This document shows positions 1 through 64,000 of a stretch of 64,000 bases of DNA, piece by piece (within the stretch, counting starts at the first letter, position 1; each line of letters opens with the position of its first letter). The notes under the pieces were generated by a model. It saw nothing but the letters and a program-made list of their open reading frames with translations, was not told where the DNA came from and did no database searches. The stretch is from Candidatus Thorarchaeota archaeon. Lineage in GTDB: Archaea; Asgardarchaeota; Thorarchaeia; Thorarchaeales; Thorarchaeaceae. The stretch covers positions 64,001 to 128,000 of the forward strand of contig DXJO01000010.1 in the NCBI GenBank assembly GCA_019057475.1, read 5' to 3'. The position numbers and the translations under genes were made by a program.

Positions 1-410
1 GATGTAAGGCGATCCATCTCACTCATTGCGATGCTGAGATTCCTGTGTTGAGAGCTGTGCACCATGGTCCGAATTTGCCACTTGCGCATTCGATAGATTG
101 CTGCACGCTGGCTAGCTGCAATTGAGCGTCCGCTGGCATCTCTATCGCTCCAACCAATGGTCGTTGCAAGACCCTTGTCTGCCATCGTTAGTGTCATTGG
201 TGAACCTGTTCTGGCTCGAGCATTTCTCTCTTCAGCAGTGAATGCTCTCCATTCGGGACCAGTATCTACATGCCTATCACTGATCACACACCCGCACGAC
301 GTGCAGGTTTTCTCACCCCGGCTGCTGTCTTGGTAAAACTCGTTGCCACCACAGATGGTGCAAACTCTCATACCTGTTTTTCTATCTATAGCACGGACTG
401 GTTTCGCCAT
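1..410 (-). CDS. tfb: Transcription initiation factor IIB (TFB), 5' part; runs off the window start
   Basis: Not in the ORF track; translated by hand from ATG at 410: MAKPVRAIDRKTGMRVCTICGGNEFYQDSSRGEKTCTSCGCVISDRHVDTGPEWRAF...R.G.P...DKGL.T.I...RMRKWQ.R...RNL..AMSEMDRL. Zn ribbon (CxxC..CxxC) and the GPEWRAF B-reader motif are diagnostic. Confidence 0.96.
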   Translation of the reverse strand, partial: MAKPVRAIDRKTGMRVCTICGGNEFYQDSSRGEKTCTSCGCVISDRHVDTGPEWRAFTAEERNARARTGSPMTLTMADKGLATTIGWSDRDASGRSIAASQRAAIYRMRKWQIRTMVHSSQHRNLSIAMSEMDRLT

Positions 411-727
411 GTATGTTCACCTATTCGTCTTCCTCTCTGGATGTGGTCCCACAAAAGGGCCTACAATCAGCGATTAAAACTGCACTCCGAGAAGAAGCGC
501 CTCGCGAATCGCAGGACTTTCTGTATATAAGTGTAAGCATCGGTCCTCTGATGTACTAGCCTTGTCGCTTATTCTTTCAGAGAAAAACACTATATCCTCA
601 CTATATACAAGGATTTGACACAAAATGCACCTATGCTCCGGGATTAGAACACCAACGTGGGAGTCCTGAACACGACCCCGATGGACGGAACCGACCCGTT
701 CTTATTCGGGTAGAGGTTTGTACTACC

Positions 728-1612
728 ATGCCAAAGGCGAAGGTCAATAACACAGAGATTGAGTATGAAACAATCGGGGACCCCATCTCGAAACCGCTGC
801 TATTGATAGCGGGACTGGGAAGTCAGATGCTTGCTTGGTCGGATGAGTTGTGCGAAAGTCTTGCAAATCGCGGTTTCTTTGTCATCAGATTCGACAACCG
901 AGATGTGGGCTTGTCAACGAAATTTGAAGATGCAGGTTTGCCGGATTTTGTGAAGATTAATGATGCCTATGCTCGTGGAGAAAAACCCGATGTACCATAC
1001 ACTTTAGAGGACATGGCCGGTGATGCCGTTGGTGTCTTGGATGCTCTGAATATAGATAAGGCACACGTCTGCGGTGCTTCCATGGGTGGAATGATCGCAC
1101 AGGTTCTAGCATATAGACATCCATCTCGGGTGCAATCTCTCACGTTAATCATGAGCACGACTGGAAATCCCGACCTACCACAAGGGAAGCCAGAAATCAT
1201 GGCGCAATTCTTTGCACCCGTTCCTTCCGAACGCGAGGCATTTATTGAAGAAACGGTCCGGCGAGGTCGTCTCATACACGGCACTTTTGCTTATGATGAG
1301 GATCAATCAAAAGAGTATAGAGCAAAAGAGTACGACCGCAGTTATTATCCCGAAGGGACAATACGCCAATTAGCAGCAATGGCTGTTCCCGGTAATCTGA
1401 AACCCGAACTTGCTGCAATACGAGCGCCTACGCTTGTTATCCATGGGAGGGAAGATCCATTTTACCCTGTTGAAGCAGGTAACGACATCGCAACAGCGAT
1501 ACCCGGAGCGGAATTATTGATTTTGGATGGAATGGGACATAGTTTTCCTCATGAAGTCATGCCACGTATTGTAACCGCACTAGTTGAGAATAGCAACAAG
1601 AATGGCAATTAG
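728..1612 (+). CDS. Alpha/beta hydrolase
   Basis: GASMGG nucleophile elbow, RFDNRDVGLS, HGREDP and GMGH catalytic triad positions. Confidence 0.93.
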   Translation: MPKAKVNNTEIEYETIGDPISKPLLLIAGLGSQMLAWSDELCESLANRGFFVIRFDNRDVGLSTKFEDAGLPDFVKINDAYARGEKPDVPYTLEDMAGDAVGVLDALNIDKAHVCGASMGGMIAQVLAYRHPSRVQSLTLIMSTTGNPDLPQGKPEIMAQFFAPVPSEREAFIEETVRRGRLIHGTFAYDEDQSKEYRAKEYDRSYYPEGTIRQLAAMAVPGNLKPELAAIRAPTLVIHGREDPFYPVEAGNDIATAIPGAELLILDGMGHSFPHEVMPRIVTALVENSNKNGN

Positions 1613-1772
1613 AAAGTACACTAATCATATACAAAGAGTTAGTCAAACTATAACAAACCTACAGACTTTCAATCTGTAATCTGTGCTCATTTCAGGTGAT
1701 AATAGCGTAGTTCAATAGATATTAAGTAAAACAGCCTTGCAAACCTACCCAAACCAACTGGGAGGTCTTTGG

Positions 1773-2678
1773 ATGAATACACGCTCTGATTCCAGTCGAT
1801 TCAGTATCATTACCAATCCGACCGATGATGAGGTGAAAGAATTCCAGAAAGGATTAGACGCCTATAATATGGGACGGACTAATGGAGAGTTCAATAGTCC
1901 TAAAGACTGGATTAGTCTAGTTCTCAAAGACGATGAGGGTAATATCGTAGGAGGGATTACGACTAGTACGATATTCTGGGCCCAGTATCTTGAGGTTCTC
2001 TGGGTAAATGATAAATATCGAGGACTTGGTTATGGAAGAGACCTCGTTCTTGAAGCAGAGAGATTAGCGAAGAAAAACGGATGCATAACCTCACACACGT
2101 ATACGTTTTCGTGGCAAGCACCTGATTTCTATCAAGCAGTTGGGTACAAGCTCATAGCTACCTATGAAGGATACATCGATGGCATTACAGAACTTATCCT
2201 TATGAAACGACTAGATACGATTGATAATGTATCAACCCAGAAGGTAGATTCCACTCGATTTGCTATCTCTGAAGATTCGACTGAGGAATCACTGAGCATT
2301 GTCCGCAAAGGGCTCGGAAGTAATTTTGACCAGCACGTTAGTGATTCGCTTAAGGAACATCCCCAAATCAGATACAAATTGGTCATTAAGAACGATGATG
2401 AGCAAGTGATTGGAGGACTGTGTGGTTATACTATCCTTGGGACCATGAATATAGAAGGACTCTGGGTTGATGAGAGATATCGTGGTCAAGGTTATGGAAC
2501 GGATCTCTTAATGCATGCAGAAAAACTTGCTAAAGAGAAAGGTTGTATTGCGGGCCAGATAGCGTGCTTTTCATTTCAGGAACTTGATTTCTTGAAGAAA
2601 CATGGATACAATACACACGGAGTTTCAGATGGGTATCCAGATGAAGTTAAGGAGTACTATCTCATCAAGAAGTTTTAG
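1773..2678 (+). CDS. Tandem two-domain GNAT acetyltransferase
   Basis: Two copies of LWV...YRG.GYG..L...AE.LAK..GC; start moved to ATG 1773 after GGAGG. Confidence 0.9.
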   Translation: MNTRSDSSRFSIITNPTDDEVKEFQKGLDAYNMGRTNGEFNSPKDWISLVLKDDEGNIVGGITTSTIFWAQYLEVLWVNDKYRGLGYGRDLVLEAERLAKKNGCITSHTYTFSWQAPDFYQAVGYKLIATYEGYIDGITELILMKRLDTIDNVSTQKVDSTRFAISEDSTEESLSIVRKGLGSNFDQHVSDSLKEHPQIRYKLVIKNDDEQVIGGLCGYTILGTMNIEGLWVDERYRGQGYGTDLLMHAEKLAKEKGCIAGQIACFSFQELDFLKKHGYNTHGVSDGYPDEVKEYYLIKKF

Positions 2679-2749
2679 AGAAGGCTAGGTGGACATCCAC
2701 AGAGAACTTCGCGAGTGCCCACCTGTTGTCAAATGTTTAGTTTGCTTGA

Positions 2750-3331
2750 CTAAGCTAGGCAAGCAATTTCAGTCACGACAGCTTCTGGTATGATGTGGAT
2801 GTTTCCGTAGTATGTGTGGTTGGTTTCAGAAACCTCTGTCTTGGCACGTGCGATTTTAATGAGGCCATTGCTCTTTCCTAGCAGGTAGCCAGCTATATAC
2901 TGCAATGGCACTTGCTGCTTGTTGGCTTCTTCCTTGCTCATTGAGCAACACTCGACACCTGGACTCATGAAGGTCACCTCAACCATCTCATGCTCACCGC
3001 AGTTGTCCACGCGGTTGAGATGCTTGGTTCTCTCCTTGATCTGGTTCTTCCCTTGAATTCTGTGTACTTCATTCGCAGCGTAATGGAAAGGCTCACCCTT
3101 GAGTCTATGGATTGACGGCACAACATACATGGTTGTATCATTCAATGCTTCCACACTATCATCACCACTATCCACGTAGGTCTTGTCCGAACTCTCGCCG
3201 ACCAAGTACCGCACATGGTAGTGCTTGGCATCTACATTCTTGAACTCGTCAGCCTTGTCATCCTTGATGCTAACGGATGTGTTTGCCCATAGTTCGACGG
3301 GCACAAATGGGTTTACTGTATTGTCTTTCAT
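2750..3331 (-). CDS. Hypothetical protein (193 aa)
   Basis: Clean ORF with GGTGA-type RBS; no family recognised. Confidence 0.75.
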   Translation of the reverse strand: MKDNTVNPFVPVELWANTSVSIKDDKADEFKNVDAKHYHVRYLVGESSDKTYVDSGDDSVEALNDTTMYVVPSIHRLKGEPFHYAANEVHRIQGKNQIKERTKHLNRVDNCGEHEMVEVTFMSPGVECCSMSKEEANKQQVPLQYIAGYLLGKSNGLIKIARAKTEVSETNHTYYGNIHIIPEAVVTEIACLA

Positions 3332-3343
3332 TGATAATCACCG

Positions 3344-3406
3344 CTTAACGATGGTTAATACTGCATGTACTTAACGATGGTTATTTATAAGCTTTACGTT
3401 ATAAAC
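3344..3406. promoter_or_regulatory. Two copies of a 14-bp near-palindrome (CTTAACGATGGTTA) next to divergent TATA-like boxes
   Basis: Identical copies at 3344-3357 and 3370-3383; TTTATAA at about 3384 and TTATAAA at about 3399, between divergent genes. Confidence 0.6.
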
Positions 3407-3430
3407 GCAACAGCACAAGTGGTGACGTCT

Positions 3431-4024
3431 ATGTTCGAGCATCTAGCTATTGTTGCATCTGTCACAATCTTTGGCATTCAGCACAGCGGCATCTCGGCTC
3501 TCCGAGTGAAGCACTGGATCATTGACAGATGGGGGCAGAAAGGTTACTCTAGGATTTTCAATGTCACCTCCGTTCTAGCTCTAATCCCGGCTTCCTTGTC
3601 TCTCAACTACTGGGACTGGCTCTACTTTCTTCAATCTCCTGAACTAGTCAATCCTCTTCTCTTCCTTTCAGGAGTAATTCTTCTGGCGCTTGGCGTTGTG
3701 GTTGCCATATTGGCATCAAGGTCAATCTCAGTGAGCACAGTTGCAGATATGCGAACTGACCGCAAGCCAGCTCTTGTGACCGGCGGACTCTATGCTCGAA
3801 CGAGACATCCCCTCTACCTCGCGACTATCTTGTTCTTGTTGTCATTAGTCGCTTTCTACCCGTTCTCCAACATACTAACGTTCTCATTGGCTTTCGTTGT
3901 CTATGTAGTCATAGGTGGATATCTCGAAGAGCGCAAGCTTGTTATTCAATATGGGACAGAGTATCTTACCTACCGTAAGACGACTGGTTTCCTATTGCCA
4001 CGACTAAGTTCTCGGAATGACTGA
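3431..4024 (+). CDS. Isoprenylcysteine carboxyl methyltransferase / PEMT-family membrane protein
   Basis: Several TM helices; LVTGGLYARTRHPLY and EERKL...YG.EY..Y motifs; start at ATG 3431 after GGTGA. Confidence 0.85.
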   Translation: MFEHLAIVASVTIFGIQHSGISALRVKHWIIDRWGQKGYSRIFNVTSVLALIPASLSLNYWDWLYFLQSPELVNPLLFLSGVILLALGVVVAILASRSISVSTVADMRTDRKPALVTGGLYARTRHPLYLATILFLLSLVAFYPFSNILTFSLAFVVYVVIGGYLEERKLVIQYGTEYLTYRKTTGFLLPRLSSRND

Positions 4025-4038
4025 ACCGGTAATCGTGG

Positions 4039-4485
4039 TCATTTGAGCATTGATTCCAGCTTAGAAAGATGTCTGGCTCTCTTAACTGCCTTGGGTGAAA
4101 CTTGGTGCACCTTACCCTTTTCAACAACGAAATGGGCCGTTTCGATGTCCGGCGTAAAGTGACTCTTCAAGTCCTCTACGACGAAATGAAGCTGTACGCA
4201 ATGTGGGCTGCCATCCACAGTCAAGACTGTGACCTTATTCATTTTTGAGTATCTGATGATTGAGCCTATTTTGAAGCCCGCGTGGTTAACGTGCATCTCT
4301 TCCAAGCAAACGTGCAAGACTGCCTGACCCCCATCCTTCTCTCTGTACTCCTCAACTATACTTGGGAATCGACTATTCATGCAGCTGCCAACCAACAATA
4401 GCTGCCCTTTTTCTCTCAGCCTTCGATCGCCCACGTTTATGCTCATTAGGTTCTCATCGCAGTGGCATCCGCACAAGCCTACCAT
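4039..4485 (-). CDS. Conserved Cys/His-containing protein, probable metal/Fe-S-binding domain
   Basis: CGCHC, LLLVGSC, HVCLE and TVDGSPHC; resembles the C-terminal domain of some ferredoxin-associated proteins; overlaps upstream stop. Confidence 0.6.
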   Translation of the reverse strand: MVGLCGCHCDENLMSINVGDRRLREKGQLLLVGSCMNSRFPSIVEEYREKDGGQAVLHVCLEEMHVNHAGFKIGSIIRYSKMNKVTVLTVDGSPHCVQLHFVVEDLKSHFTPDIETAHFVVEKGKVHQVSPKAVKRARHLSKLESMLK

Positions 4486-5420
4486 TTCCTCCTGATGGGT
4501 TTAGGCCTGTCCTCTTCATGCTCTTTTTCTATCCATTGATCAACGAGTGGTGGCGCAATTCGTGCAATGAGGTCTCCTTCGAAGACGTAGTTCATCTTGC
4601 TCACTGAGATGATGGTCCCCTCATGTGGTGACAGAACAGGATCCTTGTCCTGAACTTGACCTATCGCCTCGTCACGTCTAACATCTTCGCCCGGATTAAC
4701 AATGGGAACGAAGAAGCCCTCTGTGTCAACATTGATGTGCTGAACTCTTCCAGCAAGAGTGTTTGAAACATCTATGCTCTCTCCGGAGAGTATACCCTTG
4801 ATTCGTAGGAAGTTGAGAATAGCTTCTCTCACCTGAACCGCAGCCTGCGGTTCGACTTGGCTCCTCTCCCCTCTCATCTCAATTGTCACGACAGGTATTC
4901 CCTCGTGTGCCACTTCGGTGGTAAGCGCGCCTCTCTGACCTGAGCTCTGAACAACTAGCGGCAGCCCGATTTGGGATGCAAGGTTTCGCACGTGGATGTA
5001 CTTTCGGTGCATGGCCTCAATGTGACTTACGCAGGATTGATGCCCTGTCCGCAAGTGAATGACATAATCTGCTTGTGAGGCTTTTCTCCATATTTCCCAT
5101 GCTATTCTATCACTGACTGTTCCATGCTCGCTACCTGGGAACAGCGTATCAAGATCCTTTGAATCAAGTGGGGAGACCCTTGTGCCAAGCCTGAATGCAA
5201 GTGGATTCGCAACTGGGAGTAGTGTCACCGATCCGTTCACCCTGCCCAGACTCTCGAGATGTTTCATCAGCAGGTAGCTCGAGTATACACAAGTAGCTGA
5301 TAGGCCGTCCATTGCTGACACTATCAGTACGTTTGGTCGTTCTGTGCCGTATGTATAGAGCCCAAGGGCAGTGCCTGTCTTAGGGTCTATATCAACCGCA
5401 TCAACTATTGCCTTCACCAT
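4479..5420 (-). CDS. Succinylglutamate desuccinylase/aspartoacylase (M14) family protein with degenerate Zn motifs
   Basis: G.VTLLPVANPLAF...R.SP.D..DL...FPG...GT layout, TIE motif and C-terminal biotinyl-like domain; HxxE replaced by DGLS. Confidence 0.8.
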   Translation of the reverse strand: MVKAIVDAVDIDPKTGTALGLYTYGTERPNVLIVSAMDGLSATCVYSSYLLMKHLESLGRVNGSVTLLPVANPLAFRLGTRVSPLDSKDLDTLFPGSEHGTVSDRIAWEIWRKASQADYVIHLRTGHQSCVSHIEAMHRKYIHVRNLASQIGLPLVVQSSGQRGALTTEVAHEGIPVVTIEMRGERSQVEPQAAVQVREAILNFLRIKGILSGESIDVSNTLAGRVQHINVDTEGFFVPIVNPGEDVRRDEAIGQVQDKDPVLSPHEGTIISVSKMNYVFEGDLIARIAPPLVDQWIEKEHEEDRPKPIRRKW

Positions 5421-5500
5421 TGAGAGGCCTTCTACGGGCTTATGAAATCGACATCTCGCAGAAGGATAAGAAAACGAGTAACACAGATTCTCACGTGGTA

Positions 5501-6166
5501 TCAGTTCTCAAACCAAGATGTATCACAGTTGAACAAGAAGATATCAGTACGAAATTCTTTGGCGGCAAATCTGTCATGGCGACTTAGAGCGTAGCGAGTA
5601 CGTCTTCTAAGGTGCGGGATGTCGAAGAGGTCTGGATGTCCGCATTTGTCCGGATTACCAATCCATACCACTGGCACTCCGCTCTCCACGATGTCGATGG
5701 CAGTCATAGACCACTGTGGCTCCCAACAGACTATCACAAGAGAGGGGTTATGGTGGCCGATAGCCTTCAGAGCATCTATTTTCTCGATATGCTTTGGATA
5801 TGCAATGTCGTAGCGATCTGATTTGGCATCTGTAACGATTATCTTTCTCTCAATCCATTGGGTCAAAAAGTAAGAGAGTCGACCATCTCCGCTCATTACC
5901 TCTAGTATGGGGCCCTTGTTGCCAGTTTCTTTCAGGACTATGTTCATCACGTGCACGAGCTCACGCACGAATTCCTCATTGAATATCTGGAATAGCCATC
6001 GTCCGCCAGCGTTTGAGCCGCTGCAGTATTCCCTCACGTTGAATTCCCTTTCAACAGTTTCAAGCAGCTCAAGGGCACGAGAGTAGGGGATCAGCTCACT
6101 ATGAACATCCACGAACTCCCCGTTAGAGGCTCTTGTCCAATCATCTGTTGGGCGCATCTTGTGCAT
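5501..6166 (-). CDS. Hypothetical protein with a class I SAM-binding-like motif
   Basis: ILEVMSGDGRL resembles methyltransferase motif I. Confidence 0.6.
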   Translation of the reverse strand: MHKMRPTDDWTRASNGEFVDVHSELIPYSRALELLETVEREFNVREYCSGSNAGGRWLFQIFNEEFVRELVHVMNIVLKETGNKGPILEVMSGDGRLSYFLTQWIERKIIVTDAKSDRYDIAYPKHIEKIDALKAIGHHNPSLVIVCWEPQWSMTAIDIVESGVPVVWIGNPDKCGHPDLFDIPHLRRRTRYALSRHDRFAAKEFRTDIFLFNCDTSWFEN

Positions 6167-6268
6167 CTGTCCCCTTTGTGCTGAATTTCTATTGGAGAAC
6201 TAGACACGATTCAAAAGAGTATCTGTGTTACTGTGGACTTCGGCCCGTATTAGACAACAATTCTTATC

Positions 6269-7254
6269 GGCCCTGTTGAAAAAGTCACCTCCCGGCACAC
6301 TCCAAGAAGTTGAGGCGTTCGATGTTGTGCAACACCACCTTGATCAGCAGCTCTCTTCGCCGCTCCATCCAACCCCTCGAACTCAGACTTCCTCCGTATC
6401 TCAGCTTCATCATGCCGAACACGGTTTCCACAAGGCTCCTTCTCCCGTACTGATGAGCTCTCTTCCACTCCTCAGGGTCTGCTCGATACTCCCTCATCAA
6501 CCTCCCATATGCCCAGTGACTCTTTGAGTTGATGCTCGAAGTGCTCTTTGGCTCGATGGCGGGATATGCACCGATATCAGCTATGAACTGGACATTCCTC
6601 CTTGAGATGTATGCCTTGTCACCATAGACGGTCTCAAGACTACTCTTTGAGACCCTCCTGACCAGTGGGACCATGAACATTGGATCACCTCCCGGCTTAC
6701 CTCTGACCCGAGTCGCATGGATCAACAGGGTGTCAGTGTCCACTGCGTTGTGAAGTGCATGGAAACGCCTTCTACGGCTCTTCCTCAACCTCACAGAGAA
6801 CCACTCTCCCCCAGTGGAGTGTGAGAACCCGGAGGAGTCCACGGCAATGTTCTCTGGAGGAGGTCTCTTCCGGGCAAGAAGTTCGTACATTCGATGAAGG
6901 AGTCCTGTGTCGACACGGGTCAGTGCCTTCTGAAGCAGGGAGTAGCTGGGAGCTCTCTCAAGGCCAAGATGGCTCAACAAGTGGGGGTTGAAGTTGACAT
7001 GGGCTACGAAGTCACGGTAGCTGAGTCCGAGGTCGAACTTGAGTCCGAGAAGAACAAAGAGAGTGGGGAGCGGGAACTCGACAGGTCGACCGTGTCTGGA
7101 TCTGGTGTCGGGGATGGTATTGCAAAGGCTGATAAGTTCGTTGAGCAGAAAGTGATAACGGCGAGCCTTGGCCGCATCATGTGATGCATGGTAGGACATG
7201 AATCATGTGACGTTGCTGACTCGCCTCTGAATTCTTGTATTATTCAACAGGGCC
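6269..7254 (-). mobile_element. Insertion sequence, IS5 family, IS903 group (986 bp)
   Basis: TIRs GGCCCTGTTGAA at 6269 and TTCAACAGGGCC ending 7254 (cf. IS903 GGCTTTGTTGAA); 9-bp TSD ATTCTTATC at 6260-6268 and 7255-7263. Confidence 0.95.
6285..7199 (-). CDS. IS5-family DDE transposase
   Basis: IAVDSSG, VYGDKAY and Y.RRSLVETVFGMMK motifs; lies inside the TIRs. Confidence 0.95.
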   Translation of the reverse strand: MSYHASHDAAKARRYHFLLNELISLCNTIPDTRSRHGRPVEFPLPTLFVLLGLKFDLGLSYRDFVAHVNFNPHLLSHLGLERAPSYSLLQKALTRVDTGLLHRMYELLARKRPPPENIAVDSSGFSHSTGGEWFSVRLRKSRRRRFHALHNAVDTDTLLIHATRVRGKPGGDPMFMVPLVRRVSKSSLETVYGDKAYISRRNVQFIADIGAYPAIEPKSTSSINSKSHWAYGRLMREYRADPEEWKRAHQYGRRSLVETVFGMMKLRYGGSLSSRGWMERRRELLIKVVLHNIERLNFLECAGR

Positions 7255-7394
7255 ATTCTTATCCAAAAGTCTAATAGGGAGTTTCCTGAATCAGGAGTCT
7301 AGGTGAGCTAGAATGAGGTATTGTGTTCTCTAAACGTGAAAAATCCTTCACACACATACCCAAACAGGCTCACAAGCATTGACTACTGAGGATA

Positions 7395-10310
7395 GTGAGT
7401 TCCATGGACTACGATTCCAGAAAAATCGAGAAGAAATGGCAGAAGCGTTGGACGAAAGACGGGGTGTTTGAAGCAGACCCTGACCCTTCCCGACCTAAAT
7501 TCTTCCTTACATGCCCCTATCCATACGTCAATGGTGCTCTGCACATTGGCCACGGTCGAACCTACACAGTGGCTGACCTGATTGCCAGATACAACCGTAT
7601 GCGCGGCTTCAACGTGCTGTTCCCAATGGCATCTCACATGACGGGCACGCCCATACAAGGGATGGTAGATAGAATCAAGTCTGGTGACCAAGTCGCAATG
7701 GAGCAATACAAGAGAGACCTTCGTTTGTATTTGGAAACAGAGGAGGAGGTCGAGGCGCAACTGGCGAAGTTCATCGACCCATGGGTCACAGCCAGATTCT
7801 TTGCGAAGGCTATTCGCCAGGACTTTGATGCTTTGGGCTACAGCATCGACTGGCGAAGGAAATTCGCCACTGGTGATAAGACCTACAACCAGTTTGTCAC
7901 CTGGCAATATCACAAGTTCATGGACAAAGGCTACATCAAGCAGGGTGACTATCCGCTACTGTACTGCCCCAATGATGGTAACCCCGTTGGGGAGGATGAC
8001 CTACTAGAGGGTGCGACAGCCAAGGTCAAGGAGTTCACTGCCATTAAGTTCGACTTCGAGGATGGATATCTGGTTGCTGCGACGCTCCGCCCGGAAACAA
8101 TCTTCGGTGTCACAAACATGTGGATTCATCCAACTGAAGAGTACGTGTGGGCACTAGTCAACGGTGAGAAGTGGGTGGTTTCAAAGAAGGCTGTTAAGAA
8201 ACTGAAGCTGCAGGCTAAGGAGGTGGAGGTTCTAGAAACCTTCCCCGGCTCGAAGATCATTGGCAAGAGCTTCCAAGCGGTTCATGATGGCCATGATATT
8301 CCAATCTTTCCTGCTGAGTTCGTAGACCCGAATAACGCTACGGGCGTTGTGTATTCCGTGCCGGGACATGCTCCATTCGACTACATTGCATTGCGCGACC
8401 TGTGGGAAGATCCCTCTCCGTTGAAACCGTATGGCATATCAGCTGAAGAAGTTCGTGCGATAGAAATCATCAGCATGATTGAAATGAAGGGCTACAGCGA
8501 GTTTCCTGCGAAGGATGCAGTCGAGTCCAGAAACATCAAGTCACAAGCTCAAGCGGAGGAACTGGAGGCCGCAACTCAGGAGATCTATAAAGCTGAGTTC
8601 TACGACGGGGTGATGAAGGACAACTGCATGCAGTTCTCCGGGCGAGAGATCAAAGATGTGAAGGAAGATGTGGTCAAATGGATGAAGTCGACGAACCACA
8701 TTGATGTCTTCTACGAACCCGATGTTCGGCCTGTAGTCTGCAAGTGCGGAGCTGACGTACAGATTGGAGTCTTTGCTGGACAGTGGTTCTTGGACTATGA
8801 GAGCACTGGGTGGAAGGACGAGGCATGGAAGGCTCTCAACTCGATGGACATTGTTCCAGAAACATTCAGAAACCTATTCGAGGCGACATTTGACTGGTTG
8901 GCACAGAGACCATGTGCAAGGAAACGGGGCATCGGTACAAAGCTGCCATTCGATGAGGAGTGGATAATCGAGTCGCTGTCAGATTCCACTATCTACATGG
9001 CGTTCTACACAATCTCTCACAAGATTACCGGGAATAAGCTGAAGCCAGAACAGCTGACATTGAGTTTCTTTGACTATGTCTTCTTAGGAAAAGGCGGTAT
9101 CAAGAAGACCGCGAAGGAAACCGGCATATCCGAAGATCTGTTGAAATCTATGCGTGACGAATTCGCTTACTGGTATCCCAATGATCAGAGACATACAGCT
9201 CCATCTCACATATCGAATCATCTGAGCTTTGCCATCTTCCATCATGTGGCCATATTCCCTGAGAAGCACTGGCTGAAGTGCATCAGCCTGAATGAGCACG
9301 TGAACCTGGAAGGCGCAAGGATGTCCAAGAGCAAGGGCAACGTCTTCCCTCTAGTGGAGATCCCTCAGAAGTACGGTGCTGATGTCTACAGAACATACGC
9401 GGTTTCTGCGGCTGAGCCCGGCAGTCTGATGGACTGGCGCGAGCGTGATGTTCCAGCTGTGAGGAATCGGCTGCAAAGCTTCATGGAGATAATGCAGAAA
9501 CACTCCACGAAAGAACCGAGAGTCTATCTGAAGAAGGACAAGCCAGCTGCAATCACTCGTTGGCTACTATCAAAGGTGAACTCGATTATTGAGTCATGCA
9601 CTCAGAATCTGGATAACTTCAGGCTACGTGATTACGCAATAGCTGTTACATCTGAAATGACACGAGCTGTAAACCACTACCTAAGACGGCCGGAGGTTCC
9701 CAAAGAGGAGCGTGAGGGAACATTGGCCTACGTATGTGATGTCTGGGTGCGGCTGGCGGCCCCTCTCATTCCTCACACCTGCGAGGAAGTCTGGTCCAAG
9801 ATGGATCGAGATGGTTACATATCCTTAGCATCCTGGCCCAAACCAGACAAGAAACTGATTGACCCGTCCATTGAAGTGGCTCATCAAGTCGTCTTGTCCA
9901 CTATGCGTGACGTGAGGGAAATCATGAAACTCCTGAAGGACACCAAGGCGAAGAAGGTACATGTCTATGTTGCGCCCGAATGGATGTTCCAAGCTCTGAA
10001 TAGTGTCCGTGAGGCGGAGTTGCCAGTAATCGTGGGCACCATTATGAAACATCTAATGTCGAATCCCGACTTTAGGAAATATGGCAAGCAGGTGAAGAAC
10101 ATCGTTGATAGGGTTGCGAAGGAGAACGGCCTTTGGGACCACTCCTCAAGCGCTGCAGATGAGATTGCGGTCCTGCTGGGCTCGGCAAACTACATGAGCG
10201 AAGAGCTGGGGCTTGAAGTAGTCATACAAAACTCGGAGAGTCCCGAATGCGACCCTCAGAATAAAGCACGGTTCGCACTGCCAGGACGGACATCGCTCTT
10301 CTTGGAGTAG
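7395..10310 (+). CDS. leuS: Leucine--tRNA ligase, archaeal/eukaryotic type
   Basis: PYPYVNGALHIGH, ATLRPET editing domain, IESLSDSTIYMA, RMSKSKGN. Confidence 0.98.
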   Translation: MSSMDYDSRKIEKKWQKRWTKDGVFEADPDPSRPKFFLTCPYPYVNGALHIGHGRTYTVADLIARYNRMRGFNVLFPMASHMTGTPIQGMVDRIKSGDQVAMEQYKRDLRLYLETEEEVEAQLAKFIDPWVTARFFAKAIRQDFDALGYSIDWRRKFATGDKTYNQFVTWQYHKFMDKGYIKQGDYPLLYCPNDGNPVGEDDLLEGATAKVKEFTAIKFDFEDGYLVAATLRPETIFGVTNMWIHPTEEYVWALVNGEKWVVSKKAVKKLKLQAKEVEVLETFPGSKIIGKSFQAVHDGHDIPIFPAEFVDPNNATGVVYSVPGHAPFDYIALRDLWEDPSPLKPYGISAEEVRAIEIISMIEMKGYSEFPAKDAVESRNIKSQAQAEELEAATQEIYKAEFYDGVMKDNCMQFSGREIKDVKEDVVKWMKSTNHIDVFYEPDVRPVVCKCGADVQIGVFAGQWFLDYESTGWKDEAWKALNSMDIVPETFRNLFEATFDWLAQRPCARKRGIGTKLPFDEEWIIESLSDSTIYMAFYTISHKITGNKLKPEQLTLSFFDYVFLGKGGIKKTAKETGISEDLLKSMRDEFAYWYPNDQRHTAPSHISNHLSFAIFHHVAIFPEKHWLKCISLNEHVNLEGARMSKSKGNVFPLVEIPQKYGADVYRTYAVSAAEPGSLMDWRERDVPAVRNRLQSFMEIMQKHSTKEPRVYLKKDKPAAITRWLLSKVNSIIESCTQNLDNFRLRDYAIAVTSEMTRAVNHYLRRPEVPKEEREGTLAYVCDVWVRLAAPLIPHTCEEVWSKMDRDGYISLASWPKPDKKLIDPSIEVAHQVVLSTMRDVREIMKLLKDTKAKKVHVYVAPEWMFQALNSVREAELPVIVGTIMKHLMSNPDFRKYGKQVKNIVDRVAKENGLWDHSSSAADEIAVLLGSANYMSEELGLEVVIQNSESPECDPQNKARFALPGRTSLFLE

Positions 10311-10318
10311 TCGATCTG

Positions 10319-10756
10319 TCAGGTCGTGTATCTTGCTACATTGTCCTTGAACCACTCTGGGACCTGGGCATCATCGACTCTATCAGATGAAGGCAAGTAT
10401 GGTTTAATGTCAATAATGGGTGTTTTGTCAAAAGCGTCAATCTGGTCGATTCGGATTCGATGGTTTGTATCATTAATACCCCTGACAGCTACTATTGAGA
10501 TACCAATAGGGGTGGGCCGGGCAGGGGATCTAGTTGCGAATACGCCTGACAGTTCAGCATTTGTCTTAGGAGGACGACCCCTCAGGTGAGAACGGTCTGC
10601 TGGATTGTCCCGTTCAGTAATCCACCAGAGCACGATGATGTGGGAGAACTTATCCAGCTGAAGTACAGCATCCCAATACTCCGGTTTGATTTCAAGATAG
10701 ATTGAGTCGTCGTTCGTCTTCCTGACGGTTCCCACTACACTGGCACAGAGTTCCAT
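10319..10756 (-). CDS. TrmO/TsaA (YaeB)-like SAM-binding tRNA methyltransferase
   Basis: FSHIIVLWW, GVFATRSPARPTPIG, IDAFDKTPIIDIKPY; start at ATG 10756 after GAGGTGA. Confidence 0.9.
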   Translation of the reverse strand: MELCASVVGTVRKTNDDSIYLEIKPEYWDAVLQLDKFSHIIVLWWITERDNPADRSHLRGRPPKTNAELSGVFATRSPARPTPIGISIVAVRGINDTNHRIRIDQIDAFDKTPIIDIKPYLPSSDRVDDAQVPEWFKDNVARYTT

Positions 10757-10877
10757 ATTGGACTTCACCTCGCTGCATGCAGGCGCACTCCCAGATGAAT
10801 CAATTGGAATATCCCGGAATATTGATGATTCACAGATGCGAATCGGTGGGGTCCCAGTTCTTCTCAACGGAAACTAG

Positions 10878-11375
10878 CTAGACCAGCGGTCCTGCCTTCA
10901 TCTTGAGTTTCTTGGCAGCTTCTTCCAAGGCATAGCCCTCAACAGACGGGGCGAGGCCTGTTTCTTCCAGTGGAATGACTAACCGCATTCCCCCTTTCTT
11001 TGAATAGGCACCAAGACCCACACTTGTGCCCACTTGGATAACCTTCTTCTTCCGGAAGACCCGCTGGACTTTGAGAAAACCATCAGTGCAGGCAAGCACG
11101 ATTATAGCTGTGGCGTCATTGTAGATTTCCTTTGTCGCCTTATGCTTCGTACGTTCACGAATCAGGGGGGGTTGGCAGCTAACGCCGACGAGTTCCTGAC
11201 GGATGACGTTGAATCCATCCTTTTCAAGAGCTTCAGCAAGGGCCTTGAGATTCTTGCGTCCGCCAAGGTCGCAGTATTTCGTGCAGTCATTGCATGACCA
11301 CACAACGATTTTGTCGTCCTTGTCAAGCTTCTCTTTCAGCTGTTCATAGTCGAGGCTACGAAGCACTACAATCAA
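10878..11375 (-). CDS. MetV-like protein (N-terminal domain of the methylene-THF reductase small subunit only)
   Basis: CxxCxxxCxxGG, later C, and LACxxG match the MetV N-domain; the Cys-rich C-domain is absent. Confidence 0.7.
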   Translation of the reverse strand: MIVVLRSLDYEQLKEKLDKDDKIVVWSCNDCTKYCDLGGRKNLKALAEALEKDGFNVIRQELVGVSCQPPLIRERTKHKATKEIYNDATAIIVLACTDGFLKVQRVFRKKKVIQVGTSVGLGAYSKKGGMRLVIPLEETGLAPSVEGYALEEAAKKLKMKAGPLV

Positions 11376-11770
11376 GATTCAACCCCCTCTGGTGTAACGA
11401 CCTTCAACATTTCGTTCATGGCAGGCACTCCCAATGTTCTCACTCCTGCGACAACGGAGATTTTGGGGAATTTCCGCTTGATTACGCTCCAACCCGCCCA
11501 ACAGCCCAGACAGAGTATCTTATCGACATCGCTGGCCGGTTTCGCATAGTCGTAGTAGTCGAAATTGCAGCCAATGGTAAGCACAATCTCCTCCGCAACC
11601 TCAATTCCAACATCTTGCACAAGCTTCTGACTAATCTCTTCCATCAGCTTTGCTCCGCCAGCTTCTTGCGATCGTGTGCAAGTATTGCAGGTAACAATCG
11701 AAACTCGTTCTCCCTTCTTGAATTGAGCCTTGATCTTCTCATAGGGAACCGCTTCAACAGCACAGACCAA
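11372..11770 (-). CDS. Second MetV N-domain-like paralogue
   Basis: VTCNTCTRSQEAGG, IGC, ILCLGCWAG; stop overlaps next start. Confidence 0.65.
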   Translation of the reverse strand: MVCAVEAVPYEKIKAQFKKGERVSIVTCNTCTRSQEAGGAKLMEEISQKLVQDVGIEVAEEIVLTIGCNFDYYDYAKPASDVDKILCLGCWAGWSVIKRKFPKISVVAGVRTLGVPAMNEMLKVVTPEGVES

Positions 11771-11772
11771 AT

Positions 11773-12264
11773 CTATCCCTCCTGGGGCAAGATGATTCTT
11801 CTTGCGTGCGTACCAGCGTTGTCAAGCCGCTTTGCAGTCGTTTCATGGTAGTCAGCTTCGAAGTCCGACAGCTCGCCAAAGACTAGCGCTTTTGAAGGGC
11901 AGACTTCCACACATGCGGGGTCTTTGCCAGCCTTCTGACGGTCGTAGCACATGTCGCATTTCATGGTCTTCCGCGTCTTCTCATTGTAGATTGGAACCCC
12001 CCATGGACAAATCAATTCGCATGCACGACAACCGATGCACTTCTCATCGTCAATTAGCACGATGCCATCTTCAATGTGGATTGCCTCAGTTGGACAGACC
12101 TTTTCGCAGGGAGCATCTTCACAATGTGCACAACGGAAAGGAACCGGAATTCCTTGGAATTCATCCACATAGCACAATGATTCTCCATTCTCTCGGATAC
12201 AGGCTTCGATGCATTCCTCACAGCCTAGGCAGCGATTCATGACTAGAAAGACATTTCGTGGCAT
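11773..12264 (-). CDS. 4x[4Fe-4S] electron-transfer protein (HycB/HydN/DmsB type)
   Basis: CLGCEECIEAC, CAHCEDAPCEKVCP, CIGCRACELICP, KCDMC...PACVEVCP. Confidence 0.92.
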   Translation of the reverse strand: MPRNVFLVMNRCLGCEECIEACIRENGESLCYVDEFQGIPVPFRCAHCEDAPCEKVCPTEAIHIEDGIVLIDDEKCIGCRACELICPWGVPIYNEKTRKTMKCDMCYDRQKAGKDPACVEVCPSKALVFGELSDFEADYHETTAKRLDNAGTHARRIILPQEG

Positions 12265-12282
12265 TTTGGCACATCCAAGTTT

Positions 12283-13377
12283 CTAGGATTTTCTCCCCGT
12301 CGCCAGTGCGGGTTGAGCAACCTCCGCAATGGCCTGAGCAATCTTCTCGCGCTTGCACGTTGGACAGGTGGTGTACGGTTCGAAGGGAAGACTGAGTCCA
12401 TCAATCGCCTTAACCGCCTCTTTCTCCGCAAGACGCTTTTTGAGATCCTCACCAAACGGAATTGGACTGAAGGGCTCTCCACAGACGGAGCATTTCTGCA
12501 ATTCGACTTCCAAGTCCCAGAGAGGTTCCTCCTTCATGTACGATAACAATTCAAACCCTGGCACAATCTCAATGGCCTCTTGTGGACAGGCTTTTTCACA
12601 TTCCTTGCACACAAGGCACTCAGTGTGAAGAGTTCCGTACTTGCGCTTGTCTTCTACGTCTTCAATGGAAATGACATCTTCAGGGCACACGCTATAGCAC
12701 GCATAACATCCGATGCATTTGTCCGGGTCCCTCTTTGGAAAACCATAACCTTCCATGACTTCTTCCGGTTCGAAAATCATGACCTTTTCTGGTTCATAGT
12801 CGACTCGTCTGGCGATTGAAACCAAGACCTCATGGATCTTGTGTTTCTTGGAAACTGTTTCATCCACATCCAGGTCAGTCAGGTCACTGACATCCTTCAC
12901 TGGGGTGGGTCCAAGCTTCTCAATCTTATTTGTGAAATTCGCGATGACTTCTGCCCACTTCGCTCCTTCAGCTGCTGAAACATGTTCGAAGGTAATCCTA
13001 TCTCCCAACCCCATCTCATCGAGTATCTTCTTGAAGAAGTCGAAGCGCTTCTTGGCGGCGATATTGCCCTCAACATAGTGACAGTCCCCAATGTGACAAC
13101 CACTAATGAGAACACCATCTGCACCCATCTCAAGCGCTCGAAGCACAAACAATGGGTCAATTCTGCCGGTGCAATTTACTCGTATAATCCGAACATTGGG
13201 GGGATGCTGTATCCTGCTTGTGCCTGCGAGGTCAGCTCCGGCGTAGGAGCACCAATTGCACGTCAGAGCGAGAATCCTCGGAAAGAATTCCCCCTTCTTC
13301 TTTCCTTTCGATTTCGGGGCGGATGGAGTTTCTTTGCTCGTAACCGTCAAGATCAAAGGGGCCTCCGGATGCTTCAA
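12283..13377 (-). CDS. MvhD (hydrogenase delta subunit) domain fused to a HycF/HyfH-like 2x[4Fe-4S] domain
   Basis: CNWCSYAGAD, RVNCTGR, GCHIGDCHY (MvhD); CIGCYACYSVCP, CLVCKECEKACP and distal CSVC...CPTCKR (HycF-like); exact start uncertain. Confidence 0.88.
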   Translation of the reverse strand: MKHPEAPLILTVTSKETPSAPKSKGKKKGEFFPRILALTCNWCSYAGADLAGTSRIQHPPNVRIIRVNCTGRIDPLFVLRALEMGADGVLISGCHIGDCHYVEGNIAAKKRFDFFKKILDEMGLGDRITFEHVSAAEGAKWAEVIANFTNKIEKLGPTPVKDVSDLTDLDVDETVSKKHKIHEVLVSIARRVDYEPEKVMIFEPEEVMEGYGFPKRDPDKCIGCYACYSVCPEDVISIEDVEDKRKYGTLHTECLVCKECEKACPQEAIEIVPGFELLSYMKEEPLWDLEVELQKCSVCGEPFSPIPFGEDLKKRLAEKEAVKAIDGLSLPFEPYTTCPTCKREKIAQAIAEVAQPALATGRKS

Positions 13378-13530
13378 GGCTCTTTTCGACTCTCCTATTA
13401 AGGTTCCTGATTACGGAGCGTTGCTCTCAAGTCGATTATTGGTTTCAACTTGTTAGCCGAGGAGAACAGTTTTATGCCCAGCCTAGGAATGCATCCATGA
13501 ATACACGCTACTCGCACGGAGAGAAACGCT

Positions 13531-13767
13531 ATGATTATGGCATTCATAATGGCCAAGATTGAATCTGCAAAAGCTCGAAGCATTCTGGAACATGTCAAAG
13601 AGATTGAGGAAGTAAAAGAAGCGTTTCTCATATATGGCGCATACGATCTCTTGCTCAAGGCAGTCTTCAAAACACCCGAGGCTCTTAGCTCCTTCGTAGT
13701 GGATACGTTGCGCAAGGTCGATGGGGTCAAGGACACCATAACCAACGTCTGCGCGACTTACGACTAG
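13531..13767 (+). CDS. Stand-alone Lrp/AsnC ligand-binding (RAM) domain protein
   Basis: V.EA..IYGAYDLLLK...LRKVDGVKDTIT; no HTH. Confidence 0.88.
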   Translation: MIMAFIMAKIESAKARSILEHVKEIEEVKEAFLIYGAYDLLLKAVFKTPEALSSFVVDTLRKVDGVKDTITNVCATYD

Positions 13768-13778
13768 AGGGATTTCCA

Positions 13779-14096
13779 GTGTCAGAAGTGCATAGTAGAC
13801 GAGTCTACAAATTCAAGCCCCGTTGGGGGCATCAAGTTCATATGGGCGCAGCCGAGATACGCGCTGCGGTTCTCAAGCTTGGCGAAGATGTGCTCGGCAG
13901 CCATTTCTCTGTGAGGATTGTATCTGAAGAGGAGAGCACGATAGAGGTACGATGCGAAGCGGCCACGGGTGCGATCGTGTACGAGATGGACTCGAAGATA
14001 ATGTTCTCGATACTCAATTGGTGTGAGAAGGAGGACATTGACTTCAGCGTTGAAGAAATGGACGCCATGACTCCTGACATGGATGATTACGTGTAG
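13779..14096 (+). CDS. Hypothetical protein (105 aa, acidic C-terminus)
   Basis: Follows the Lrp-domain gene with an RBS-like sequence. Confidence 0.65.
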   Translation: MSEVHSRRVYKFKPRWGHQVHMGAAEIRAAVLKLGEDVLGSHFSVRIVSEEESTIEVRCEAATGAIVYEMDSKIMFSILNWCEKEDIDFSVEEMDAMTPDMDDYV

Positions 14097-14105
14097 ACTA
14101 GGGTC

Positions 14106-15998
14106 TCACTCGTCAGGAATCTCCATTCCACTGGCTTCTTCTACCAAACCAAGACGTTGCAGTGTAGATGCATACGGGATACCAGTTTCGTTGTCCCACC
14201 CACGCTTCAGATAGTACTCGTCCAACATCTGGTCCAGCTCAACTACTTCCCCCTTGGATGGTCCAAGAGGCGCACCCTCTTTTGTCAGTCTGTCAGGAAG
14301 ACAGTCATCAGCTCGTGTCACGCCACGTCTTGCATTGAATAGACGGTTCAGGTTTACGATACGCTCCCCTATGGTCTGCAGGTCTGCTCTTGTGAACTCG
14401 AACCCATTGTGAACCTTCAGTGCAAGTGCTACATCCTCATAGTAGAACTCAGGAGGGATTTGCGTTCCATACTTGCACAATCCTAGGCTCTCGACGACAA
14501 CCATGAAGTCCTCACACTCTTTCACCATTATTCCCTTGTACTTAGGATTCAGACGTTCTGCCATCTCAGGGAGATACTCCTCTCCGAAGCGCTCCCTTAT
14601 CTCATCATCAAAGCCGGCCTCATCTAGGACAGGGAATGCGTAGAGATGGTCCGCCCCCCTTGCCGCGGTGACTGCAGCAAGCCCCATGGACTTCTGAGCG
14701 CGCGGTTCTTGCCCTGCAATCTCTTGCTTTTTCACTGTCATCACAAACTTCTCGGTGCCTCGACCTATTTTCTCTGCGGCTCGTGCACTTCCTTCAGCAA
14801 GAACATCACCAAATCCCTCTCTGAAGGCAATCATCTTGATGAGCTTGACAATGGACTCATGATTGCCCCACGAAAGGTCGATTCCATCTGTATCATCTGC
14901 CGTGAGTAGGCCCTCATCCCATGCCTCCATGGCCCAAGAGATGGTGCCACCCAAGGATATCGTGTCCATTCCGTACTGATTGGCCAAATGATGACCAAAG
15001 AGGACTGACTCCAAGTTATCATTGCCACAACGGGAGCCCAGTGATGATTGAGTCTCAAACTCTGGCGACCCGCCTACGTATTTGTACGGGCCTTCTTTGA
15101 CGGAGGTATAGCGTGCACACCTTTGCAAGCAGCACCAGTCTGACCTTGGTTTCACAAGATACTTCTCGGTGATTGTTTCGCCGCTTATCTTCTCATATCC
15201 CTCAAAGACCCCTTGACGCATGTTGTAGCTTGGCAGTCTCCCTATATGCTGCATCATCTCAACAAGATTAGTTGTTCCGTACTTCGCCCTTCCCGGAGTA
15301 AAGGGATTTGCCAGCATGCGACGATAGAATTCATCCATAGTATCCATGTACTTCTTGGGGTCTGCAACCTCAATCTTTCCCGCACCTCGCACACATATGG
15401 CCTTCAGCTTCTTTGAGCCCATCACCGCGCCAAGTCCAGAACGAGCGGAGGCACGGTCTCTATCATTCATCACTGCCGCAAAGCGGACAAGGTTCTCGCC
15501 TGCTTGCCCGATATAGATCAATCTGGCTCGCTTGCCGTGTCGCTTCCGCAGTATGTCATCGGTCTCAAACACATCTCGGCCCCAGACATCATCAGCACTT
15601 AGGAGTTCCACAGTCGAGTCATTGATGTTCAAGTAGACTGGGTCTGGCGATGCTCCAGTGAAGAAAATGGCATCATAGCCTGCCAGCTTGAGTTCGGGTC
15701 CCCAGAACCCTGCCGCATGACTCTCTCCCCATACATCAGTGAGAGGCGAGAGAGCTGCAACAACGTGTCGTGATGACTGCGGGAACATTGATGCTGTGAG
15801 CAATCCTGTGGCAAAGCCTAGGACATTCTCTGGTGAGAGTGGATCAATGTCAGTCGGAATGGAGTCAAAGAGAACCTTTGAGAGATACCCCGCGCCAAGA
15901 AGGTACTTCTCTACAAGTTTCTTCTCAATAGGCCTCTTCTCAATCTCTCCTTTTGTTAGGTCCACCCAAATGACTTTACCACCTACTCCGTGAATCAT
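14106..15998 (-). CDS. Tungsten-containing aldehyde:ferredoxin oxidoreductase family protein (AOR-1)
   Basis: SPLT..WGES..AG.WGPELK.AGYD, RSGLGAVMGSKKLKAI, PEFET, GMDTIS, RGADH, YY..RGWD..G.P. Confidence 0.96.
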   Translation of the reverse strand: MIHGVGGKVIWVDLTKGEIEKRPIEKKLVEKYLLGAGYLSKVLFDSIPTDIDPLSPENVLGFATGLLTASMFPQSSRHVVAALSPLTDVWGESHAAGFWGPELKLAGYDAIFFTGASPDPVYLNINDSTVELLSADDVWGRDVFETDDILRKRHGKRARLIYIGQAGENLVRFAAVMNDRDRASARSGLGAVMGSKKLKAICVRGAGKIEVADPKKYMDTMDEFYRRMLANPFTPGRAKYGTTNLVEMMQHIGRLPSYNMRQGVFEGYEKISGETITEKYLVKPRSDWCCLQRCARYTSVKEGPYKYVGGSPEFETQSSLGSRCGNDNLESVLFGHHLANQYGMDTISLGGTISWAMEAWDEGLLTADDTDGIDLSWGNHESIVKLIKMIAFREGFGDVLAEGSARAAEKIGRGTEKFVMTVKKQEIAGQEPRAQKSMGLAAVTAARGADHLYAFPVLDEAGFDDEIRERFGEEYLPEMAERLNPKYKGIMVKECEDFMVVVESLGLCKYGTQIPPEFYYEDVALALKVHNGFEFTRADLQTIGERIVNLNRLFNARRGVTRADDCLPDRLTKEGAPLGPSKGEVVELDQMLDEYYLKRGWDNETGIPYASTLQRLGLVEEASGMEIPDE

Positions 15999-16486
15999 TG
16001 CAAATCCTCCTTTGAGTAGAGTTCCTCGCTATGTTCATCATGCAGTGCCCATATCTCGCCGTCGGGGTCTCTCTCTTCGAGTTCCCTCATTGTGGTCATC
16101 CATATGGCATCAACCGGACAGCGCTTGATGCACTCATCACACTGAATGCATTTGATAGCCTTCTCTGTGTCAGGATTAATCCGGATTGCATTGTACGGAC
16201 ATGCTTCGACACAGGAGCCGGAGCCAGTGCATTTCTTGTTGTTGACAATCACAATGCCCTTCGAGGTGCGCGATAGGGCTTCCTCCGGGCACGCATCAAT
16301 GCAGGGAGCATCTTCGCAGTTTCTGCAGAAGAGGGTGAAATCTAAGCCTGGTTCAATGCGCACAGCTCTTACTCGAGACCGCTCTGGGCTTATCACCTTG
16401 AGGTAGCGCATGCTACACACATTGACACATATCATACAACCAGTGCATACTCGTGGATCTCCAATTACGAACTTCAAGTCGACCAT
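15995..16486 (-). CDS. Fe-S subunit associated with AOR-1
   Basis: Four ferredoxin-type Cys groups (one reads CTGSGSC); ATGA-coupled to AOR-1. Confidence 0.92.
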   Translation of the reverse strand: MVDLKFVIGDPRVCTGCMICVNVCSMRYLKVISPERSRVRAVRIEPGLDFTLFCRNCEDAPCIDACPEEALSRTSKGIVIVNNKKCTGSGSCVEACPYNAIRINPDTEKAIKCIQCDECIKRCPVDAIWMTTMRELEERDPDGEIWALHDEHSEELYSKEDLQ

Positions 16487-16489
16487 ATG

Positions 16490-17854
16490 CTACACCTCAA
16501 AGGGCTTGTTTCCTTCTCCCATCGCCAAGAACCGCCCGTGGCCTGGCTTCACTGTTGTTCGATCCTCATGAAATACTTGAGTCCCTCTCACGAAGGTCAT
16601 GGTTGGCACTCCCTTCATTTCCATTCCCTCGTAGAGTGTCCAGCCACACTTTGAAAACATCATGTCTGAGGTTATCTTCTCCTCTTTCGTGACATCTACG
16701 ATGACGAAGTCTGCATCAGACCCGACCTGTAGTATCCCCTTCTTTGGATACAGGCCGAATATCTTTGCAGGCTTTCGAGAGGTCACATCGAGCAGCCTTG
16801 AGAACGAGAGCCTGCCTCTATTGATTCCCTCTGAGAGGAGAATTCTGAGTATCATTTGGATCCCATCCGCTCCTGCCCAGGCTTCCCTGATATCATCATT
16901 TCCTGCCTCCTTCTTCTCAATAGGACACGGGGCATGATCGCTGACCGTCATATCGATGATTCCACGGAGAAGCGCCGACCAAAGCGCGGCTCGGTCAACT
17001 TTCGACCTCAGTGGCGGGTTCATCTTACTCTTGGGACCCAGTATATTCATCTCATCGCGCTGGAATACTAGGTGATGTGGACACACTTCGGTTGTGACCT
17101 TCACGCCTCCCAGCTTTCCACGTTCAACTTCACTTATGCCCTCTCGCGTGGTGATATGCGCAACGTGCAGATGGCCTCCTGTCTGGTGAGCAATCCCAAC
17201 CACCTGGCGTACAGCAAGACTCTCTGCAATGTTAGGTCTGGACAATGCATGACTCACTGGGGCATCCCGGTCCCCTTCTAGGTCTCTACCAAACTCATCC
17301 AAGATCCCTTGGTCTTCAGAGTGCACTGTGATGTGACCGCCATGCTCAGAGACCTCACTGAGGAGACGGACAATCACTCCTGCATTGGTTTCATATGGTT
17401 CACACGTGAATGCCTTGAACCCAGCGATTCCCTTCCCAATCATCAGAGGGACGATTGGTACATTTTCGGAGTTCATCATTCCAGCATAGAATGAGAAATC
17501 TATGATGGACATGGACTCGCCTTGACAGATTTTTTCCTCCACAGTTTTAACTAAATCGACTTGGCTTGTGAGAGGCATGTCTATGACCGTAGTGACACCG
17601 CCAGCTGCAGCAGCTCTAGAGCCAGTGGTGAAGTCTTCATGGTCAAGCATCTTAGGGTCGTGCAGGTGGGCATGTCCATCTATCAGCCCAGGCATCAAGA
17701 CTTTTCCTTCGGCATCTATGACTGTGTCAGCGTTTGGAAGATGCTCGTCGGTTGCTATGGCACAAATCTTGCCACCATTGACGCCAAGTCCCCCTCGTAT
17801 GAGGCCTGACTCAAGAAGCAATCTTGCATTTTTGACAACAAGATCCACAGGCAC
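16490..17854 (-). CDS. Cyclic amidohydrolase (allantoinase/dihydropyrimidinase/dihydroorotase family)
   Basis: DGHAH, EDF.TGSRAAAAGGVTT..DMP, carboxy-Lys GFKAF, VHSED, HVAH, NPPLR, SDHAP. Confidence 0.93.
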   Translation of the reverse strand: MPVDLVVKNARLLLESGLIRGGLGVNGGKICAIATDEHLPNADTVIDAEGKVLMPGLIDGHAHLHDPKMLDHEDFTTGSRAAAAGGVTTVIDMPLTSQVDLVKTVEEKICQGESMSIIDFSFYAGMMNSENVPIVPLMIGKGIAGFKAFTCEPYETNAGVIVRLLSEVSEHGGHITVHSEDQGILDEFGRDLEGDRDAPVSHALSRPNIAESLAVRQVVGIAHQTGGHLHVAHITTREGISEVERGKLGGVKVTTEVCPHHLVFQRDEMNILGPKSKMNPPLRSKVDRAALWSALLRGIIDMTVSDHAPCPIEKKEAGNDDIREAWAGADGIQMILRILLSEGINRGRLSFSRLLDVTSRKPAKIFGLYPKKGILQVGSDADFVIVDVTKEEKITSDMMFSKCGWTLYEGMEMKGVPTMTFVRGTQVFHEDRTTVKPGHGRFLAMGEGNKPFEV

Positions 17855-17897
17855 TTCTTGTTCTCATCTCCAAATCTGATTGTGAAGCCGCGCCAAG

Positions 17898-18179
17898 TTA
17901 ACCGCCACCCACAGGTGGGAACAGGGCGACAGCATCATTGTCGGCCAGCTCCGTTTCATATCTATCAAGCAGCTCGATTCGCTTGCCATTCACCATGCAC
18001 GAGAAGAACTTTTTGAGCTCATCCGTCTTAGGGTCGATGACCACATCTATGAACGGTTTTCCAAACTGCTTCTTGAGTTTGTCCAGCAGCTCTCGTACAT
18101 TCTTCGCATCCATCTCCATGCTCCTCATACCAGTAATCTCACGAACAGTGGCGAAGAACTTCACAGTAACCGTTGCCAA
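17898..18179 (-). CDS. MoaD/ThiS/SAMP ubiquitin-like sulfur carrier
   Basis: VKFFATVRE..G start and FPPVGGG di-glycine C-terminus. Confidence 0.93.
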   Translation of the reverse strand: MATVTVKFFATVREITGMRSMEMDAKNVRELLDKLKKQFGKPFIDVVIDPKTDELKKFFSCMVNGKRIELLDRYETELADNDAVALFPPVGGG

Positions 18180-18273
18180 AGGTAGTCACCTAACACCGAA
18201 CTCTGGAACCAAGAGATTAAAACACTTTCACTCTGACACTACGTCTCGCGATTCCAAATGGAGTGTTGCACGA

Positions 18274-19158
18274 GTGGATATAGTCGTAGTTGGTCACCTC
18301 AGCAGAGACCTCTTAGTCACGCCGGAAACTACGAGAGAGATCTTGGGTGGGGGAACTGCATACGCTATGCTGGCACCATCTCTTGGCATATCGAAGTGTG
18401 GGATAGTTAGCTGTATTGGCGATGACTTCGAACAGGCGTACATGAGGACTCTTGTGAAGTCAGGTCTTGACGTGACTGGTGTTGATCGAGGGGGACAGCA
18501 TACAACACGATTCGTCAATCAATATGACTCCAACGGTGTTAGGACACAACGCGTCGAAGCAATCGCGGCACCAATCAGGAAGAACGCACTCTTGGAACAC
18601 CATCTCCAGAGCCGGGCTATCCACTTCTGTCCTCTTATTGGAGAGATAGATATCTCGTGCATAAAGGCCGCGAAGGAGGCGGGTGTCTTAGTTTCACTGG
18701 ACCCCCAAGGGTTTCTGCGCACCGTGCAGGGTGACCGGGTGGTTCCGAAGGAATGGACTGACCGCGCTGCTGTTCTAGAGCACGTTGATGTTCTGAAGCT
18801 CGACGAGGATGAGCTCCAGAGTGCCGTGGGCATTGCCACTGAACTCGATGCAGTAGGCAAGATTCTCAACGAAGGGCCTGAGATTGTGATTGTGACAAGG
18901 GATAGACGAGGATCGACAATCTACACTCAGGAGGACAAGATTGACATCCCGCTAATCTTGGCGGATCAGCTTGTTGACGCCACTGGTTCAGGTGACACCT
19001 ATGCCGTCGGTTTCCTAATTGAGTATGCCAGGAATGAGAACCTGAGGCAAGCTGGAGTGTTCGGTGCCTCATGTGCCTCGTTCAATCTTGAAACCATGGG
19101 GCCCTATGAGATGCCTACTAGGGGACAGGTGGAATCTCGAATTAAGTCGTACGTATAG
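18274..19158 (+). CDS. PfkB/ribokinase-family kinase
   Basis: GG..Y N-terminal motif, VSLDPQG, VDATGSGDTY signature; start set at GTG 18274 because the upstream extension overlaps MoaD. Confidence 0.9.
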   Translation: MDIVVVGHLSRDLLVTPETTREILGGGTAYAMLAPSLGISKCGIVSCIGDDFEQAYMRTLVKSGLDVTGVDRGGQHTTRFVNQYDSNGVRTQRVEAIAAPIRKNALLEHHLQSRAIHFCPLIGEIDISCIKAAKEAGVLVSLDPQGFLRTVQGDRVVPKEWTDRAAVLEHVDVLKLDEDELQSAVGIATELDAVGKILNEGPEIVIVTRDRRGSTIYTQEDKIDIPLILADQLVDATGSGDTYAVGFLIEYARNENLRQAGVFGASCASFNLETMGPYEMPTRGQVESRIKSYV

Positions 19159-19210
19159 CTGACGGAAGAAGGCTTTTCACATACCTAAATGGCATCTGAG
19201 CAAGACTGGA

Positions 19211-20404
19211 GTGACAACGGTGCTTGAAGATCTAGACGCTCTGATGGATGTAAATGAAATTGATGCTCTCCTCGTTGTTGGCAATGTATTCGAGGTGCCA
19301 GATATCTACTGGCTCACAGGATTCAGGTCTCCGGATACTATCACCTACTTTCACAGTAAGGGCAACAAACCCGTTGGGATAGCTGGATTCAACACAATCA
19401 AACGAATTAAGACACAGAGTTTTCTAAAGAGAACGTACGACATCTCTGAACTCCTTCTGAAGTTCAGGAAGGCAGGAAAGAGGGCAGCCGATCGTCCTGA
19501 CATCGTGTACGGGACAATCCTTCAGGAACACTTCACTGGCAAAATTCTGGGAGTTCCTAATCATCTTCCAGCTCGGATACTTGTGGCTATCCAGAAGCTT
19601 GGATACACTGTCAAAGTGGTTCCAGACCTGCTCAAGGATGCACGTGCCACCAAGTCGAAGGCTGAGATCAAGACTATCAAGAAGGCAGGAGATGCTACAA
19701 TCAGCGCGATTGAGCGAATTGCTAAGATGATTAAGAAGTCCAAGGTGGGACCAAAGAAGCAGCTCCTCTTGAAGAGTAATCCTCTGACCGTGCAGGACAT
19801 TAAGCTCGCTCTTGAGCACTTCTTGCTGGACAGAGGGGCCGAGTCAGCAGAGGACGCGATTGCCGCTGTGGGCAAGAAAGGCTTCGATTGGCACTATCTC
19901 GGAGCTCCAAAAGATGTGCTCAAGGCTGGAGTTCCCATAATCCTTGATGTCTTTCCTAGACTGAAGCAGGAGAGGTATGTGGCAGACGTCACTCGCACTG
20001 TAGTCAAGGGGCAGCCGCATAAGAACGTGCACGCAATGTTCGAGGCGGTCATTGCCGCTTCAGATGCAGTCGTTGATGCGCTCACTGATGATGCGCCCAT
20101 TGATGAAGTAAACATGGCTTGTTATCAAACATTGAAAAAGCACGGGTTTGATTCAACTAGGCTGAATCCTGAAGCTGTCGAGGGAATGACGCACGGTCTA
20201 GGTCATGGGATTGGCTTGGAAGTTCACGAGAATCCAAGCTTCTATGATCGGGAGGGGGGGTTCGTTGCGGGTCATGTTGTAGCGATTGAACCCGGTGTCT
20301 ACCTGAAGGCTCATGGTGGCGTCAGAATCGAGAATGACTATGCAGTCACCACGCGAAAGCCTAAACGATTGACCATTGGACTCGACGACATCATGTACTT
20401 GTAG
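19211..20404 (+). CDS. Xaa-Pro aminopeptidase (M24B)
   Basis: DVFPR, ADVTRT, HGLGHGIGLEVHE, IEPGVY, GVRIEND. Confidence 0.95.
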   Translation: MTTVLEDLDALMDVNEIDALLVVGNVFEVPDIYWLTGFRSPDTITYFHSKGNKPVGIAGFNTIKRIKTQSFLKRTYDISELLLKFRKAGKRAADRPDIVYGTILQEHFTGKILGVPNHLPARILVAIQKLGYTVKVVPDLLKDARATKSKAEIKTIKKAGDATISAIERIAKMIKKSKVGPKKQLLLKSNPLTVQDIKLALEHFLLDRGAESAEDAIAAVGKKGFDWHYLGAPKDVLKAGVPIILDVFPRLKQERYVADVTRTVVKGQPHKNVHAMFEAVIAASDAVVDALTDDAPIDEVNMACYQTLKKHGFDSTRLNPEAVEGMTHGLGHGIGLEVHENPSFYDREGGFVAGHVVAIEPGVYLKAHGGVRIENDYAVTTRKPKRLTIGLDDIMYL

Positions 20405-20420
20405 CATATCGCCCATTCAG

Positions 20421-21515
20421 TCAGTTGTAGCTCAGGGCGTCATGCGGACAGACCGAGATACACATACCACAAGCTTGACATCTTGATTTGTCGAAGCGCA
20501 GTTCCTGTCCTTCCTTATCAGTTGATATTGCTTCATAGACACAGGACTTCTCACAGAGTCCACAGAGTGTGCATTTCTCCATGTCTACCTTTGGAGGTGG
20601 CGTGAAAACGATTTTCTTTGTGAGGTGCTTAAGCCCCAACCCTCGCACGTCTTCTACCGAGTCATAGCCATGAGCATCCAGCCACTTGTCCATCTCAGAT
20701 GCAATGCGGCCATACACAGTCTGCCCCTCTAGGATTGCAGCTGTGCATACCTCGACAGCATGAGCTCCGGCCATGATGAATTCTATCGCGTCTTCTCCGT
20801 CGCTAACTCCTCCCACACCGATCACAGGCTTTCGGATTGCCCGGGCGATGTCTGCCACACACCGTATTGCTACTGGTTTTATTGATGCACCACTAAGCCA
20901 ACCGTAGCCCGATTCACTCCCCAGCATGGGTTTACCGGTTTCTATGTCAATTCTGAGACATGGTCCCAGTGAGTTTATCGCGACCACTCCATCGACGTAA
21001 GGTTCCACTGACTTGGCTACTTCGACAACATCTACCTTCGGACTAAGCTTCGCAAAGATGGGTATCTCAACAGCCTCACGCAACGCCTTTGCAATTTCGA
21101 CATGCCCACCAACATAATGGGTACTGAATTCCAGTGCATGGACTCCCGCCTTCTCAATCTTCGGCGCGAGGCCAGCAACGTCTTCCGGAGTGTATCCTAG
21201 ACTAGCAATCACAGGAAGACCAGTGTCCAATGCGATTTTGTATTCCTTGTCAAGCCACTGTTCAATCGGCAGCTCGCTCCATAGTTCTGCGTTGAGGATG
21301 CCCCGTCTTGAGCCTGCTCTTCCTTTGCGAACTGCAACAATGTTCGGGGTGGGCACTTTTGCAGCGCTCACGCTTACAGTCTTTGCAACGAGTCCGCCTG
21401 CGCCACCTTTTGCAGCCACGAGAAGAGTATCGCCGTCACGCGCTCCAGGGCCAGCAGCAGTAAGAACGGGATTCCTAAGAGTGAAACTTGTGACTTCGAC
21501 ACTGAGGTCAGCCAT
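20421..21515 (-). CDS. PreA/dihydropyrimidine dehydrogenase-like FMN barrel with C-terminal 2x[4Fe-4S]
   Basis: AAGP, AKT, NAELWS, AKLSP, INS, GWLSG, IGVGGV, two ferredoxin motifs; catalytic loop reads EFSTHY. Confidence 0.88.
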   Translation of the reverse strand: MADLSVEVTSFTLRNPVLTAAGPGARDGDTLLVAAKGGAGGLVAKTVSVSAAKVPTPNIVAVRKGRAGSRRGILNAELWSELPIEQWLDKEYKIALDTGLPVIASLGYTPEDVAGLAPKIEKAGVHALEFSTHYVGGHVEIAKALREAVEIPIFAKLSPKVDVVEVAKSVEPYVDGVVAINSLGPCLRIDIETGKPMLGSESGYGWLSGASIKPVAIRCVADIARAIRKPVIGVGGVSDGEDAIEFIMAGAHAVEVCTAAILEGQTVYGRIASEMDKWLDAHGYDSVEDVRGLGLKHLTKKIVFTPPPKVDMEKCTLCGLCEKSCVYEAISTDKEGQELRFDKSRCQACGMCISVCPHDALSYN

Positions 21516-21516
21516 T

Positions 21517-23454
21517 TTATTTTCCTCTAGCAAGCATCTTTCTCTTCGCTAGGTCGTCAGCAACATAATCGAGACCAAGCTCTTGAAGCTTCTCTCTCTT
21601 CGGAAATCCTGTTTCCCTGTCACAACCCCTGAAATCGTAGTACTCGTCCAGCATCTCGTCTAGGTCGGGAAGTCCACCCTTCGCTGGGCCTGTGGGCATG
21701 GGCTCCTTGAGCAGCCTTTGAGGTAAGTTCTCTTGCTTTCGCGTGATTCCTAGTCTGTGGTTATACGCGCGCCTCAGATGGCTAATCCTCTCAGCCGCCT
21801 GCTTTACGTATTTCGTGTCGGACCATTCAGTCATCCCCGTCAGCGGCGAGATAACATTCACAAACGTATCATAGTAGTAAATTGGCGGCCACATCGTGGA
21901 ATACTTGCAAATGACTGCAGAGTCAACTAACGCGTATAGGTCCTCAATGTCCTTGATAATCTCACCCTTATGTTTTGGTGACATTATGTCCAGTATTTCA
22001 TCGGCTTTCTCCGCACCGAATCTCTCACTCACAATATCCGGATAGCCCAGTTCTTCAAGACTGGATAGACTCCTGAGATGGTCTGCTCCTCTCACATTAG
22101 TGGCGTAGGTGAGACCTACCGACTGGTGCGCTCTCGGATCTTGTCCTGAAGCCTCAAGCCCTTTCACATGCACCGCGTATTTCCAAGCGTCCCCGCCAAT
22201 AATCTCAGCTGCTTTCCTCACGCCCTTGGAAAGCATGTCACCTATCCCCTCGCGTTTGCCAATCATCTCAACGAGCTTGACCATGGAGTCCACATTACCC
22301 CACGAGAGGTCGAGTCCATCGGTGTCCTTCTTTGTTAGAATGCCTTTCTCCCAAAGCTCCATTGCAAAGCCTATGGTCTTGCCGCATGAAATCGTATCCA
22401 TCCCAATCAGGTCACACCTTGTACCCATATGGAATATGGACTCGACATCATTATTCAGACAATTGGAACCAAATGCCATGAGTGTTTCGTATTCTGGCCC
22501 TCCTGCCGGCCCTCCTCCGAATGCGCCTTCCTTCACCTTGTATATGTATTTGCATCCAATTGCGCATCCGTGACATGCCTCCTGAGTGGTTCGGTAATTC
22601 TCAGCAATTGTTTCAGGCCCGATATCATCAGCCTGCTCGTAGAACCCTGTCCAGTGATTTTTCGTAGGCAGTCTGCCTATCTCGTTGATGATGGCAACAA
22701 GGTCAGTTGTGCCGTACTTCCTCAAAGAAGCCAATGATGCAGTCCAGAGTGGGTCGTTTAGCTTGGCCATTTCCTCAGCATTGGCCTCTAGGTACTTGTC
22801 CATATCATGGACCTCAAGGCCAAGCGAACCCCTGCACGCAATGCCCTTCACATTCTTGGAACCCAAAACTGCTCCAATGCCACAACGGCCTGCGGCACGA
22901 TAAACATCTACTATAACGCTGGCATACGATACCAACTTTTCTCCTGCTGTTCCAATTACAGCGGTTTCGACAGCGGGGTCTTTGTGCTCCTCTCGAATCA
23001 TCTGAGTGGTGATATCGGTTTCGCGTCCCCAAAGATCGGAAGCATCAAGAAGTTCAGCATGTCCGTCACGGAGGAAGAGGTACACATGCTTCGGTGACCT
23101 GCCACGAATCACCACGAAGTCAAAACCTGCGTACTTCATCTCTGGTCCAAAGAATCCACCTACATGGCTTTCAGCCCAGACGCCTGTGAGTGGCCCCTTT
23201 GCCGCGAACATCATTCGTCCTGACGGTGAGAACATAGAACCTGTGAGTGGCCCAGTACCTATGACAACCACGTTGTCCGGTGAGAGCGGATCTGTGTCTG
23301 GTCCGGTCGAGTCCCATAGTATCCTTGCTGCGACACCTGAGCCCCCCAAGTACAGTCGCGCCCATTCCTTCTCCATCTCGCGCTTGTGGATTTTACCCTT
23401 AGTAAGGTCGACATCCAGGTAGTGCCCTGCGTATCCCTTGTATGGAAACGTCAT
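21517..23454 (-). CDS. Tungsten-containing aldehyde:ferredoxin oxidoreductase family protein (AOR-2)
   Basis: GPLTG.WAESH.GG.FGPE.K.AGFD, GRCGIGAVLGSKN, CHGCAIGC, GPEYET, GMDTIS, DPR, RGADH. Confidence 0.96.
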   Translation of the reverse strand: MTFPYKGYAGHYLDVDLTKGKIHKREMEKEWARLYLGGSGVAARILWDSTGPDTDPLSPDNVVVIGTGPLTGSMFSPSGRMMFAAKGPLTGVWAESHVGGFFGPEMKYAGFDFVVIRGRSPKHVYLFLRDGHAELLDASDLWGRETDITTQMIREEHKDPAVETAVIGTAGEKLVSYASVIVDVYRAAGRCGIGAVLGSKNVKGIACRGSLGLEVHDMDKYLEANAEEMAKLNDPLWTASLASLRKYGTTDLVAIINEIGRLPTKNHWTGFYEQADDIGPETIAENYRTTQEACHGCAIGCKYIYKVKEGAFGGGPAGGPEYETLMAFGSNCLNNDVESIFHMGTRCDLIGMDTISCGKTIGFAMELWEKGILTKKDTDGLDLSWGNVDSMVKLVEMIGKREGIGDMLSKGVRKAAEIIGGDAWKYAVHVKGLEASGQDPRAHQSVGLTYATNVRGADHLRSLSSLEELGYPDIVSERFGAEKADEILDIMSPKHKGEIIKDIEDLYALVDSAVICKYSTMWPPIYYYDTFVNVISPLTGMTEWSDTKYVKQAAERISHLRRAYNHRLGITRKQENLPQRLLKEPMPTGPAKGGLPDLDEMLDEYYDFRGCDRETGFPKREKLQELGLDYVADDLAKRKMLARGK

Positions 23455-23456
23455 CT

Positions 23457-23969
23457 CTACGCATCCACCTCCGAGAGGCCGTACGCTGTTCTTAGGTTCC
23501 GAACGCTATCACTTCGGCCCCGAAGTCCATGGCTGTCAGTTGATTGCAATGATATGGCCTGATACGTGCATGCGTCGATGCAGGCGGGTTCTCCTCCACA
23601 GAGGTCACACTTGATTGCCTTCCTAAGAAGAGGGTCTATCGCGATGCCCCCATAGATGCAGGCAGTTACACAGTTGGAGCATCCAATGCATAGGTCGTGA
23701 TTAACCGTGAGAACACCAGCGCTGTTCTCAGAGATCGCACCTGTTGGGCAAGCCTCAGCACAGAGCGGCGAATCGCACTGCAAACAGACCATCGGTATGA
23801 CCATCGCCCGAAATTCCTCCTTGAGAATTTGGATTCTTGCACGAGCCGGGTTGAATGTATTTGTGTGGTGTACTGAACAGGCCAGCTCACAGTTTCGGCA
23901 ACCGGTACAGAGATTATTATCTATTGCAAGGGCTTTCCTCAAGTCACTCGAGCTCTCCTTGGTCACCAT
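23457..23969 (-). CDS. Fe-S subunit associated with AOR-2
   Basis: CTGCRNCELAC, CLQC..PLCAEACP, CIGCSNCVTAC, KCDLCGGEPAC. Confidence 0.93.
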   Translation of the reverse strand: MVTKESSSDLRKALAIDNNLCTGCRNCELACSVHHTNTFNPARARIQILKEEFRAMVIPMVCLQCDSPLCAEACPTGAISENSAGVLTVNHDLCIGCSNCVTACIYGGIAIDPLLRKAIKCDLCGGEPACIDACTYQAISLQSTDSHGLRGRSDSVRNLRTAYGLSEVDA

Positions 23970-24048
23970 GTCAGGCTCTTCCCTCTTTCAACCGGTCCTT
24001 TAAGATGTTGCCATAGTCCCATGGAGTCTATCTATGCCGCCAGTGGCC

Positions 24049-24080
24049 CGTTGATATATCACATTAAGATATATACAATG
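24049..24080. promoter_or_regulatory. Inverted-repeat element in the divergent AOR-2 / histidine kinase promoter
   Basis: CGTTGATATATC-ACATTAA-GATATATACAATG, containing the perfect palindrome TGATATATCA (24052-24061). Confidence 0.4.
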
Positions 24081-24158
24081 ATGTGGGCCTGCAAATGTCG
24101 GACAGTTAGCTCTTCGATAGCTTTTCTGTTCTCTAGACTCCACTTGTTGGCCTGAATC

Positions 24159-25958
24159 ATGACTCCACAGACCAAGAAACCAACGACTGCATTTCGCTCA
24201 GCGAGAGCAAGAGATCAAGAGATGTTCGATAAGATATCTCTCGCAGTAGTGGAGTTTGACCCTGAGCTAAACGTACTATATGCGAATCCGGCTGCACAGA
24301 ATCTTCTAGGCATGAAACAGTCGGACATTGACACAGGATTGCACGTTTCTGATTTGGTTGTTTCCGAGCAGGTGAAACTTGTTCAGGAGGCTTTCAGACG
24401 CCTTCGGAATGGTGCTGAGCCTACTTCGCTCTCTCTAAGAGCAGTACGCAAAGATGGGATTCAGATTCCCATTGAAGTGTTCGCCGACATGATTCATCAC
24501 CGCGGCAAGCTCAAGGGCTATGTTGTGTACGCAACCGATATGACACGTCGCGCACAAATCGTGGACAAGCTCAGAGAGAAAAGCGCGTTCTTCAAGACCG
24601 CCGTTGAATACTCGCATGTGGGCATATTCCAAGTAGGACACAACTTTAGATTCGAATACATGAATGACAGACTCTGCGATATGGTGGGCCGGACTCGGAG
24701 TGAGCTTCTGGGACACGATTTCCGCGAATTCCTTCACCCCGACAGTGTGGACCTTGTTGCAGACCGTTATGTGAGGCGACAACGTGGGGAAAAGGTACCA
24801 TCGGTATATCAGTTCAAAATCGTCCGGAAGAACGGCACGCCAAGGGATGTAGAGATATCAAGCACCTCCATGATGGGTCGGGATGGTAGGATGAACACCA
24901 TCGGCCAGATTCTGGACATCACAGAGGAAGTGGAGAGCAAACAAGCTCTTGGGGAGAGCGAACGTAGATACCGTGATCTTGTAGAAACCATGGATGACGG
25001 GTTGGCCACAGATGACGAGATCGGAGTGATTACCTACGTCAATGACGCTTTCTGCAAGATGTTAGGTTATACTCGTGATGAGATAGTTGGCCTTTCAGGA
25101 TACGAGATTTTTCACAGTATCACTCAGAACGGCTATGGCAACAAATCCATCGCCCGTGCGGAGGGGATCACCGAGCACTATGAGGCTGAATTGCTCGCCA
25201 AGAATGGTACAACAGTGCCGGTCATGGTTTCCGCTTGCCCACTCCCAACAGAGAGTGGGGATTACAAGGGAAGTTTCGCGTTATTCACTGACATTTCCGA
25301 ACTCAAGAGTGTTGAGGCCGAAGCGCGCTTCCTACTTGATTTGATACTTCATGACATAGGCAACCAGTTGCAGTTGGTTCTTGCCGGTGCCGACCTTGCC
25401 AACAAGGAGTCGTCCCCCGAAGTCATTGAGACTGCCCAACAATACATCCTAGATGGTGCACACCGTTGTATTGAGCTGATTCACAAGGTACGAAGTGCAG
25501 AGGAGTCAAAGGTTGAGCCTCTCAGGCCAATGGACTTGATTGAAGTGGTGGTTGGCGAGGCGCTTTTGCTTGCACGACAGCATGGCGTTACTCCTAAGAT
25601 GAAGAATCTGCCAGAAACATTGATGGTTAATGCTGATAGTGCCCTGAGTCAGCTTGTATGGAACCTCATGGAGAATGCAACAAAACATAACAGGAATCCT
25701 AAGAAGAGAATATGGATCAACGGACGGAGGGTGAGAGGGAACAAGTTCAAGATTACTATTGCTGACAACGGGCCAGGTCTGAGTGATTCGAAGAAAATTC
25801 AGGTATTCAGCTCAGAACGGAGATTCGGTGGGGTGGGTCTTCATCTTGTGCGACGTCTGATCAAGAAGTATGGCGCCATGCTTGAAATCAAGGACCGTGT
25901 GCGGGGCAGGCCAGGCAAAGGTCTCAAGGTTATAATCACGTTTGATATTCTCAAATAG
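24159..25958 (+). CDS. Soluble PAS-PAS-PAS sensor histidine kinase
   Basis: Three PAS/PAC repeats; H-box LHDIGNQL, N-box NLMENATKH, DNGPG, GGVGL; no TM segment. Confidence 0.93.
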   Translation: MTPQTKKPTTAFRSARARDQEMFDKISLAVVEFDPELNVLYANPAAQNLLGMKQSDIDTGLHVSDLVVSEQVKLVQEAFRRLRNGAEPTSLSLRAVRKDGIQIPIEVFADMIHHRGKLKGYVVYATDMTRRAQIVDKLREKSAFFKTAVEYSHVGIFQVGHNFRFEYMNDRLCDMVGRTRSELLGHDFREFLHPDSVDLVADRYVRRQRGEKVPSVYQFKIVRKNGTPRDVEISSTSMMGRDGRMNTIGQILDITEEVESKQALGESERRYRDLVETMDDGLATDDEIGVITYVNDAFCKMLGYTRDEIVGLSGYEIFHSITQNGYGNKSIARAEGITEHYEAELLAKNGTTVPVMVSACPLPTESGDYKGSFALFTDISELKSVEAEARFLLDLILHDIGNQLQLVLAGADLANKESSPEVIETAQQYILDGAHRCIELIHKVRSAEESKVEPLRPMDLIEVVVGEALLLARQHGVTPKMKNLPETLMVNADSALSQLVWNLMENATKHNRNPKKRIWINGRRVRGNKFKITIADNGPGLSDSKKIQVFSSERRFGGVGLHLVRRLIKKYGAMLEIKDRVRGRPGKGLKVIITFDILK

Positions 25959-26050
25959 GCTCGTAATCTGAACTCTCTTCTAGCGCTCTTTGCACCGCAA
26001 TCGTTATCTCTCACGCAGATGAGTTATCATGTTGCATCGGAGGTCATAGG

Positions 26051-27448
26051 ATGAAATCCGCTAAGTCACTCCTTGTCAAGAACGGCTACATTCTCACAAT
26101 GAATCCCCGCAGGGAGATAATCCGAGATGGGACCGTGTACATCGAAGGTCAGAAGATTATAGAAGTGGGCAAGAGTGAAGCACTGAAGAGTCGAAAGGCG
26201 GAGGTTGAGATAGACGCCCGGAATATGATCGTGATGCCTGGGCTCATTGACACCCATGTTCATCTCGCTCAAGCGCTGATTCGGGGGTGTGCCGATGATG
26301 TCGCATTGGTTGATTGGTTGAAGAACTACGTCTGGGTGTTGCAGGGGAATTTCACACATGACGATGGCAGGGTGTCAGCAGAGCTCTGTATGGCCGAGAT
26401 GATAAAGACGGGCACTACCGCTTTCGTTGAGTGCATGATTCATACTCGGTACGGTTTCGATGGCATTGCGAAAGCGGTGGAACAGGCGGGAATGAGAGGT
26501 GCGCTTTCAAAGATAATCATGGACTCCACTGGATATGCCGATAGCCCCGACATCATGTATCCTGGAATGGTCGAAGATGCTGATGCCTGCTTGAAGGAAA
26601 CAGAAACTATGCTGGCGCGCTGGCATGGAAAAGCCGACGGACGGATTCAGGTGTGGTACGGACTACGATCTCTTGGTGCTGTTAGCGAAGAGCTGTTCAA
26701 GGATGTGGGAAGACGTACTAGGTCCCACAAGACGCAAATGACAATGCATCTGGGTGAGGTGCCCGACGATGTCAGATACGTCCGGCAGAACCACGATATG
26801 AGCCTCACAGAGTTTGCTGAGACGCAGGGGCTTCTGGGACCAGAGATGATATTCGCTCACGGGATTCATTTCGAGGAATCTGATCTCAAGCGGCTAGCTG
26901 AAACACGCTCCAACGTGAGTCACTGTCCTGCAAGCAACACGAAGCTGGCTTCAGGGTTTGCCAGGATTCCTCGCATGCTGGAACTTGGTGTACCTGTTTC
27001 ACTAGGTTGTGACGGCGGACCAAGTAATAACACGTATGACATGATTCGTGAGATGCGCCTTGCAGCACTAATCCATAAGCCAATTGCTAACGACCCGTTG
27101 GTTGTCAGTGCTGAAGAAGTCATTGAGATGGCAACTCTCGGTGGTGCAGTTGCTATGGGTATCTCCGATACTGTCGGCTCTCTGGAACCCGGTAAACATG
27201 CAGATCTGATTCTTGTGGACATGAGCGATTTGGGGCTCACTCCAAACACCAATCCTGTTTCCAATCTCGTCTATGCAGGGTCTGGTCATGCGGTAGATAC
27301 AGTAGTCGTGAATGGCAGACTGCTGATGAGAAACCGGGAACTACTGACCATGGATGAAACCGAGGTGAAGAAGAAGGCTCTTAGACATAGCAAGGATCTC
27401 ATAGAGCGAGCTGGCGTGGATATCAGTCCCAAGTGGCCTGTTCTCTAG
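26051..27448 (+). CDS. Amidohydrolase of the ATZ/TRZ, SsnA and nucleoside/nucleobase deaminase group
   Basis: DTHVHLAQ, MHLGE, AHGIH, HCPASN.KL.SG, LGCDG.PSNN. Confidence 0.92.
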   Translation: MKSAKSLLVKNGYILTMNPRREIIRDGTVYIEGQKIIEVGKSEALKSRKAEVEIDARNMIVMPGLIDTHVHLAQALIRGCADDVALVDWLKNYVWVLQGNFTHDDGRVSAELCMAEMIKTGTTAFVECMIHTRYGFDGIAKAVEQAGMRGALSKIIMDSTGYADSPDIMYPGMVEDADACLKETETMLARWHGKADGRIQVWYGLRSLGAVSEELFKDVGRRTRSHKTQMTMHLGEVPDDVRYVRQNHDMSLTEFAETQGLLGPEMIFAHGIHFEESDLKRLAETRSNVSHCPASNTKLASGFARIPRMLELGVPVSLGCDGGPSNNTYDMIREMRLAALIHKPIANDPLVVSAEEVIEMATLGGAVAMGISDTVGSLEPGKHADLILVDMSDLGLTPNTNPVSNLVYAGSGHAVDTVVVNGRLLMRNRELLTMDETEVKKKALRHSKDLIERAGVDISPKWPVL

Positions 27449-27459
27449 TAGTGATGGGC

Positions 27460-29055
27460 TTAGCTGAAGCCAGTGAGTGCCCAGTTGATGTGGTATACGG
27501 ACATAGCGTCCCTACCACAGATGATGTTATCATCGAGATCGACCCTATAGAGCGTGGTTAATGCGCCCCCGATATAACTCCCGAAGACCCAGAACCAGTC
27601 ATCGAAGAACACGATGTAGTCGCATCCCCTGTCGTACATGTATTGCAATGTTTCCCGTGTTGTCATGTTTCCGTGAACAATGTCGGGTGTGACCAGACCT
27701 ATTATGTCGATGACAGCCCTGTTCCCAAAGAACCTGACTGCTCCTGCATCGCAGATTGCCAAGACCGCATCCTCAGGAGTATTCTCCGCAATCCACTCGC
27801 CGATGGTCACCTGCATGTCATTGATGTTTTTCACAGCATTTCCAAAGGTCTGAGCCTGATGCGCGTAGAGCGGCTGCATGGGGACAATTAGGACTCCTAT
27901 GATGAAAATTACAGTCATAAACCTAGCACTCGTCTTGATGTCGGCATACTTCTTCAAACTCAGTGCCCATTCCAACATGAATGCGGTGCTCGTGATTGCG
28001 ACGACCAAGAATAGTGCGTGGGCGGGAATCAGATATCTAGTGTTGTTCACTAGGGACTGATACGGCATTGTAAACCTATAGAGGAGGGTCAGTGACCATG
28101 CTACAAGCCAAGGAAACGGCTTCCCTTTGATGGCAAGTACCAGACCGCTCCCGAATGCCACCCAGAGAAATGGCCATGAGCGCAGCCAATACCACCACCA
28201 TATATTCCAAGCCTCTACCCCAGCTTCGGTAGGAAGATGCACCTTCACGTAGAAAGTGTCTGGAAGTGGATATCCGGTGGCATTCAGGCAGTACAGTATC
28301 CACGGGAGAACAACTGCCAGAGAGATTGCACCCATGAGAAGGAATGAGCCCAGTCTTCGCCAGGATAGTTCGCGATGCCAAACCACCATCAGAAATCGCA
28401 CAGGAACGCAGATCAGCACAAGGATAACTCCCTCGGGTCTTGCCAGGTATGCCAGACCCAGAATGATACCAAGAATTGGATCGTACTTGATGTCCTTCTT
28501 ATCAAGAACGAAGACAGCGAGAACTAGCAGGAAGACGAAGATGGGCGCCTCCATGCCCGATAGCATAAGCCAAGTGTTGCCAGGTACTAGCACGAACCCT
28601 CCCATTGCCAAAAGGCTCCAAACCGGCTGGCCGGCGTAGTCTTGTGCAATCTTACCAACAACAAACGTGGAGGTAGCGTACAAGACTATCGCAATTACGT
28701 ACGTTCCCCAGATGATGTAGACTGGGTCATCTGTCAGAAAGAATAAGCTGGAGAGGATTATCGACCACAAGGGGCTCGTGGAACCAGTACTTGGGACGCC
28801 AGGCGAGTACTGCCAAGGGATACCCTCGTAGATGGTCCTTGCGTATTGAATGTGAATCCACGAGTCATCTAAAGGGAAACCGGGGTAGGTCCAGAGTTGC
28901 ATTGTAGAGATGTAGTGAATGCAAGTTGCCAACGTGACGAGGATTGAGAACATCAAGAGTCCTAGGTCGAGCTTGTGGACAGCAACCCAGTCCATGAACG
29001 CAGCTCGAACTCTCAGGACGAGTGCATTCCCGTTGGAATCCGGACTCTCCTCCAC
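27460..29055 (-). CDS. Multi-TM GT-C-type (arabinofuranosyltransferase-like) membrane protein
   Basis: DDSWIH..YAR...G..STGSTSPLW, SGME, LARPEG and DAGAV..F motifs. Confidence 0.7.
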   Translation of the reverse strand: MEESPDSNGNALVLRVRAAFMDWVAVHKLDLGLLMFSILVTLATCIHYISTMQLWTYPGFPLDDSWIHIQYARTIYEGIPWQYSPGVPSTGSTSPLWSIILSSLFFLTDDPVYIIWGTYVIAIVLYATSTFVVGKIAQDYAGQPVWSLLAMGGFVLVPGNTWLMLSGMEAPIFVFLLVLAVFVLDKKDIKYDPILGIILGLAYLARPEGVILVLICVPVRFLMVVWHRELSWRRLGSFLLMGAISLAVVLPWILYCLNATGYPLPDTFYVKVHLPTEAGVEAWNIWWWYWLRSWPFLWVAFGSGLVLAIKGKPFPWLVAWSLTLLYRFTMPYQSLVNNTRYLIPAHALFLVVAITSTAFMLEWALSLKKYADIKTSARFMTVIFIIGVLIVPMQPLYAHQAQTFGNAVKNINDMQVTIGEWIAENTPEDAVLAICDAGAVRFFGNRAVIDIIGLVTPDIVHGNMTTRETLQYMYDRGCDYIVFFDDWFWVFGSYIGGALTTLYRVDLDDNIICGRDAMSVYHINWALTGFS

Positions 29056-29136
29056 GCTACATCCTCCTAAGCTGATGCAGGCTCGGCAGTATCACCAAAT
29101 TAGTCTTTTGAACCTCACAATGGACGGTCCACATGC

Positions 29137-30366
29137 CTACGCAATTATGGCTTCTCTTTCGAACAGCTTTGCTCCGATGATCATGAATACAATCGTGAAT
29201 CCAAGAAGGTATGCGACATTCCCAAGCAGGCCGATGGGCGTGGCAGTACCTGACAGTACACCGTTAAGGAATATTATGGCATGGCTGAACGGAATCGCCA
29301 ACACAATGAGCCCGAATATACCTCCGTACTGAAGTATGCTTCCAGTGAAGCCTAGGATGCCTATGACCATTGTGGGGACGAGGAGTATGAGGTTGTTCAA
29401 GGACTCCGCTGTGGCCTGGTCCTTGGCAAGGCATGAGATCACCACTCCAATCCCAATGGCACATAGCAATACCAAGAACTGGACGAAAACTATCAGCGGC
29501 ACTGTATTCAGGTTGATTGAGTATAGATCGATGTATGCAGTTGCTTCTTGAGGCACAGTGCTCGTTGCACGAGTGATAACCAGCCAGTTGTACAGAACAA
29601 TCCCTACAACAGTGAATGCGGAGTAGATAGACGAGAGGAGCATACCTGCAGCAAGCTTTGCACCTAAAATCTTCAGCCTGCTCATTGGTACCACTAGAAG
29701 GGCTTCAAGAGTATGCTTCTCTCTCTCGCCCGCGAAGGATTTGCTCACATATGGCGACGGTGCTAGAACAGATGTTAGCATGACTAAAAAAATGGCGAGC
29801 TGGTGTCCATAGGATGCCTCAGCAGTAGTCGGAACTTCCCACGCAATCCGAAGGTTTCTCACGATTTGAATAGCGTTTATTTTGATCCTCGAGAACTCAG
29901 CCAATCTGGCAGCTGCGGCGGATGCCCGGAAGTTACCAGTATTGACAGCAATCTGGATAGTGCTATGGTTCGTTGTTTCAAGTATCTGGGTGAAGTTTGA
30001 TGGTATCCATAACCATACGGATGCTGTCCGGTTATCCCAGAGACTTTGACCAACAGACCTCTCCACGCGCACCAACTCCTCTATCAGGAGCAACTTGTCT
30101 GTCAGGTTGGCATTCTCAAGCGCAACCTGAGTGTCGATGGCGTCGTAGAGGATCTGTCCCCATCCTCCTCCATCATCAAGAGTGATGTACACGGTTTCAG
30201 GCTCTACGGCCTGCTCCACGATAAATCCGAGGAACATACCCTGAAACGTCCAAGCGAAGAGCGGACTGATGATGAAGCCAAGAAGCAGCCACCGCGAACG
30301 GAGAACAGACTTGATTTCCTTCCTTAGAATCCAGACAGTTTTCGAGTCGATTCTCATGCTCATCAT
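29137..30366 (-). CDS. ABC-2 type exporter permease (NatB-like)
   Basis: KEIKS.LR, GEREKHTLEALL..P...IL.AK, several TM helices. Confidence 0.9.
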   Translation of the reverse strand: MMSMRIDSKTVWILRKEIKSVLRSRWLLLGFIISPLFAWTFQGMFLGFIVEQAVEPETVYITLDDGGGWGQILYDAIDTQVALENANLTDKLLLIEELVRVERSVGQSLWDNRTASVWLWIPSNFTQILETTNHSTIQIAVNTGNFRASAAAARLAEFSRIKINAIQIVRNLRIAWEVPTTAEASYGHQLAIFLVMLTSVLAPSPYVSKSFAGEREKHTLEALLVVPMSRLKILGAKLAAGMLLSSIYSAFTVVGIVLYNWLVITRATSTVPQEATAYIDLYSINLNTVPLIVFVQFLVLLCAIGIGVVISCLAKDQATAESLNNLILLVPTMVIGILGFTGSILQYGGIFGLIVLAIPFSHAIIFLNGVLSGTATPIGLLGNVAYLLGFTIVFMIIGAKLFEREAIIA

Positions 30367-31127
30367 CCCTCGAATACGCCTTCTCCAGTCACAAGCCCCG
30401 TAAAGACCTCCTCAAGATTGGCGGCCTTGTACTTCTCCTCAAGCTCATTCGGCTTGCCTGTGGCTACCAGCCGCCCGTCGTTAAGAATTCCCACCCTGTG
30501 ACACAGTTCTGATACCTCGTTGAGGTCGTGTGTGGTCAACACAATCGTCCGCTTCTCTTCTGAGCTGAGCTTCTTCAGGAGGTTCCTGACGACTCGAGCC
30601 CCTATTGTGTCAATTCCGGTTGTAGGCTCGTCAAGGAATAATACCTCTGGCTCTATTACAAGCGCCCTTGCAACCAGAACCTTCCTTTTCATACCGCCGC
30701 TGAACCCCTTGACTTGGTAGTCCTCTTTCTCGCGTAAGCCGACGATGTCCAGTAGTCTGTCTGCTCGGCGGTGGAGCTCGTCTTCGGGGATACCATATAG
30801 GCCACCATAGTAAACGATGTTCTCGCGTGCAGTCAATCGCTCGTAGATCCCCGCTTCTTGGGGTAGAAGAGCTACTCTTGGCCGGATGTAATCTATGTCC
30901 TCGACGACATCTTTTCCCAACACCCAAGCTTGCCCCTCTGTGGGAGTCAAGAGACCCACCAGAACGCGGATGAGAGTTGTCTTCCCCGCTCCGTTCGGGC
31001 CAATCAGCCCAAAGACCTCCCCGCGGCCTATCTCAAGGTTGACATGGTCTAGTGCAGTGACCTCCCTCTTCTTGCCCTTCTCGAAAACCTTGGAGAGGTT
31101 CTCGGTCCTAATGACTATGTCATCCAT
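30363..31127 (-). CDS. ABC exporter ATP-binding subunit
   Basis: GPNGAGKTT, FSGGM, LFLDEPT, TTH. Confidence 0.97.
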   Translation of the reverse strand: MDDIVIRTENLSKVFEKGKKREVTALDHVNLEIGRGEVFGLIGPNGAGKTTLIRVLVGLLTPTEGQAWVLGKDVVEDIDYIRPRVALLPQEAGIYERLTARENIVYYGGLYGIPEDELHRRADRLLDIVGLREKEDYQVKGFSGGMKRKVLVARALVIEPEVLFLDEPTTGIDTIGARVVRNLLKKLSSEEKRTIVLTTHDLNEVSELCHRVGILNDGRLVATGKPNELEEKYKAANLEEVFTGLVTGEGVFEG

Positions 31128-31152
31128 GATTTGCGCATTCCTGTTCTGGTTG

Positions 31153-31920
31153 TTATTTAATGTGGTCTATCTTTGGAAAGGGCGGTTCCCCTTTCAGATC
31201 CAGCATGAACTTGTGGGCTCTATCGATGTTCTTGTCCTCTCCCTCTATGAAGAGAGTGATGCTACCTTCCGCACCATTGACGCCTCCCGCAGCGAAGGGG
31301 ATAGCTGAAACATCGAATAGCGCATCAATGGCCTCCATCTCGGTGAAGGCTATGCCCTCTGGCACTGCTATAACGCCAACTGGCGTTCCAATGGCGTAGT
31401 CCCAATCGTCTTTTCCGAATTGGCCAGCGAAATCATCATAGGCGACGGGGATGTTCTTCTCGAGACCTATCGGCATAATTATCGTGATATTCTTTGAAGC
31501 CGCAGTGCCGAGGAAGGAACCGACTGTTCCTCCGGTTGGACTTGCCAGGAGAACGACCGGAGTGTAGTCTGCATCTAAGGCATTTGCGCTCTTGATAATC
31601 ACGTCGTCTGGTCCCAACTCCTCTAGGACATCAATGATCTTCTTGCCTTTGAGATGCTTCCCCTTGTGAAAGATTGCGTCGGAAGATCTGCTCTCAGCTT
31701 CGGTTACTGACAATCCCTGAGGCAAAACCACACCAGCTATGTGTCGTGTCTTGTCGTATTCTCCTAGTATCTCTTCCACGAGATAGGAGGAGGTTGTACC
31801 CAGAGTCACGCAGAGGTAACCGTTCTTCAGGGCTTCCTTAACCGTATCTGTGGCAAGGAGGCCTCTCGCGATTAGCCTCTTACTCTCGGCCGGTGTCAGT
31901 GTCACAAGCAGCTTCTTCAT
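31153..31920 (-). CDS. Conserved hypothetical protein (TLTPAESKRLIA family)
   Basis: Start set at ATG 31920 after GAGGAG; GTT, IKSANALD, GGT.G, PIGLEK, AGG..GAEG motifs. Confidence 0.75.
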   Translation of the reverse strand: MKKLLVTLTPAESKRLIARGLLATDTVKEALKNGYLCVTLGTTSSYLVEEILGEYDKTRHIAGVVLPQGLSVTEAESRSSDAIFHKGKHLKGKKIIDVLEELGPDDVIIKSANALDADYTPVVLLASPTGGTVGSFLGTAASKNITIIMPIGLEKNIPVAYDDFAGQFGKDDWDYAIGTPVGVIAVPEGIAFTEMEAIDALFDVSAIPFAAGGVNGAEGSITLFIEGEDKNIDRAHKFMLDLKGEPPFPKIDHIK

Positions 31921-32064
31921 CGTATCAATCTCCTCGTTATTCTCGTGATGCTGTCCATTTGAATTTGTAGGCTCCGATTTTCTCCAGATATGGTTATCTT
32001 TTTGCACACGGTTCTTGGCGCGCTTCCACGAAGCCTTTTACGAGGAAGCTACATTCCTAGCACG

Positions 32065-33057
32065 ATGCCCATGGCAGGAACAAGCCTCTTTGACTTGGGA
32101 GCTACAGGCGTGGAGAGAATCCTCGAGACCGCACAATCAGTTCTAGAAACCGGTTTCTCTACGATTGTGAAGCACATGCATACGCTCCGCGTAGTGGGGA
32201 CCTTCCTGCACAATGCTCCGTCCTACGAACGGACAGTAGCCCAAGCAACCGCAGCTCGGCTTTATTCTTCTCATATCGACCTGAACATCCACAGAGAATA
32301 CGCCCTGTCTGATTATGAGCTTCTGAGTGAGATTACCATGGCCAGCTCTGCCACGGATCTACTGCTGACATCCTATACGGACCCTCAGGCTTTCGGTGAT
32401 GGACGGCGGCTCACTGAAAAACTCCCGAGTGTCATAGGCAAGCCCATGATAAGTCTGGCAGACGATATCTATGCCCATCAGTCTGCCCTTGCTGAGCTAG
32501 CCTCCGTCCGATATAATCTCGACCGAATTGAGGGTCGTCGCATCGTCATATGTTGGGGATTTGGCTCAAGGTTCGTCTTGCCTCGGACACCCCATAGCTT
32601 GCTGATTCTGGGTGCTATGCTTGGCGCTGAGATGAGAGTTGCAGCTCCCCCTGGGTTTTCTCTTGTCAGAAGAGCAGTGCGTGAGGCCCGGAAGCGTTCA
32701 AGGACAACGAGCATAGTCATCGAAGAGGTTGACAGCTTCGAGGGCGCTTTCGAAGATGCGGATGCAGTGTTTGCTCTCAACTGGGGTCGACTGGACAACT
32801 TCAATCACCCTGAGCGCAATGCTGAGGACGCCAGTCCATTCAAGGATTGGTTCCTGACTGGAAACATGCTTCCCAAGAACTGTCTGTTTGCTACAGAACC
32901 TCCAGTACAGGATGACCTCATTGCTGGTGGAGAGCTGCTTCAGAGCAATAGGAATGTGACCCCGACCTGGTTGAGCCGAAGAGTCGCAGTGTTGGCAGCA
33001 TCGATTCTGCATGTCCTCCAGAACAGTAAGGCGGACGTTCCGGCCGCTCTCGTATGA
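32065..33057 (+). CDS. Ornithine/YgeW-type carbamoyltransferase homologue with degenerate catalytic motifs
   Basis: GRRIVICW, VAAPPGF.L, F..AFEDADAVFA.NW, KDW layout; STRT, HPxQ and HCLP not conserved; start 32065 or 32071. Confidence 0.78.
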   Translation: MPMAGTSLFDLGATGVERILETAQSVLETGFSTIVKHMHTLRVVGTFLHNAPSYERTVAQATAARLYSSHIDLNIHREYALSDYELLSEITMASSATDLLLTSYTDPQAFGDGRRLTEKLPSVIGKPMISLADDIYAHQSALAELASVRYNLDRIEGRRIVICWGFGSRFVLPRTPHSLLILGAMLGAEMRVAAPPGFSLVRRAVREARKRSRTTSIVIEEVDSFEGAFEDADAVFALNWGRLDNFNHPERNAEDASPFKDWFLTGNMLPKNCLFATEPPVQDDLIAGGELLQSNRNVTPTWLSRRVAVLAASILHVLQNSKADVPAALV

Positions 33058-33101
33058 CTCACAGACCTTTTATCATGTAGCCGCACATCCGTTCTACAAT
33101 C

Positions 33102-34205
33102 ATGTGGCGCTTGCTACGTCCTGATGCAACCAGTGTCTGGAAGAATCCTGAAGCTTTGAAGAGGCTTCGCCGCTACCGAGGAATCATCGATATGGAGCGG
33201 TGGGCAAAGTATGTCCTCTCAAAGGATATTGAGTGTGATGTGGATTTCACTGAACCAACTGAAAGCCTGTGGGAACGCCATGCTGCCCTATCAAAGCAGA
33301 TGACGGAGTACTTGGAGCGGATTGATGGGGGCGGCAAGCGCGTGAGCACTGATGAAGCTCCTGAAGTCAGCTTCTTGGACCTCAAAGTGGAACTGACGAA
33401 ACGGATTCTGCAGGAATGTCACTTCTGCGAGCGGAAGTGTGGAGCTGATAGGACGCGCGACGAAAAGGGTTGGTGTAAGCTCGGGGCAGAATCAAGAGTT
33501 TCGTCGGTGTTCTTGCACACGGGTGAGGAAGCTCCCCTTGTTCCAAGCGGGACCATCTTCTTTGCATCCTGCTGCTTCGGTTGTGTGTTCTGTCAGAATA
33601 GCGATATCTCAACAGACCCAAACTCAGGCTCCGTCGTGACATCAGATCAGTTGGCAGCTCTTGCAGAGAGGCTATTCCGGGATGGCGCCCTGAACATCAA
33701 CTATGTGGGTGGAGACCCCATCCCCAATACTCACACGATAATCGCTTCGCTGAAGAACCAAACATCGAACGTGACCCAGCTATGGAACTCCAATCTCTAT
33801 TGCTCAGAGGACACAATGAAGCTGCTTGTTGACATCTTTGACGTGTGGCTTCCAGACTTCAAGTACGGGAATGATGAGTGTGCCTTGCGACTATCAGGCG
33901 TCAAGGACTACTTCCCAGTCGTGTCGCGGAATCATCTGATGGCGTACAATCACGGGGAGGTGATTATCAGACATCTGGTAATGCCTGGTCATCTGGAGTG
34001 TTGTACGTTTCCGATTCTGGAATGGATCTCAGAGAATATGCCAAACTGCATGGTCAACATCATGGGTCAATACAGGCCCGAGCATCGTGTTCTCAAGGAT
34101 CCAGAACGATACTCTGACATTGCTCGGGGGGTTTCAAGGGAGGAGATGCAAACCGCCTTCGATAAGGCCAAGCAATTAGGCATATGCTGGAAACCGGTCA
34201 GTTAG
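33102..34205 (+). CDS. Radical SAM protein, PflX-like
   Basis: CHFCERKC..GWC, H.GEE..L.PSGTIFF, CCFGCVFCQN, LPDFKYGN, IRHLVMPGH. Confidence 0.92.
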   Translation: MWRLLRPDATSVWKNPEALKRLRRYRGIIDMERWAKYVLSKDIECDVDFTEPTESLWERHAALSKQMTEYLERIDGGGKRVSTDEAPEVSFLDLKVELTKRILQECHFCERKCGADRTRDEKGWCKLGAESRVSSVFLHTGEEAPLVPSGTIFFASCCFGCVFCQNSDISTDPNSGSVVTSDQLAALAERLFRDGALNINYVGGDPIPNTHTIIASLKNQTSNVTQLWNSNLYCSEDTMKLLVDIFDVWLPDFKYGNDECALRLSGVKDYFPVVSRNHLMAYNHGEVIIRHLVMPGHLECCTFPILEWISENMPNCMVNIMGQYRPEHRVLKDPERYSDIARGVSREEMQTAFDKAKQLGICWKPVS

Positions 34206-34366
34206 GATATTGAGCAGCTGGTGCAAAGTTGGACACACCTGGACAATTCTATTGTAGTCTTCATATGGATTGGTGCGACATGCAGTAATGAGGAAATAGC
34301 CGGAATTAATGTCAGAAGATACTATCTGTTGCCCAGAACTCGCTCATTTAAAACAGCCAGAGTGGC

Positions 34367-34399
34367 ATTTAAATCCGCTCGTGCACATACATATACGAG
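34367..34399 (+). promoter_or_regulatory. Putative vapBC promoter/operator
   Basis: ATTTAAAT (34367-34374) then inverted repeat CTCGT...ACGAG (34378-34399) just before vapB. Confidence 0.35.
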
Positions 34400-34408
34400 G
34401 ACTGGACT

Positions 34409-34654
34409 ATGGGATATAAGACCATCTCACTTTCAGAGAAAGCCTATGAGATGCTCAGGAAGATGAAACGAGAGAATGAGAGCTTTAGTCAGGTGGTGAT
34501 TAGATTGTCTAACAGGAAGACTCTGAATGACTTCATCCGCTGTATATCGGAGAACTCCTCAGAGAAGCTCGTAGATGCACTTAGGACGTTCCGTGATGAG
34601 AGAGGTAGAGTATGGTCCGAAAGCATGGAAGAGCTACTCGGTGAACAGAATTGA
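34409..34654 (+). CDS. vapB: Archaeal VapB-type antitoxin
   Basis: KTISLSEKAYE.L..MK..NESFS.VV.RL; coupled to a PIN toxin. Confidence 0.88.
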   Translation: MGYKTISLSEKAYEMLRKMKRENESFSQVVIRLSNRKTLNDFIRCISENSSEKLVDALRTFRDERGRVWSESMEELLGEQN

Positions 34655-35043
34655 TTGCAGATACAAGCTTCATCATTGACCTCATGAGGGGAGATAAGGC
34701 TGCCTTGGATAAGCTGAGCGAGATAGTTGACAGAGGGCTTGGCCACCACATTGCATCCCCGACAGTGATGGAGCTTGCAGTGGGTGTTTCAATGGCCGAA
34801 CTGCCCAGGAAAGAGAGAGAGAAAATCGAGGAAATTATTGAGGGGTTCCAAATCCTTCCGCTCGACTCGATCAGTGCATGGCGTGCCGGAGTTGAGCTCG
34901 GGAAACTGAGGAAGGTGGGAATGCCTCTCGATCCCATAGACGCCCAGATTGCTGGTATTGCACTCCAAAACGATGATGTCATTGTGACACGAAATCCGAA
35001 GCATTTTGAGAGATTTAGAGGGCTGAAAGTAGAAACATACTAG
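34651..35043 (+). CDS. vapC: VapC PIN-domain toxin
   Basis: IADTSFIID, EL, DAQIAGIA, VTRN.KHF. Confidence 0.94.
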   Translation: MIADTSFIIDLMRGDKAALDKLSEIVDRGLGHHIASPTVMELAVGVSMAELPRKEREKIEEIIEGFQILPLDSISAWRAGVELGKLRKVGMPLDPIDAQIAGIALQNDDVIVTRNPKHFERFRGLKVETY

Positions 35044-35291
35044 CGTTCTGGGTTGCAAACAGCTGCAGCAAAGTTAGATATATCTGGATGATTCCATTGT
35101 AGGCTTTATGTAGACCAATTCGACAGTGGTTTCTGAGGAACATGACACACCTGTGAAGGGTCCTCACGGAGTAGTCCAGTGACGTTTCCTAGACGTACTA
35201 GACTTCAGTGTCCATCTTTGTGCAACCTACAATGAACGGTCATGTCACAAGACTCTAAAACCATGATACAGATGAACACCTGTTGGTAGCC

Positions 35292-35525
35292 ATGTGTCTT
35301 GCAGTTCCTGGACTTGTCGAGAGCATAGAAGACGACTATGCTGATGTTGACTTTGGTGGAGTCCGAAAGAAGGTGTGCGTGACCCTGCTTCCTGGTCTTG
35401 AGGTGGGCGAGTACGTTATCGTACACACAGGATATGCAATAGAGCGGATGAAACCCGAGGAAGCAAAGAAGACACTGGCTCTCTGGGATGAGATGGCAGA
35501 GATGGCTGCCAAGATGGAGAAGTAG
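35292..35525 (+). CDS. hypC: [NiFe]-hydrogenase maturation chaperone HypC
   Basis: MCLAVPG...VDFGGV...VGEYVIVHTGYAI; start at ATG 35292. Confidence 0.96.
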   Translation: MCLAVPGLVESIEDDYADVDFGGVRKKVCVTLLPGLEVGEYVIVHTGYAIERMKPEEAKKTLALWDEMAEMAAKMEK

Positions 35526-35607
35526 ATTTCATCCGCGTTTTCTTGGCATCCGGAACTCACGGAGTAAGCCTTTTCAATTAGCACGATTCCAGTCCGCCTG
35601 ATGCCAA

Positions 35608-36462
35608 ATGCCGGATACGCTAGAATCAATCATGGCTGAGCTTCGCGCTCGAATCAATACAGAGAACACAAAGACCAAGGTTTCTCCTAAAGAGATTGAG
35701 GAGATGAAGTCACACACCGTTGTGGTCCTACCTGCGGGAGGACGAGGATTGCGAATTCGAAATGAAGCGCAAAGCGGAGATATCAACAAGGCCATGATGA
35801 AGATTAATGGATTGAGCATGATTGAGAAAGCAATTCAGGACTATTCGAGCGCTGGCATCAAACGGTTCGTCGTTCTCACAGGTTTTCTTGCAGAGAAGGT
35901 AGAAGAACACTTGGGCGATGGGTCTAGATGGGGCGTTGAGATCAAATACTCGTGTGACCCAGATGGGCGGAAGGTGGGAAATGCAGGTGCTATCCTGCAC
36001 GCCCTCAACAACGGATCACTGGACGACACCTCGACAAGCATTATCCATAACCCCGACGATGTCATAGTAGGCATGAACCGTCCGTATGGGGATGTGTTCC
36101 TTGAGGGACAGGTGAAGGCAAAGAAGAACGGATGTGTGGCTACTTTCGTCGTTGTACCTGACACTCCATTCCAGTACTCTGGGATGATCATAGAGAACGG
36201 ACGAGTCAAAGATGTTACCAAATACCCGCCAATTGCGATTCCTGCTCATACGGGAATCACCATCTTCGATCCCGAGGTTTACTCCTATTTCCGACGACTT
36301 GTTTCGTTGGAGGCTGAATCCTCGTTTGAAAACGTTGTCTGCCCTGTACTGGCTCGGGAGAAACGACTCTTCGCAATCAACATTCCCTCTGAATGTTGGA
36401 TTCCGGTCAATGATTTGAAAGGGCTTGAAAAGGTAAAGACTGCACTGAGTCATGCTGGCTAA
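35608..36462 (+). CDS. Sugar-phosphate nucleotidyltransferase
   Basis: LPAGGRGLR..K, LGDGSRWGVEIKYS, GNAGAI, WIPVND. Confidence 0.9.
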   Translation: MPDTLESIMAELRARINTENTKTKVSPKEIEEMKSHTVVVLPAGGRGLRIRNEAQSGDINKAMMKINGLSMIEKAIQDYSSAGIKRFVVLTGFLAEKVEEHLGDGSRWGVEIKYSCDPDGRKVGNAGAILHALNNGSLDDTSTSIIHNPDDVIVGMNRPYGDVFLEGQVKAKKNGCVATFVVVPDTPFQYSGMIIENGRVKDVTKYPPIAIPAHTGITIFDPEVYSYFRRLVSLEAESSFENVVCPVLAREKRLFAINIPSECWIPVNDLKGLEKVKTALSHAG

Positions 36463-36781
36463 TGGAATCACGTTTCGAAATGCCCTCTGAAGCGATTCCA
36501 TTCGGAATCGCAGATGTTTCAACATGTATCATTCTGATTTACTCCATGTCGCAGCAGTCGGAACCGTAAGCATCGGCCCTGTGAAGTAAGGGCTATCATG
36601 ATTATGAGATGAGCGTCCTTGTGGATTGAATGACCGAAAATCATATAGCAGACACGAATTGTACCAGCAACTTGGCAACGTCTGATAACCACATTGGCCT
36701 CTCTGCCATGCTGGTTGGACAACTGCATCTTCGTGATAACAAGAGATCAAGGTATCTTATTCACAAGTAGGAGAAGGTAAA

Positions 36782-37696
36782 ATGAGCAGCGTATTAGTCA
36801 CAGGGGCAAACGGATTCATAGGCTCACATATTGTTCAGCGACTCAAGGAAGAGAATAAAGTCATCAGTCTTGTATACAGCACTGTTCCTGGACGAGGGCT
36901 GGATACTGCCTTGGAAGGAACAACTGTAATTAATTGCGATATTCGCGATCATCACGCTCTTCGGCGCATACTGGCAAGATATGAAGTAAAACAGGTCTTT
37001 CACACGGCTGCGATTTCTATTGTAAAGACTGCATACTTGGATCCAATAGGCGTATTTGACGTAAACGCGATGGGGACTGTCGCTCTTCTGGAAGCTTGCC
37101 GCCAAGTGGGCGTTGAGAAGATTCTGGTTCTTAATACAGACAAAGTATACGGCGAAGGTCTTGATGCCACTGAAGATAAATCCTATCAGCCTAGCGAACC
37201 ATATGCTGCCTCAAAATGCTGTCAGGGGTTCATAGTTCATTCTTTCATTGATACATATGATATGAACATTGTAATGAGTCATTCTTGCAATGTTTTTGGC
37301 TTTGATCCCAATTCCAACCGAATTGTTCCCAACGTCGTGAAGTCCTGTTTGAAGGGAAGAAAACCCAAGATATTCACTAACGATGACTCTGTGAGAGAGT
37401 ACGTATATGTTGAAGATGTCGTCAGCGCGTTTAAACGATTAATGAATGAGGATGAACACCGAGGTTCTCGCAACATATCAACAGGCTGGGTGTACAATCA
37501 GAAAGACATAGTCCTCAAGATACTGGAGCACTTCGAGAGCTTGGAGCCCCAGTACGTCGAGGGTAAAGTGCCATCCCAGATAGACACGCAATCGCTCAAA
37601 TCGATTAGATGGGATTGGAAGCCAGATTGGAGCTTCGATAATGCCATCAAGGCAACAATTGACAAGTTTGCGTTGTACTCCGGTGATTGGAAATAA
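36782..37696 (+). CDS. NAD-dependent epimerase/dehydratase (CDP-glucose 4,6-dehydratase-like)
   Basis: TGANGFIG, TDKVYG, YAASK. Confidence 0.9.
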   Translation: MSSVLVTGANGFIGSHIVQRLKEENKVISLVYSTVPGRGLDTALEGTTVINCDIRDHHALRRILARYEVKQVFHTAAISIVKTAYLDPIGVFDVNAMGTVALLEACRQVGVEKILVLNTDKVYGEGLDATEDKSYQPSEPYAASKCCQGFIVHSFIDTYDMNIVMSHSCNVFGFDPNSNRIVPNVVKSCLKGRKPKIFTNDDSVREYVYVEDVVSAFKRLMNEDEHRGSRNISTGWVYNQKDIVLKILEHFESLEPQYVEGKVPSQIDTQSLKSIRWDWKPDWSFDNAIKATIDKFALYSGDWK

Positions 37697-37700
37697 TGAA

Positions 37701-37778
37701 CCAATCTCCGAGAGCTGGATTCCAGTAAATGACCTCAAGGGCATCGAGAAGGCAAGACAGGCTCTTACGCAGGAATAG
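37701..37778 (+). pseudogene. Orphan C-terminal remnant of a nucleotidyltransferase paralogous to 35608-36462
   Basis: Hand translation PISESWIPVNDLKGIEKARQALTQE* versus SECWIPVNDLKGLEKVKTALSHAG*. Confidence 0.85.
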
Positions 37779-37904
37779 CAGCTCAAGAGTGAGGGTTCAG
37801 CTCTCGTCAACCATATATTTATCCAAGAGGCAATGCTCCAAATACCTTCAGCACAATCACTCAACTCTTAGAACAGCATAATATTCTCGGGAGTTTGACT
37901 GACC

Positions 37905-38603
37905 ATGAGGACTGTCATAGTGCCAACCCTCAATGAAGAAGATAACATTGAACGCCTGGTTCGTTCGATCTTCAAAGTACTTGGCACTTGGAACACTCAT
38001 GTCCTTATCGTCGACGACGACAGTACTGACCGTACACATGAGGTTGTATCAGATTTATGCAACGAGTTCCCTAGTCTACACATGATTGTACGAAAGGGAG
38101 AACGCGGTCTTGGCAGTGCGGTACGCTTGGGTGCATCTCACTATCGTCAGAGCCAAGTCGTAGTCATGGATGCTGACCTATCACACAATCCCAAGTATCT
38201 CCCATCAATGTTTGAGAAACTTGAACAGGGATTTGACGTGGTTGTTGGCTCAAGATATATCCCGAAAGGTGACATTGTCGGGTGGCTGGGAAGCCGAATT
38301 GCAATCAGCAAAGTGGCGACCGCGATGGCCAGAGCGGTGTTCAGGGTTCCAGTGAGTGACCCGATGAGTGGGTTCGTGGGATGCAGGTCTGGAAGGCTCT
38401 TGGAAGAAGGCTTTGACCATGCGGACTTCAAGTTCCTTCTTGAGATGCTTGTTAAAAATAGGTCACTCAGAGTCACCGAGGTCCCGATTGTATTTCATGA
38501 TCGGGCGAAGGGAACAAGCAAACTCGGTGCAATCACAATCGCGCTCTATATTGGTCTTGTTCTCCGGTTACTGTTCACCAAAGGCAGGAGGCCTCTTTCA
38601 TGA
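37905..38603 (+). CDS. Polyprenol-phosphate mannose synthase (DPM1-like GT2)
   Basis: PTLNE, VDDDSTDRT, GLGSA, MDADLSH.P, GSRY, SDPMSGF. Confidence 0.93.
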   Translation: MRTVIVPTLNEEDNIERLVRSIFKVLGTWNTHVLIVDDDSTDRTHEVVSDLCNEFPSLHMIVRKGERGLGSAVRLGASHYRQSQVVVMDADLSHNPKYLPSMFEKLEQGFDVVVGSRYIPKGDIVGWLGSRIAISKVATAMARAVFRVPVSDPMSGFVGCRSGRLLEEGFDHADFKFLLEMLVKNRSLRVTEVPIVFHDRAKGTSKLGAITIALYIGLVLRLLFTKGRRPLS

Positions 38604-40717
38604 TTGTTGAAGCCCTGCCCAGATTACGCGAAGTCAAAAAGGTAGACATTCTCCTTGCGGTCTCGGTCCTCCTGAATATCTTGATGGCCATAGCGATGAG
38701 AATAGTCGGGAGCTCGATGTATCCATTCTTCATCTTGATTTATACTTGGATTGCAGTCTACGCGGTCTTCCTATCGCTTATCCTTCGTAGGAACAGAATA
38801 GTCGAAAACCCGCTTATCCGGAAGGGGGTTTCCTTGGCGTTGCTGGTCATGTTGACCATCCTTGTCAGACTCGTTTTCATTGGACAAACCGAGCTGATTT
38901 CTCTCGATAGTGTCTGGTACCTGGATTTCGGCAAATTCATCCAGATGAACATGATGCCATACGCCGACTTCTACTTCCCTTACCCTCCCGTCTTTGCCTA
39001 CTTCATTGTGGTGATCTTCAACCTAGCTCCATCTATAGACAGCTTTAGGGTACTAGCGGCGCTGCTTGATGGAGCGGTCCTTATCGTGCTGTGGAAGATT
39101 GCTGATCGCCATGCGGGACCAAAGTGGGCTTCCTTTGTAGCGCTTGCCTATTCTCTGCTTCCAATCTCCATTATCGAGTCCGGTTGGAATGGGCACTTCG
39201 AACCGCTTGCCAATCTATTCATGCTGTTGTCGTTGTGGTTCATCTTTGATGGCCGCCACCGATTGAGCAGCTTGGCACTGGGCTTGGCTGTCGCCACGAA
39301 AGTATATCCTCTTCTTCTGGCGCCTATCTTCTTCTTTTACATCAAGAGCTGGCGAAAAAGGATCGAGTTTGCTGTAGTAGGAACTTCGACCACTGCGTTG
39401 ACATTTCTACCATTCATCATTCCTGTCTGGATGAGGGGTGGCACGGTTCCACCTAATGGTGCAACTCCTTCCAGCAGTTCCACTGATTTATTCAGTTCTC
39501 TCCTTGGCTTTCTGACCAGTCCACAATATCCCACTCAGGTCGTGTCAATCATTGTCTTCGCATTGGTCTTTCTGGGAAGCATCATGATAGTTCGACAGCT
39601 GGCTCAAGATAATCCCCAATCGAACCATCGTGTGTATCAATGGGCGGTGTTGTTTGCAGGCGCTGTCCTCGTAGTGATGGGTTTGGCTGCCGCTCTGTAC
39701 CCCCTATCTCCTCTGTCGAGGTATGTCTATTGGCGCTATCCTCCCGATATAGGAATTGTGAGGGGCGCCTCAGCTGTCTTCATTGGCTCCCTAATCATGA
39801 TGATGGGATATCGAGGTCTTCGGAAGAAAACAACGATTACTGTTTCCACGAACTCGATGGTCCTCCTTGTTTCGGGAGCACTGCTTCTCATCATGACAAT
39901 GTCACGCGGCGTCTTCTATGGATGGTATCTTCTCTGGCCCTTGCCAATGTTCTTTTTATTGAGGAACAAAAAGCTCGCTATCTTTACGCTGCTTTGTCTT
40001 CTACTGATTTATCCCAGCTATACGCATGACAACTTCGCGTCGCTGGGCTTCGAGGAGAACAGGCTGTGGCAAGACGAGTTCACATCCATGGACGGATGGG
40101 TACCATATGTCAACATATCTGGAACCGGACTACAGCCCAACTTGGTGGAAGCTGGGGTCCGCTCCAATGGGGGCCTAGGAGAGTTCTGGTTCGACACTAG
40201 TGATGTATCAAACGCGTCGCGGCTAGAGAATGTGACAATCTCCTATACGAAATCGGTCCAAATCGATTTCAATATCGATATTGAATTCGTGACAAGGATG
40301 ACCGCCAGCTGGGATCCCACCTTTGGACGATACGCAGACATTTCCCTGATGTACGAGGGTCACGATGAATATGGCCATCGCATCAACGGCACAATCATAC
40401 CTATGATTAGTCTGATGACCAATCTAACCTTCGTCCTGTGGCGGTATTCCTTCTCGATTGCCGAAGTCCCTGTGAATGCGGGGACTATTGACAACCTCAC
40501 TCTTGTCGTTTATCCTGTGCGGTCGGGGTACGCGTTTTATGGAGTCGACTTCTTCTACACAACCTACTATGGGCTCTTGAATCCCTCATTCTTCCTGTTC
40601 ATGCCCATCCACATGGCCTTGGCACTTACCGCATACGCTGTCCTTCATTTTGAGCTGAAGAGATTGGATCAATACGTCACAAGGAAGAAGGAGTTAGATC
40701 CAGAGTCTGCAAAATGA
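38600..40717 (+). CDS. GT-C membrane glycosyltransferase (GT87/PIG-M-like) with C-terminal extracellular domain
   Basis: PY.DF..PYPP, G.FE, LGLAVATKVYP, WYLLW.LP; many TM helices; coupled to the DPM1-like gene. Confidence 0.75.
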   Translation: MIVEALPRLREVKKVDILLAVSVLLNILMAIAMRIVGSSMYPFFILIYTWIAVYAVFLSLILRRNRIVENPLIRKGVSLALLVMLTILVRLVFIGQTELISLDSVWYLDFGKFIQMNMMPYADFYFPYPPVFAYFIVVIFNLAPSIDSFRVLAALLDGAVLIVLWKIADRHAGPKWASFVALAYSLLPISIIESGWNGHFEPLANLFMLLSLWFIFDGRHRLSSLALGLAVATKVYPLLLAPIFFFYIKSWRKRIEFAVVGTSTTALTFLPFIIPVWMRGGTVPPNGATPSSSSTDLFSSLLGFLTSPQYPTQVVSIIVFALVFLGSIMIVRQLAQDNPQSNHRVYQWAVLFAGAVLVVMGLAAALYPLSPLSRYVYWRYPPDIGIVRGASAVFIGSLIMMMGYRGLRKKTTITVSTNSMVLLVSGALLLIMTMSRGVFYGWYLLWPLPMFFLLRNKKLAIFTLLCLLLIYPSYTHDNFASLGFEENRLWQDEFTSMDGWVPYVNISGTGLQPNLVEAGVRSNGGLGEFWFDTSDVSNASRLENVTISYTKSVQIDFNIDIEFVTRMTASWDPTFGRYADISLMYEGHDEYGHRINGTIIPMISLMTNLTFVLWRYSFSIAEVPVNAGTIDNLTLVVYPVRSGYAFYGVDFFYTTYYGLLNPSFFLFMPIHMALALTAYAVLHFELKRLDQYVTRKKELDPESAK

Positions 40718-40830
40718 CAATCGGGTGTAGTGCCAGAGCCTCCTAGATTCCAAGAATGCTCAGGCGCTGGACATGTTCCAGCAACATTTAAAGCAGCACA
40801 CGAATTGCTGCGCAGCAGGTGTGAAACGGG

Positions 40831-41781
40831 ATGGAACGCGTTCTTGTGACAGGAGGAGCTGGCTTCATTGGAAGCCACCTAGTCGACCGATTGATTCGTG
40901 ACAACGAGGTTGTTGTTCTTGATGACCTATCAGCAGGTTCTGAAGAAAACCTGCAACAACATATGGACAATGAACGGTTTAGATTCATCAAAGGTTCAAT
41001 CACAAGGGAAAAAGATGTCAATATGGCCCTAGATGGAGTCACTATAGTGTTTCATTTTGCCGCACAGCCAGACGTTCGCCTCAGCGTTGAGCGTCCGAAA
41101 TGGGACTTCGAGATCAACGTTGGAGGAAGCTTGGAACTCCTAGAGGCCATGAGAAAGAACGATGTGAAGCGGATGGTATTCGCTTCATCCGGCGGGACTG
41201 TCTATGGAGAAACAGATGTCTTTCCAACCCCTGAGGTCACTGCCTTCCGTCCAATAAGCAACTATGGCGCTGCGAAGGGTGCATTTGAGATGTACCTGAA
41301 CTCATACGCCGAGCTATACGGGATTGACTCAGTTAGTATGAGGTTAGCAAACGTAATCGGGCCACGGTCAGCTCATGGAGTAATGCATGACTTCTACATG
41401 AAGCTAAAGAGGAATCCAAAACATCTCGAGGTCCTTGGGGACGGAACACAGGAGAAGGCATACATGTACATTTCCGACACCGTCGAGGCTGCGTTGGTCC
41501 TTGCTGAGAATATTGGGAGGGGTCACCTCCCGGTGAATGTGAGTTCCGGGGAGCGACTGACCGTTACTCGCATCGCTGAGCTTGTGTGCAAGGAACTCGG
41601 CGTTCCCAACGCACACTTAGCCTACACCGGTGGCAAACGTGGGTGGACTGGAGACGTCGTTAGGACCGATATTGACATCACCAAGCTAGCGTCATTTGGA
41701 TGGCAGCCTCGTGTTCCGCTCGAAGAAGGAGTCAGGCTCTACCTGCGTTGGCTAATCAAGAAGTTCGGCCCTGTGAAGTAG
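40831..41781 (+). CDS. NAD-dependent epimerase (UDP-glucose 4-epimerase-like)
   Basis: TGGAGFIGSH, FASSGGTVYG, YGAAK. Confidence 0.93.
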   Translation: MERVLVTGGAGFIGSHLVDRLIRDNEVVVLDDLSAGSEENLQQHMDNERFRFIKGSITREKDVNMALDGVTIVFHFAAQPDVRLSVERPKWDFEINVGGSLELLEAMRKNDVKRMVFASSGGTVYGETDVFPTPEVTAFRPISNYGAAKGAFEMYLNSYAELYGIDSVSMRLANVIGPRSAHGVMHDFYMKLKRNPKHLEVLGDGTQEKAYMYISDTVEAALVLAENIGRGHLPVNVSSGERLTVTRIAELVCKELGVPNAHLAYTGGKRGWTGDVVRTDIDITKLASFGWQPRVPLEEGVRLYLRWLIKKFGPVK

Positions 41782-41900
41782 CATCGCTGTCGAAGAGGAA
41801 TCTCATTGAAAAGGCAGCTCCAACGGACTGTTCTGGTGTTCGGATTTCTCTCCAATCCACTTATATCATAACTGTGGCGATTCGATTTCCCAGTTATTAG

Positions 41901-43187
41901 ATGGTTGCTACCTTGAAACCGCCGAGTTCCCCAAAGCGCATTGCCGTCTTTGTTGAGCATTTTCCTCCATATCTTGGTTCAGACAGGTCCATCTTCGAGT
42001 TGTCCAAGAGGGCAGCCGCAAGGGGTGTGAAGATCCATTTCGTGGTTACACAGCCACTTCGGTATCTCTATGGTCAGCGTCCGAAAACTTGGAAGTACAA
42101 GGAAAACTGGAAGGGTCCACCTCCAAAGGTTCACAGCAATATCAGCGCGAGATACTTGCTCTTGGGGAAGTGGATAGAGGCACTATGGCTTCGCTTTCTG
42201 CCCTTGGCTTATCTGATAACACTAGTACTCTTCACCGCATCCTCGCTGAAGGAACTACTCCGCTTCAGGCCGGATATGGTCGTTTGTGCACATGCATCTC
42301 CTATCCTTGGCGTAGTGGCGTATCTCTCTGCAAAGCTCTCCTTCAAGCCAATACTGATGGCCGTTCCTGATTGGATGTCCGCATATGCGGCTGGTTTAAT
42401 GCAGGAAAGTATGGCTAGCCTTGGCCCTTCTCTGCTGCAGATGGTCGAGCTCAGGCTCTACAAGTTGGCGAACCGAATCATCACTGCAACAGAGTTCTTG
42501 AAGAGTCTCTTGACTGATTATGGGGTTCGACCGGAAATTATGACCGTGATTCCAAACGGTGTAGACCCCGATCAATTCTCTCCTTCAATCGACTGTTCTG
42601 ATATCGTTCAGAAGTATCGGCTCAAGAACCGCTGTGTCGTCCTATTCTCAGGCCATCTGGAGGAGTGGGCTGGACTGTCACTCATCTATGACCTAGCGAA
42701 ACGGCTTGATAGTGATGTTCCTCAGTCGCACATTCTCCTCGTTGGATCCGGGAGAACGGTAGGGCTGCTCCTTGGGAAGCTCGTTACCAGTGGTTTGGGC
42801 CACATGGTGACACATGCCGGATTCCATCCATTCAAGGAGATGCCCAAGTTCATTGCTACTTCAGATGTTGCGCTATGCCTCTTTCCTGACACCCCTGTGT
42901 CCCACGCAGCATCCCCATTGAAGCTATTCGAGTACATGGGATCTGGAAGAGCTATAGTTGCTACATCGGTAGCGGGCACATCTGAGATTCTTGACGATAC
43001 TATGGGTGTCTTGATTCCGCCCGGCAATGTTGATGAAATATGTGATGCAGTCGTGAAACTCTGTCAGCATCCCGATCTACGGAAGGAACTAGGCGAGAAG
43101 GCTCGTAGAGTTGTCACTCAGAAGTATACTTGGGAATTCCTTGCGGGACGATTCCTAAATGAATGCAGGACCACTCTCAAATCTTAA
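41901..43187 (+). CDS. GT4 glycosyltransferase
   Basis: VIPNGVD, SPLKLFEYMGSG. Confidence 0.9.
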   Translation: MVATLKPPSSPKRIAVFVEHFPPYLGSDRSIFELSKRAAARGVKIHFVVTQPLRYLYGQRPKTWKYKENWKGPPPKVHSNISARYLLLGKWIEALWLRFLPLAYLITLVLFTASSLKELLRFRPDMVVCAHASPILGVVAYLSAKLSFKPILMAVPDWMSAYAAGLMQESMASLGPSLLQMVELRLYKLANRIITATEFLKSLLTDYGVRPEIMTVIPNGVDPDQFSPSIDCSDIVQKYRLKNRCVVLFSGHLEEWAGLSLIYDLAKRLDSDVPQSHILLVGSGRTVGLLLGKLVTSGLGHMVTHAGFHPFKEMPKFIATSDVALCLFPDTPVSHAASPLKLFEYMGSGRAIVATSVAGTSEILDDTMGVLIPPGNVDEICDAVVKLCQHPDLRKELGEKARRVVTQKYTWEFLAGRFLNECRTTLKS

Positions 43188-44391
43188 GGACCCTCTCGTA
43201 GTACTCTACTGTTCTGTTAGCTGCGCGGCGCCAAGTTTCTCTCTGAGCATAGGACACCTGACTCTGGCCGAGCCTTGTCGCAAGGTTATCATCCGAAAGG
43301 ATATTCTCTAGCCTCTTCGCGAGGCTCTTTGAATCACCTGCCTTGAAGAGGAGCACATTCCCACCGATGGACTCTCTCATGTGATAGCCAACATCTGCGG
43401 CTACAATCGGAATCCCATATCCTGCGTAATTGTGAATCGGACCACTCGCCCCCACGCTCTCTGTGTAAGGGAAGAGAATTGCAGAGGCCGCAGAGAAATA
43501 GACAGGAACTCTCTCTTCAGGAATGAACTCTGTGTCGAATCTGACGTGGTCATCTAGTGACAGTCGTGTGGTCTGTTCCCGGAGTTCCTGCAGATAGATC
43601 ATACCCTCCTTGTCTTGAGGAGTTCCAGCGATCAACATGATTGCATTTGGCGAAGAATCCCTAATCCGTTGCATCGCGCCTATCGCAACATCGATTCCCT
43701 TCCCTCGTCGAATGAAACCAAACATCAAGACGATTCTCCTGTCTGTGAGCCCAAGCATCTCAGATGCACTATTGCAATCCAGTTGCTTCGTGGGCAGTCT
43801 ACACGGATGGGGAATCTCGACGACCTTCTCCGGACGATAGCCGAAGTCACGGAGAAACGCTTTCCTTAGGAGTGAATTCGTCTTCACGGTGCTCAGCTGA
43901 AGGACATCAGTGCCCCAATCCAAAAGGCGCATGTATGCTCTGAAGGCCGCCTTCGCGAAAAACAAGAAACGACTCAGAAACCGAAATGTCCCAGCCCTCT
44001 CCACAACCTGGTCAGCCATCCACGTGCTGTGTAGAGTCACTGTCGTACGGAAGCCAAAGAGCCTGCATAGGATTAGAAACAGGAGCATGGGTTCGCCGAA
44101 GAGTCCGCCATAGACCTCGCCATGAGGGCCGAACTGAACATGCACGATGTGGGGGCGCACTCTCTTGAGATGCTTCATCAGGGTAAATGGATACCATGGA
44201 GATCGACCATCCCACACGTTCAGGGTTTCCACGAAGCCTATTTCAGTTACTATCGCTTTTGCGTTCTTTCCTGTCAGAGCAGTGACTTGGCTCTTGCCAG
44301 TTCTAACAAGCTCTGTGATAAGTTTCGCAGTGTATAGTGACTCTCCAGTCCGCTGGGGCGGCAGAGGTGACACCATGGCGATTCTCAGCAT
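43177..44391 (-). CDS. GT4 glycosyltransferase
   Basis: FGFIRRGKG, FPY..SVGASG. Confidence 0.88.
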   Translation of the reverse strand: MLRIAMVSPLPPQRTGESLYTAKLITELVRTGKSQVTALTGKNAKAIVTEIGFVETLNVWDGRSPWYPFTLMKHLKRVRPHIVHVQFGPHGEVYGGLFGEPMLLFLILCRLFGFRTTVTLHSTWMADQVVERAGTFRFLSRFLFFAKAAFRAYMRLLDWGTDVLQLSTVKTNSLLRKAFLRDFGYRPEKVVEIPHPCRLPTKQLDCNSASEMLGLTDRRIVLMFGFIRRGKGIDVAIGAMQRIRDSSPNAIMLIAGTPQDKEGMIYLQELREQTTRLSLDDHVRFDTEFIPEERVPVYFSAASAILFPYTESVGASGPIHNYAGYGIPIVAADVGYHMRESIGGNVLLFKAGDSKSLAKRLENILSDDNLATRLGQSQVSYAQRETWRRAANRTVEYYERVLKI

Positions 44392-44660
44392 TAGCCTCTT
44401 GCTTAATCATCATGGGCTATTCAAAAGAGTTTCTCGAGAGAATAGGGCTCAACGTTCTTTGAGCACAAAGCCGATAGATCTCCCAAGCAAAGATGATGTT
44501 TCCATAGGAATCCGACGAGCACGATGATCGCCCCAGAGTTCCCCATTCTTGCATAAGCGCCCTTAGTTTGGCAACTACTTTATAATGCTTATCACCGACT
44601 GTGTGATAGGTATTCAAACTAAAGAGAAATTTTCATTACGCTGGTGAATGTGAGTAGTCT

Positions 44661-45824
44661 ATGTCTAGAGTGGCCTATGTGAGCAGCTACGCGCCGAGGG
44701 TGTGCGGAATAGCTACCTTCACTGAGGACCTAACTAGGAACATTAACACCCTCAACGCCTTGGAGCCTGCGGCCATCGTTGCAATGAATGACCCAGGCTC
44801 ATCGTACTGCTACGGAAAAGAGGTAGTACTGCAGATTGATGAGGAGGACAAGGAAACCTATCAGCAGGTGGCCTATCAGATCAACAGTTCAGACTTTGAC
44901 TTGATAAACGTGCAACACGAATTTGGGCTCTTCGGTGGGGAGTGGGGAAACTATCTCTTGACCCTCCTTGAGAAACTGAGCAAGCCTAGTGTCACTACAA
45001 TGCACACTACACTGTCACCCGACTCGAAAAGAACGCAATCCCTAGGACAGATAGATATCCACAACAAGGTGGTACGGGGGATAGGGCAATACAGCTCCGC
45101 TCTCGTAGTCATGACGAAGATAGCGGCTAACATATTGCGAGAAGGGTATGATGTAGATGTTGAGAAGATCAAGGTCATACCACATGGATGTCCTGACATG
45201 CCGCTTGTGTCGAGTAATCAGGGAAAGAAGGATCTGGGTCTGGTCGACAGAAGTGTCTTGTCTACCATTGGTCTGTTGAGTCGAGACAAAGGAATTCAAA
45301 ATACGATTAGAGCACTACCGGAAATTGTCAAAGACACCCCTGAGATCCTCTATCTGGTCATTGGAATAACTCATCCGCAAGTCAGACTCTTCGAGGGGGA
45401 GAAATACAGAAAACGTCTCATGAGGCTGGTGAAGAAGCTAGGGCTAGAGAAGAACGTCAAATTCCACAACCGTTTCCTGAGCAAACAGGAACTGATACGA
45501 TACCTACAGGCCACGGACATCTACGTCTGCTCCCACGTCAATAAGGACCAGCTCTCAAGCGGGACAATCACCTATGCCTTAGGGGCAGGAAAGGCTATTG
45601 TTTCTACCCCCTTCTACTACGCCGTGGAAGTCCTGAATGAGGGACGCGGATTGTTAAGTAAATTCAGAAGCCCCCGTTCCATTGCTGAATGCATCACACG
45701 ACTCTTGAAAGACCCAGAGCTGAAAGCTCGCACAGAAAAACTAGCATACGAGTATAGTCGTGACATGACATGGCCCCGCGTGGCCTCCAGATATGTTTCC
45801 TTGTTTAGAGAAGTGATCCAATGA
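44661..45824 (+). CDS. GT4 glycosyltransferase (mannosyltransferase-like)
   Basis: PR.CGIATFT.DL, QHEFGLFGG, IPHG, G.THP, Q.SSGT..YALGAGKA.VSTP. Confidence 0.93.
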   Translation: MSRVAYVSSYAPRVCGIATFTEDLTRNINTLNALEPAAIVAMNDPGSSYCYGKEVVLQIDEEDKETYQQVAYQINSSDFDLINVQHEFGLFGGEWGNYLLTLLEKLSKPSVTTMHTTLSPDSKRTQSLGQIDIHNKVVRGIGQYSSALVVMTKIAANILREGYDVDVEKIKVIPHGCPDMPLVSSNQGKKDLGLVDRSVLSTIGLLSRDKGIQNTIRALPEIVKDTPEILYLVIGITHPQVRLFEGEKYRKRLMRLVKKLGLEKNVKFHNRFLSKQELIRYLQATDIYVCSHVNKDQLSSGTITYALGAGKAIVSTPFYYAVEVLNEGRGLLSKFRSPRSIAECITRLLKDPELKARTEKLAYEYSRDMTWPRVASRYVSLFREVIQ

Positions 45825-46882
45825 ATAGGAGGATGGTTCCCATAAGGCGTCCCTCGATCAACTTCAATTGGTTACAGGCTCTGACCGACGACACAGGCAT
45901 CCTCCAACACGCCAAATTCGCAGTTGCTAACAGAAAGGAGGGATACACGACTGATGATAATGCCCGTGCTCTTGTGGCTGTCCTCAAGTACTATAAACTA
46001 CGACGGGAGGAGCCAGTGTCAAGGCTTGCAGAAACCTATCTGAGTTTTCTCTTCCATATGCAGAAAGATGATGGGATGGTTCATAACTATATGGGGTACA
46101 ATCGCAGCTTCCTCGATGGAGAGGGGTCGCACGACTCACTAGGCCGGGTCCTCTGGGCCTCGGGTTACACTCAAGACACCCCAACTCCCGAGGACTTCAG
46201 AATGTCGGCGAAAGAGATCTTCGACAGGGGCCTTATCTGGGCACTGAAGTCTGACTCACCCCGGACCCGGGCTTTCGCCATCCTGGGCCTCTACCACTAT
46301 GCAGAGGCGTTCCCTCAAGACAAGAACCCTCCGTTGAACATGACCCTTCTGGCTAATCGACTCTGTGAGGGTTATAGGTGTGAGTCTACATCCTCCTGGC
46401 AGTGGTTTGAGCCATACCTCACCTATGCCAATCCTCGGCTCCCTCAGTCACTCTTCAGGGCCTATCAGACAACAGGAGAACAGGCCTATCTCCGCATCGC
46501 CGAAAAGACCCTTGGGTTTCTCGCAGAGAAACAAATCATTCAAGATGTGTTCCATCCGGTAGGGAATCGATCCTGGCTTATGAGGGGTGGAGAGCAGGCG
46601 CTCTACGATCAACAGCCCATTGAGGCATCATGCATGGTAGAGGCTGCATCCACAGCCTTTCAAGCAACTAAACAAGAGAAGTATCTTGAGATTGCCTACA
46701 CTGCCTTTGAGTGGTTTATGGGAAAGAACTCGAAGAAGGTAATAGTCTACAATCCAGCCACTAGCGGCTGCTACGACGGAATCACGCCTGAAGGGCTTAA
46801 CAGAAACCAAGGGGCCGAGGCTGCAATCTCCTTCCTCTTGGCGCGCCTTGAGATAGAGGCTCTGAGTAAGAAACACCTATAG
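45821..46882 (+). CDS. Six-hairpin glycosidase-like partner of the GT4
   Basis: LTDDTGILQHA, GYTTDDNARAL, WFE..LTY.N, YDQQP.EA, GCYDG...N.NQGAE. Confidence 0.82.
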   Translation: MNRRMVPIRRPSINFNWLQALTDDTGILQHAKFAVANRKEGYTTDDNARALVAVLKYYKLRREEPVSRLAETYLSFLFHMQKDDGMVHNYMGYNRSFLDGEGSHDSLGRVLWASGYTQDTPTPEDFRMSAKEIFDRGLIWALKSDSPRTRAFAILGLYHYAEAFPQDKNPPLNMTLLANRLCEGYRCESTSSWQWFEPYLTYANPRLPQSLFRAYQTTGEQAYLRIAEKTLGFLAEKQIIQDVFHPVGNRSWLMRGGEQALYDQQPIEASCMVEAASTAFQATKQEKYLEIAYTAFEWFMGKNSKKVIVYNPATSGCYDGITPEGLNRNQGAEAAISFLLARLEIEALSKKHL

Positions 46883-46908
46883 AGAGTGGCCAGGAAAACA
46901 GGACAGAA

Positions 46909-47793
46909 CTAAGGTAGCAGTTCCCCTAGGTCATACTCGACTCCGCACAACACCGTGTCGGCACCACCATAGTAGACCAAGAGCCGATCGTCCAACAGGA
47001 CACTCCCACAGCTGAAGACAACATTAGGCACCTTGCCAAAACGTTCATAGTCCTCTTGGGGCTCCAGTATCGGCTTCTCCGAGCGATAGAGAATCCTCTC
47101 AGGGTCATCCTTATCGATTAACAGTGCGCCGAGACGATAGACGTAGTCAAAGTCCACTCCATGGTATATGAATAGCCAGCCCTCATTGATCTCAATGGGC
47201 GGCCCTGCGGCTCCAACCTTCAGACAGTCCCAACTATTGGGTCTGGGATGCATCACAGCCTTGAGGTCGCACCAACTCTTTAGATCTTCAGAGTAAGCCA
47301 CACACAGATCAGGGTCGATACGACTATACATCACATAGTGTCCTTCTATCTTCCTAGGGAAGATCACCGCATTCTTGTTGTGGATACCCTCAAAGGGCAG
47401 CCACCTCTCTCCCCAGTTCCATCTGCCGGATAGGAGGTCTTCGAGAGAGACCTTGGTTAGGGAGATCTGGAACGCGTTCATAGGACTGTTCCTATAGGCT
47501 GTATAAGTCATCAAACATTCTCCATCCATCAGGATAAGCCTCGGGTCCTCGCACCCAAGATTCTCGTAGGAGTTTGACGGCGTAAACACGGGTTCAGGCT
47601 GTCTCTTGTCGATTGTATATCCATCCGAGGATTCTGCGTACCCAAGTCGTGAAACACCATCGTCCCCAATCGCACGGTAGAGGATGTGGACTCTTTCCCC
47701 GGCATAGAGAGCGGCAGCGTTGAACACTGTTCGAGTTTCCCAGTAATGTCCTGGCACTGATTCGAGAATCGGGTTGCCTTCAAAGCGCTTCAT
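46909..47793 (-). CDS. GH130-family mannoside phosphorylase/glycosidase
   Basis: FNAAA..LYRA, GCEDPR, NKNAVIFP.KI.G, YHGV, VPNVVF.CG, YYGGAD. Confidence 0.92.
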   Translation of the reverse strand: MKRFEGNPILESVPGHYWETRTVFNAAALYAGERVHILYRAIGDDGVSRLGYAESSDGYTIDKRQPEPVFTPSNSYENLGCEDPRLILMDGECLMTYTAYRNSPMNAFQISLTKVSLEDLLSGRWNWGERWLPFEGIHNKNAVIFPRKIEGHYVMYSRIDPDLCVAYSEDLKSWCDLKAVMHPRPNSWDCLKVGAAGPPIEINEGWLFIYHGVDFDYVYRLGALLIDKDDPERILYRSEKPILEPQEDYERFGKVPNVVFSCGSVLLDDRLLVYYGGADTVLCGVEYDLGELLP

Positions 47794-47826
47794 GGATCAT
47801 GTCTCCTGGTGTTGCATCGAGGTTTC

Positions 47827-48258
47827 TTACCCTGTGACCGTGTGCACGTTGAAAAGTTCATCCAAGATTGCTCTGAGACTCAGTAGGCCCTTTATGCATC
47901 CCTGTTCATCGACCACTGGCAGGTGTCGTATATTATACGAATGCATGATTCTATTAGCATGAGCGAAAGTAGCATCCTCACGGACGGTCTTGAGATTTCT
48001 CGTCATGACCTCCTTGAGAGGCGTGCTCAAGGGGACATCTGTGGCTATGACTCGGATGGCATCCCGTTCTGTGAATATTCCCTCACACTTCCGGTTCTTA
48101 TCGGCGACTATGACCGAGCCTATATGCTTGTGGTGGAGGATACCAATCACCTCTTTGATGGATATCTCCCCCGACGCAATCACCATATCTTCGATCATCA
48201 TGCCTTGAACTTTCAAAGCGTCATTCCTCTCCGGGAGAGTTTTCTGCGTCTGGACCAT
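47827..48258 (-). CDS. CBS-pair domain protein
   Basis: IGSVIV, GIFTERD, VMT, IRHLPVVD. Confidence 0.9.
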   Translation of the reverse strand: MVQTQKTLPERNDALKVQGMMIEDMVIASGEISIKEVIGILHHKHIGSVIVADKNRKCEGIFTERDAIRVIATDVPLSTPLKEVMTRNLKTVREDATFAHANRIMHSYNIRHLPVVDEQGCIKGLLSLRAILDELFNVHTVTG

Positions 48259-48394
48259 ATAAATAAGTGGTCATGTCTACAAAGCATCTCTTCTCAAGGT
48301 CTTCCATGACCTGCATGTGAACTTCAACCGCGATTCCGTTGCCGGTACTCGAACGCGAGGATATGAGATTAGGAACTCACTTGGGTGTGCTACC

Positions 48395-49945
48395 GTGACT
48401 GAGATTGCTTCTCAAGCTGCAAGGGGGACATCAGCATTCATGGTCCAAGCCGCGATATCTGGATCTATGCGGATAATCACTATGATGGTGCTAACTCGTC
48501 TGCTTATCCCTGCAGAGATGGGCCAGATTGCAGTTCTTGGAATCATCTTTGGCTATATGCAGTTTCTGGGAGCATTGGGATTGAACCACGCATCTCCTTT
48601 GGTCATCCCGGAGGCGGAGAGCGAGGGGCAGCAGGGACGAATCAAGGGGTTCGTTAGAAAGTCGGTAGGATATATTCTAGCATTCTCGGGCCTTCTTGCC
48701 CTCATAGTCTTGTTCTCAGTGCCATTGGTCCTCGGAACCAGCATAGTGTCCTCTGAACTGGTCTATCTGGTCCTCATCATTGTCCCTTTCTCCTCTCTTG
48801 AGGTATTTCTGGACTCGGTGCTTTTGGCTAGGTATCGGGTTCGCAGTCTTGTGGGAGGCCGGATTGTCTTTGATATCGTTCGTCTGGTTGTGTCGGTGCA
48901 ATTGGTCTTGATGGGTGTTGGTGTAGTTGGAGTTGTGATTGGCTGGTTGGCTAGCCAGCTTGTTGCAGTGATCATCTATGGTGCGTACGCCACAAAGGGA
49001 ATCCCTGATCCCTCGACAGTTATGAAGATGGCTCCTGTTCTTGCCTTTGCTCTTCCTAGCTTGGTGTTTCAGGCAATCGACGTCACAATCCAGAGCATTG
49101 ACAGGGTCATACTTCTGCATCTCACAGACCTGTCTTCTCTCGGGGTCTATGATGTTCTGCTCGGCGCGCTCTTCCTCATGAGCTTCGTGGCTCTCGCCGT
49201 TTCGACCTCTCTCTACCCGGTTCTAACAAACATCAGACTGGGCCTTACAGGGGATGAGGATAGCGGCCAGGAACTGGGTCGGGTTGTCGCTGCTCTTCTC
49301 AGGTACGTCATGATTCTCTTGCTCCCCATTTCCATCATTGTTTCGTTGAACTCAGGTCCAGTACTTGATATGTTGTTTGGTTCAGCCTACGCCAGCTTCC
49401 CAAACGCATCATTGTCGTTCTCGATTCTGATTGTGTCATACGCACTCTGGGGTGCCACTTACGCACTCCACTCCGTCCTGCGCTCAATGGGTGAAGCGCG
49501 TTTCTTCGTAGTTGTAGGTTTAGCAGTGATTGCTTTCGAGGTTCTAGGGTGTTGGTATTTGACCCAGTGGCTTGGCCTTCTCGGTTCCGCCCTGATACGG
49601 TCTGTCTACATCCTGCTCCTCTTCCTGACTGCGCTCGGGCGGACTCGTCAGAAGGGTGTGTCAGGACTGAGTTCCGTGGCCGTGTCAGTACTGAAAATTG
49701 TAGTAGTTTCATCAATATCAGGAATGCTTGTTGCATTCATCGCACCAACAGATGCTTTTGGGCTGCTATTCTGGCTCGCTCTAGCCTATTTGCTCTTCAT
49801 TGTCATGCTCTTTGCGGTGAGAGAAGTCAATGAGCTTGACTTCCGACTGTTGAAGTCACTTGCCCCCAAGTCGATGCATGAATCGATAGATCGGCTTCGC
49901 CGCCTATACTTCAGAAGCTCGGCTGACCCCGGTCCAGAGATCTAG
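48395..49945 (+). CDS. Oligosaccharide flippase (Wzx/MATE superfamily)
   Basis: About 14 TM helices; LTRLL.P.E.G, DRVIL..LGVY; start estimated at GTG 48395. Confidence 0.85.
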   Translation: MTEIASQAARGTSAFMVQAAISGSMRIITMMVLTRLLIPAEMGQIAVLGIIFGYMQFLGALGLNHASPLVIPEAESEGQQGRIKGFVRKSVGYILAFSGLLALIVLFSVPLVLGTSIVSSELVYLVLIIVPFSSLEVFLDSVLLARYRVRSLVGGRIVFDIVRLVVSVQLVLMGVGVVGVVIGWLASQLVAVIIYGAYATKGIPDPSTVMKMAPVLAFALPSLVFQAIDVTIQSIDRVILLHLTDLSSLGVYDVLLGALFLMSFVALAVSTSLYPVLTNIRLGLTGDEDSGQELGRVVAALLRYVMILLLPISIIVSLNSGPVLDMLFGSAYASFPNASLSFSILIVSYALWGATYALHSVLRSMGEARFFVVVGLAVIAFEVLGCWYLTQWLGLLGSALIRSVYILLLFLTALGRTRQKGVSGLSSVAVSVLKIVVVSSISGMLVAFIAPTDAFGLLFWLALAYLLFIVMLFAVREVNELDFRLLKSLAPKSMHESIDRLRRLYFRSSADPGPEI

Positions 49946-50974
49946 GTACGCTCTTGTCATACGATCCCAAGACATCTTTGATGCAAACTGTTTTCCCCGT
50001 TCTGAGATGCGAGCCGCCAAATGGGGGTCATTAATGATTCGTGCAATCTCGCGAGCCACTCCTTCCGGTGTGGTCTGAATGGAGATGGATCCGTTATCTT
50101 TCAGAACCCCCTTTAGGTAGGCTGCTTTCAGCGGACTTCCTGCAATTCCAATGACGGGAAGTCCCAGCGACATGGCCTCAAGTATCGAGAGATAGCCTGC
50201 CGCCAAGCAAATCTGGTTGGAATTCATCACAGCTTGTGGATTGGACACCAGTCCCATCTGTTCCATAGCAATACCCCTTGACTTCGCAAGATCCGACGCC
50301 TCTCTCCGAAGGCTGCCTTTGCCACACAAAGTAAGAGGCATTTCTATACCATGCTTTTTCTTCAGAATTGCAATTGCCTCAATATATCCCAATAGTCCTG
50401 TGTCCTGTTCCAATCTGCCAACAAATACTGCACCATTCCTTGGTTGCTCCACAAGGTCGACACAGTCAGTTGCCCCGGTTAGAATCACATCACAATCTAC
50501 GCCATAGGTTTCGGGTATGAAGTGTCCAATGCATATGGACCCGCTCACAAGCCGTCTCGCAATCTTGCGGAGCAGCTTGAAGATGACTGGAACAGGGTCT
50601 CTCTCAAACCCGTGGAATGTTGCATAGACGGGGGTTGCAAAGTCCATGACGAGCAGCGGGAGATACCAGAGAAGGAGAGGCAACGTATCATGTATGTGAA
50701 TGACACGAAATCCTCTGAACCTGCGGCGGTTTGCAATCATCCACAAATAGACTAAAGGTGGATTACGATCCCAACCATATGGTAACCTGATTACTCGAAC
50801 ATTCCTTTCTTGCTCTTGCCTTGGGAGGTCTGGGGTATGACTTGAGGTCAGTATTGTCAATCGTATACGTTTTCCCGATAGAATCGTGGCTACCTGACTA
50901 ACGTGTTTCTCAACGCCTCCAATGGCCGGATGATACTTGGCTGAAATCATCAGAACTCTCTTTGACACAGGCAA
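49904..50974 (-). CDS. GT4 glycosyltransferase
   Basis: GGVEKHV, FVGRLE.D.G, LSILEAMSLG.PVI. Confidence 0.88.
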   Translation of the reverse strand: MPVSKRVLMISAKYHPAIGGVEKHVSQVATILSGKRIRLTILTSSHTPDLPRQEQERNVRVIRLPYGWDRNPPLVYLWMIANRRRFRGFRVIHIHDTLPLLLWYLPLLVMDFATPVYATFHGFERDPVPVIFKLLRKIARRLVSGSICIGHFIPETYGVDCDVILTGATDCVDLVEQPRNGAVFVGRLEQDTGLLGYIEAIAILKKKHGIEMPLTLCGKGSLRREASDLAKSRGIAMEQMGLVSNPQAVMNSNQICLAAGYLSILEAMSLGLPVIGIAGSPLKAAYLKGVLKDNGSISIQTTPEGVAREIARIINDPHLAARISERGKQFASKMSWDRMTRAYLDLWTGVSRASEV

Positions 50975-51097
50975 TTTCTTGAAACCTTAACACCTAGTTA
51001 ACAAGCTGCCACTTTAGCGTTCTGGCTGCTATTCGTTGAATCGGCTTTGGTTCCGGTACGTCTAATTTCAACTGAATTCGAATTGAATATCTACGCT

Positions 51098-54000
51098 TCA
51101 GAGTACTTCATAGATGAACGTGCGTTGCCACCTATCATGATAGACACGTACTTCCTTTAGGATTCCTTTCTGAGCTAGATCCGAGTAGATGTAGTTCAGA
51201 TGATGTGCTAGCCACTCAATGACCACAACAACTCGCACTTCGTTCTGGTCAATATAATCCAAAACGGTTTCTGTTATGTTAGAGCTTCCCCTGATGCTTC
51301 CTGTGGGAATCTCAAGGAAAATGAAACGGTTTCGTGTATACCAACTGAGGTACTGTGACCCATCCATATTGGTCAAGACATTGATTCCAGGTTCGTATGT
51401 TTCCTTGAGAAAATCGCCTGCAGTTTTTATGCACTGGAAGGTATCCCGTGTTAAGTCTGTTTCGGCAATTCCGAATCCAATACCAGTTGTTATCATTAGC
51501 AGAAATGTGATGAAGAGGAGGGAAATTGGGATGTCTTTCCAGTGCTGCAACGTGAGATTAGCCTTCCGATGTGCTGCCTTCAACTTGTCATCTTGAGTTT
51601 CGATTACATGATTCGCAGTATCTTCTTGAGAGCCAATTACCGAAGCAATGCGAGCAAGAACCATGAAGGCAAGTGCTGATAAGTAGAAAAGACGAATTCC
51701 AATGAAAAATGCAAACCACGACTGCATATCTCCCATTGAAAAGATAGATGAATATGGCGGGTCTAACATAACATTGGGGGCAATTAGAAATACGCATCCA
51801 AACGCCATCGAAACTATTGCCAAGATGGCTAATGACAATGACTCCACTCGATTATGGAGCGTCACAACCAGTGCGATTACTAGACTAACGATGAGAATAA
51901 GGGCCATTCCCACCTGACTTGCACCTGAATGAATGTAACCCCCGCTATCAATCTGAGCAATAAGCATAAAGCGCATTTGATAAGGTAGCTCCAGCAGTTC
52001 TTGCTTGGTGACCACTGTGCAGTCATTTTCGCTCGAGCTGGATATTCTCACTTCTTCCAGAATGATGCTTGGATGGGTGCTGCTAGCCCAACCTACATAG
52101 AAGTCCAATCTTTGATGCCCTGTCCAGTTCACGCTCACCGCCAAATCTGCAATTGGATTCCCAGATGTATTCACAGAGCTTACGCCATTTCCCACGAGTT
52201 CGATGCGGTCATAGGCAGCATCATGGCATCTGACGGATGCGAAATATGAATCATTTTGACTAGGTATTTGAGGTCTAAGACTGAAGCGAATCCAAGTCGC
52301 TGAAACCTTGTGGGGGAGTCCAACCCTTTCGTTGCCGTAACTAATGGAATCTACCCTCTCATCCAAGACATCAATCTCAACAAAATGCGTATACGCTCCC
52401 ATAACCGGGAAGAAGTCGATGACAACGCCGCCACCATTACTGGATGCATCGATATTGACAGTTGCCTCTGAGAAGTAGCCATTTGTTATAGACCAGTTTG
52501 CACTTGACGGTTGGTTATAATCGGATATGCCATCAATACCATATCCTTTGAACCTGACCTTCAGCTTATACGAATACCCCGTTGCATTCCTGCAAACAAT
52601 GAATGCTTTTCTTGATTGAGATGAGTCGTCCAACCAAACGAATACTCCATCTGATAGTGTGAGATTATCCGGTTGCTGGACGTATGGGAACCCATAGGCC
52701 ACCATCCATGCTTCGAAATCGGCATCCGCATGGAACTCGCCAAATGCCATATTGTCTGGCACAGTCCATCTCTCCCAATCCTCAATGGAAACCTCTGCAA
52801 TCGAAATGCTGTAAAGCGAAGCAGGGATTAGAGTCGAAGCTGTGAGAATCGACAGAATGAGAAGAATTGGGAGCTGTCTTCCTTCTATTGCTCCGCATTT
52901 TCTTCTGGGCGTCACTAAAAGCAGAAGTGGCAGTGTGAAACACAGAATGAGTAGCGGCAAGCGTAGTAATATGACAAGTATTATGGTAGCGACAATAAGG
53001 ATCGCCCGATTCCTCTGAGCCCGTTTGTCAGGATTGCATCTGGCTATGGTCCATTGACTCAGCCATTCTTTTCCTCTCCTAATCATATCTTGCATATATG
53101 GAAGGGTGTCACTGAACATAATGGCAATTAGATAACAGGCAGGCAAGAAAGCAGGAAAAACATATCTCCAGAGATCGGGTTTGTAACGAAGTGGTGCCAG
53201 AGCATATGCACCAAGATACACTAGCAGCCAGATAATAATGGGCAAATCCTTCCTGTTTCGAATAAGCAGGACCCATCCTAGACTGATTGTAGCAAGAATG
53301 GTGAAGAAACTAAAGTATACGCCCATGTAAGTGTTGGATTCATTCAAAAACAGGACATTAGCTACCCATACTTCGAAAGCAGATCCAATATTCTCGAGAA
53401 TTCGGCCACTCTCAAGCATTGTGTCATATAGAGAACCACCATATATAATTTCGATAATTGTAGACGAGATGACGGTTGGAAACAGCATAAATGCAGCAAT
53501 GAAACTCAGACTTGCACCTAATGCTATCCATGCGAATGCATTATAGCTAATCAGCGGCTCCCTTTTTCTACGCTCGACAATGGCGACAATGAACACTGTA
53601 AGCGGGATCACAACAGCTGACACACGAACTGCAATGGCAACCATCATGAGAACTCCTGACAGCAGGCCCATTACTCTTGACTCCCTCCTAGTGCTTTCAA
53701 AAGCACTAACTAAAGCAATGGCGGCGATGACAGCAGCTGGTTGCTCAGTGAGGATTCTATTTGAATAGTGGATAAAAGCCCCGCTCGTTGCCACCAGTAA
53801 GGCTGACATAATCCCTGTATGATGTCCTCGAAGATGGAGTCCGAGTTTGTATACAGTGAGAATTGCCAGAATACCGAATAGCTGTGCAAGGAACCACCCT
53901 GCATATTCGGATGCCGTAACGAACATAGCAATTCGAATCAGGATGGGCAGGCCAGGTCTATAATGGACTCCATAGCGTGGCAGATTTGTGAAGAGTCCTA

Positions 54001-54136
54001 TTGCATTGGATAGGTACTGTGCTTCATCGGGTGAGAGATATGCCCATTGTTCAGTTCGAATCAATAAACGCAGAATTAAGCCTAGCAAGCAAATGAAAGC
54101 AAGCTGCCATGCTTCATCCAATCTCTTATCAGGCAT
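51098..54136 (-). CDS. Large ArnT/PMT (GT39/GT83)-like membrane glycosyltransferase with internal extracellular domain (1012 aa)
   Basis: PDEAQY, RPGLP, LTE, RY..P; many TM helices; soluble insert rich in N-x-S/T. Confidence 0.75.
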   Translation of the reverse strand: MPDKRLDEAWQLAFICLLGLILRLLIRTEQWAYLSPDEAQYLSNAIGLFTNLPRYGVHYRPGLPILIRIAMFVTASEYAGWFLAQLFGILAILTVYKLGLHLRGHHTGIMSALLVATSGAFIHYSNRILTEQPAAVIAAIALVSAFESTRRESRVMGLLSGVLMMVAIAVRVSAVVIPLTVFIVAIVERRKREPLISYNAFAWIALGASLSFIAAFMLFPTVISSTIIEIIYGGSLYDTMLESGRILENIGSAFEVWVANVLFLNESNTYMGVYFSFFTILATISLGWVLLIRNRKDLPIIIWLLVYLGAYALAPLRYKPDLWRYVFPAFLPACYLIAIMFSDTLPYMQDMIRRGKEWLSQWTIARCNPDKRAQRNRAILIVATIILVILLRLPLLILCFTLPLLLLVTPRRKCGAIEGRQLPILLILSILTASTLIPASLYSISIAEVSIEDWERWTVPDNMAFGEFHADADFEAWMVAYGFPYVQQPDNLTLSDGVFVWLDDSSQSRKAFIVCRNATGYSYKLKVRFKGYGIDGISDYNQPSSANWSITNGYFSEATVNIDASSNGGGVVIDFFPVMGAYTHFVEIDVLDERVDSISYGNERVGLPHKVSATWIRFSLRPQIPSQNDSYFASVRCHDAAYDRIELVGNGVSSVNTSGNPIADLAVSVNWTGHQRLDFYVGWASSTHPSIILEEVRISSSSENDCTVVTKQELLELPYQMRFMLIAQIDSGGYIHSGASQVGMALILIVSLVIALVVTLHNRVESLSLAILAIVSMAFGCVFLIAPNVMLDPPYSSIFSMGDMQSWFAFFIGIRLFYLSALAFMVLARIASVIGSQEDTANHVIETQDDKLKAAHRKANLTLQHWKDIPISLLFITFLLMITTGIGFGIAETDLTRDTFQCIKTAGDFLKETYEPGINVLTNMDGSQYLSWYTRNRFIFLEIPTGSIRGSSNITETVLDYIDQNEVRVVVVIEWLAHHLNYIYSDLAQKGILKEVRVYHDRWQRTFIYEVL

Positions 54137-54269
54137 AAAGGCACCCCTACTTCAATTCATCTGCTTAGGTACAATGCGAATCGTACACCTGCAATGTTGA
54201 ACCGAAATGAAAAAGCCTTCGGAAAATGGTTGACGTGATTTGTCCCGAGTCCAATCTCATATTCGCATG

Positions 54270-54526
54270 TTCCCAGAATTTGCAGAGCTTTGCTAGCATG
54301 TGAGCAATGTCTTCCTCAACCCTATGTTTCCTTTGCAAGCGAGATTGCGGATGTCATCGAGAAAAGCCTGAGAGCTGACATCGACGATATCAGAAAAGTT
54401 GTCGAATCAGACAGGAGAATCTCGTTGAGCTTCTTTGGGTCTGGCGCCGGACATGAAGACTCCCGCTTCCCAAAGGACGTTACAGGAATCAGGATGATCT
54501 TCCATTGCATGTGTCTTGGTGACTGA
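54270..54526 (+). pseudogene. UDP-glucose/GDP-mannose dehydrogenase central fragment
   Basis: AELC*HVSNVFL then frameshift to VSFASEIADVIE...DRRI...G.G..DSRFPKDV (cf. AELxKYxSNAFL...GxGFGGSCFPKD). Confidence 0.8.
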
Positions 54527-54723
54527 ATGAAACGACTATCTGAAGCCGGGCTTGGACAACCTGACATGACTTATGAAGAATCTTGTTATCGACTGCTGAA
54601 GATCGTTCGTGAAAATCCATAATTCATCCGATGCTGTCTGCAGTGCCGTGGAGAAACCTCCTGATTCCTGAAATGACTTAGGAACCGCCCAGTTTTCATG
54701 AAGCGAGTATACTAAGCACCACA

Positions 54724-54885
54724 ATACCCGTCGCGGGAAATGGAATGGGCTTTCGCCCTATTACCAAGCTGAAACCGAAGGGACTCGTTGAGGTTGCAGG
54801 CCAACCTGTTCTAGACCATCTCCTTTGGAATGCTGTACAGAGAGATATACTTATTTCCAACGACTTGATGAGCGGCGTAGGATAG
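54724..54885 (+). pseudogene. Nucleotidyltransferase N-terminal fragment
   Basis: Hand translation IPVAGNGMGFRPITKLKPKGLVEVAGQPVLDHLL..., stop at 54883. Confidence 0.75.
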
Positions 54886-54902
54886 ACGGAGTAGATTGAG
54901 CA

Positions 54903-56093
54903 TTGCGTGTTCTGGTGACAACTTCAACATTTCCGTTTGTAGGGCACGAGTATTGGGGCAATTTCGTAGAAGATCTAAATAAACGGATGGAGCAGCGGCA
55001 TGTAATCATCGGGACTGTAGTTCCGAAGTGTCGTTGCATAAAACGCTCGCAGAAGCACAGTCTTGGTACAATGGAGTTTGATTATTTCCTTCCTAGAAGC
55101 CTTCAGGTATTGGGTTGTCCTCCGGGACTAGAACACAACAGTAGGAGTATTCTTGGGAAGATACAGCTTCTATTCTATCTGTTATCCTTCACCCTGCATC
55201 TCTTTCTGGCCACGAAACGCCATAGACCTCATCTTATACATGCCAACTGGGCTATTCCCTCAGGACTAGTGTCTTGGATTGTGGGACGAATGACCCGAAC
55301 ACCTGTATTAGTCACTGTCCTTGGTGCTGACGTGTACCAGAAGGGATTTCGTAAACAGGTCATTAGGTTTGTTTTGGAACGTGTTGATCATGTCGTTGTG
55401 GTGAGCTCCCATGTCAAGCGATTACTTGTAGGATTCGCTAAACCGAAGAAACTGACAGTGATTCCAAATGCCATTGATGTACGTGCGATCATCTCTGCAA
55501 AGGAGAAGGCTAATCTACATGCAGTCAAGAAGCGGTTGGGCCTACGAGCCGATGATAGAACGGTTGTCACAGTTCGCCGCTTGGTGGTTGAGAAGCGGGT
55601 TCAGGACCTTGTTAAAGCAGCCGCACAAGTATTGCAGAGCATCAAAGGTGTTGTATTCCTGATTGGTGGATATGGACCTGAACTAGAGAGTCTTCGAGAA
55701 CTGACCAGGACATTGGATATAGAATCTAATGTTCGGTTCCTTGGTCCACTGTCTGAAGAAGAGAAGCTAGAGCTCCTTTCAATCGCTGACCTATGTGTAC
55801 AAACCTCTGTCCAAGAAGGGCTATCGCTCGCCCTCCTTGAATTCATGGCTTCAGGAGCTGTTGTGATTGCGTCTGCAGCGGCTGGTCAGAGCGATGTGAT
55901 TGAGGCTGGTGTAAATGGTCTGCTTTTTCCTGCAGCTGACACAGATGCTCTCGCAAATTGCATAGTGCAGGCTCTTCAGAACGATGAGTATCAAAATCTT
56001 GGTCCAGCTTCAAGGGAGTACGTGCTTGAGCATCATTCGTTTGAGGCTCAGGTTGAGAGATACATGAGTGTCTATCGGGAGTTTAGAACCTAG
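54903..56093 (+). CDS. GT4 glycosyltransferase
   Basis: HANWAIPSG, VIPNAID, RRLV.EK, EGLSLALLEFMASG. Confidence 0.9.
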   Translation: MRVLVTTSTFPFVGHEYWGNFVEDLNKRMEQRHVIIGTVVPKCRCIKRSQKHSLGTMEFDYFLPRSLQVLGCPPGLEHNSRSILGKIQLLFYLLSFTLHLFLATKRHRPHLIHANWAIPSGLVSWIVGRMTRTPVLVTVLGADVYQKGFRKQVIRFVLERVDHVVVVSSHVKRLLVGFAKPKKLTVIPNAIDVRAIISAKEKANLHAVKKRLGLRADDRTVVTVRRLVVEKRVQDLVKAAAQVLQSIKGVVFLIGGYGPELESLRELTRTLDIESNVRFLGPLSEEEKLELLSIADLCVQTSVQEGLSLALLEFMASGAVVIASAAAGQSDVIEAGVNGLLFPAADTDALANCIVQALQNDEYQNLGPASREYVLEHHSFEAQVERYMSVYREFRT

Positions 56094-56125
56094 TGTTCAT
56101 TGGGTTCAATATTGCAGCTTCCAAA

Positions 56126-56460
56126 CTACTTGGTTTTCGCTGCAACAATGTGAATTGAGTGGGGTGCCCACCTGAATCCAGACTGTGTGATTGTCACTGT
56201 CCCGAACATGCTAAGCTCCCTCCTTAAACTCTCGCATGTGAAACGCCAGTAGTCATCCGGCAGGTCGTGCAGCGGGTAGAAAAATGGGACACTCAACACT
56301 AAGTAGCCATTTGGTCGAAGTGCATCATGGATGTTCGCAATGGCATGTCGGTAGTCATACACATGTTCCAGTACATTGATTGCGATGATCACATCGCATT
56401 GGTTCTTGCAGTCCAGTTACATCTAGGACCTCACATCCTGGGTATGGTTTTATATCACGC
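56126..56460 (-). pseudogene. Truncated, frameshifted class I SAM methyltransferase
   Basis: DVII..NVLEHV...LRPNG.L..SVPF.YPLH..P.DYWRFT; in-frame TAA just upstream, DIKPYPG.EVLDV in another frame; motif I missing. Confidence 0.75.
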
Positions 56461-56501
56461 TTTAAGTGATAGAATCTCAATGGAATTATTGGTGTTGAAG
56501 A

Positions 56502-57737
56502 GTGTTAGGAAAACAGCTGAGAATAGTAAACGTCATTCATCATCTCTCCCGTGGTGGGGGTGTCGCACTTCAGTCAGTGAACATGGCAGAGTCACTTAGA
56601 AATCTTGGTCACAAAGTTGCTTTTGTGACAACTAAAACAGGGGTGGCAGATCCCACAACTGATTTCCTACATGAAGAAATGCCTGTCACATATGTTTCCA
56701 AGATGGCCGGAGCCAATGTGCTAGTGCCCTTTCTTTTGAGCAGAGCATTATCCCGAAGAATCCACGAGCACGGCTGTGATGTAATTCAATCTTTTGACCC
56801 TCTAGTTGCGGCCTTGGCCGTGCTCCTGGAAAAAGATGCACAAAGAACAATTCCCTGTGTGATAAGACTTGGAACCAACTACCAAGCTCACTTCAAGTTC
56901 CAGTTTGCTCAGCCAACGACAGGGACTACACTGGATTTCATCAAGAACGCCACACGGCGCAGCGTCTATCTCTCTGCGCTAAGCATTGTGGAGAGAATGA
57001 CTCTTACAATGTCAGATGCAGTTGTTGCCAACTGTCAGTATCTTAGGGAGCTTTATGAGAGGCGTTTCCCAAAGCTAAAGAACATCACAGTTATCCCAAA
57101 CGGCGTTGATATACAGAAGTTTAATCCTACTGGGGTCAAACACCTCCTAATGTCTGACAGAATCTGGCTCCTCTACGTGGGACGCATCGAGAACCGCAAA
57201 GGCATTGACATACTCTTGCGAGCTATGCCGGCAATTCTGAAACGATATCCAAATGCAAGACTACTTCTTGTAGGGCGTGCTCCCCGGCCTTACTACCTTC
57301 AAAAGCTGAAATCGCTTGCACAGAATTTATCTTTGGAATCGAAAATACAATTCATAGGTGTCGTATCGAATGAAGATATCCCTCACTTGATGCGTGCAGT
57401 AGATGTTCTGGTGTTCCCTTCAACTACCAGGAGTGATGAGGTTGAGGGACTTCCCAATGTTATCCTTGAAGGAATGGCCTCTGGTCTTCCTGTCGTGGTC
57501 ACTAATGTGTGTGGAGTTCCCGAGGTTGTTGAGCATGGGAAGACCGGGATTCTAGTATCCCCTGGATCAACACAAGACTTGATTGATGGTGTAATTGCTC
57601 TTTTGGAATCCAAGCAGCTCAGATCAGAGCTTGGTGTACAAGGTAGGGATTTCATTATTCGTCATAATTCAACAGAGCGCACAGCTCGGGACTACATTGC
57701 TCTCTACGAAAAATTGATCGAGATTAAAGGCGAATAG
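56502..57737 (+). CDS. GT4 glycosyltransferase
   Basis: IPNGVD, YVGRI..RKG, EGLPNVILEGMASGLPVV. Confidence 0.93.
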   Translation: MLGKQLRIVNVIHHLSRGGGVALQSVNMAESLRNLGHKVAFVTTKTGVADPTTDFLHEEMPVTYVSKMAGANVLVPFLLSRALSRRIHEHGCDVIQSFDPLVAALAVLLEKDAQRTIPCVIRLGTNYQAHFKFQFAQPTTGTTLDFIKNATRRSVYLSALSIVERMTLTMSDAVVANCQYLRELYERRFPKLKNITVIPNGVDIQKFNPTGVKHLLMSDRIWLLYVGRIENRKGIDILLRAMPAILKRYPNARLLLVGRAPRPYYLQKLKSLAQNLSLESKIQFIGVVSNEDIPHLMRAVDVLVFPSTTRSDEVEGLPNVILEGMASGLPVVVTNVCGVPEVVEHGKTGILVSPGSTQDLIDGVIALLESKQLRSELGVQGRDFIIRHNSTERTARDYIALYEKLIEIKGE

Positions 57738-57742
57738 ATCGG

Positions 57743-58891
57743 GTGTGTTTCTTGCAGAAGAAGAGAGTCTTGCATGTGTTTGGCCACCTTACTCAAGGAG
57801 GAATGGAAACATGGCTTCTTAGTGTGTACAACAGAATCAACCGGAGTGCTGTGGTATTCGACATAGTTGTATCAACTGATGAAGAGCACCCTCTCAACAA
57901 GCCATTCAGAGAGTTAGGAGCTCGCATCTTCCCAACTGCAAAGATCAGGTATCCCCTTCGATTCGTTCATAGGTTTCTTGGGGTCCTGAAAGAACATGGA
58001 CATTATGACTCGGTTCATAGCCATATAGGCGCATTGAGCGGCATTGTTGTCTTGCTCGCGGCCTTGATGGGCGTAAAACAAAGAATAGTGCATGCTCACT
58101 CTTCTTACGAAGAGAGATCCGTACCTTTGGTTTCGCGATTATATCCCGCAGTTTCACTGGTTTTAAAGCGGCTTATCAGGGCCTTTGCCACAAAGGGGCT
58201 TGCCGCATCCAGAGAGGCAGCGGAGTTCCTATACGGACCAGACTGGAATACCGATTCTCGATTTGCTGTGCTCTACTGTGGCATTGACCTAGACAGGTTT
58301 GAGCGAACCAGAAACGTAACTGAAACACGAAGAGCATTGGGAATACCATCTGGCGCCCGTGTTGTGGGTCATGTAGGAAGTTTCCGTACACCAAAGAATC
58401 ATGCCTTTCTTGTCAAGATTGCTCGCGAAGTAATACGTCGAGGGAATGACGTCTGGTTTCTGTTGGTAGGCGATGGAGAGCTGAGAACCGAGATTGAGCA
58501 TCTTGCGAAACGGCTTAAGGTGGATGATCGTCTGGTATTCACGGGAATGCGCCCAGACGTTCCTGATCTCCTTGCTGCGATGGATTGCTTTGTATTTCCA
58601 TCCCTCTATGAAGGTCTAGGTCTTGTCTTGCTTGAAGCTCAAGCCTCTGGACTGCCCTGTATTGTGAGCTTGAGAGTGCCCAACGAAGCTGATGTAGTTC
58701 ATAATCTTGTGACCCGCCTTGATCTTGAAGACGGCGTGGAAGTTTGGTCAAAGACGATAATTGATGCGCTAGAGAAACCAAGACTCTCCAGAGCGGATGC
58801 TCTTGTAATAATGCATGAAAGCGCAATGAACATAGAACACTCAGTACAAGCACTTGTAGACATCTACATTAATGAACCAGATGCAGGATAG
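57743..58891 (+). CDS. GT4 glycosyltransferase (EpsF/CapH-like)
   Basis: GGMET.L, HVG.F..PKNH.FL, FPSLYEGLGLVLLEAQASGLPC. Confidence 0.93.
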   Translation: MCFLQKKRVLHVFGHLTQGGMETWLLSVYNRINRSAVVFDIVVSTDEEHPLNKPFRELGARIFPTAKIRYPLRFVHRFLGVLKEHGHYDSVHSHIGALSGIVVLLAALMGVKQRIVHAHSSYEERSVPLVSRLYPAVSLVLKRLIRAFATKGLAASREAAEFLYGPDWNTDSRFAVLYCGIDLDRFERTRNVTETRRALGIPSGARVVGHVGSFRTPKNHAFLVKIAREVIRRGNDVWFLLVGDGELRTEIEHLAKRLKVDDRLVFTGMRPDVPDLLAAMDCFVFPSLYEGLGLVLLEAQASGLPCIVSLRVPNEADVVHNLVTRLDLEDGVEVWSKTIIDALEKPRLSRADALVIMHESAMNIEHSVQALVDIYINEPDAG

Positions 58892-58894
58892 ACG

Positions 58895-59083
58895 GTTGCT
58901 ACCGCATGGTTTAATTTGCTAGCACGAATCGCTTGATATCTCTACTATACATATCACTCATTTCGCTGAATGCGGCTTGTGGAACAACTCAAGTGCAAGG
59001 TCTTCATCGATGGCAGGCGTGTCTTTTCCAAGAAACCTATTACACAAGGGTTGACATATCGAACTGTTGGCACTTGCTACTAA
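58895..59083 (+). pseudogene. UDP-glucose dehydrogenase C-terminal remnant
   Basis: VATAW followed by MRLVEQLKCKVFIDGRRVF...GLTYRTVG* (58970-59083), matching the family end IDGRN...G..Y..IG. Confidence 0.6.
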
Positions 59084-59169
59084 GAACACCAATAAAGAGG
59101 GGTTTCCTCGTAAACTACAAGAACACTGACCCTGTTTCGCTTCAGTAGCATATCCTTGGGTGATGAGTA

Positions 59170-59450
59170 ATGCAGAACGTCTTGGTTACCGGTGGAGAGG
59201 GAATGATTGGAAGTGCCATTAGAGCGCTTGGGGTCTACGAATCATGGGACATCGATAGCGAGCGTGATATTCGAAACATACCATTGCATGATGAAGTATA
59301 CGATGGCATAATTCACTTGGCGGCAAAGAGCAGAGTTGTTGATGGTTACTTCGAACCGTATGAAACATGGGACGTAAACACGCTAGGTACAATCAATGTA
59401 CTTGAGAAGGCTCGTATTGATGGGAGTTGGGTTATCAACGGCAGTTCATT
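59170..59450 (+). pseudogene. NAD-dependent epimerase N-terminal fragment
   Basis: VLVTGGEGMIG, IHLAA, N..GT.NVLE.AR; breaks off before YxxxK. Confidence 0.8.
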
Positions 59451-59645
59451 AACAGCGGGTTACTGGTGCAGCCAGGTTCGAGTGACGAGATGGCATCATC
59501 GGTAGCAACATTAATCGACTCCTCCTCAATGCGAAGCGAACTTGGTGAGCGGGGACGTGAGTACGTTGTACAGAATAACTCCATGGAAGTCACAGCTAGG
59601 AAGTATCTGACACTGTATCAGATGCTTATTCGTGGTGATCGCTAA
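59451..59645 (+). pseudogene. Orphan GT4 C-terminal remnant, paralogous to 56502-57737
   Basis: SGLLVQPGS...RSELGERGREY...NS.E.TARKY..LY; 27 of 60 residues identical by hand alignment. Confidence 0.82.
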
Positions 59646-59736
59646 ATCATTTATTCTACGGCTCTTTCCGTCAGTATTTATGGGACTGTGATTGTACTCA
59701 GCTCAATACAATTGGAAATTAGCCGTTATTGTAGAG

Positions 59737-61473
59737 TCAATAGGCTATCACCATTAAATAATCCAGAATAATCTTGTCACCTACGTTACCAGTTATGCTA
59801 AACATGAAGTATCGTAGTAAGAACGGGTCATCTACTTCATATTCATAGATTAGAAACTCCTGCGATGTGTCTATACCTGATCGATTGAACCTTCTTACAT
59901 TCCATCCAGCTGAGAAGTCTCTCTTTACTGGATAGAGATTGATACCGAATTGTGCAAGGTTAGGTGAACATAATCTAATGCGTATGAATGCACCTCTACT
60001 CATATTGAGCCACATTACGAATCCGAAATTACAGAAATAGGACGGGTCATGATCGCTTGAGTTGTATGCCTCAGGGAGCGTGACAGCACTGAGGTATGAA
60101 TTATTCTGTATTGTTAGACTAACATATGGGGAGTCATATCCTCTGATTGAAAGAATGTCCTCCATATCATTGAAATATACATTTTGACTCACGAGAGGTC
60201 CAGTGCCAGTGAAGACACTTCTATTGACATATCTTTCGCCAATTGACCACGATAGTGGAAAGAGTATGAAGAACAGAATCGTTGCTGTCTTGATTGTCCT
60301 ATTATTTCCTGAATTCGATGTCAACCGAGCTATGTATGCAAGGGGTATCCAGCTTATTGGAAGCCAGTATCTCAGACCCGAGGCGGAGGAGGTGTTTGAA
60401 TATAAGAGCACATATATGGTAAAGAACAAGAGAAACCAGGCACTGACCTGTTTAATCTTGATTAGGTTTTGTTTTATGTTCTTAAGAGTTATTTGATTTC
60501 TTCGCAGATATAAGATAAGAATGAAAAAGCAAGCAGGCAGAATCCCAACCTTGATCATTCCCTTAATGACCTCTAGAATATATGCAACATTGGCCCATCT
60601 TATCTGAAGCTGAGCAAAGAGCTGGATAAAATCACCACTCTCGAATGCTGACATATATGATGCTGGAATCATATATTCAAAGGGGAGTAAACCACCGAAC
60701 ATCAGAACAGTAATCGCAGCAAGATAGATGACTGTTGTAGTGCAAAGAAACTTCTTGAATCTAGATCTAATAATGAAGAGGTATAGCAGTACTCCGAGAA
60801 TGTATGTTTCTCTACATAGAGCACTACATACAAGAGCGATAAAACTTGTGACTAAGTACCCCCTTTGATTATCTTTTAGATAGAGCTCAGTGTAACAAAG
60901 CGACAGTAAGAAGAAAAACAACCCTGTCATATCTGTTAATATATTGAACCAGTAATTCAGGAAATTATAGCTCATAACCACAAATAATGTGAAGAGATTT
61001 ATTTCGAATTCGTTATAATCATTGAATTTCAGGAGATCCCGCATAAGTATGACGCTTCCTAATGCAAACGTCAGATTGATCATACATGCCAGAATCGAGA
61101 TGTCAATGGGTACAACGTGATGTGTTAATGCAATTAGTAAAGGGTAGAATACGCGGATCCGTGCATAATACTCGCTGAGAAGATAGTCCTCTGTTCCAGT
61201 ACTCAGCCACTTCTCAAGCGATAGTGCGTAGAATTGATACGAGTCCACACTGTAACCATTAAGAAAGACTGTTCGTATTACGCCGAATGCAATCGATGTG
61301 AATATAGCCAATAATATGATTGGTTTTATGTTCTGCTGAATTAGATTAAAAGTCTTGACAGAGAATTCATCAATGCCTTTGTGCATTCTATGATACAATG
61401 TTCTTATTATTTTCAAGAAGCTTCTGAGAATTTCTTCCATTCTTTGAATCATGATCACCTGTCTGGAATGCAA
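59737..61473 (-). CDS. Multi-TM membrane protein, probable GT-C fold; visibly AT-rich
   Basis: DS..FY, R..YPLL, LTD, RE, RY.LP pattern; extracellular C-domain. Confidence 0.65.
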   Translation of the reverse strand: MHSRQVIMIQRMEEILRSFLKIIRTLYHRMHKGIDEFSVKTFNLIQQNIKPIILLAIFTSIAFGVIRTVFLNGYSVDSYQFYALSLEKWLSTGTEDYLLSEYYARIRVFYPLLIALTHHVVPIDISILACMINLTFALGSVILMRDLLKFNDYNEFEINLFTLFVVMSYNFLNYWFNILTDMTGLFFFLLSLCYTELYLKDNQRGYLVTSFIALVCSALCRETYILGVLLYLFIIRSRFKKFLCTTTVIYLAAITVLMFGGLLPFEYMIPASYMSAFESGDFIQLFAQLQIRWANVAYILEVIKGMIKVGILPACFFILILYLRRNQITLKNIKQNLIKIKQVSAWFLLFFTIYVLLYSNTSSASGLRYWLPISWIPLAYIARLTSNSGNNRTIKTATILFFILFPLSWSIGERYVNRSVFTGTGPLVSQNVYFNDMEDILSIRGYDSPYVSLTIQNNSYLSAVTLPEAYNSSDHDPSYFCNFGFVMWLNMSRGAFIRIRLCSPNLAQFGINLYPVKRDFSAGWNVRRFNRSGIDTSQEFLIYEYEVDDPFLLRYFMFSITGNVGDKIILDYLMVIAY

Positions 61474-61736
61474 ATACCAATCTTCTATGGTGAGGCTATT
61501 AGTAACATCACTCTAGGCTATTAGTCATATCAAAGTTCCTTCCATATATCTTAATGGGCAAATTGCTAATTCCTTGCACAATCTTGAATACCCACAATCG
61601 CCAATCGGATGACGAATCATCCAGAACAACATTTCTTGGAATCAATGTGACTCCAGAGTTTTCCTGTCAATATATGCTCGTTCTATGGGTTATCGTCATT
61701 CAGAAATAGAAAAGAGGTTTCATTTATCGGGAACTA

Positions 61737-62270
61737 ATGAGATCCCAATGGTTCTCTCGCACCCAATTGGAAGAACAGTCCCTACGACAAATTAGGACAC
61801 TTTCAGTGTACTCCGCTACAGACGTACCCAATTACTCTTCACTGTTCAAGAAGAACGACATTGACCATAATATCACATCCTTTTCAGAATTCGGTTCTCT
61901 ACCCATACTGATTCGCAATTTAGTTAAGCAGCATTGTGGTGACCTCTTGACTTCAAACATGAGTAGCTTGTAATTCCCTTCTGAGAGAAGGAAGTTCGCA
62001 AAGGTGTATAGGCTAGTTGCATAGCCAACGAGTATTATCGGCTTGAACTTCTGAAGCGTGTCTGCAAACCCCCTCATCTTAATAATAGACCCGGGATACA
62101 CAGAGGAACTGATGGCAGAGCTCCTGCAGAAGGTGCAGGATTATTGCAAACCACTCGATGTCGTGTTAAAGCATGTTGATAAAATAAGGCCGGAGAAGTC
62201 TGGTAAGACTAGAATTGTCAAATCGCTACGCAGCTTGGAGGATATTCAACGCGCCGATTTTCATAACTAG
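61737..62270 (+). pseudogene. CapK/phenylacetate-CoA ligase family remnant with deletions and an inverted middle segment
   Basis: N-terminus SQW.SR.QLE...VP.Y..LF...LPIL (+), middle KFKP.ILVGYATSLY.FA (-), C-terminus VDKI.PEKSGK.RIV.S (+). Confidence 0.8.
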
Positions 62271-62385
62271 TACCTGAACGCAAATCGTTCATGTTCGTCA
62301 ATTGATTGAGCAATCGTTATTAGTATGACGTAGTTTCAAATAGAGTCAGATGGCCAACCAGAGAAAGCCACCAAGTGTGTAGAGG

Positions 62386-63117
62386 ATGGAGTCTCGCTTC
62401 ATGAAACTCGTAGTTATGATTCCCGCTTACAATGAGGAGAAGACCGTAGGCAAAGTCATTGATGAGATACCAAGGAGAATTGAGGGCGTAGACATCATAG
62501 AGGTCCTAGTAATTGATGACGGGTCAGTAGACAACACTCGGCAGGTCGCAGAGATTGCTGGGGCGAATCTGGTCGTTTCACACAGCAATAATAAAGGCCT
62601 TGCAGCATCGTTTCGTACAGGTCTAAAGACTGCCCTAAGAATGAAGGCAGACATTATTGTAAATACTGATGCCGATTTGCAGTATGACCAAACCCAAATA
62701 CGCCAGCTGGTGCGTCCGATACTCTCCAATAAGGCGGATATGGTCTTGGGATCGAGATTCAAGGGTTACATTGAGGAGATGCCAACTCGGAAGAAACTCG
62801 GAAACATACTTGCAACTTTTGTCACAAGAATTCTTTCTGGTTTCAATACTAGCGATGCACAGAGTGGCTTCAGAGCTTTCACTAGAGAACTTGCCAGCAG
62901 CTTGAAGATAACCTCTACGAAGACCTATGTTCAAGAAACTATTGTCAGAGCCGCCCGGTGTGGATATAGAATAGTCGAAATACCCATTACGTTTCGCAAG
63001 AGATCCGGCCCTTCACGTCTGATCAAGAGCATCTGGGGGTACGCTCTTAGAGTGTTACCTGAGCTGATATCATGCTACATCGATACGTTTAGGGCGTGTA
63101 GACACTTAAACACTTGA
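62386..63117 (+). CDS. GT2 glycosyltransferase (DPM1-like group)
   Basis: IPAYNEE, IDDGSVD.T, TDADLQY, GSRF, DAQSGFRA; start may be 62401. Confidence 0.93.
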   Translation: MESRFMKLVVMIPAYNEEKTVGKVIDEIPRRIEGVDIIEVLVIDDGSVDNTRQVAEIAGANLVVSHSNNKGLAASFRTGLKTALRMKADIIVNTDADLQYDQTQIRQLVRPILSNKADMVLGSRFKGYIEEMPTRKKLGNILATFVTRILSGFNTSDAQSGFRAFTRELASSLKITSTKTYVQETIVRAARCGYRIVEIPITFRKRSGPSRLIKSIWGYALRVLPELISCYIDTFRACRHLNT

Positions 63118-63136
63118 ATAACCTTTCCAAAATGTA

Positions 63137-64000
63137 TCACGCCCCTGCCTGTGATTCAAAGAAAGATGTATGTGCACAATACCACTCTATCATCTCTGTG
63201 AGGCCTTCGCGAAGTGAAACTGTTGGTCTGTACCCTAACATTCGCTTGGCTTTGCTAATACTAGCAAAGGTTGTTTTCACATCGCCTGGTTGATCTGAAA
63301 GATACTCTATCTTTGCCTCCTTTCCCAGGATGTCTTCGATAGTCTTGATGAACTCGCTAAGCACAATAATCCTTGAGTTTCCCAAGTTGAAAATTTCATA
63401 CTCATAGGGGTTCTCAACAGCACCTTGGATTCCCTCGACGATATCTTGAACGTAGGTATAGTCACGAGAACTGTTTCCGTCACCATACTGTTGTATAGTT
63501 TCTCCTCGATAGATGCCATCGATGAACTTGAAGGGCGCCATATCTGGACGGCCACGAGGTCCATATACTGTGAAGAACCTTAGACATGATACTTGGATTC
63601 CGTACAGACTGTGGTACGCATGTGTGACTACCTCGGCAGCTTTCTTTGTCGCGGCATACGGCGAACATGGCGCATCAGTTAGGTCATCCTCCCTGAACGG
63701 GACTTCAGATCTGTTGCCATAAACAGATGAAGTGGATCCCAGTATGAACTTCTCCATGTCACACCTACACGCCCAGTTGATGAGCTTGGCAGTTCCGGTT
63801 ACGTTAACATCAGCATAGGGGCCTGGCTTGGTAATGCTATTCCTTACACCCACAAGAGCTGCAAGATGAACCACCGTATCTATTTGCCAAGTATCGGATA
63901 TTCTTTTCATTACTTCTGAGTCACGGATGTCGCCGCGAACAAGATGAAATGCTTTGTTCTCCAAGGCTGCACTCAGATTGTGCTCCTTCAGTTGTGGGTT
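63137..64000 (-). CDS. NAD-dependent epimerase (UDP-glucuronate 4-epimerase-like); 5' end outside the window
   Basis: HLAA.VGVR.S, STSSVYG, YAATK, RFFTVYGPRGRPDMA; frame stays open to 64000. Confidence 0.93.
   Translation of the reverse strand, partial: NPQLKEHNLSAALENKAFHLVRGDIRDSEVMKRISDTWQIDTVVHLAALVGVRNSITKPGPYADVNVTGTAKLINWACRCDMEKFILGSTSSVYGNRSEVPFREDDLTDAPCSPYAATKKAAEVVTHAYHSLYGIQVSCLRFFTVYGPRGRPDMAPFKFIDGIYRGETIQQYGDGNSSRDYTYVQDIVEGIQGAVENPYEYEIFNLGNSRIIVLSEFIKTIEDILGKEAKIEYLSDQPGDVKTTFASISKAKRMLGYRPTVSLREGLTEMIEWYCAHTSFFESQAGA

Follow-up and report, generated by a model that had tools for sequence, protein, structure and literature searches.

Four adjacent minus-strand genes in the window, a 64,000-nucleotide stretch of a Candidatus Thorarchaeota genome, encode only Fe-S proteins (P1–P4), and we favour, with moderate confidence, the view that this cassette acts as a hydrogenase-free, MvhD-docked electron wire for HdrA. 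Such an HdrA-type electron-input role is probable because the cassette takes the Mvh slot of sister genomes and recurs in distant archaea and bacteria. HdrA performs flavin-based electron bifurcation, a process at the core of energy metabolism in anaerobes, Asgard archaea included, and to our knowledge only a few modules feed it through MvhD, namely the Mvh hydrogenase, formate dehydrogenase and complexes of the MetFV-type reductase.

A cassette of Fe-S proteins lacking a catalytic subunit

The cassette and its flank contain the following features.

12283..13377, minus strand: P1, MvhD-HycF fusion protein, 364 aa by the longest ORF, with the homologue starts ~8-12 residues further in; FlpD and Fer4 Pfam matches
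12910..13275, minus strand: MvhD ([2Fe-2S]) domain of P1, residues 35-156; PF02662
12322..12774, minus strand: HycF/NuoI-type 2x[4Fe-4S] domain of P1, residues 202-352; alignment to 7z0s_F
11773..12264, minus strand: P2, four-cluster ferredoxin of the HycB / CISM beta-subunit type, 163 aa; PF13247
11372..11770, minus strand: P3, MetV-N-type 4-Cys domain protein, 132 aa; paralogy to P4 and BLASTP to MetV
10878..11375, minus strand: P4, MetV-N-type 4-Cys domain (residues 1-115) with a 50-residue C-terminal extension, 165 aa; orthologues
13378..13530, no strand: intergenic region between the divergent P1 and asnC78; arrangement conserved in 19 family genomes, the divergent gene being P1 or mvhD
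13531..14096, plus strand: asnC78 (stand-alone AsnC ligand-binding-domain protein, 78 aa; PF01037 E 1.3e-14) and hyp105

The four ORFs are separated by an 18-bp gap (P1/P2), a 2-bp gap (P2/P3) and a 4-bp overlap (P3/P4), and their products contain 17, 17, 6 and 5 Cys, respectively. Domain searches detected no flavin domain, hydrogenase catalytic subunit, HdrA or MetF in any of the four products. The spacing, Cys totals and searches bear out the first-pass annotation, which had described a Cys-rich four-gene Fe-S operon devoid of a catalytic subunit. The asnC78 and hyp105 genes diverge from the cassette and lie between it and an island of genes around a tungsten aldehyde:ferredoxin-type oxidoreductase (AOR).

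P1 joins MvhD to a HycF-type domain, and P2 is a HycB-type ferredoxin

The N-terminal part of P1 is a complete MvhD domain: it matched the Pfam FlpD/MvhD model PF02662 over positions 1-123 of 123 (E 2.5e-50, 170 bits against a cut-off of 22.3), and the closest solved chains are MvhD proteins (7bkb_F at E 1e-51, 9sw2_D and 5odc_D; E 1e-51 to 1e-43), all solved within Hdr complexes. Its Cys residues C40, C43, C69, C94 and C99 align with those of MvhD in 7bkb_F and 9sw2_D and are invariant in 43/43 fusion homologues. Residues 202-352 aligned with residues 30-163 of E. coli HycF (7z0s_F, E 1e-15) across both [4Fe-4S] motifs, and C296/C299/C338/C341 paired with the distal CxxC...CPxCKR of HycF. This domain thus carries two CxxCxxCxxxCP motifs and a C-terminal Cys quartet, all 12 Cys being invariant, as are all 17 Cys of P1 across the 43 full-length fusion homologues. 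The earlier description of a full MvhD domain joined to a HycF Cys pattern, distal motif included, is therefore borne out by PF02662 and the 7z0s_F alignment. Profile searches agreed with the HycF assignment in part: the same residues matched the NCBIfam formate hydrogenlyase Fe-S subunit model (E 1.2e-23), while P1 scored far below the NCBIfam HycF/HyfH family cut-offs (PRK12387, 83.8 bits against 204; PRK08222, 73.4 against 270). NuoB/NuoD-type hydrogenase or membrane subunits were absent from the cassette and its flanks.

P2 matched PF13247 (Fer4_11, E 7e-25, 87.6 bits against a cut-off of 26.2), and 16 of its 17 Cys make up four complete cluster motifs, in agreement with its initial designation as HycB-like. 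Its relatives include ArrB, FdnH, PsrB/NrfC, HDCR HycB3/4, AorA and HycB, and the tungsten AOR (W-AOR) chains 8c0z_C and 6x6u_B are among the matches. No Mo/W-bisPGD or hydrogenase catalytic partner adjoins P2. An orphan Mo/W-bisPGD partner encoded elsewhere was rejected, since the genome has just two PF00384 genes, one on contig C21 next to mvhD and one on contig C7 next to nuoE/nuoF, both in the company of other electron-transfer genes. In E. coli HycF, the quartet C117/C120/C155/C158 is the site of a single metal ion, and the extension is in contact with HycB (PMC9474812). A HycF-type quartet and a HycB-type P2 correspond to a pair known to touch, which we count in favour of assembly into a wire.

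P3 and P4 correspond to the N-terminal half of MetV

P3 and P4 are paralogues (E 4e-12), and P3-like and P4-like genes always occur in tandem. They had initially been read as two MetV-like domains, and homology to the N-terminal 4-Cys part of MetV was indeed detected by BLASTP: P3 matched PF12225-bearing MetV proteins within their first ~110 residues at E 1e-7 to 3e-12, and the overall range for P3/P4 against residues 1-110 of PF12225-bearing proteins was E 1e-7 to 6e-13. This is the half of MetV that Pfam leaves uncovered. The remainder of the reading failed, in that PF12225, the Pfam MetV model (PF12225/DUF5981 domain), matched neither protein even at E<=10. Identification of P3/P4 as MetV was therefore rejected, and by MetV-N-only we mean the N-terminal 4-Cys domain alone. 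No link to MetF was seen either: metF is absent from the vicinity of the cassette, and the genome's single PF12225 gene, the true MetV, is on contig C24 near MetF (PF02219).

P3 had no Pfam or NCBIfam match. Its C28, C31, C68 and C90 fall in conserved columns, the third Cys of CxxCxxxC being replaced by Ser; in P4, C28, C31, C67 and C96 are kept family-wide, and the fifth Cys, C35, is substituted in several orthologues and in P3. Beyond the four Cys, neither protein has a conserved cofactor-binding or catalytic motif. P4 orthologues are 72-93% identical in Thorarchaeota (65-88% for P1) and 45-57% identical in other archaea and bacteria. PF12225 was present in 43/109 profile matches of the P3/P4 family, and the P3/P4/MetV-N domain family, which has no Pfam model, comprises >1,100 clusters at 50% identity, with MetV only a part.

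The AF2 model of P4 (pLDDT 97) has a Rossmann-like alpha/beta fold. Foldseek of this model against the PDB returned nothing at E<=0.001, and the folds that VIA-align wide returned were all generic, either Rossmann-like or of the periplasmic-binding-protein kind (Z 7-9), with no specific solved relative; MvhD was absent from the top structural matches. In hhalign, the P3/P4/MetV-N profile matched MvhD with a probability of 3%, although the Cys columns line up. The sequence of P4 had no significant match among all solved chains (best E 0.39), and hence no solved Bfu-family enzyme with a P4-type domain was found; true MetV had no significant match among PDB sequences, and in a P4::NuoG-N fusion only the NuoG-N segment (residues ~180-400) had counterparts among solved chains, so that neither a structure of MetV nor a solved domain resembling P4 was found. 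A search of the ESM Atlas yielded hypothetical proteins only.

The cassette recurs across phyla and alternates with mvhDGA

The four-gene cassette is present in ~9 of the 86 family genomes, and the unit is kept at 65-97% identity over three Thorarchaeota genera and is also found in bacterial phyla; as a stand-alone cassette it was seen in at least 8 Thorarchaeota genomes and at least 5 MAGs of bacteria, WOR-3 and Hydrothermota among them. Homologous operons are thus not always accompanied by a catalytic subunit. An architecture that the first-pass annotation did not recognise consequently proves not to be unique to this genome; it is a widespread but unstudied module, and probably an HdrA-input wire uncharacterised so far.

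The neighbourhoods of the cassette in Thorarchaeota, other archaea and bacteria vary. In the Asgard genome G397, it is embedded in a tight operon, OFOR-hdrA-P1-P2-P3-P4-hdrC-hdrB-frdB-frdA, in which the hdrA stop overlaps the P1 start. Bacterium G403 has hdrC-hdrB-hdrA-frdB on one contig and a stand-alone cassette on another. In a Thermoplasmata MAG, the cassette follows nuoBCDI, not hdrA, and the OFOR-hdrA of that genome has its own plain mvhD, an arrangement that counts against the HdrA-wire reading. P3/P4-like genes are also found attached to genes of other flavoproteins that take in electrons, namely nuoF-gltD and, in Bacillota, Loki-, Baldr- and Bathyarchaeota, in an operon nuoE-nuoF-P3-P4::NuoG-N with no other catalytic gene.

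We compared the site across the 19 family genomes that have asnC78-hyp105 next to the AOR. A divergent MvhD-first operon stands opposite asnC78-hyp105 in 16-17 of them: the operon continues as P1-P4 in 6/19, and another 10/19, all sister genomes, have mvhD and then mvhG, with mvhA also confirmed where longer stretches were read (G348, G318 and G336). Occupation of the same slot behind MvhD by either P1-P4 or mvhG indicates that an MvhD head carries one of two tails here, the cassette or the hydrogenase subunits. Together with the hdrA and hdrCB flanks in G397, the mvhDG(A) genes in this slot favour the earlier proposal that the cassette would serve as an HdrA-linked adaptor.

Candidate partners of the cassette

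A lone full-length hdrA at 40333-42297 of contig C42, 51% identical to HdrA of the G397 operon, lies 33 kb upstream of the cassette. Its orthologue is present in ~55/86 family genomes regardless of the cassette, with no co-variation, and an AOR orthologue is present in 84/86; because both are near-universal in the family, neither is singled out as the partner. The source genome encodes 12 MvhD domains and many HdrA paralogues, so that the pairing is not deducible from them. An FrdB-like partner, as in G397, was rejected because the source genome has no homologue. Outside the phylum, HdrA homologues are encoded in 5/5 cassette-bearing genomes tested, which is weak support given how common they are in anaerobes.

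The location of the cassette raises a more specific alternative, that it serves the neighbouring tungsten AOR island specifically, as its electron outlet or inlet, with electrons passing from AOR and its polyferredoxin Fd163 through P2-P4 to MvhD; in sister genomes, mvhDGA would fill this role with H2. This alternative overlaps the HdrA-wire reading and differs from it only in naming AOR/Fd163 as the specific partner. The cassette of every cassette-bearing Thorarchaeota genome is adjacent to AOR-Fd163-amidohydrolase-MoaD, the divergent asnC78-hyp105 region is common to both sides, and P2-type ferredoxins are known W-AOR subunits, as in the two chains named above. However, AOR is far more widespread in the family than the cassette, and genome G371 lacks both the cassette and mvh at the site although it has AOR. 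Moreover, no AOR stands beside the cassette in any of the 13 contexts examined outside Thorarchaeota, and AOR already has its own ferredoxin subunit. We regard a dedicated AOR connection as unlikely, at roughly the level of one explanation in five.

A proposed electron wire for HdrA

Returning to the HdrA wire, we infer its physical assembly, cluster order, HdrA docking, electron partner and direction of flow as follows. P1-P4 would assemble into one soluble, flavin-free, multi-cluster wire with a predicted complement of one [2Fe-2S], six [4Fe-4S], one Cys4 metal site and two MetV-N-type clusters. The MvhD head of P1 would dock on an HdrA-type bifurcating flavoprotein encoded elsewhere and thereby fill the HdrA branch normally fed by Mvh hydrogenase or formate dehydrogenase. 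From the FAD of HdrA, the predicted order is the MvhD [2Fe-2S] cluster, the two HycF-type clusters, the four P2 clusters and a P3-P4 heterodimer; the HycF-type domain of P1 would pair with P2 much as HycF does with HycB, the Cys4 extension providing part of the hold.

With MetV as the model, P3-P4 at the far end may be the coupling or entry site. MetV is an electron-transfer subunit that receives electrons from reduced ferredoxin, RnfC2 or HdrA-MvhD, and RnfC2 itself has a MetV-like domain (PMC8760232). On this analogy, P3-P4 would pass single electrons to or from ferredoxin or a different Fe-S or flavoprotein partner. Bifurcation toward ferredoxin would be pointless for an Fe-S-only module fed by ferredoxin, and this counts against the HdrA-wire reading. 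Tentatively, tandem P3-P4 may be a Pfam-uncovered Fe-S plug-in for electron entry or exit, probably for ferredoxin or another carrier or substrate, that could replace hydrogenase, formate dehydrogenase or another catalytic domain on HdrA/MvhD- and NuoEF-type bifurcating enzymes.

Alternatively, P3-P4 could be the functional end point, as a redox sensor or as a new Fe-S redox centre whose target is a small molecule or the thiol/disulfide of a protein, and the cassette a complete enzyme that may not need HdrA. In nuoE-nuoF-P3-P4::NuoG-N, P3-P4 stand where Bfu enzymes have HydA, FdhA or GltD domains, and the recurrence of stand-alone cassettes in several phyla, the strong conservation of P4 relative to P1 and a P4 fold with no specific solved relative are in line with this idea. 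It is nevertheless improbable in view of the conservation of four Cys only, the lack of a catalytic or cofactor motif, the variability of P4 C35 and the electron-transfer role of the characterised relative, MetV; moreover, a complete MvhD domain with all its Cys kept argues for an HdrA-type partner. That the cassette is a non-functional remnant of a larger Hdr or hydrogenase operon whose catalytic genes were lost is very improbable, since, even though more distant homologous operons contain hdrA/hdrBC/frdAB or nuoBCD, all four ORFs are intact and tightly spaced, the unit is conserved over genera and phyla, and P1 retains all its 17 Cys, P3 and P4 their four ligand Cys.

Relation to known systems

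Like MvhADG-HdrABC (5ODC) and Fdh-MvhD-Hdr-Fmd (7BKB), the cassette is headed by a complete MvhD domain. It differs from both in having neither a [NiFe] large or small subunit nor FdhAB, in the fusion of MvhD to a HycF-type domain followed by three Fe-S-only proteins, and in the distance to hdrA. HycB-HycF of E. coli formate hydrogenlyase (7Z0S) resembles P2 and, in motifs and quartet, the C-terminal domain of P1, whereas P1 has MvhD in place of the N-terminal membrane-proximal segment of HycF, and HycG, HycE, HycCD and FdhF are absent near the cassette. P3/P4 match the N-terminal portion, with its four Cys, of MetV, the Fe-S/Zn subunit in MetVF-type methylene-THF reductases (types II-IV, including Moorella/Sporomusa MetVF-HdrCBA-MvhD), and the type IV enzymes likewise co-occur with MvhD. 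Unlike MetV, they lack the PF12225 C-terminal domain and an adjacent metF, form a tandem heterologous pair and include the P4-specific extension.

The polyferredoxins FmdF (7BKB) and MvhB (9SW6), which serve Hdr complexes as conduits, resemble the proposed wire in having several [4Fe-4S] clusters and no flavin. Both take low-potential electrons away from HdrA on its output side, whereas the proposed wire is covalently joined to MvhD, the input-side adaptor. The Bfu-family NuoEFG-type bifurcating enzymes (HydABC, StnABC, NfnABC) are comparable in that genes for P3/P4 relatives accompany nuoE-nuoF and are joined to the N-terminal Fe-S domain of NuoG; in the Thorarchaeota cassette, MvhD-HycF stands in place of NuoEF.

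The cassette is a conserved multi-phylum module with MvhD at its head and without a catalytic subunit, and part of it belongs to a domain family that Pfam does not model. MetV is a key protein of acetogens, in which its physiological electron donor is a matter of debate, and homology to P3/P4 would assign a role to its unannotated half. The one-for-one alternation with mvhG/mvhA offers a concrete hypothesis, namely that Asgard archaea and other anaerobes may run Hdr chemistry from a non-H2 donor via the wire, or that P3-P4 may constitute a new redox site. If the plug-in reading of P3-P4 is true, the Thorarchaeota cassette would represent a new H2-independent class of Hdr input module.

A four-gene Fe-S cassette in the mvhDGA slot of Thorarchaeota

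The window covers positions 64001-128000 of contig C42 in a 3.3-Mb Asgard genome, here the source genome; proteins near-identical to its own carry the label Candidatus Thorarchaeota. The cassette comprises four ORFs in the window:

12283-13377, minus strand, P1, ORF of the MvhD-HycF fusion
11773-12264, minus strand, P2, ORF of a four-cluster ferredoxin
11372-11770, minus strand, P3, ORF of a MetV-N-type protein
10878-11375, minus strand, P4, ORF of a second MetV-N-type protein

Consecutive ORFs are separated by 18 bp and 2 bp and then overlap by 4 bp, and the initial observation of four closely spaced genes is therefore correct. The downstream TrmO gene is not retained with the cassette in other genomes; the longest TrmO/TsaA ORF (window 10319-10867) begins 10 bp past the P4 stop, and its homologues start at residue 34-38, therefore the true gap is ~110-120 bp. 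A 185-aa antisense ORF (window 11294-11851, plus strand) overlaps P3 and P4; it exceeds P3 in length, and automated gene prediction could be misled by it. A 304-aa ORF (6285-7199), which we take from its appearance to be transposase-like, lies directly upstream of leuS (7395-10310); none of the syntenic genomes examined has it there.

The cassette is syntenic in at least eight Thorarchaeota genomes of three genera, with identities to the window proteins of 65-88% (P1), 70-98% (P2), 76-95% (P3) and 72-94% (P4). All syntenic copies are flanked by leuS and by divergent asnC78, alone or with its neighbour hyp105, followed by AOR, the polyferredoxin gene Fd163, an amidohydrolase gene and MoaD. In the window (13531-14096), asnC78 encodes a 78-aa AsnC ligand-binding-domain protein devoid of an HTH, paired with an unannotated 105-aa protein. 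The same slot in sister genomes holds Pfam-confirmed mvhD-mvhG-mvhA. The asnC78-hyp105 pair was found in 19 of the 86 genomes of the family, beside AOR in every case, and is divergent from an MvhD-first operon in 16-17 of them.

Genes divergent from asnC78-hyp105 in the 19 family genomes
MvhD-HycF (P1): 6
MvhD, then MvhG: 10
Stretch cut by a contig end: 1
MvhD gene not found within 1.4 kb: 2

One additional genome has neither cassette nor mvh module. Since either P1 or mvhD-mvhG diverges from the same pair, the cassette and the [NiFe] subunits are alternative tails on an MvhD head at a single regulatory position. Contig C29 of the source genome still carries two mvhDGA sets.

Domain composition of P1 and P2

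The MvhD/FlpD domain of P1 is complete (PF02662, E 2.5e-50, model positions 1-123 of 123), and its nearest solved relatives are the MvhD chains 7bkb_F (E 1e-51), then 9sw2_D and 5odc_D. Residues 202-352 match formate-hydrogenlyase (FHL) Fe-S subunit models with E-values of 1.2e-23 and 2e-20, neither score coming close to its curated cut-off. They also match E. coli HycF (7z0s_F, E 1e-15), in an alignment that spans both [4Fe-4S] motifs and pairs C296/C299/C338/C341 with the distal HycF quartet. The full-model PF02662 match and this alignment bear out the fusion proposed in the first-pass annotation. P2 fits its HycB-like assignment: it belongs to Fer4_11, contains four complete Cys groups and is related to the four-cluster subunits ArrB, FdnH, PsrB/NrfC, HDCR HycB3/4, AorA, WOR5-B and HycB. 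In the FHL structure, the HycF quartet C117/C120/C155/C158 coordinates one metal ion, and HycB is contacted by the extension on which the quartet sits (PMC9474812). Across 43 full-length fusion homologues, the most distant of them 36% identical, all 17 P1 Cys are invariant.

P3 and P4 are homologous to the N-terminal half of MetV

P3 and P4 are paralogous to each other (E 4e-12), and neither matches Pfam or NCBIfam, even at E 10. The Pfam "MetV" model, PF12225, matches only one gene of the source genome, a 245-aa ORF near a MetF gene on contig C24. There (L053:4342-8289), MetV and MetF (337 aa) flank a 690-aa gene whose product begins with a hydrophobic, signal-peptide-like stretch; two genes beside this stretch are, judging by sequence appearance, presumably MtrH-like.

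With P4 as query, a six-frame search across 400 Asgard genomes yielded strong orthologues in 14. More than 100 genomes gave weak matches (E 1e-6 to 1e-10), in which ~221-aa ORFs align over residues 1-110. Five of the weak-match ORFs were scanned: in four, PF12225 spans residues ~115-210, which makes them true MetV; the fifth, of 187 aa, lacks it. P3 and P4 are therefore homologues of the N-terminal half of MetV, which lies outside Pfam coverage. Of the two MetV-like domains originally proposed, the N-terminal homology stands, but PF12225 is absent from both proteins.

P4, P3 and MetV share four conserved Cys (P4 C28, C31, C67 and C96) and a conserved GG motif. The AF2 model of P4 (pLDDT 97) has a Rossmann-like alpha/beta fold, with these Cys at or just past the ends of three beta-strands. 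Sequence and structure searches found no specific solved relative; in a profile comparison with MvhD the Cys columns align, but the score is not significant. A full HMMER search with the domain profile returned 1,139 cluster representatives; in the best 150 of them the domain sits at the N-terminus or close to it. Among 109 representatives scanned, PF12225 is present in 43, a NuoG-N-type Fe-S domain in four and MetF in two; most of the remainder have no further domain.

Cassette contexts outside the family

In an Asgard MAG labelled Heimdallarchaeota (G397), the genes form a single tight operon, OFOR-hdrA-P1-P2-P3-P4-hdrC-hdrB-frdB-like-frdA-like-ferredoxin, a candidate Hdr-linked soluble fumarate reductase/succinate dehydrogenase; genome G105 shows a partial match to this arrangement. 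The G397 operon (MAG JBHIFL010000009, L043:5274-16319; seen also at L080) encodes OFOR subunits delta, alpha, beta and gamma, and a class I fumarase gene lies just downstream. An uncultured bacterium, G403, carries hdrC-hdrB-hdrA-frdB-like on one contig and stand-alone P2-P3-P4-P1, then hypFCDE, on another. P2-P3-P4-P1 is likewise stand-alone in WOR-3, Hydrothermota and other bacterial MAGs; a divergent ~550-aa gene lies upstream at the loci with that region recovered (L083, L086 and L087), identified by Pfam in L083 as a sigma-54/PAS regulator. In a Thermoplasmata MAG (QMTG01000022, L088:1918-6670), nuoB-nuoC-nuoD-like-nuoI-like directly precedes P1-P2-P3-P4, with no membrane subunits in the stretch; OFOR-hdrA with its own plain mvhD is on a different contig (L095). 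Armatimonadota have nuoF-nuoG_N-P2-P3-P4, and Bacillota, Loki-, Baldr- and Bathyarchaeota have nuoE-nuoF(-gltD)-P3-like-P4::NuoG-N fusion.

Across the contexts examined, the constant core is the P3-P4 tandem, to which P2 and P1 are often added, and the heads are in all cases electron-input modules of bifurcating enzymes. Homologous operons do not always include a catalytic subunit: stand-alone cassettes that lack one recur in bacterial MAGs, and the arrangement in Thorarchaeota is therefore not a product of decay.

Candidate partners and proposed function

The best source-genome homologue of the G397-operon HdrA is a lone 654-aa hdrA on the same contig as the cassette (C42:40333-42297; 51% identical, full length), 33 kb upstream of it between mobA-like and hypD genes. 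This stretch (C42:38576-42297; L051:8576-12297), outside the window, is without adjacent hdrBC or mvhD, and the placement between the MobA-like nucleotidyltransferase gene and hypD is kept in other family genomes. Orthologues of the lone hdrA occur in ~55 of the 86 family genomes, with or without the cassette, and show no co-variation with it. Outside the phylum, five genomes with the cassette were tested and all have HdrA homologues, which is weak evidence. Neither an orphan molybdopterin subunit nor an FrdB-like gene was found in the source genome.

The most economical reading is that P1-P4 form a soluble Fe-S wire, which would dock by its MvhD head onto an HdrA-type flavoprotein and would replace the hydrogenase on the MvhD branch. 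The HycF/HycB-like pair would be the trunk, and the P3-P4 pair the coupler at the far end. MetV-containing reductases draw electrons from reduced ferredoxin (type II), RnfC2 (type III) or HdrCBA-MvhD (type IV), and RnfC2 carries a MetV-like domain at its own N-terminus (PMC8760232). By analogy, this biochemistry supports a coupler role, and the RnfC2 domain would fit mutual pairing of MetV-type domains, as the P3-P4 tandem hints. Alternatively, P3-P4 may be an autonomous redox site. As a further alternative, the cassette may be tied specifically to the AOR island next to it; AOR accompanies every syntenic copy, and its orthologues, in 84 of the 86 family genomes, show no co-variation with the cassette.

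Every domain type in the cassette is already known. Our literature search found no description of the MvhD-HycF fusion, a MetV-N-only family or the P1-P4 cassette; in databases, P1 is annotated as "hydrogenase iron-sulfur subunit" and P3/P4 as "hypothetical". Genomic interchange with mvhGA, a multi-phylum distribution and a domain family outside Pfam make the cassette a worthwhile experimental target.

Follow-up and report, generated by a model that had tools for sequence, protein, structure and literature searches.

Which reaction is carried out by two aldehyde oxidoreductase (AOR) homologues of the WOR family whose genes lie, in a Candidatus Thorarchaeota genome, beside those of a ring reductase and a cyclic amidohydrolase? 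In a preliminary description of this DNA (a stretch of 64,000 nucleotides, hereafter the window), they were proposed either to oxidise an aldehyde such as malonate semialdehyde or to act on N-heterocycles in place of xanthine dehydrogenase (Xdh). Our analysis supports the second proposal: the WORs probably substitute for XDH/DOPDH in the hydroxylation or dehydroxylation of purines, which would make the locus the redox core of an archaeal reductive uric-acid pathway. The evidence comprises a UacX-type reductase, SsnA and carbamoyltransferase neighbours in related genomes, a positional swap between Xdh and WOR genes, and their mutual exclusion in Asgard archaea.

Organization of the locus

All genes named previously were found in their places and the locus is conserved. 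It includes the following features:

14106..15998, minus strand: AOR-1, WOR/AOR large subunit, 630 aa (from domains; orthologues in Hermodarchaeia, Asgardarchaeum and Korarchaeota)
15995..16486, minus strand: polyferredoxin small subunit of AOR-1, in a class II WOR layout (4-nt overlap with AOR-1)
16490..17854, minus strand: cyclic amidohydrolase, allantoinase/hydantoinase type (from models and motifs; orthologue within the Korarchaeota operon)
17898..18179, minus strand: MoaD/ThiS-like, WorX-type sulfur carrier for the pterin cofactor (also in Hermodarchaeia, Asgardarchaeum and Bathyarchaeia clusters)
18274..19158, plus strand: PfkB-family kinase (Thorarchaeota version only; start inferred)
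19211..20404, plus strand: M24 peptidase (Thorarchaeota-specific)
20421..21515, minus strand: UacX-type FMN/[4Fe-4S] reductase, formerly "PreA-like" (DHODH fold and two Fe-S motifs; true ATG at 21515)
21517..23454, minus strand: AOR-2, WOR/AOR large subunit, 645 aa (from domains, structure model and tree)
23457..23969, minus strand: polyferredoxin small subunit of AOR-2 (2 nt upstream of AOR-2)
24159..25958, plus strand: PAS-domain sensor kinase (Thorarchaeota-specific; absent in loci L075 and L086)
26051..27448, plus strand: GuaD/TRZ-ATZ-type amidohydrolase (50-53% identical orthologues in Hermodarchaeia and Bathyarchaeia clusters)
31990..33057, plus strand: degenerate carbamoyltransferase homologue (catalytic motifs absent; syntenic in Thorarchaeota)

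Gene calls and gaps of at most 43 nt confirm two tightly coupled minus-strand units. The first (MoaD, cyclic amidohydrolase, Fe-S protein, AOR-1) has gaps of 43 nt and 3 nt followed by the 4-nt overlap, and the second (Fe-S protein, AOR-2, reductase) gaps of 2 nt and 1 nt. The PfkB gene does lie between the units, though not alone, the M24 peptidase gene having been overlooked. The PAS kinase, the deaminase and the OTCase-like ORF are located as described. The peptidase is probably a passenger, while the PfkB kinase is possibly another or serves nucleoside/ribose salvage; the PAS kinase is a possible regulator of the locus. The adjacency of AOR-2 and the reductase is not obligatory: inserts of 0.5-4 kb occur there in many Thorarchaeota.

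A UacX-type reductase

The reductase had been described as PreA-like, an identity that does not hold. It carries PF01180 and an Fe-S domain and no FAD domain, which matches the definition of UacX (PMC12507026). The N-x-[SG]-C-P catalytic Cys loop of PreA/PydA is replaced by E-F-S-T-H, and the protein scores 176 bits against a PreA model whose cut-off is 335. Its motifs N-x-E-L-W-S and S-T-H also occur in E. coli YgfK, a weak match. All nine Clostridia loci of the family examined (39-49% identity to the locus protein by blast, 47% for a Peptostreptococcaceae genome) are uricolytic clusters, with SsnA and Xdh-family genes and no AOR. Given the lack of the catalytic Cys loop and an identity of 47-51% to clostridial uricolytic-cluster proteins, this gene most likely encodes UacX, the 2,8-dioxopurine reductase, as judged through clostridial family members other than C. 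difficile UacX (Q181U4) itself. The matches of a protein search with the reductase came almost exclusively from Thorarchaeota.

As reported, the window has no preT. The only standalone candidate in the genome, a GltD-like gene (C7:39774), was rejected as it follows a PyrK-like gene; from gene order we take this pair to be NfnAB-like. That preT is missing is unremarkable, given that neither UacX nor clostridial PydA includes an FAD subunit (PMC12507026).

These results bear directly on the proposal of reductive pyrimidine breakdown, in which a PreA-like reductase and a dihydropyrimidinase would be joined by an AOR oxidising malonate semialdehyde. The locus does share with that pathway (PreA/PydA, PydB, PydC) a cyclic amidohydrolase, with dihydropyrimidinase-like matches, and a reductase of DHODH fold whose C-terminal part holds Fe-S clusters. 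However, the amidohydrolase reaches only 316 bits for a dihydropyrimidinase cut-off of 393, and a complete Pyd cluster is present on another contig, C46, with PreA (430 bits for a cut-off of 335), dihydropyrimidinase (484 for 393), a nitrilase-type hydrolase, an aminotransferase and a semialdehyde dehydrogenase. Unlike the locus reductase, the PreA and PyrD of this genome carry the N-x-S-C-P loop. Since true preA, hydA and MMSDH as well as pyrC and pyrD lie elsewhere in the genome, the pyrimidine reading is removed from serious consideration and must be judged very improbable.

Hydrolases, deaminase and carbamoyltransferases

The cyclic amidohydrolase carries HAHLHD and lacks the Arg of the dihydroorotase HxHxR motif, whereas a protein on C34 has HVHLRD. 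It is 30% identical to E. coli HyuA, in a separate lineage and under the HyuA NCBIfam cut-off, and we propose it as a HyuA equivalent, a putative ureidomethyl-hydantoin hydrolase. The deaminase was considered as a candidate SsnA and ruled out by tree and motifs; it is GuaD-like and probably deaminates an amino-purine to supply xanthine or urate. An SsnA orthologue is encoded outside the window (C29:139478-140806). Its best model is SsnA (371 of 444 bits, below the NCBIfam cut-off) and it groups with E. coli SsnA in the tree (support 0.999).

The ORF at 31990-33057 had been taken for a YgeW-like carbamoyltransferase. It is present and degenerate, without the SxRT, HPxQ and HCLP motifs and with 30-35 bits against YgeW models whose cut-offs are 453-500, and is probably not the YgeW of the pathway. 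Two intact carbamoyltransferases occur on C3 (30-32% identical to YgeW, below cut-off and not knotted YgeW); their homologues cluster with the system in Hermodarchaeia. A carbamate kinase is found on C38. No YgeX orthologue was matched in the genome, nor a clear YgeY orthologue, its M20 hydrolases falling under the YgeY cut-offs. On C48, a PLP enzyme shares 58% identity with one from Xdh-type clusters.

The WORs might also hydroxylate N-heterocycles other than standard purines, such as modified or damaged bases, a pterin or an imidazole, the locus then only resembling a urate route. Such a substrate would fit the separation of the hydantoinase and the deaminase from E. coli HyuA and GuaD, under all equivalog cut-offs, the presence of two carbamoyltransferases outside the knotted YgeW type, and the paralogous clusters that Korarchaeota hold together with Xdh. 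We regard it as improbable: identity of the reductase to clostridial uricolytic proteins (47-49%) exceeds that to the copies of Heimdallarchaeaceae (36-37%), and the SsnA orthologue groups firmly with that of E. coli.

Conservation of the gene cluster

Linkage of AOR, reductase, amidohydrolase and deaminase genes, whose co-occurrence had been suggested for verification, is conserved in other archaeal genomes. In Thorarchaeota, Hermodarchaeia, Asgardarchaeum, Korarchaeota and Bathyarchaeia, WOR-clade genes occur in linkage with those for UacX, SsnA and hydantoinase. The AOR-2 orthologue lies immediately upstream of UacX in Thorarchaeota, Hermodarchaeia, Korarchaeota and Bathyarchaeia, and the Asgardarchaeum cluster holds three clade WORs. 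In Hermodarchaeia, a single cluster unites AOR-2, UacX and SsnA with the deaminase, two carbamoyltransferases and AOR-1. Korarchaeota possess a co-oriented operon (FeS-WOR-UacX-FeS-AOR3-hydantoinase-AOR1) adjoining a BMP-type ABC transporter and SsnA, and on Bathyarchaeia-like contigs the additional genes encode a phosphoribosyltransferase and a BMP-type transporter. In Thorarchaeota the pathway genes are divided among several contigs, and purine neighbours are missing around some members of the WOR clade. None of 75 control AOR loci outside the clade has UacX or SsnA as neighbours; many of these loci are short, and they were drawn from a metagenome scan which returned mostly generic AORs. Linkage in at least five archaeal lineages thus exceeds chance.

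Generic peptide-aldehyde AORs lying by accident beside biosynthetic pyrC/pyrD paralogues would be compatible with the 11 AORs of the genome and with the peptidase and other unrelated genes interspersed at the locus. This explanation is largely refuted by the linkage, kept in several lineages with differing gene order and absent at the control loci, and retains almost no credibility. A biosynthetic pyrC/pyrD identity of the locus genes was likewise rejected, since separate pyrD-pyrK and pyrC genes exist elsewhere in the genome.

Distribution of Xdh-family genes

The reported absence of Xdh-family genes from the window extends to the whole genome (96% complete; 0 matches). The Xdh-family urate dehydroxylase (XdhD/DOPDH) has no match in this assembly (G000), in 77 Thorarchaeaceae or in 19 Hermodarchaeia genomes. 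Among 301 Asgard genomes, the WOR clade is present in 94 and Xdh-family genes in 60, with zero overlap at the cut-offs used, a pattern that represents few lineage-level events as related genomes are not independent. In Thorarchaeaceae the WOR clade is found in 76/77 genomes and Xdh in 0/77. Conversely, Xdh-family genes adjoin the same UacX gene in Heimdallarchaeaceae (6 loci) and Clostridia, in uricolytic clusters with SsnA and no AOR. The exclusion has exceptions: two Xdh-family genes accompany the WOR cluster in each of five Korarchaeota genomes, and the Asgard genome G004 has Xdh together with a related WOR adjoining UacX/SsnA-like genes. With the SsnA orthologue retained in 50/57 Thorarchaeaceae, production of 2,8-dioxopurine there would have to proceed without Xdh.

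A distinct WOR clade

Both AORs have the AFOR_N and AFOR_C domains and the AOR fold. The structure model of AOR-2 (pLDDT 92) gives TM-scores of 0.88-0.90 to AORs with Foldseek; model and search confirm the fold only and do not inform on the substrate. AOR-2 retains T243, E313, H448 and the four cluster Cys; AOR-1 retains the same three residues and has Asp for the first [4Fe-4S] Cys. Position 427, the Tyr site proposed to position the aldehyde in AORs (PMC12096430), is Gln in both enzymes and across the clade, which departs from the second shell of AOR sensu stricto (T243, E313, Y427 or His, H448).

The cluster WORs are monophyletic (FastTree support 0.975) in a tree of sequences other than the characterised PDB WORs, and both locus AORs belong to this clade. 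The 11 AORs of the genome comprise three clade paralogues and eight others; the third paralogue, AOR3, is on contig C56 and is solitary in Thorarchaeota. No clade member was found in a plasmid search.

The domains, fold and T243/E313/H448 are common to class II WORs (WorLS; PfASOR/WOR5, CbGOR) and AOR sensu stricto (PfAOR, AaAOR, AmWOR1) (PMC13328260, PMC12096430). The L and S subunits and the adjacent ThiS-like WorX of class II WORs are likewise encoded here. However, the locus WORs are only 35-39% identical to solved WORs (below 44%), differ from both groups by Gln at position 427 and, in AOR-1, by the cluster Asp, and occur in a purine catabolism context absent from both WOR reviews (PMC13328260, PMC12096430). 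The substrates of characterised WORs are all aldehydes, sulfonates or benzoyl-CoA (PMC13328260, PMC12096430), and a physiological role is defined for only 5 of 92 WOR clades (PMC13328260). The metal is predicted, from family membership, to be tungsten. A search of this assembly for tungstate-binding proteins (TupA/WtpA/ModA) gave no match; the presence of PF12849 (TupA or PstS, not separated) in 27/30 relatives suggests an assembly gap.

In a purine-degrading cluster the WORs could still be aldehyde oxidoreductases, serving UacX as a source of low-potential electrons by way of the polyferredoxins or oxidising a late-pathway aldehyde, with 2,8-dioxopurine supplied externally or by an unrecognised enzyme. 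The retained residues and the fold shared with aldehyde-oxidising AORs are consistent with this, as are the Xdh-family genes retained in Korarchaeota and the lack of a YgeX orthologue, given which the pathway may end differently. However, Thorarchaeaceae and Hermodarchaeia would be left with UacX and SsnA and no substrate-making enzyme, eight other AORs and the presumed NfnAB-like pair are available for such tasks, and three old conserved paralogues with an altered active site are unexpected for an electron donor. We consider this alternative unlikely. Purine-ring hydroxylation and dehydroxylation by an old WOR clade with three paralogues, spanning Asgard archaea, Korarchaeota and Bathyarchaeia, appears the likelier interpretation.

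Proposed pathway

An oxygen-free route of purine breakdown was described in gut bacteria in 2025 (PMC12507026; bioRxiv 10.1101/2025.04.24.650524). It employs XdhD-YgfM, YgfK, SsnA, HyuA, YgeW-YqeA, YgeY as well as YgeX in E. coli, UacX and UacY in a C. difficile variant, and XDH and DOPDH in C. sporogenes; archaea are mentioned in neither paper. The bacterial 2,8-dioxopurine pathway and the activity of UacX have been established by others (PMC12507026). The Thorarchaeota genome shares with it a UacX-type reductase without FAD domain, an SsnA orthologue, a hydantoinase, YgeW-related carbamoyltransferases and carbamate kinase. It differs in lacking an Xdh-family enzyme, YqeB, YqeC, MocA, YgeX and a clear YgeY; three WOR paralogues, polyferredoxins and MoaD stand in place of the Xdh-family enzyme, YqeB, YqeC and MocA. 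A literature search on tungsten with dioxopurine, or on Asgard archaea or Thorarchaeota with purine or uric acid, returned nothing relevant, subscription papers being mostly outside its scope.

In the purine pathway that we favour, the GuaD-like deaminase would convert an amino-purine to xanthine or urate, and AOR-1 and the C56 paralogue would hydroxylate hypoxanthine or xanthine towards urate, an XDH-like role. AOR-2 with its polyferredoxin would strip urate of its C6 oxygen, yielding 2,8-dioxopurine (the DOPDH/XdhD role), whose ring would be reduced by the UacX-type flavoenzyme with ferredoxin-level electrons. SsnA would open the reduced ring and the cyclic amidohydrolase then the hydantoin, and the C3 carbamoyltransferases and carbamate kinase would remove the ureido groups with a gain of ATP. 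We infer the action of the WORs on purine rings and the step assigned to each; the last steps, for which no YgeX orthologue was found, are likewise inferred.

Implications

To date, hydroxylation and dehydroxylation of the purine ring are known solely in the molybdenum xanthine-oxidase family, which is unrelated to the WORs. If the proposal is correct, heteroaromatic C-H hydroxylation and C-O reduction would be a new reaction type for the WOR family, convergent with the xanthine-oxidase fold. The prediction is directly testable, as it concerns three named enzymes and commercial substrates. It would extend the gut-bacterial urate pathway to archaea in the form of a selenium-free, ferredoxin-linked purine fermentation, and would provide abundant sediment Asgard lineages with a route from nucleic-acid purines to carbon, nitrogen and ATP.

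Identity of the reductase

The window gene at 20421-21515 (minus strand) had been taken as PreA-like in the preliminary description, an identity that was not borne out. The genome, G000, carries three genes of the DHODH fold, one in the window and the others on contigs C18 and C46. The C18 gene is a separate pyrD followed by a pyrK-like gene, so that the genome has a pyrD apart from the window gene. The C46 gene is a true PreA (430 bits against a cut-off of 335) located beside a dihydropyrimidinase (484 against a cut-off of 393), in a complete reductive pyrimidine cluster:

G000:C46:29792-36357 (L043:5792-12358), dihydropyrimidinase, nitrilase-type hydrolase, aminotransferase, PreA and semialdehyde dehydrogenase

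The hydrolase, the aminotransferase and the semialdehyde-dehydrogenase-like gene were named from their own sequences. Since this cluster has no preT, it is probably ferredoxin-dependent.

At the catalytic-loop site, the window reductase exhibits E-F-S-T-H, with N-A-E-L-W-S upstream, whereas both C18 PyrD and C46 PreA exhibit N-x-S-C-P. A weak profile match (E 9e-10) places similar motifs in E. coli YgfK. At 92-95% identity, the proteins nearest to the window reductase are from Ca. Thorarchaeota. The reductase is UacX-like and not a PreA. In C. difficile, UacX (PF01180, without the FAD domain) occurs in place of YgfK and, together with SsnA, converts 2,8-dioxopurine to ureidomethyl-hydantoin (Li et al., PMC12507026). 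Close homologues of the window reductase were identified in 10 of 201 Clostridia genomes. All nine loci examined carry SsnA and Xdh-family genes alongside, with the S-T-H motif in the reductase, and most additionally include HyuA, YgeY, YgeX or a urate transporter. The same context (SsnA, Xdh-family genes, S-T-H) is observed in a Mesoaciditogaceae bin and in the archaeon UBA186. At loci L229, L230, L123, L142 and L060, paralogous clusters occur whose reductases are more divergent (one without S-T-H) and whose WORs belong to other subgroups, suggesting further heterocycle substrates.

Conservation of the cluster in archaea

The genes named in the preliminary description and their tight spacing were all confirmed, and an M24 peptidase gene was additionally located between the two units. 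The cluster is a real, conserved system. Linkage of AOR and reductase is kept in Thorarchaeota, Hermodarchaeia, Asgardarchaeum, Korarchaeota and Bathyarchaeia-like contigs, while a control with AORs from outside the WOR clade (the subgroup holding AOR-1, AOR-2 and AOR3) gave this reductase or SsnA at 0/75 metagenomic loci, many of them short. Among 20 Thorarchaeota loci, AOR-2 (21517-23454) adjoins the reductase in 19; 17 of the loci include the unit of hydantoinase (cyclic amidohydrolase), Fe-S protein and AOR-1 (14106-15998), and 18 include the deaminase. The reductase itself is present in 71/77 Thorarchaeaceae genomes. AOR-2 and the reductase are side by side in all nine Hermodarchaeia loci, and in eight of them the deaminase is present together with an SsnA orthologue and a pair of carbamoyltransferases. 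In Thorarchaeota, the counterpart of this SsnA is located on contig C29 and those of the carbamoyltransferases on contig C3. One Asgardarchaeum genome groups AOR-2, SsnA, deaminase, reductase, AOR3 and AOR-1 within 12 kb. Korarchaeota have a co-oriented operon, FeS-WOR-reductase-FeS-AOR3-hydantoinase-AOR-1, with an ABC transporter alongside and, in most, SsnA. Bathyarchaeia-like contigs carry the deaminase, FeS-AOR-2-reductase-FeS-MoaD-AOR3, a carbamoyltransferase, a PLP enzyme and a BMP-type transporter. Among the versions compared, PfkB, M24 and the PAS kinase are restricted to that of Thorarchaeota.

Several variations surround this arrangement. The Aigarchaeota/Nitrososphaeria version (L124:6672-13223; L099) has a single clade WOR with its Fe-S subunit, flanked on one side by a BMP-type ABC transporter and on the other by a cytosine-deaminase-like amidohydrolase, and UacX is not nearby. 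In Thorarchaeota, the space separating AOR-2 from the reductase is an insertion site (L007:4631-8422; L004:8179-9962), where some genomes carry a pair of CLC-type channel genes with CBS domains and others carry unrelated genes. A 531-aa membrane protein without Pfam match (window 27460-29055, between the deaminase and ABC-2 genes) is found in this genome only among those compared. Downstream of AOR-1 and in the same orientation lie an MvhD/FlpD-polyferredoxin fusion and another Fe-S protein (window 11773-13377), which are syntenic in several Thorarchaeota and might supply electrons to the cluster or accept them from it.

The WOR paralogues

Both window AORs, placed in a phylogeny as the preliminary description had proposed, fall with the other cluster WORs in one clade (FastTree support 0.975). 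AOR-1 and AOR3 each form a well-supported orthologue group spanning lineages; the AOR-2 group takes in Asgard and Bathyarchaeia sequences, with the enzyme at the AOR-2 position in Korarchaeota as a close relative. AOR3 is stand-alone in G000, whereas the purine clusters of Asgardarchaeum, Korarchaeota and Bathyarchaeia include it:

G000:C56:524-2990 (L048), AOR3 (third clade WOR) and Fe-S subunit

In its AlphaFold model, AOR-2 adopts the AOR fold. At an sp2 carbon, oxidation of an aldehyde and hydroxylation of a purine are formally one and the same reaction, and the xanthine-oxidase family performs both. Urate reduction requires low-potential electrons, to which tungsten and ferredoxin are suited. 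AOR-1 and AOR-2 retain Thr243, Glu313 and His448 (PfAOR numbering), and both have Gln for Tyr427, as do nearly all members of the clade. Tyr427, proposed to position the aldehyde, is conserved in aldehyde-oxidising AORs, His being the only substitution noted (PMC12096430; PMC13328260). In AOR-1 orthologues of Thorarchaeota, Hermodarchaeia and Korarchaeota, the first [4Fe-4S] Cys is replaced by Asp, a change that may adjust the potential of the Fe-S cluster. A search of the G000 assembly gave no tungstate-binding protein; PF12849, related to the tungstate-binding family, is present in 27/30 relatives.

In C. sporogenes, two molybdenum hydroxylases, XDH and DOPDH, convert hypoxanthine/xanthine to urate and urate to 2,8-dioxopurine, respectively (10.1101/2025.04.24.650524). 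The several WOR paralogues would be compatible with a similar division of labour. AOR-2 would then take the DOPDH step (urate to 2,8-dioxopurine), an assignment whose sole basis is its position beside the reductase.

Exchange with the Xdh family

G000 (96% complete) has 11 AOR-family genes. The absence of Xdh-family genes, previously stated for the window, holds genome-wide: neither a PF02738 profile search nor BLAST with E. coli XdhA, B, C, D, YgfM, YqeB, YqeC, MocA and YgeX gave a match in G000. In Heimdallarchaeaceae, the reductase gene is flanked by SsnA, XdhABC and YqeB in 6/6 loci, none of which includes an AOR, and the two complete genomes additionally carry XdhD, YgeY, a carbamoyltransferase and a hydantoinase there. 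Among 301 Asgard genomes, 94 carry the WOR clade (E <= 1e-165 to AOR-2), 60 carry PF02738 and none carries both at this cut-off. G004 is an exception, in that it combines Xdh with a clade WOR of greater distance. The distribution of WOR clade versus PF02738 is 76/77 versus 0/77 in Thorarchaeaceae, 15/19 versus 0/19 in Hermodarchaeia and 0/31 versus 29/31 in Heimdallarchaeaceae. This exclusion is a matter of a few lineage events, not hundreds. Korarchaeota are a further exception: the WOR operon and Xdh occur together in five genomes (G506, G511-G514) and the operon alone in two (G515, G537). The SsnA orthologue is retained in 50/57 Thorarchaeaceae, so that both 2,8-dioxopurine-consuming enzymes are present while the known producing enzyme family is absent.

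Other genes

The cyclic amidohydrolase is without the dihydroorotase Arg, and its place in the tree is beside the Korarchaeota operon enzyme and apart from E. coli HyuA; we infer a HyuA-like role. The deaminase falls on the GuaD side of the tree and has the Gln, Arg and HxxE motifs. The OTCase-like ORF (window 31990-33057; L129-L138), conserved in Thorarchaeota, lacks the catalytic motifs and appears catalytically dead. It is fast-evolving (34-45% between relatives versus 60-80% for neighbour genes), although syntenic in 9/12 regions compared. A purB-like gene runs divergently from it at L130 and has no counterpart at this position in the window. Intact carbamoyltransferases and a PLP enzyme are encoded elsewhere:

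G000:C3:43027-45216 (L046:7028-9217), tandem intact carbamoyltransferases of no named family, purine-cluster-linked in Hermodarchaeia
G000:C48:2443-3909 (L233), PLP (PALP-fold) enzyme, 488 aa

The two carbamoyltransferases could phosphorolyse both ureido groups. Of the candidates for the end of the pathway, carbamate kinase is present, and YgeX was not found in G000 with the E. coli query. The C48 enzyme, a candidate diaminopropionate lyase of non-orthologous origin, is 58% identical to one in Xdh-type clusters. Its homologues occur in uricolytic clusters of this type in Heimdallarchaeum, UBA186 and some Clostridia, which repeatedly include a ThrC-like paralogue as well.

Archaea are not mentioned in either bacterial pathway paper (PMC12507026; 10.1101/2025.04.24.650524), nor purines in the WOR reviews (PMC13328260; PMC12096430), and our literature search gave no account of WORs taking part in purine catabolism. 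The cluster likely serves purine catabolism. That the WORs act directly on the purine ring is a probable but more tentative reading. The bacterial 2,8-dioxopurine pathway is already known; the archaeal cluster corresponds to a variant with WORs where bacteria have the Xdh family.
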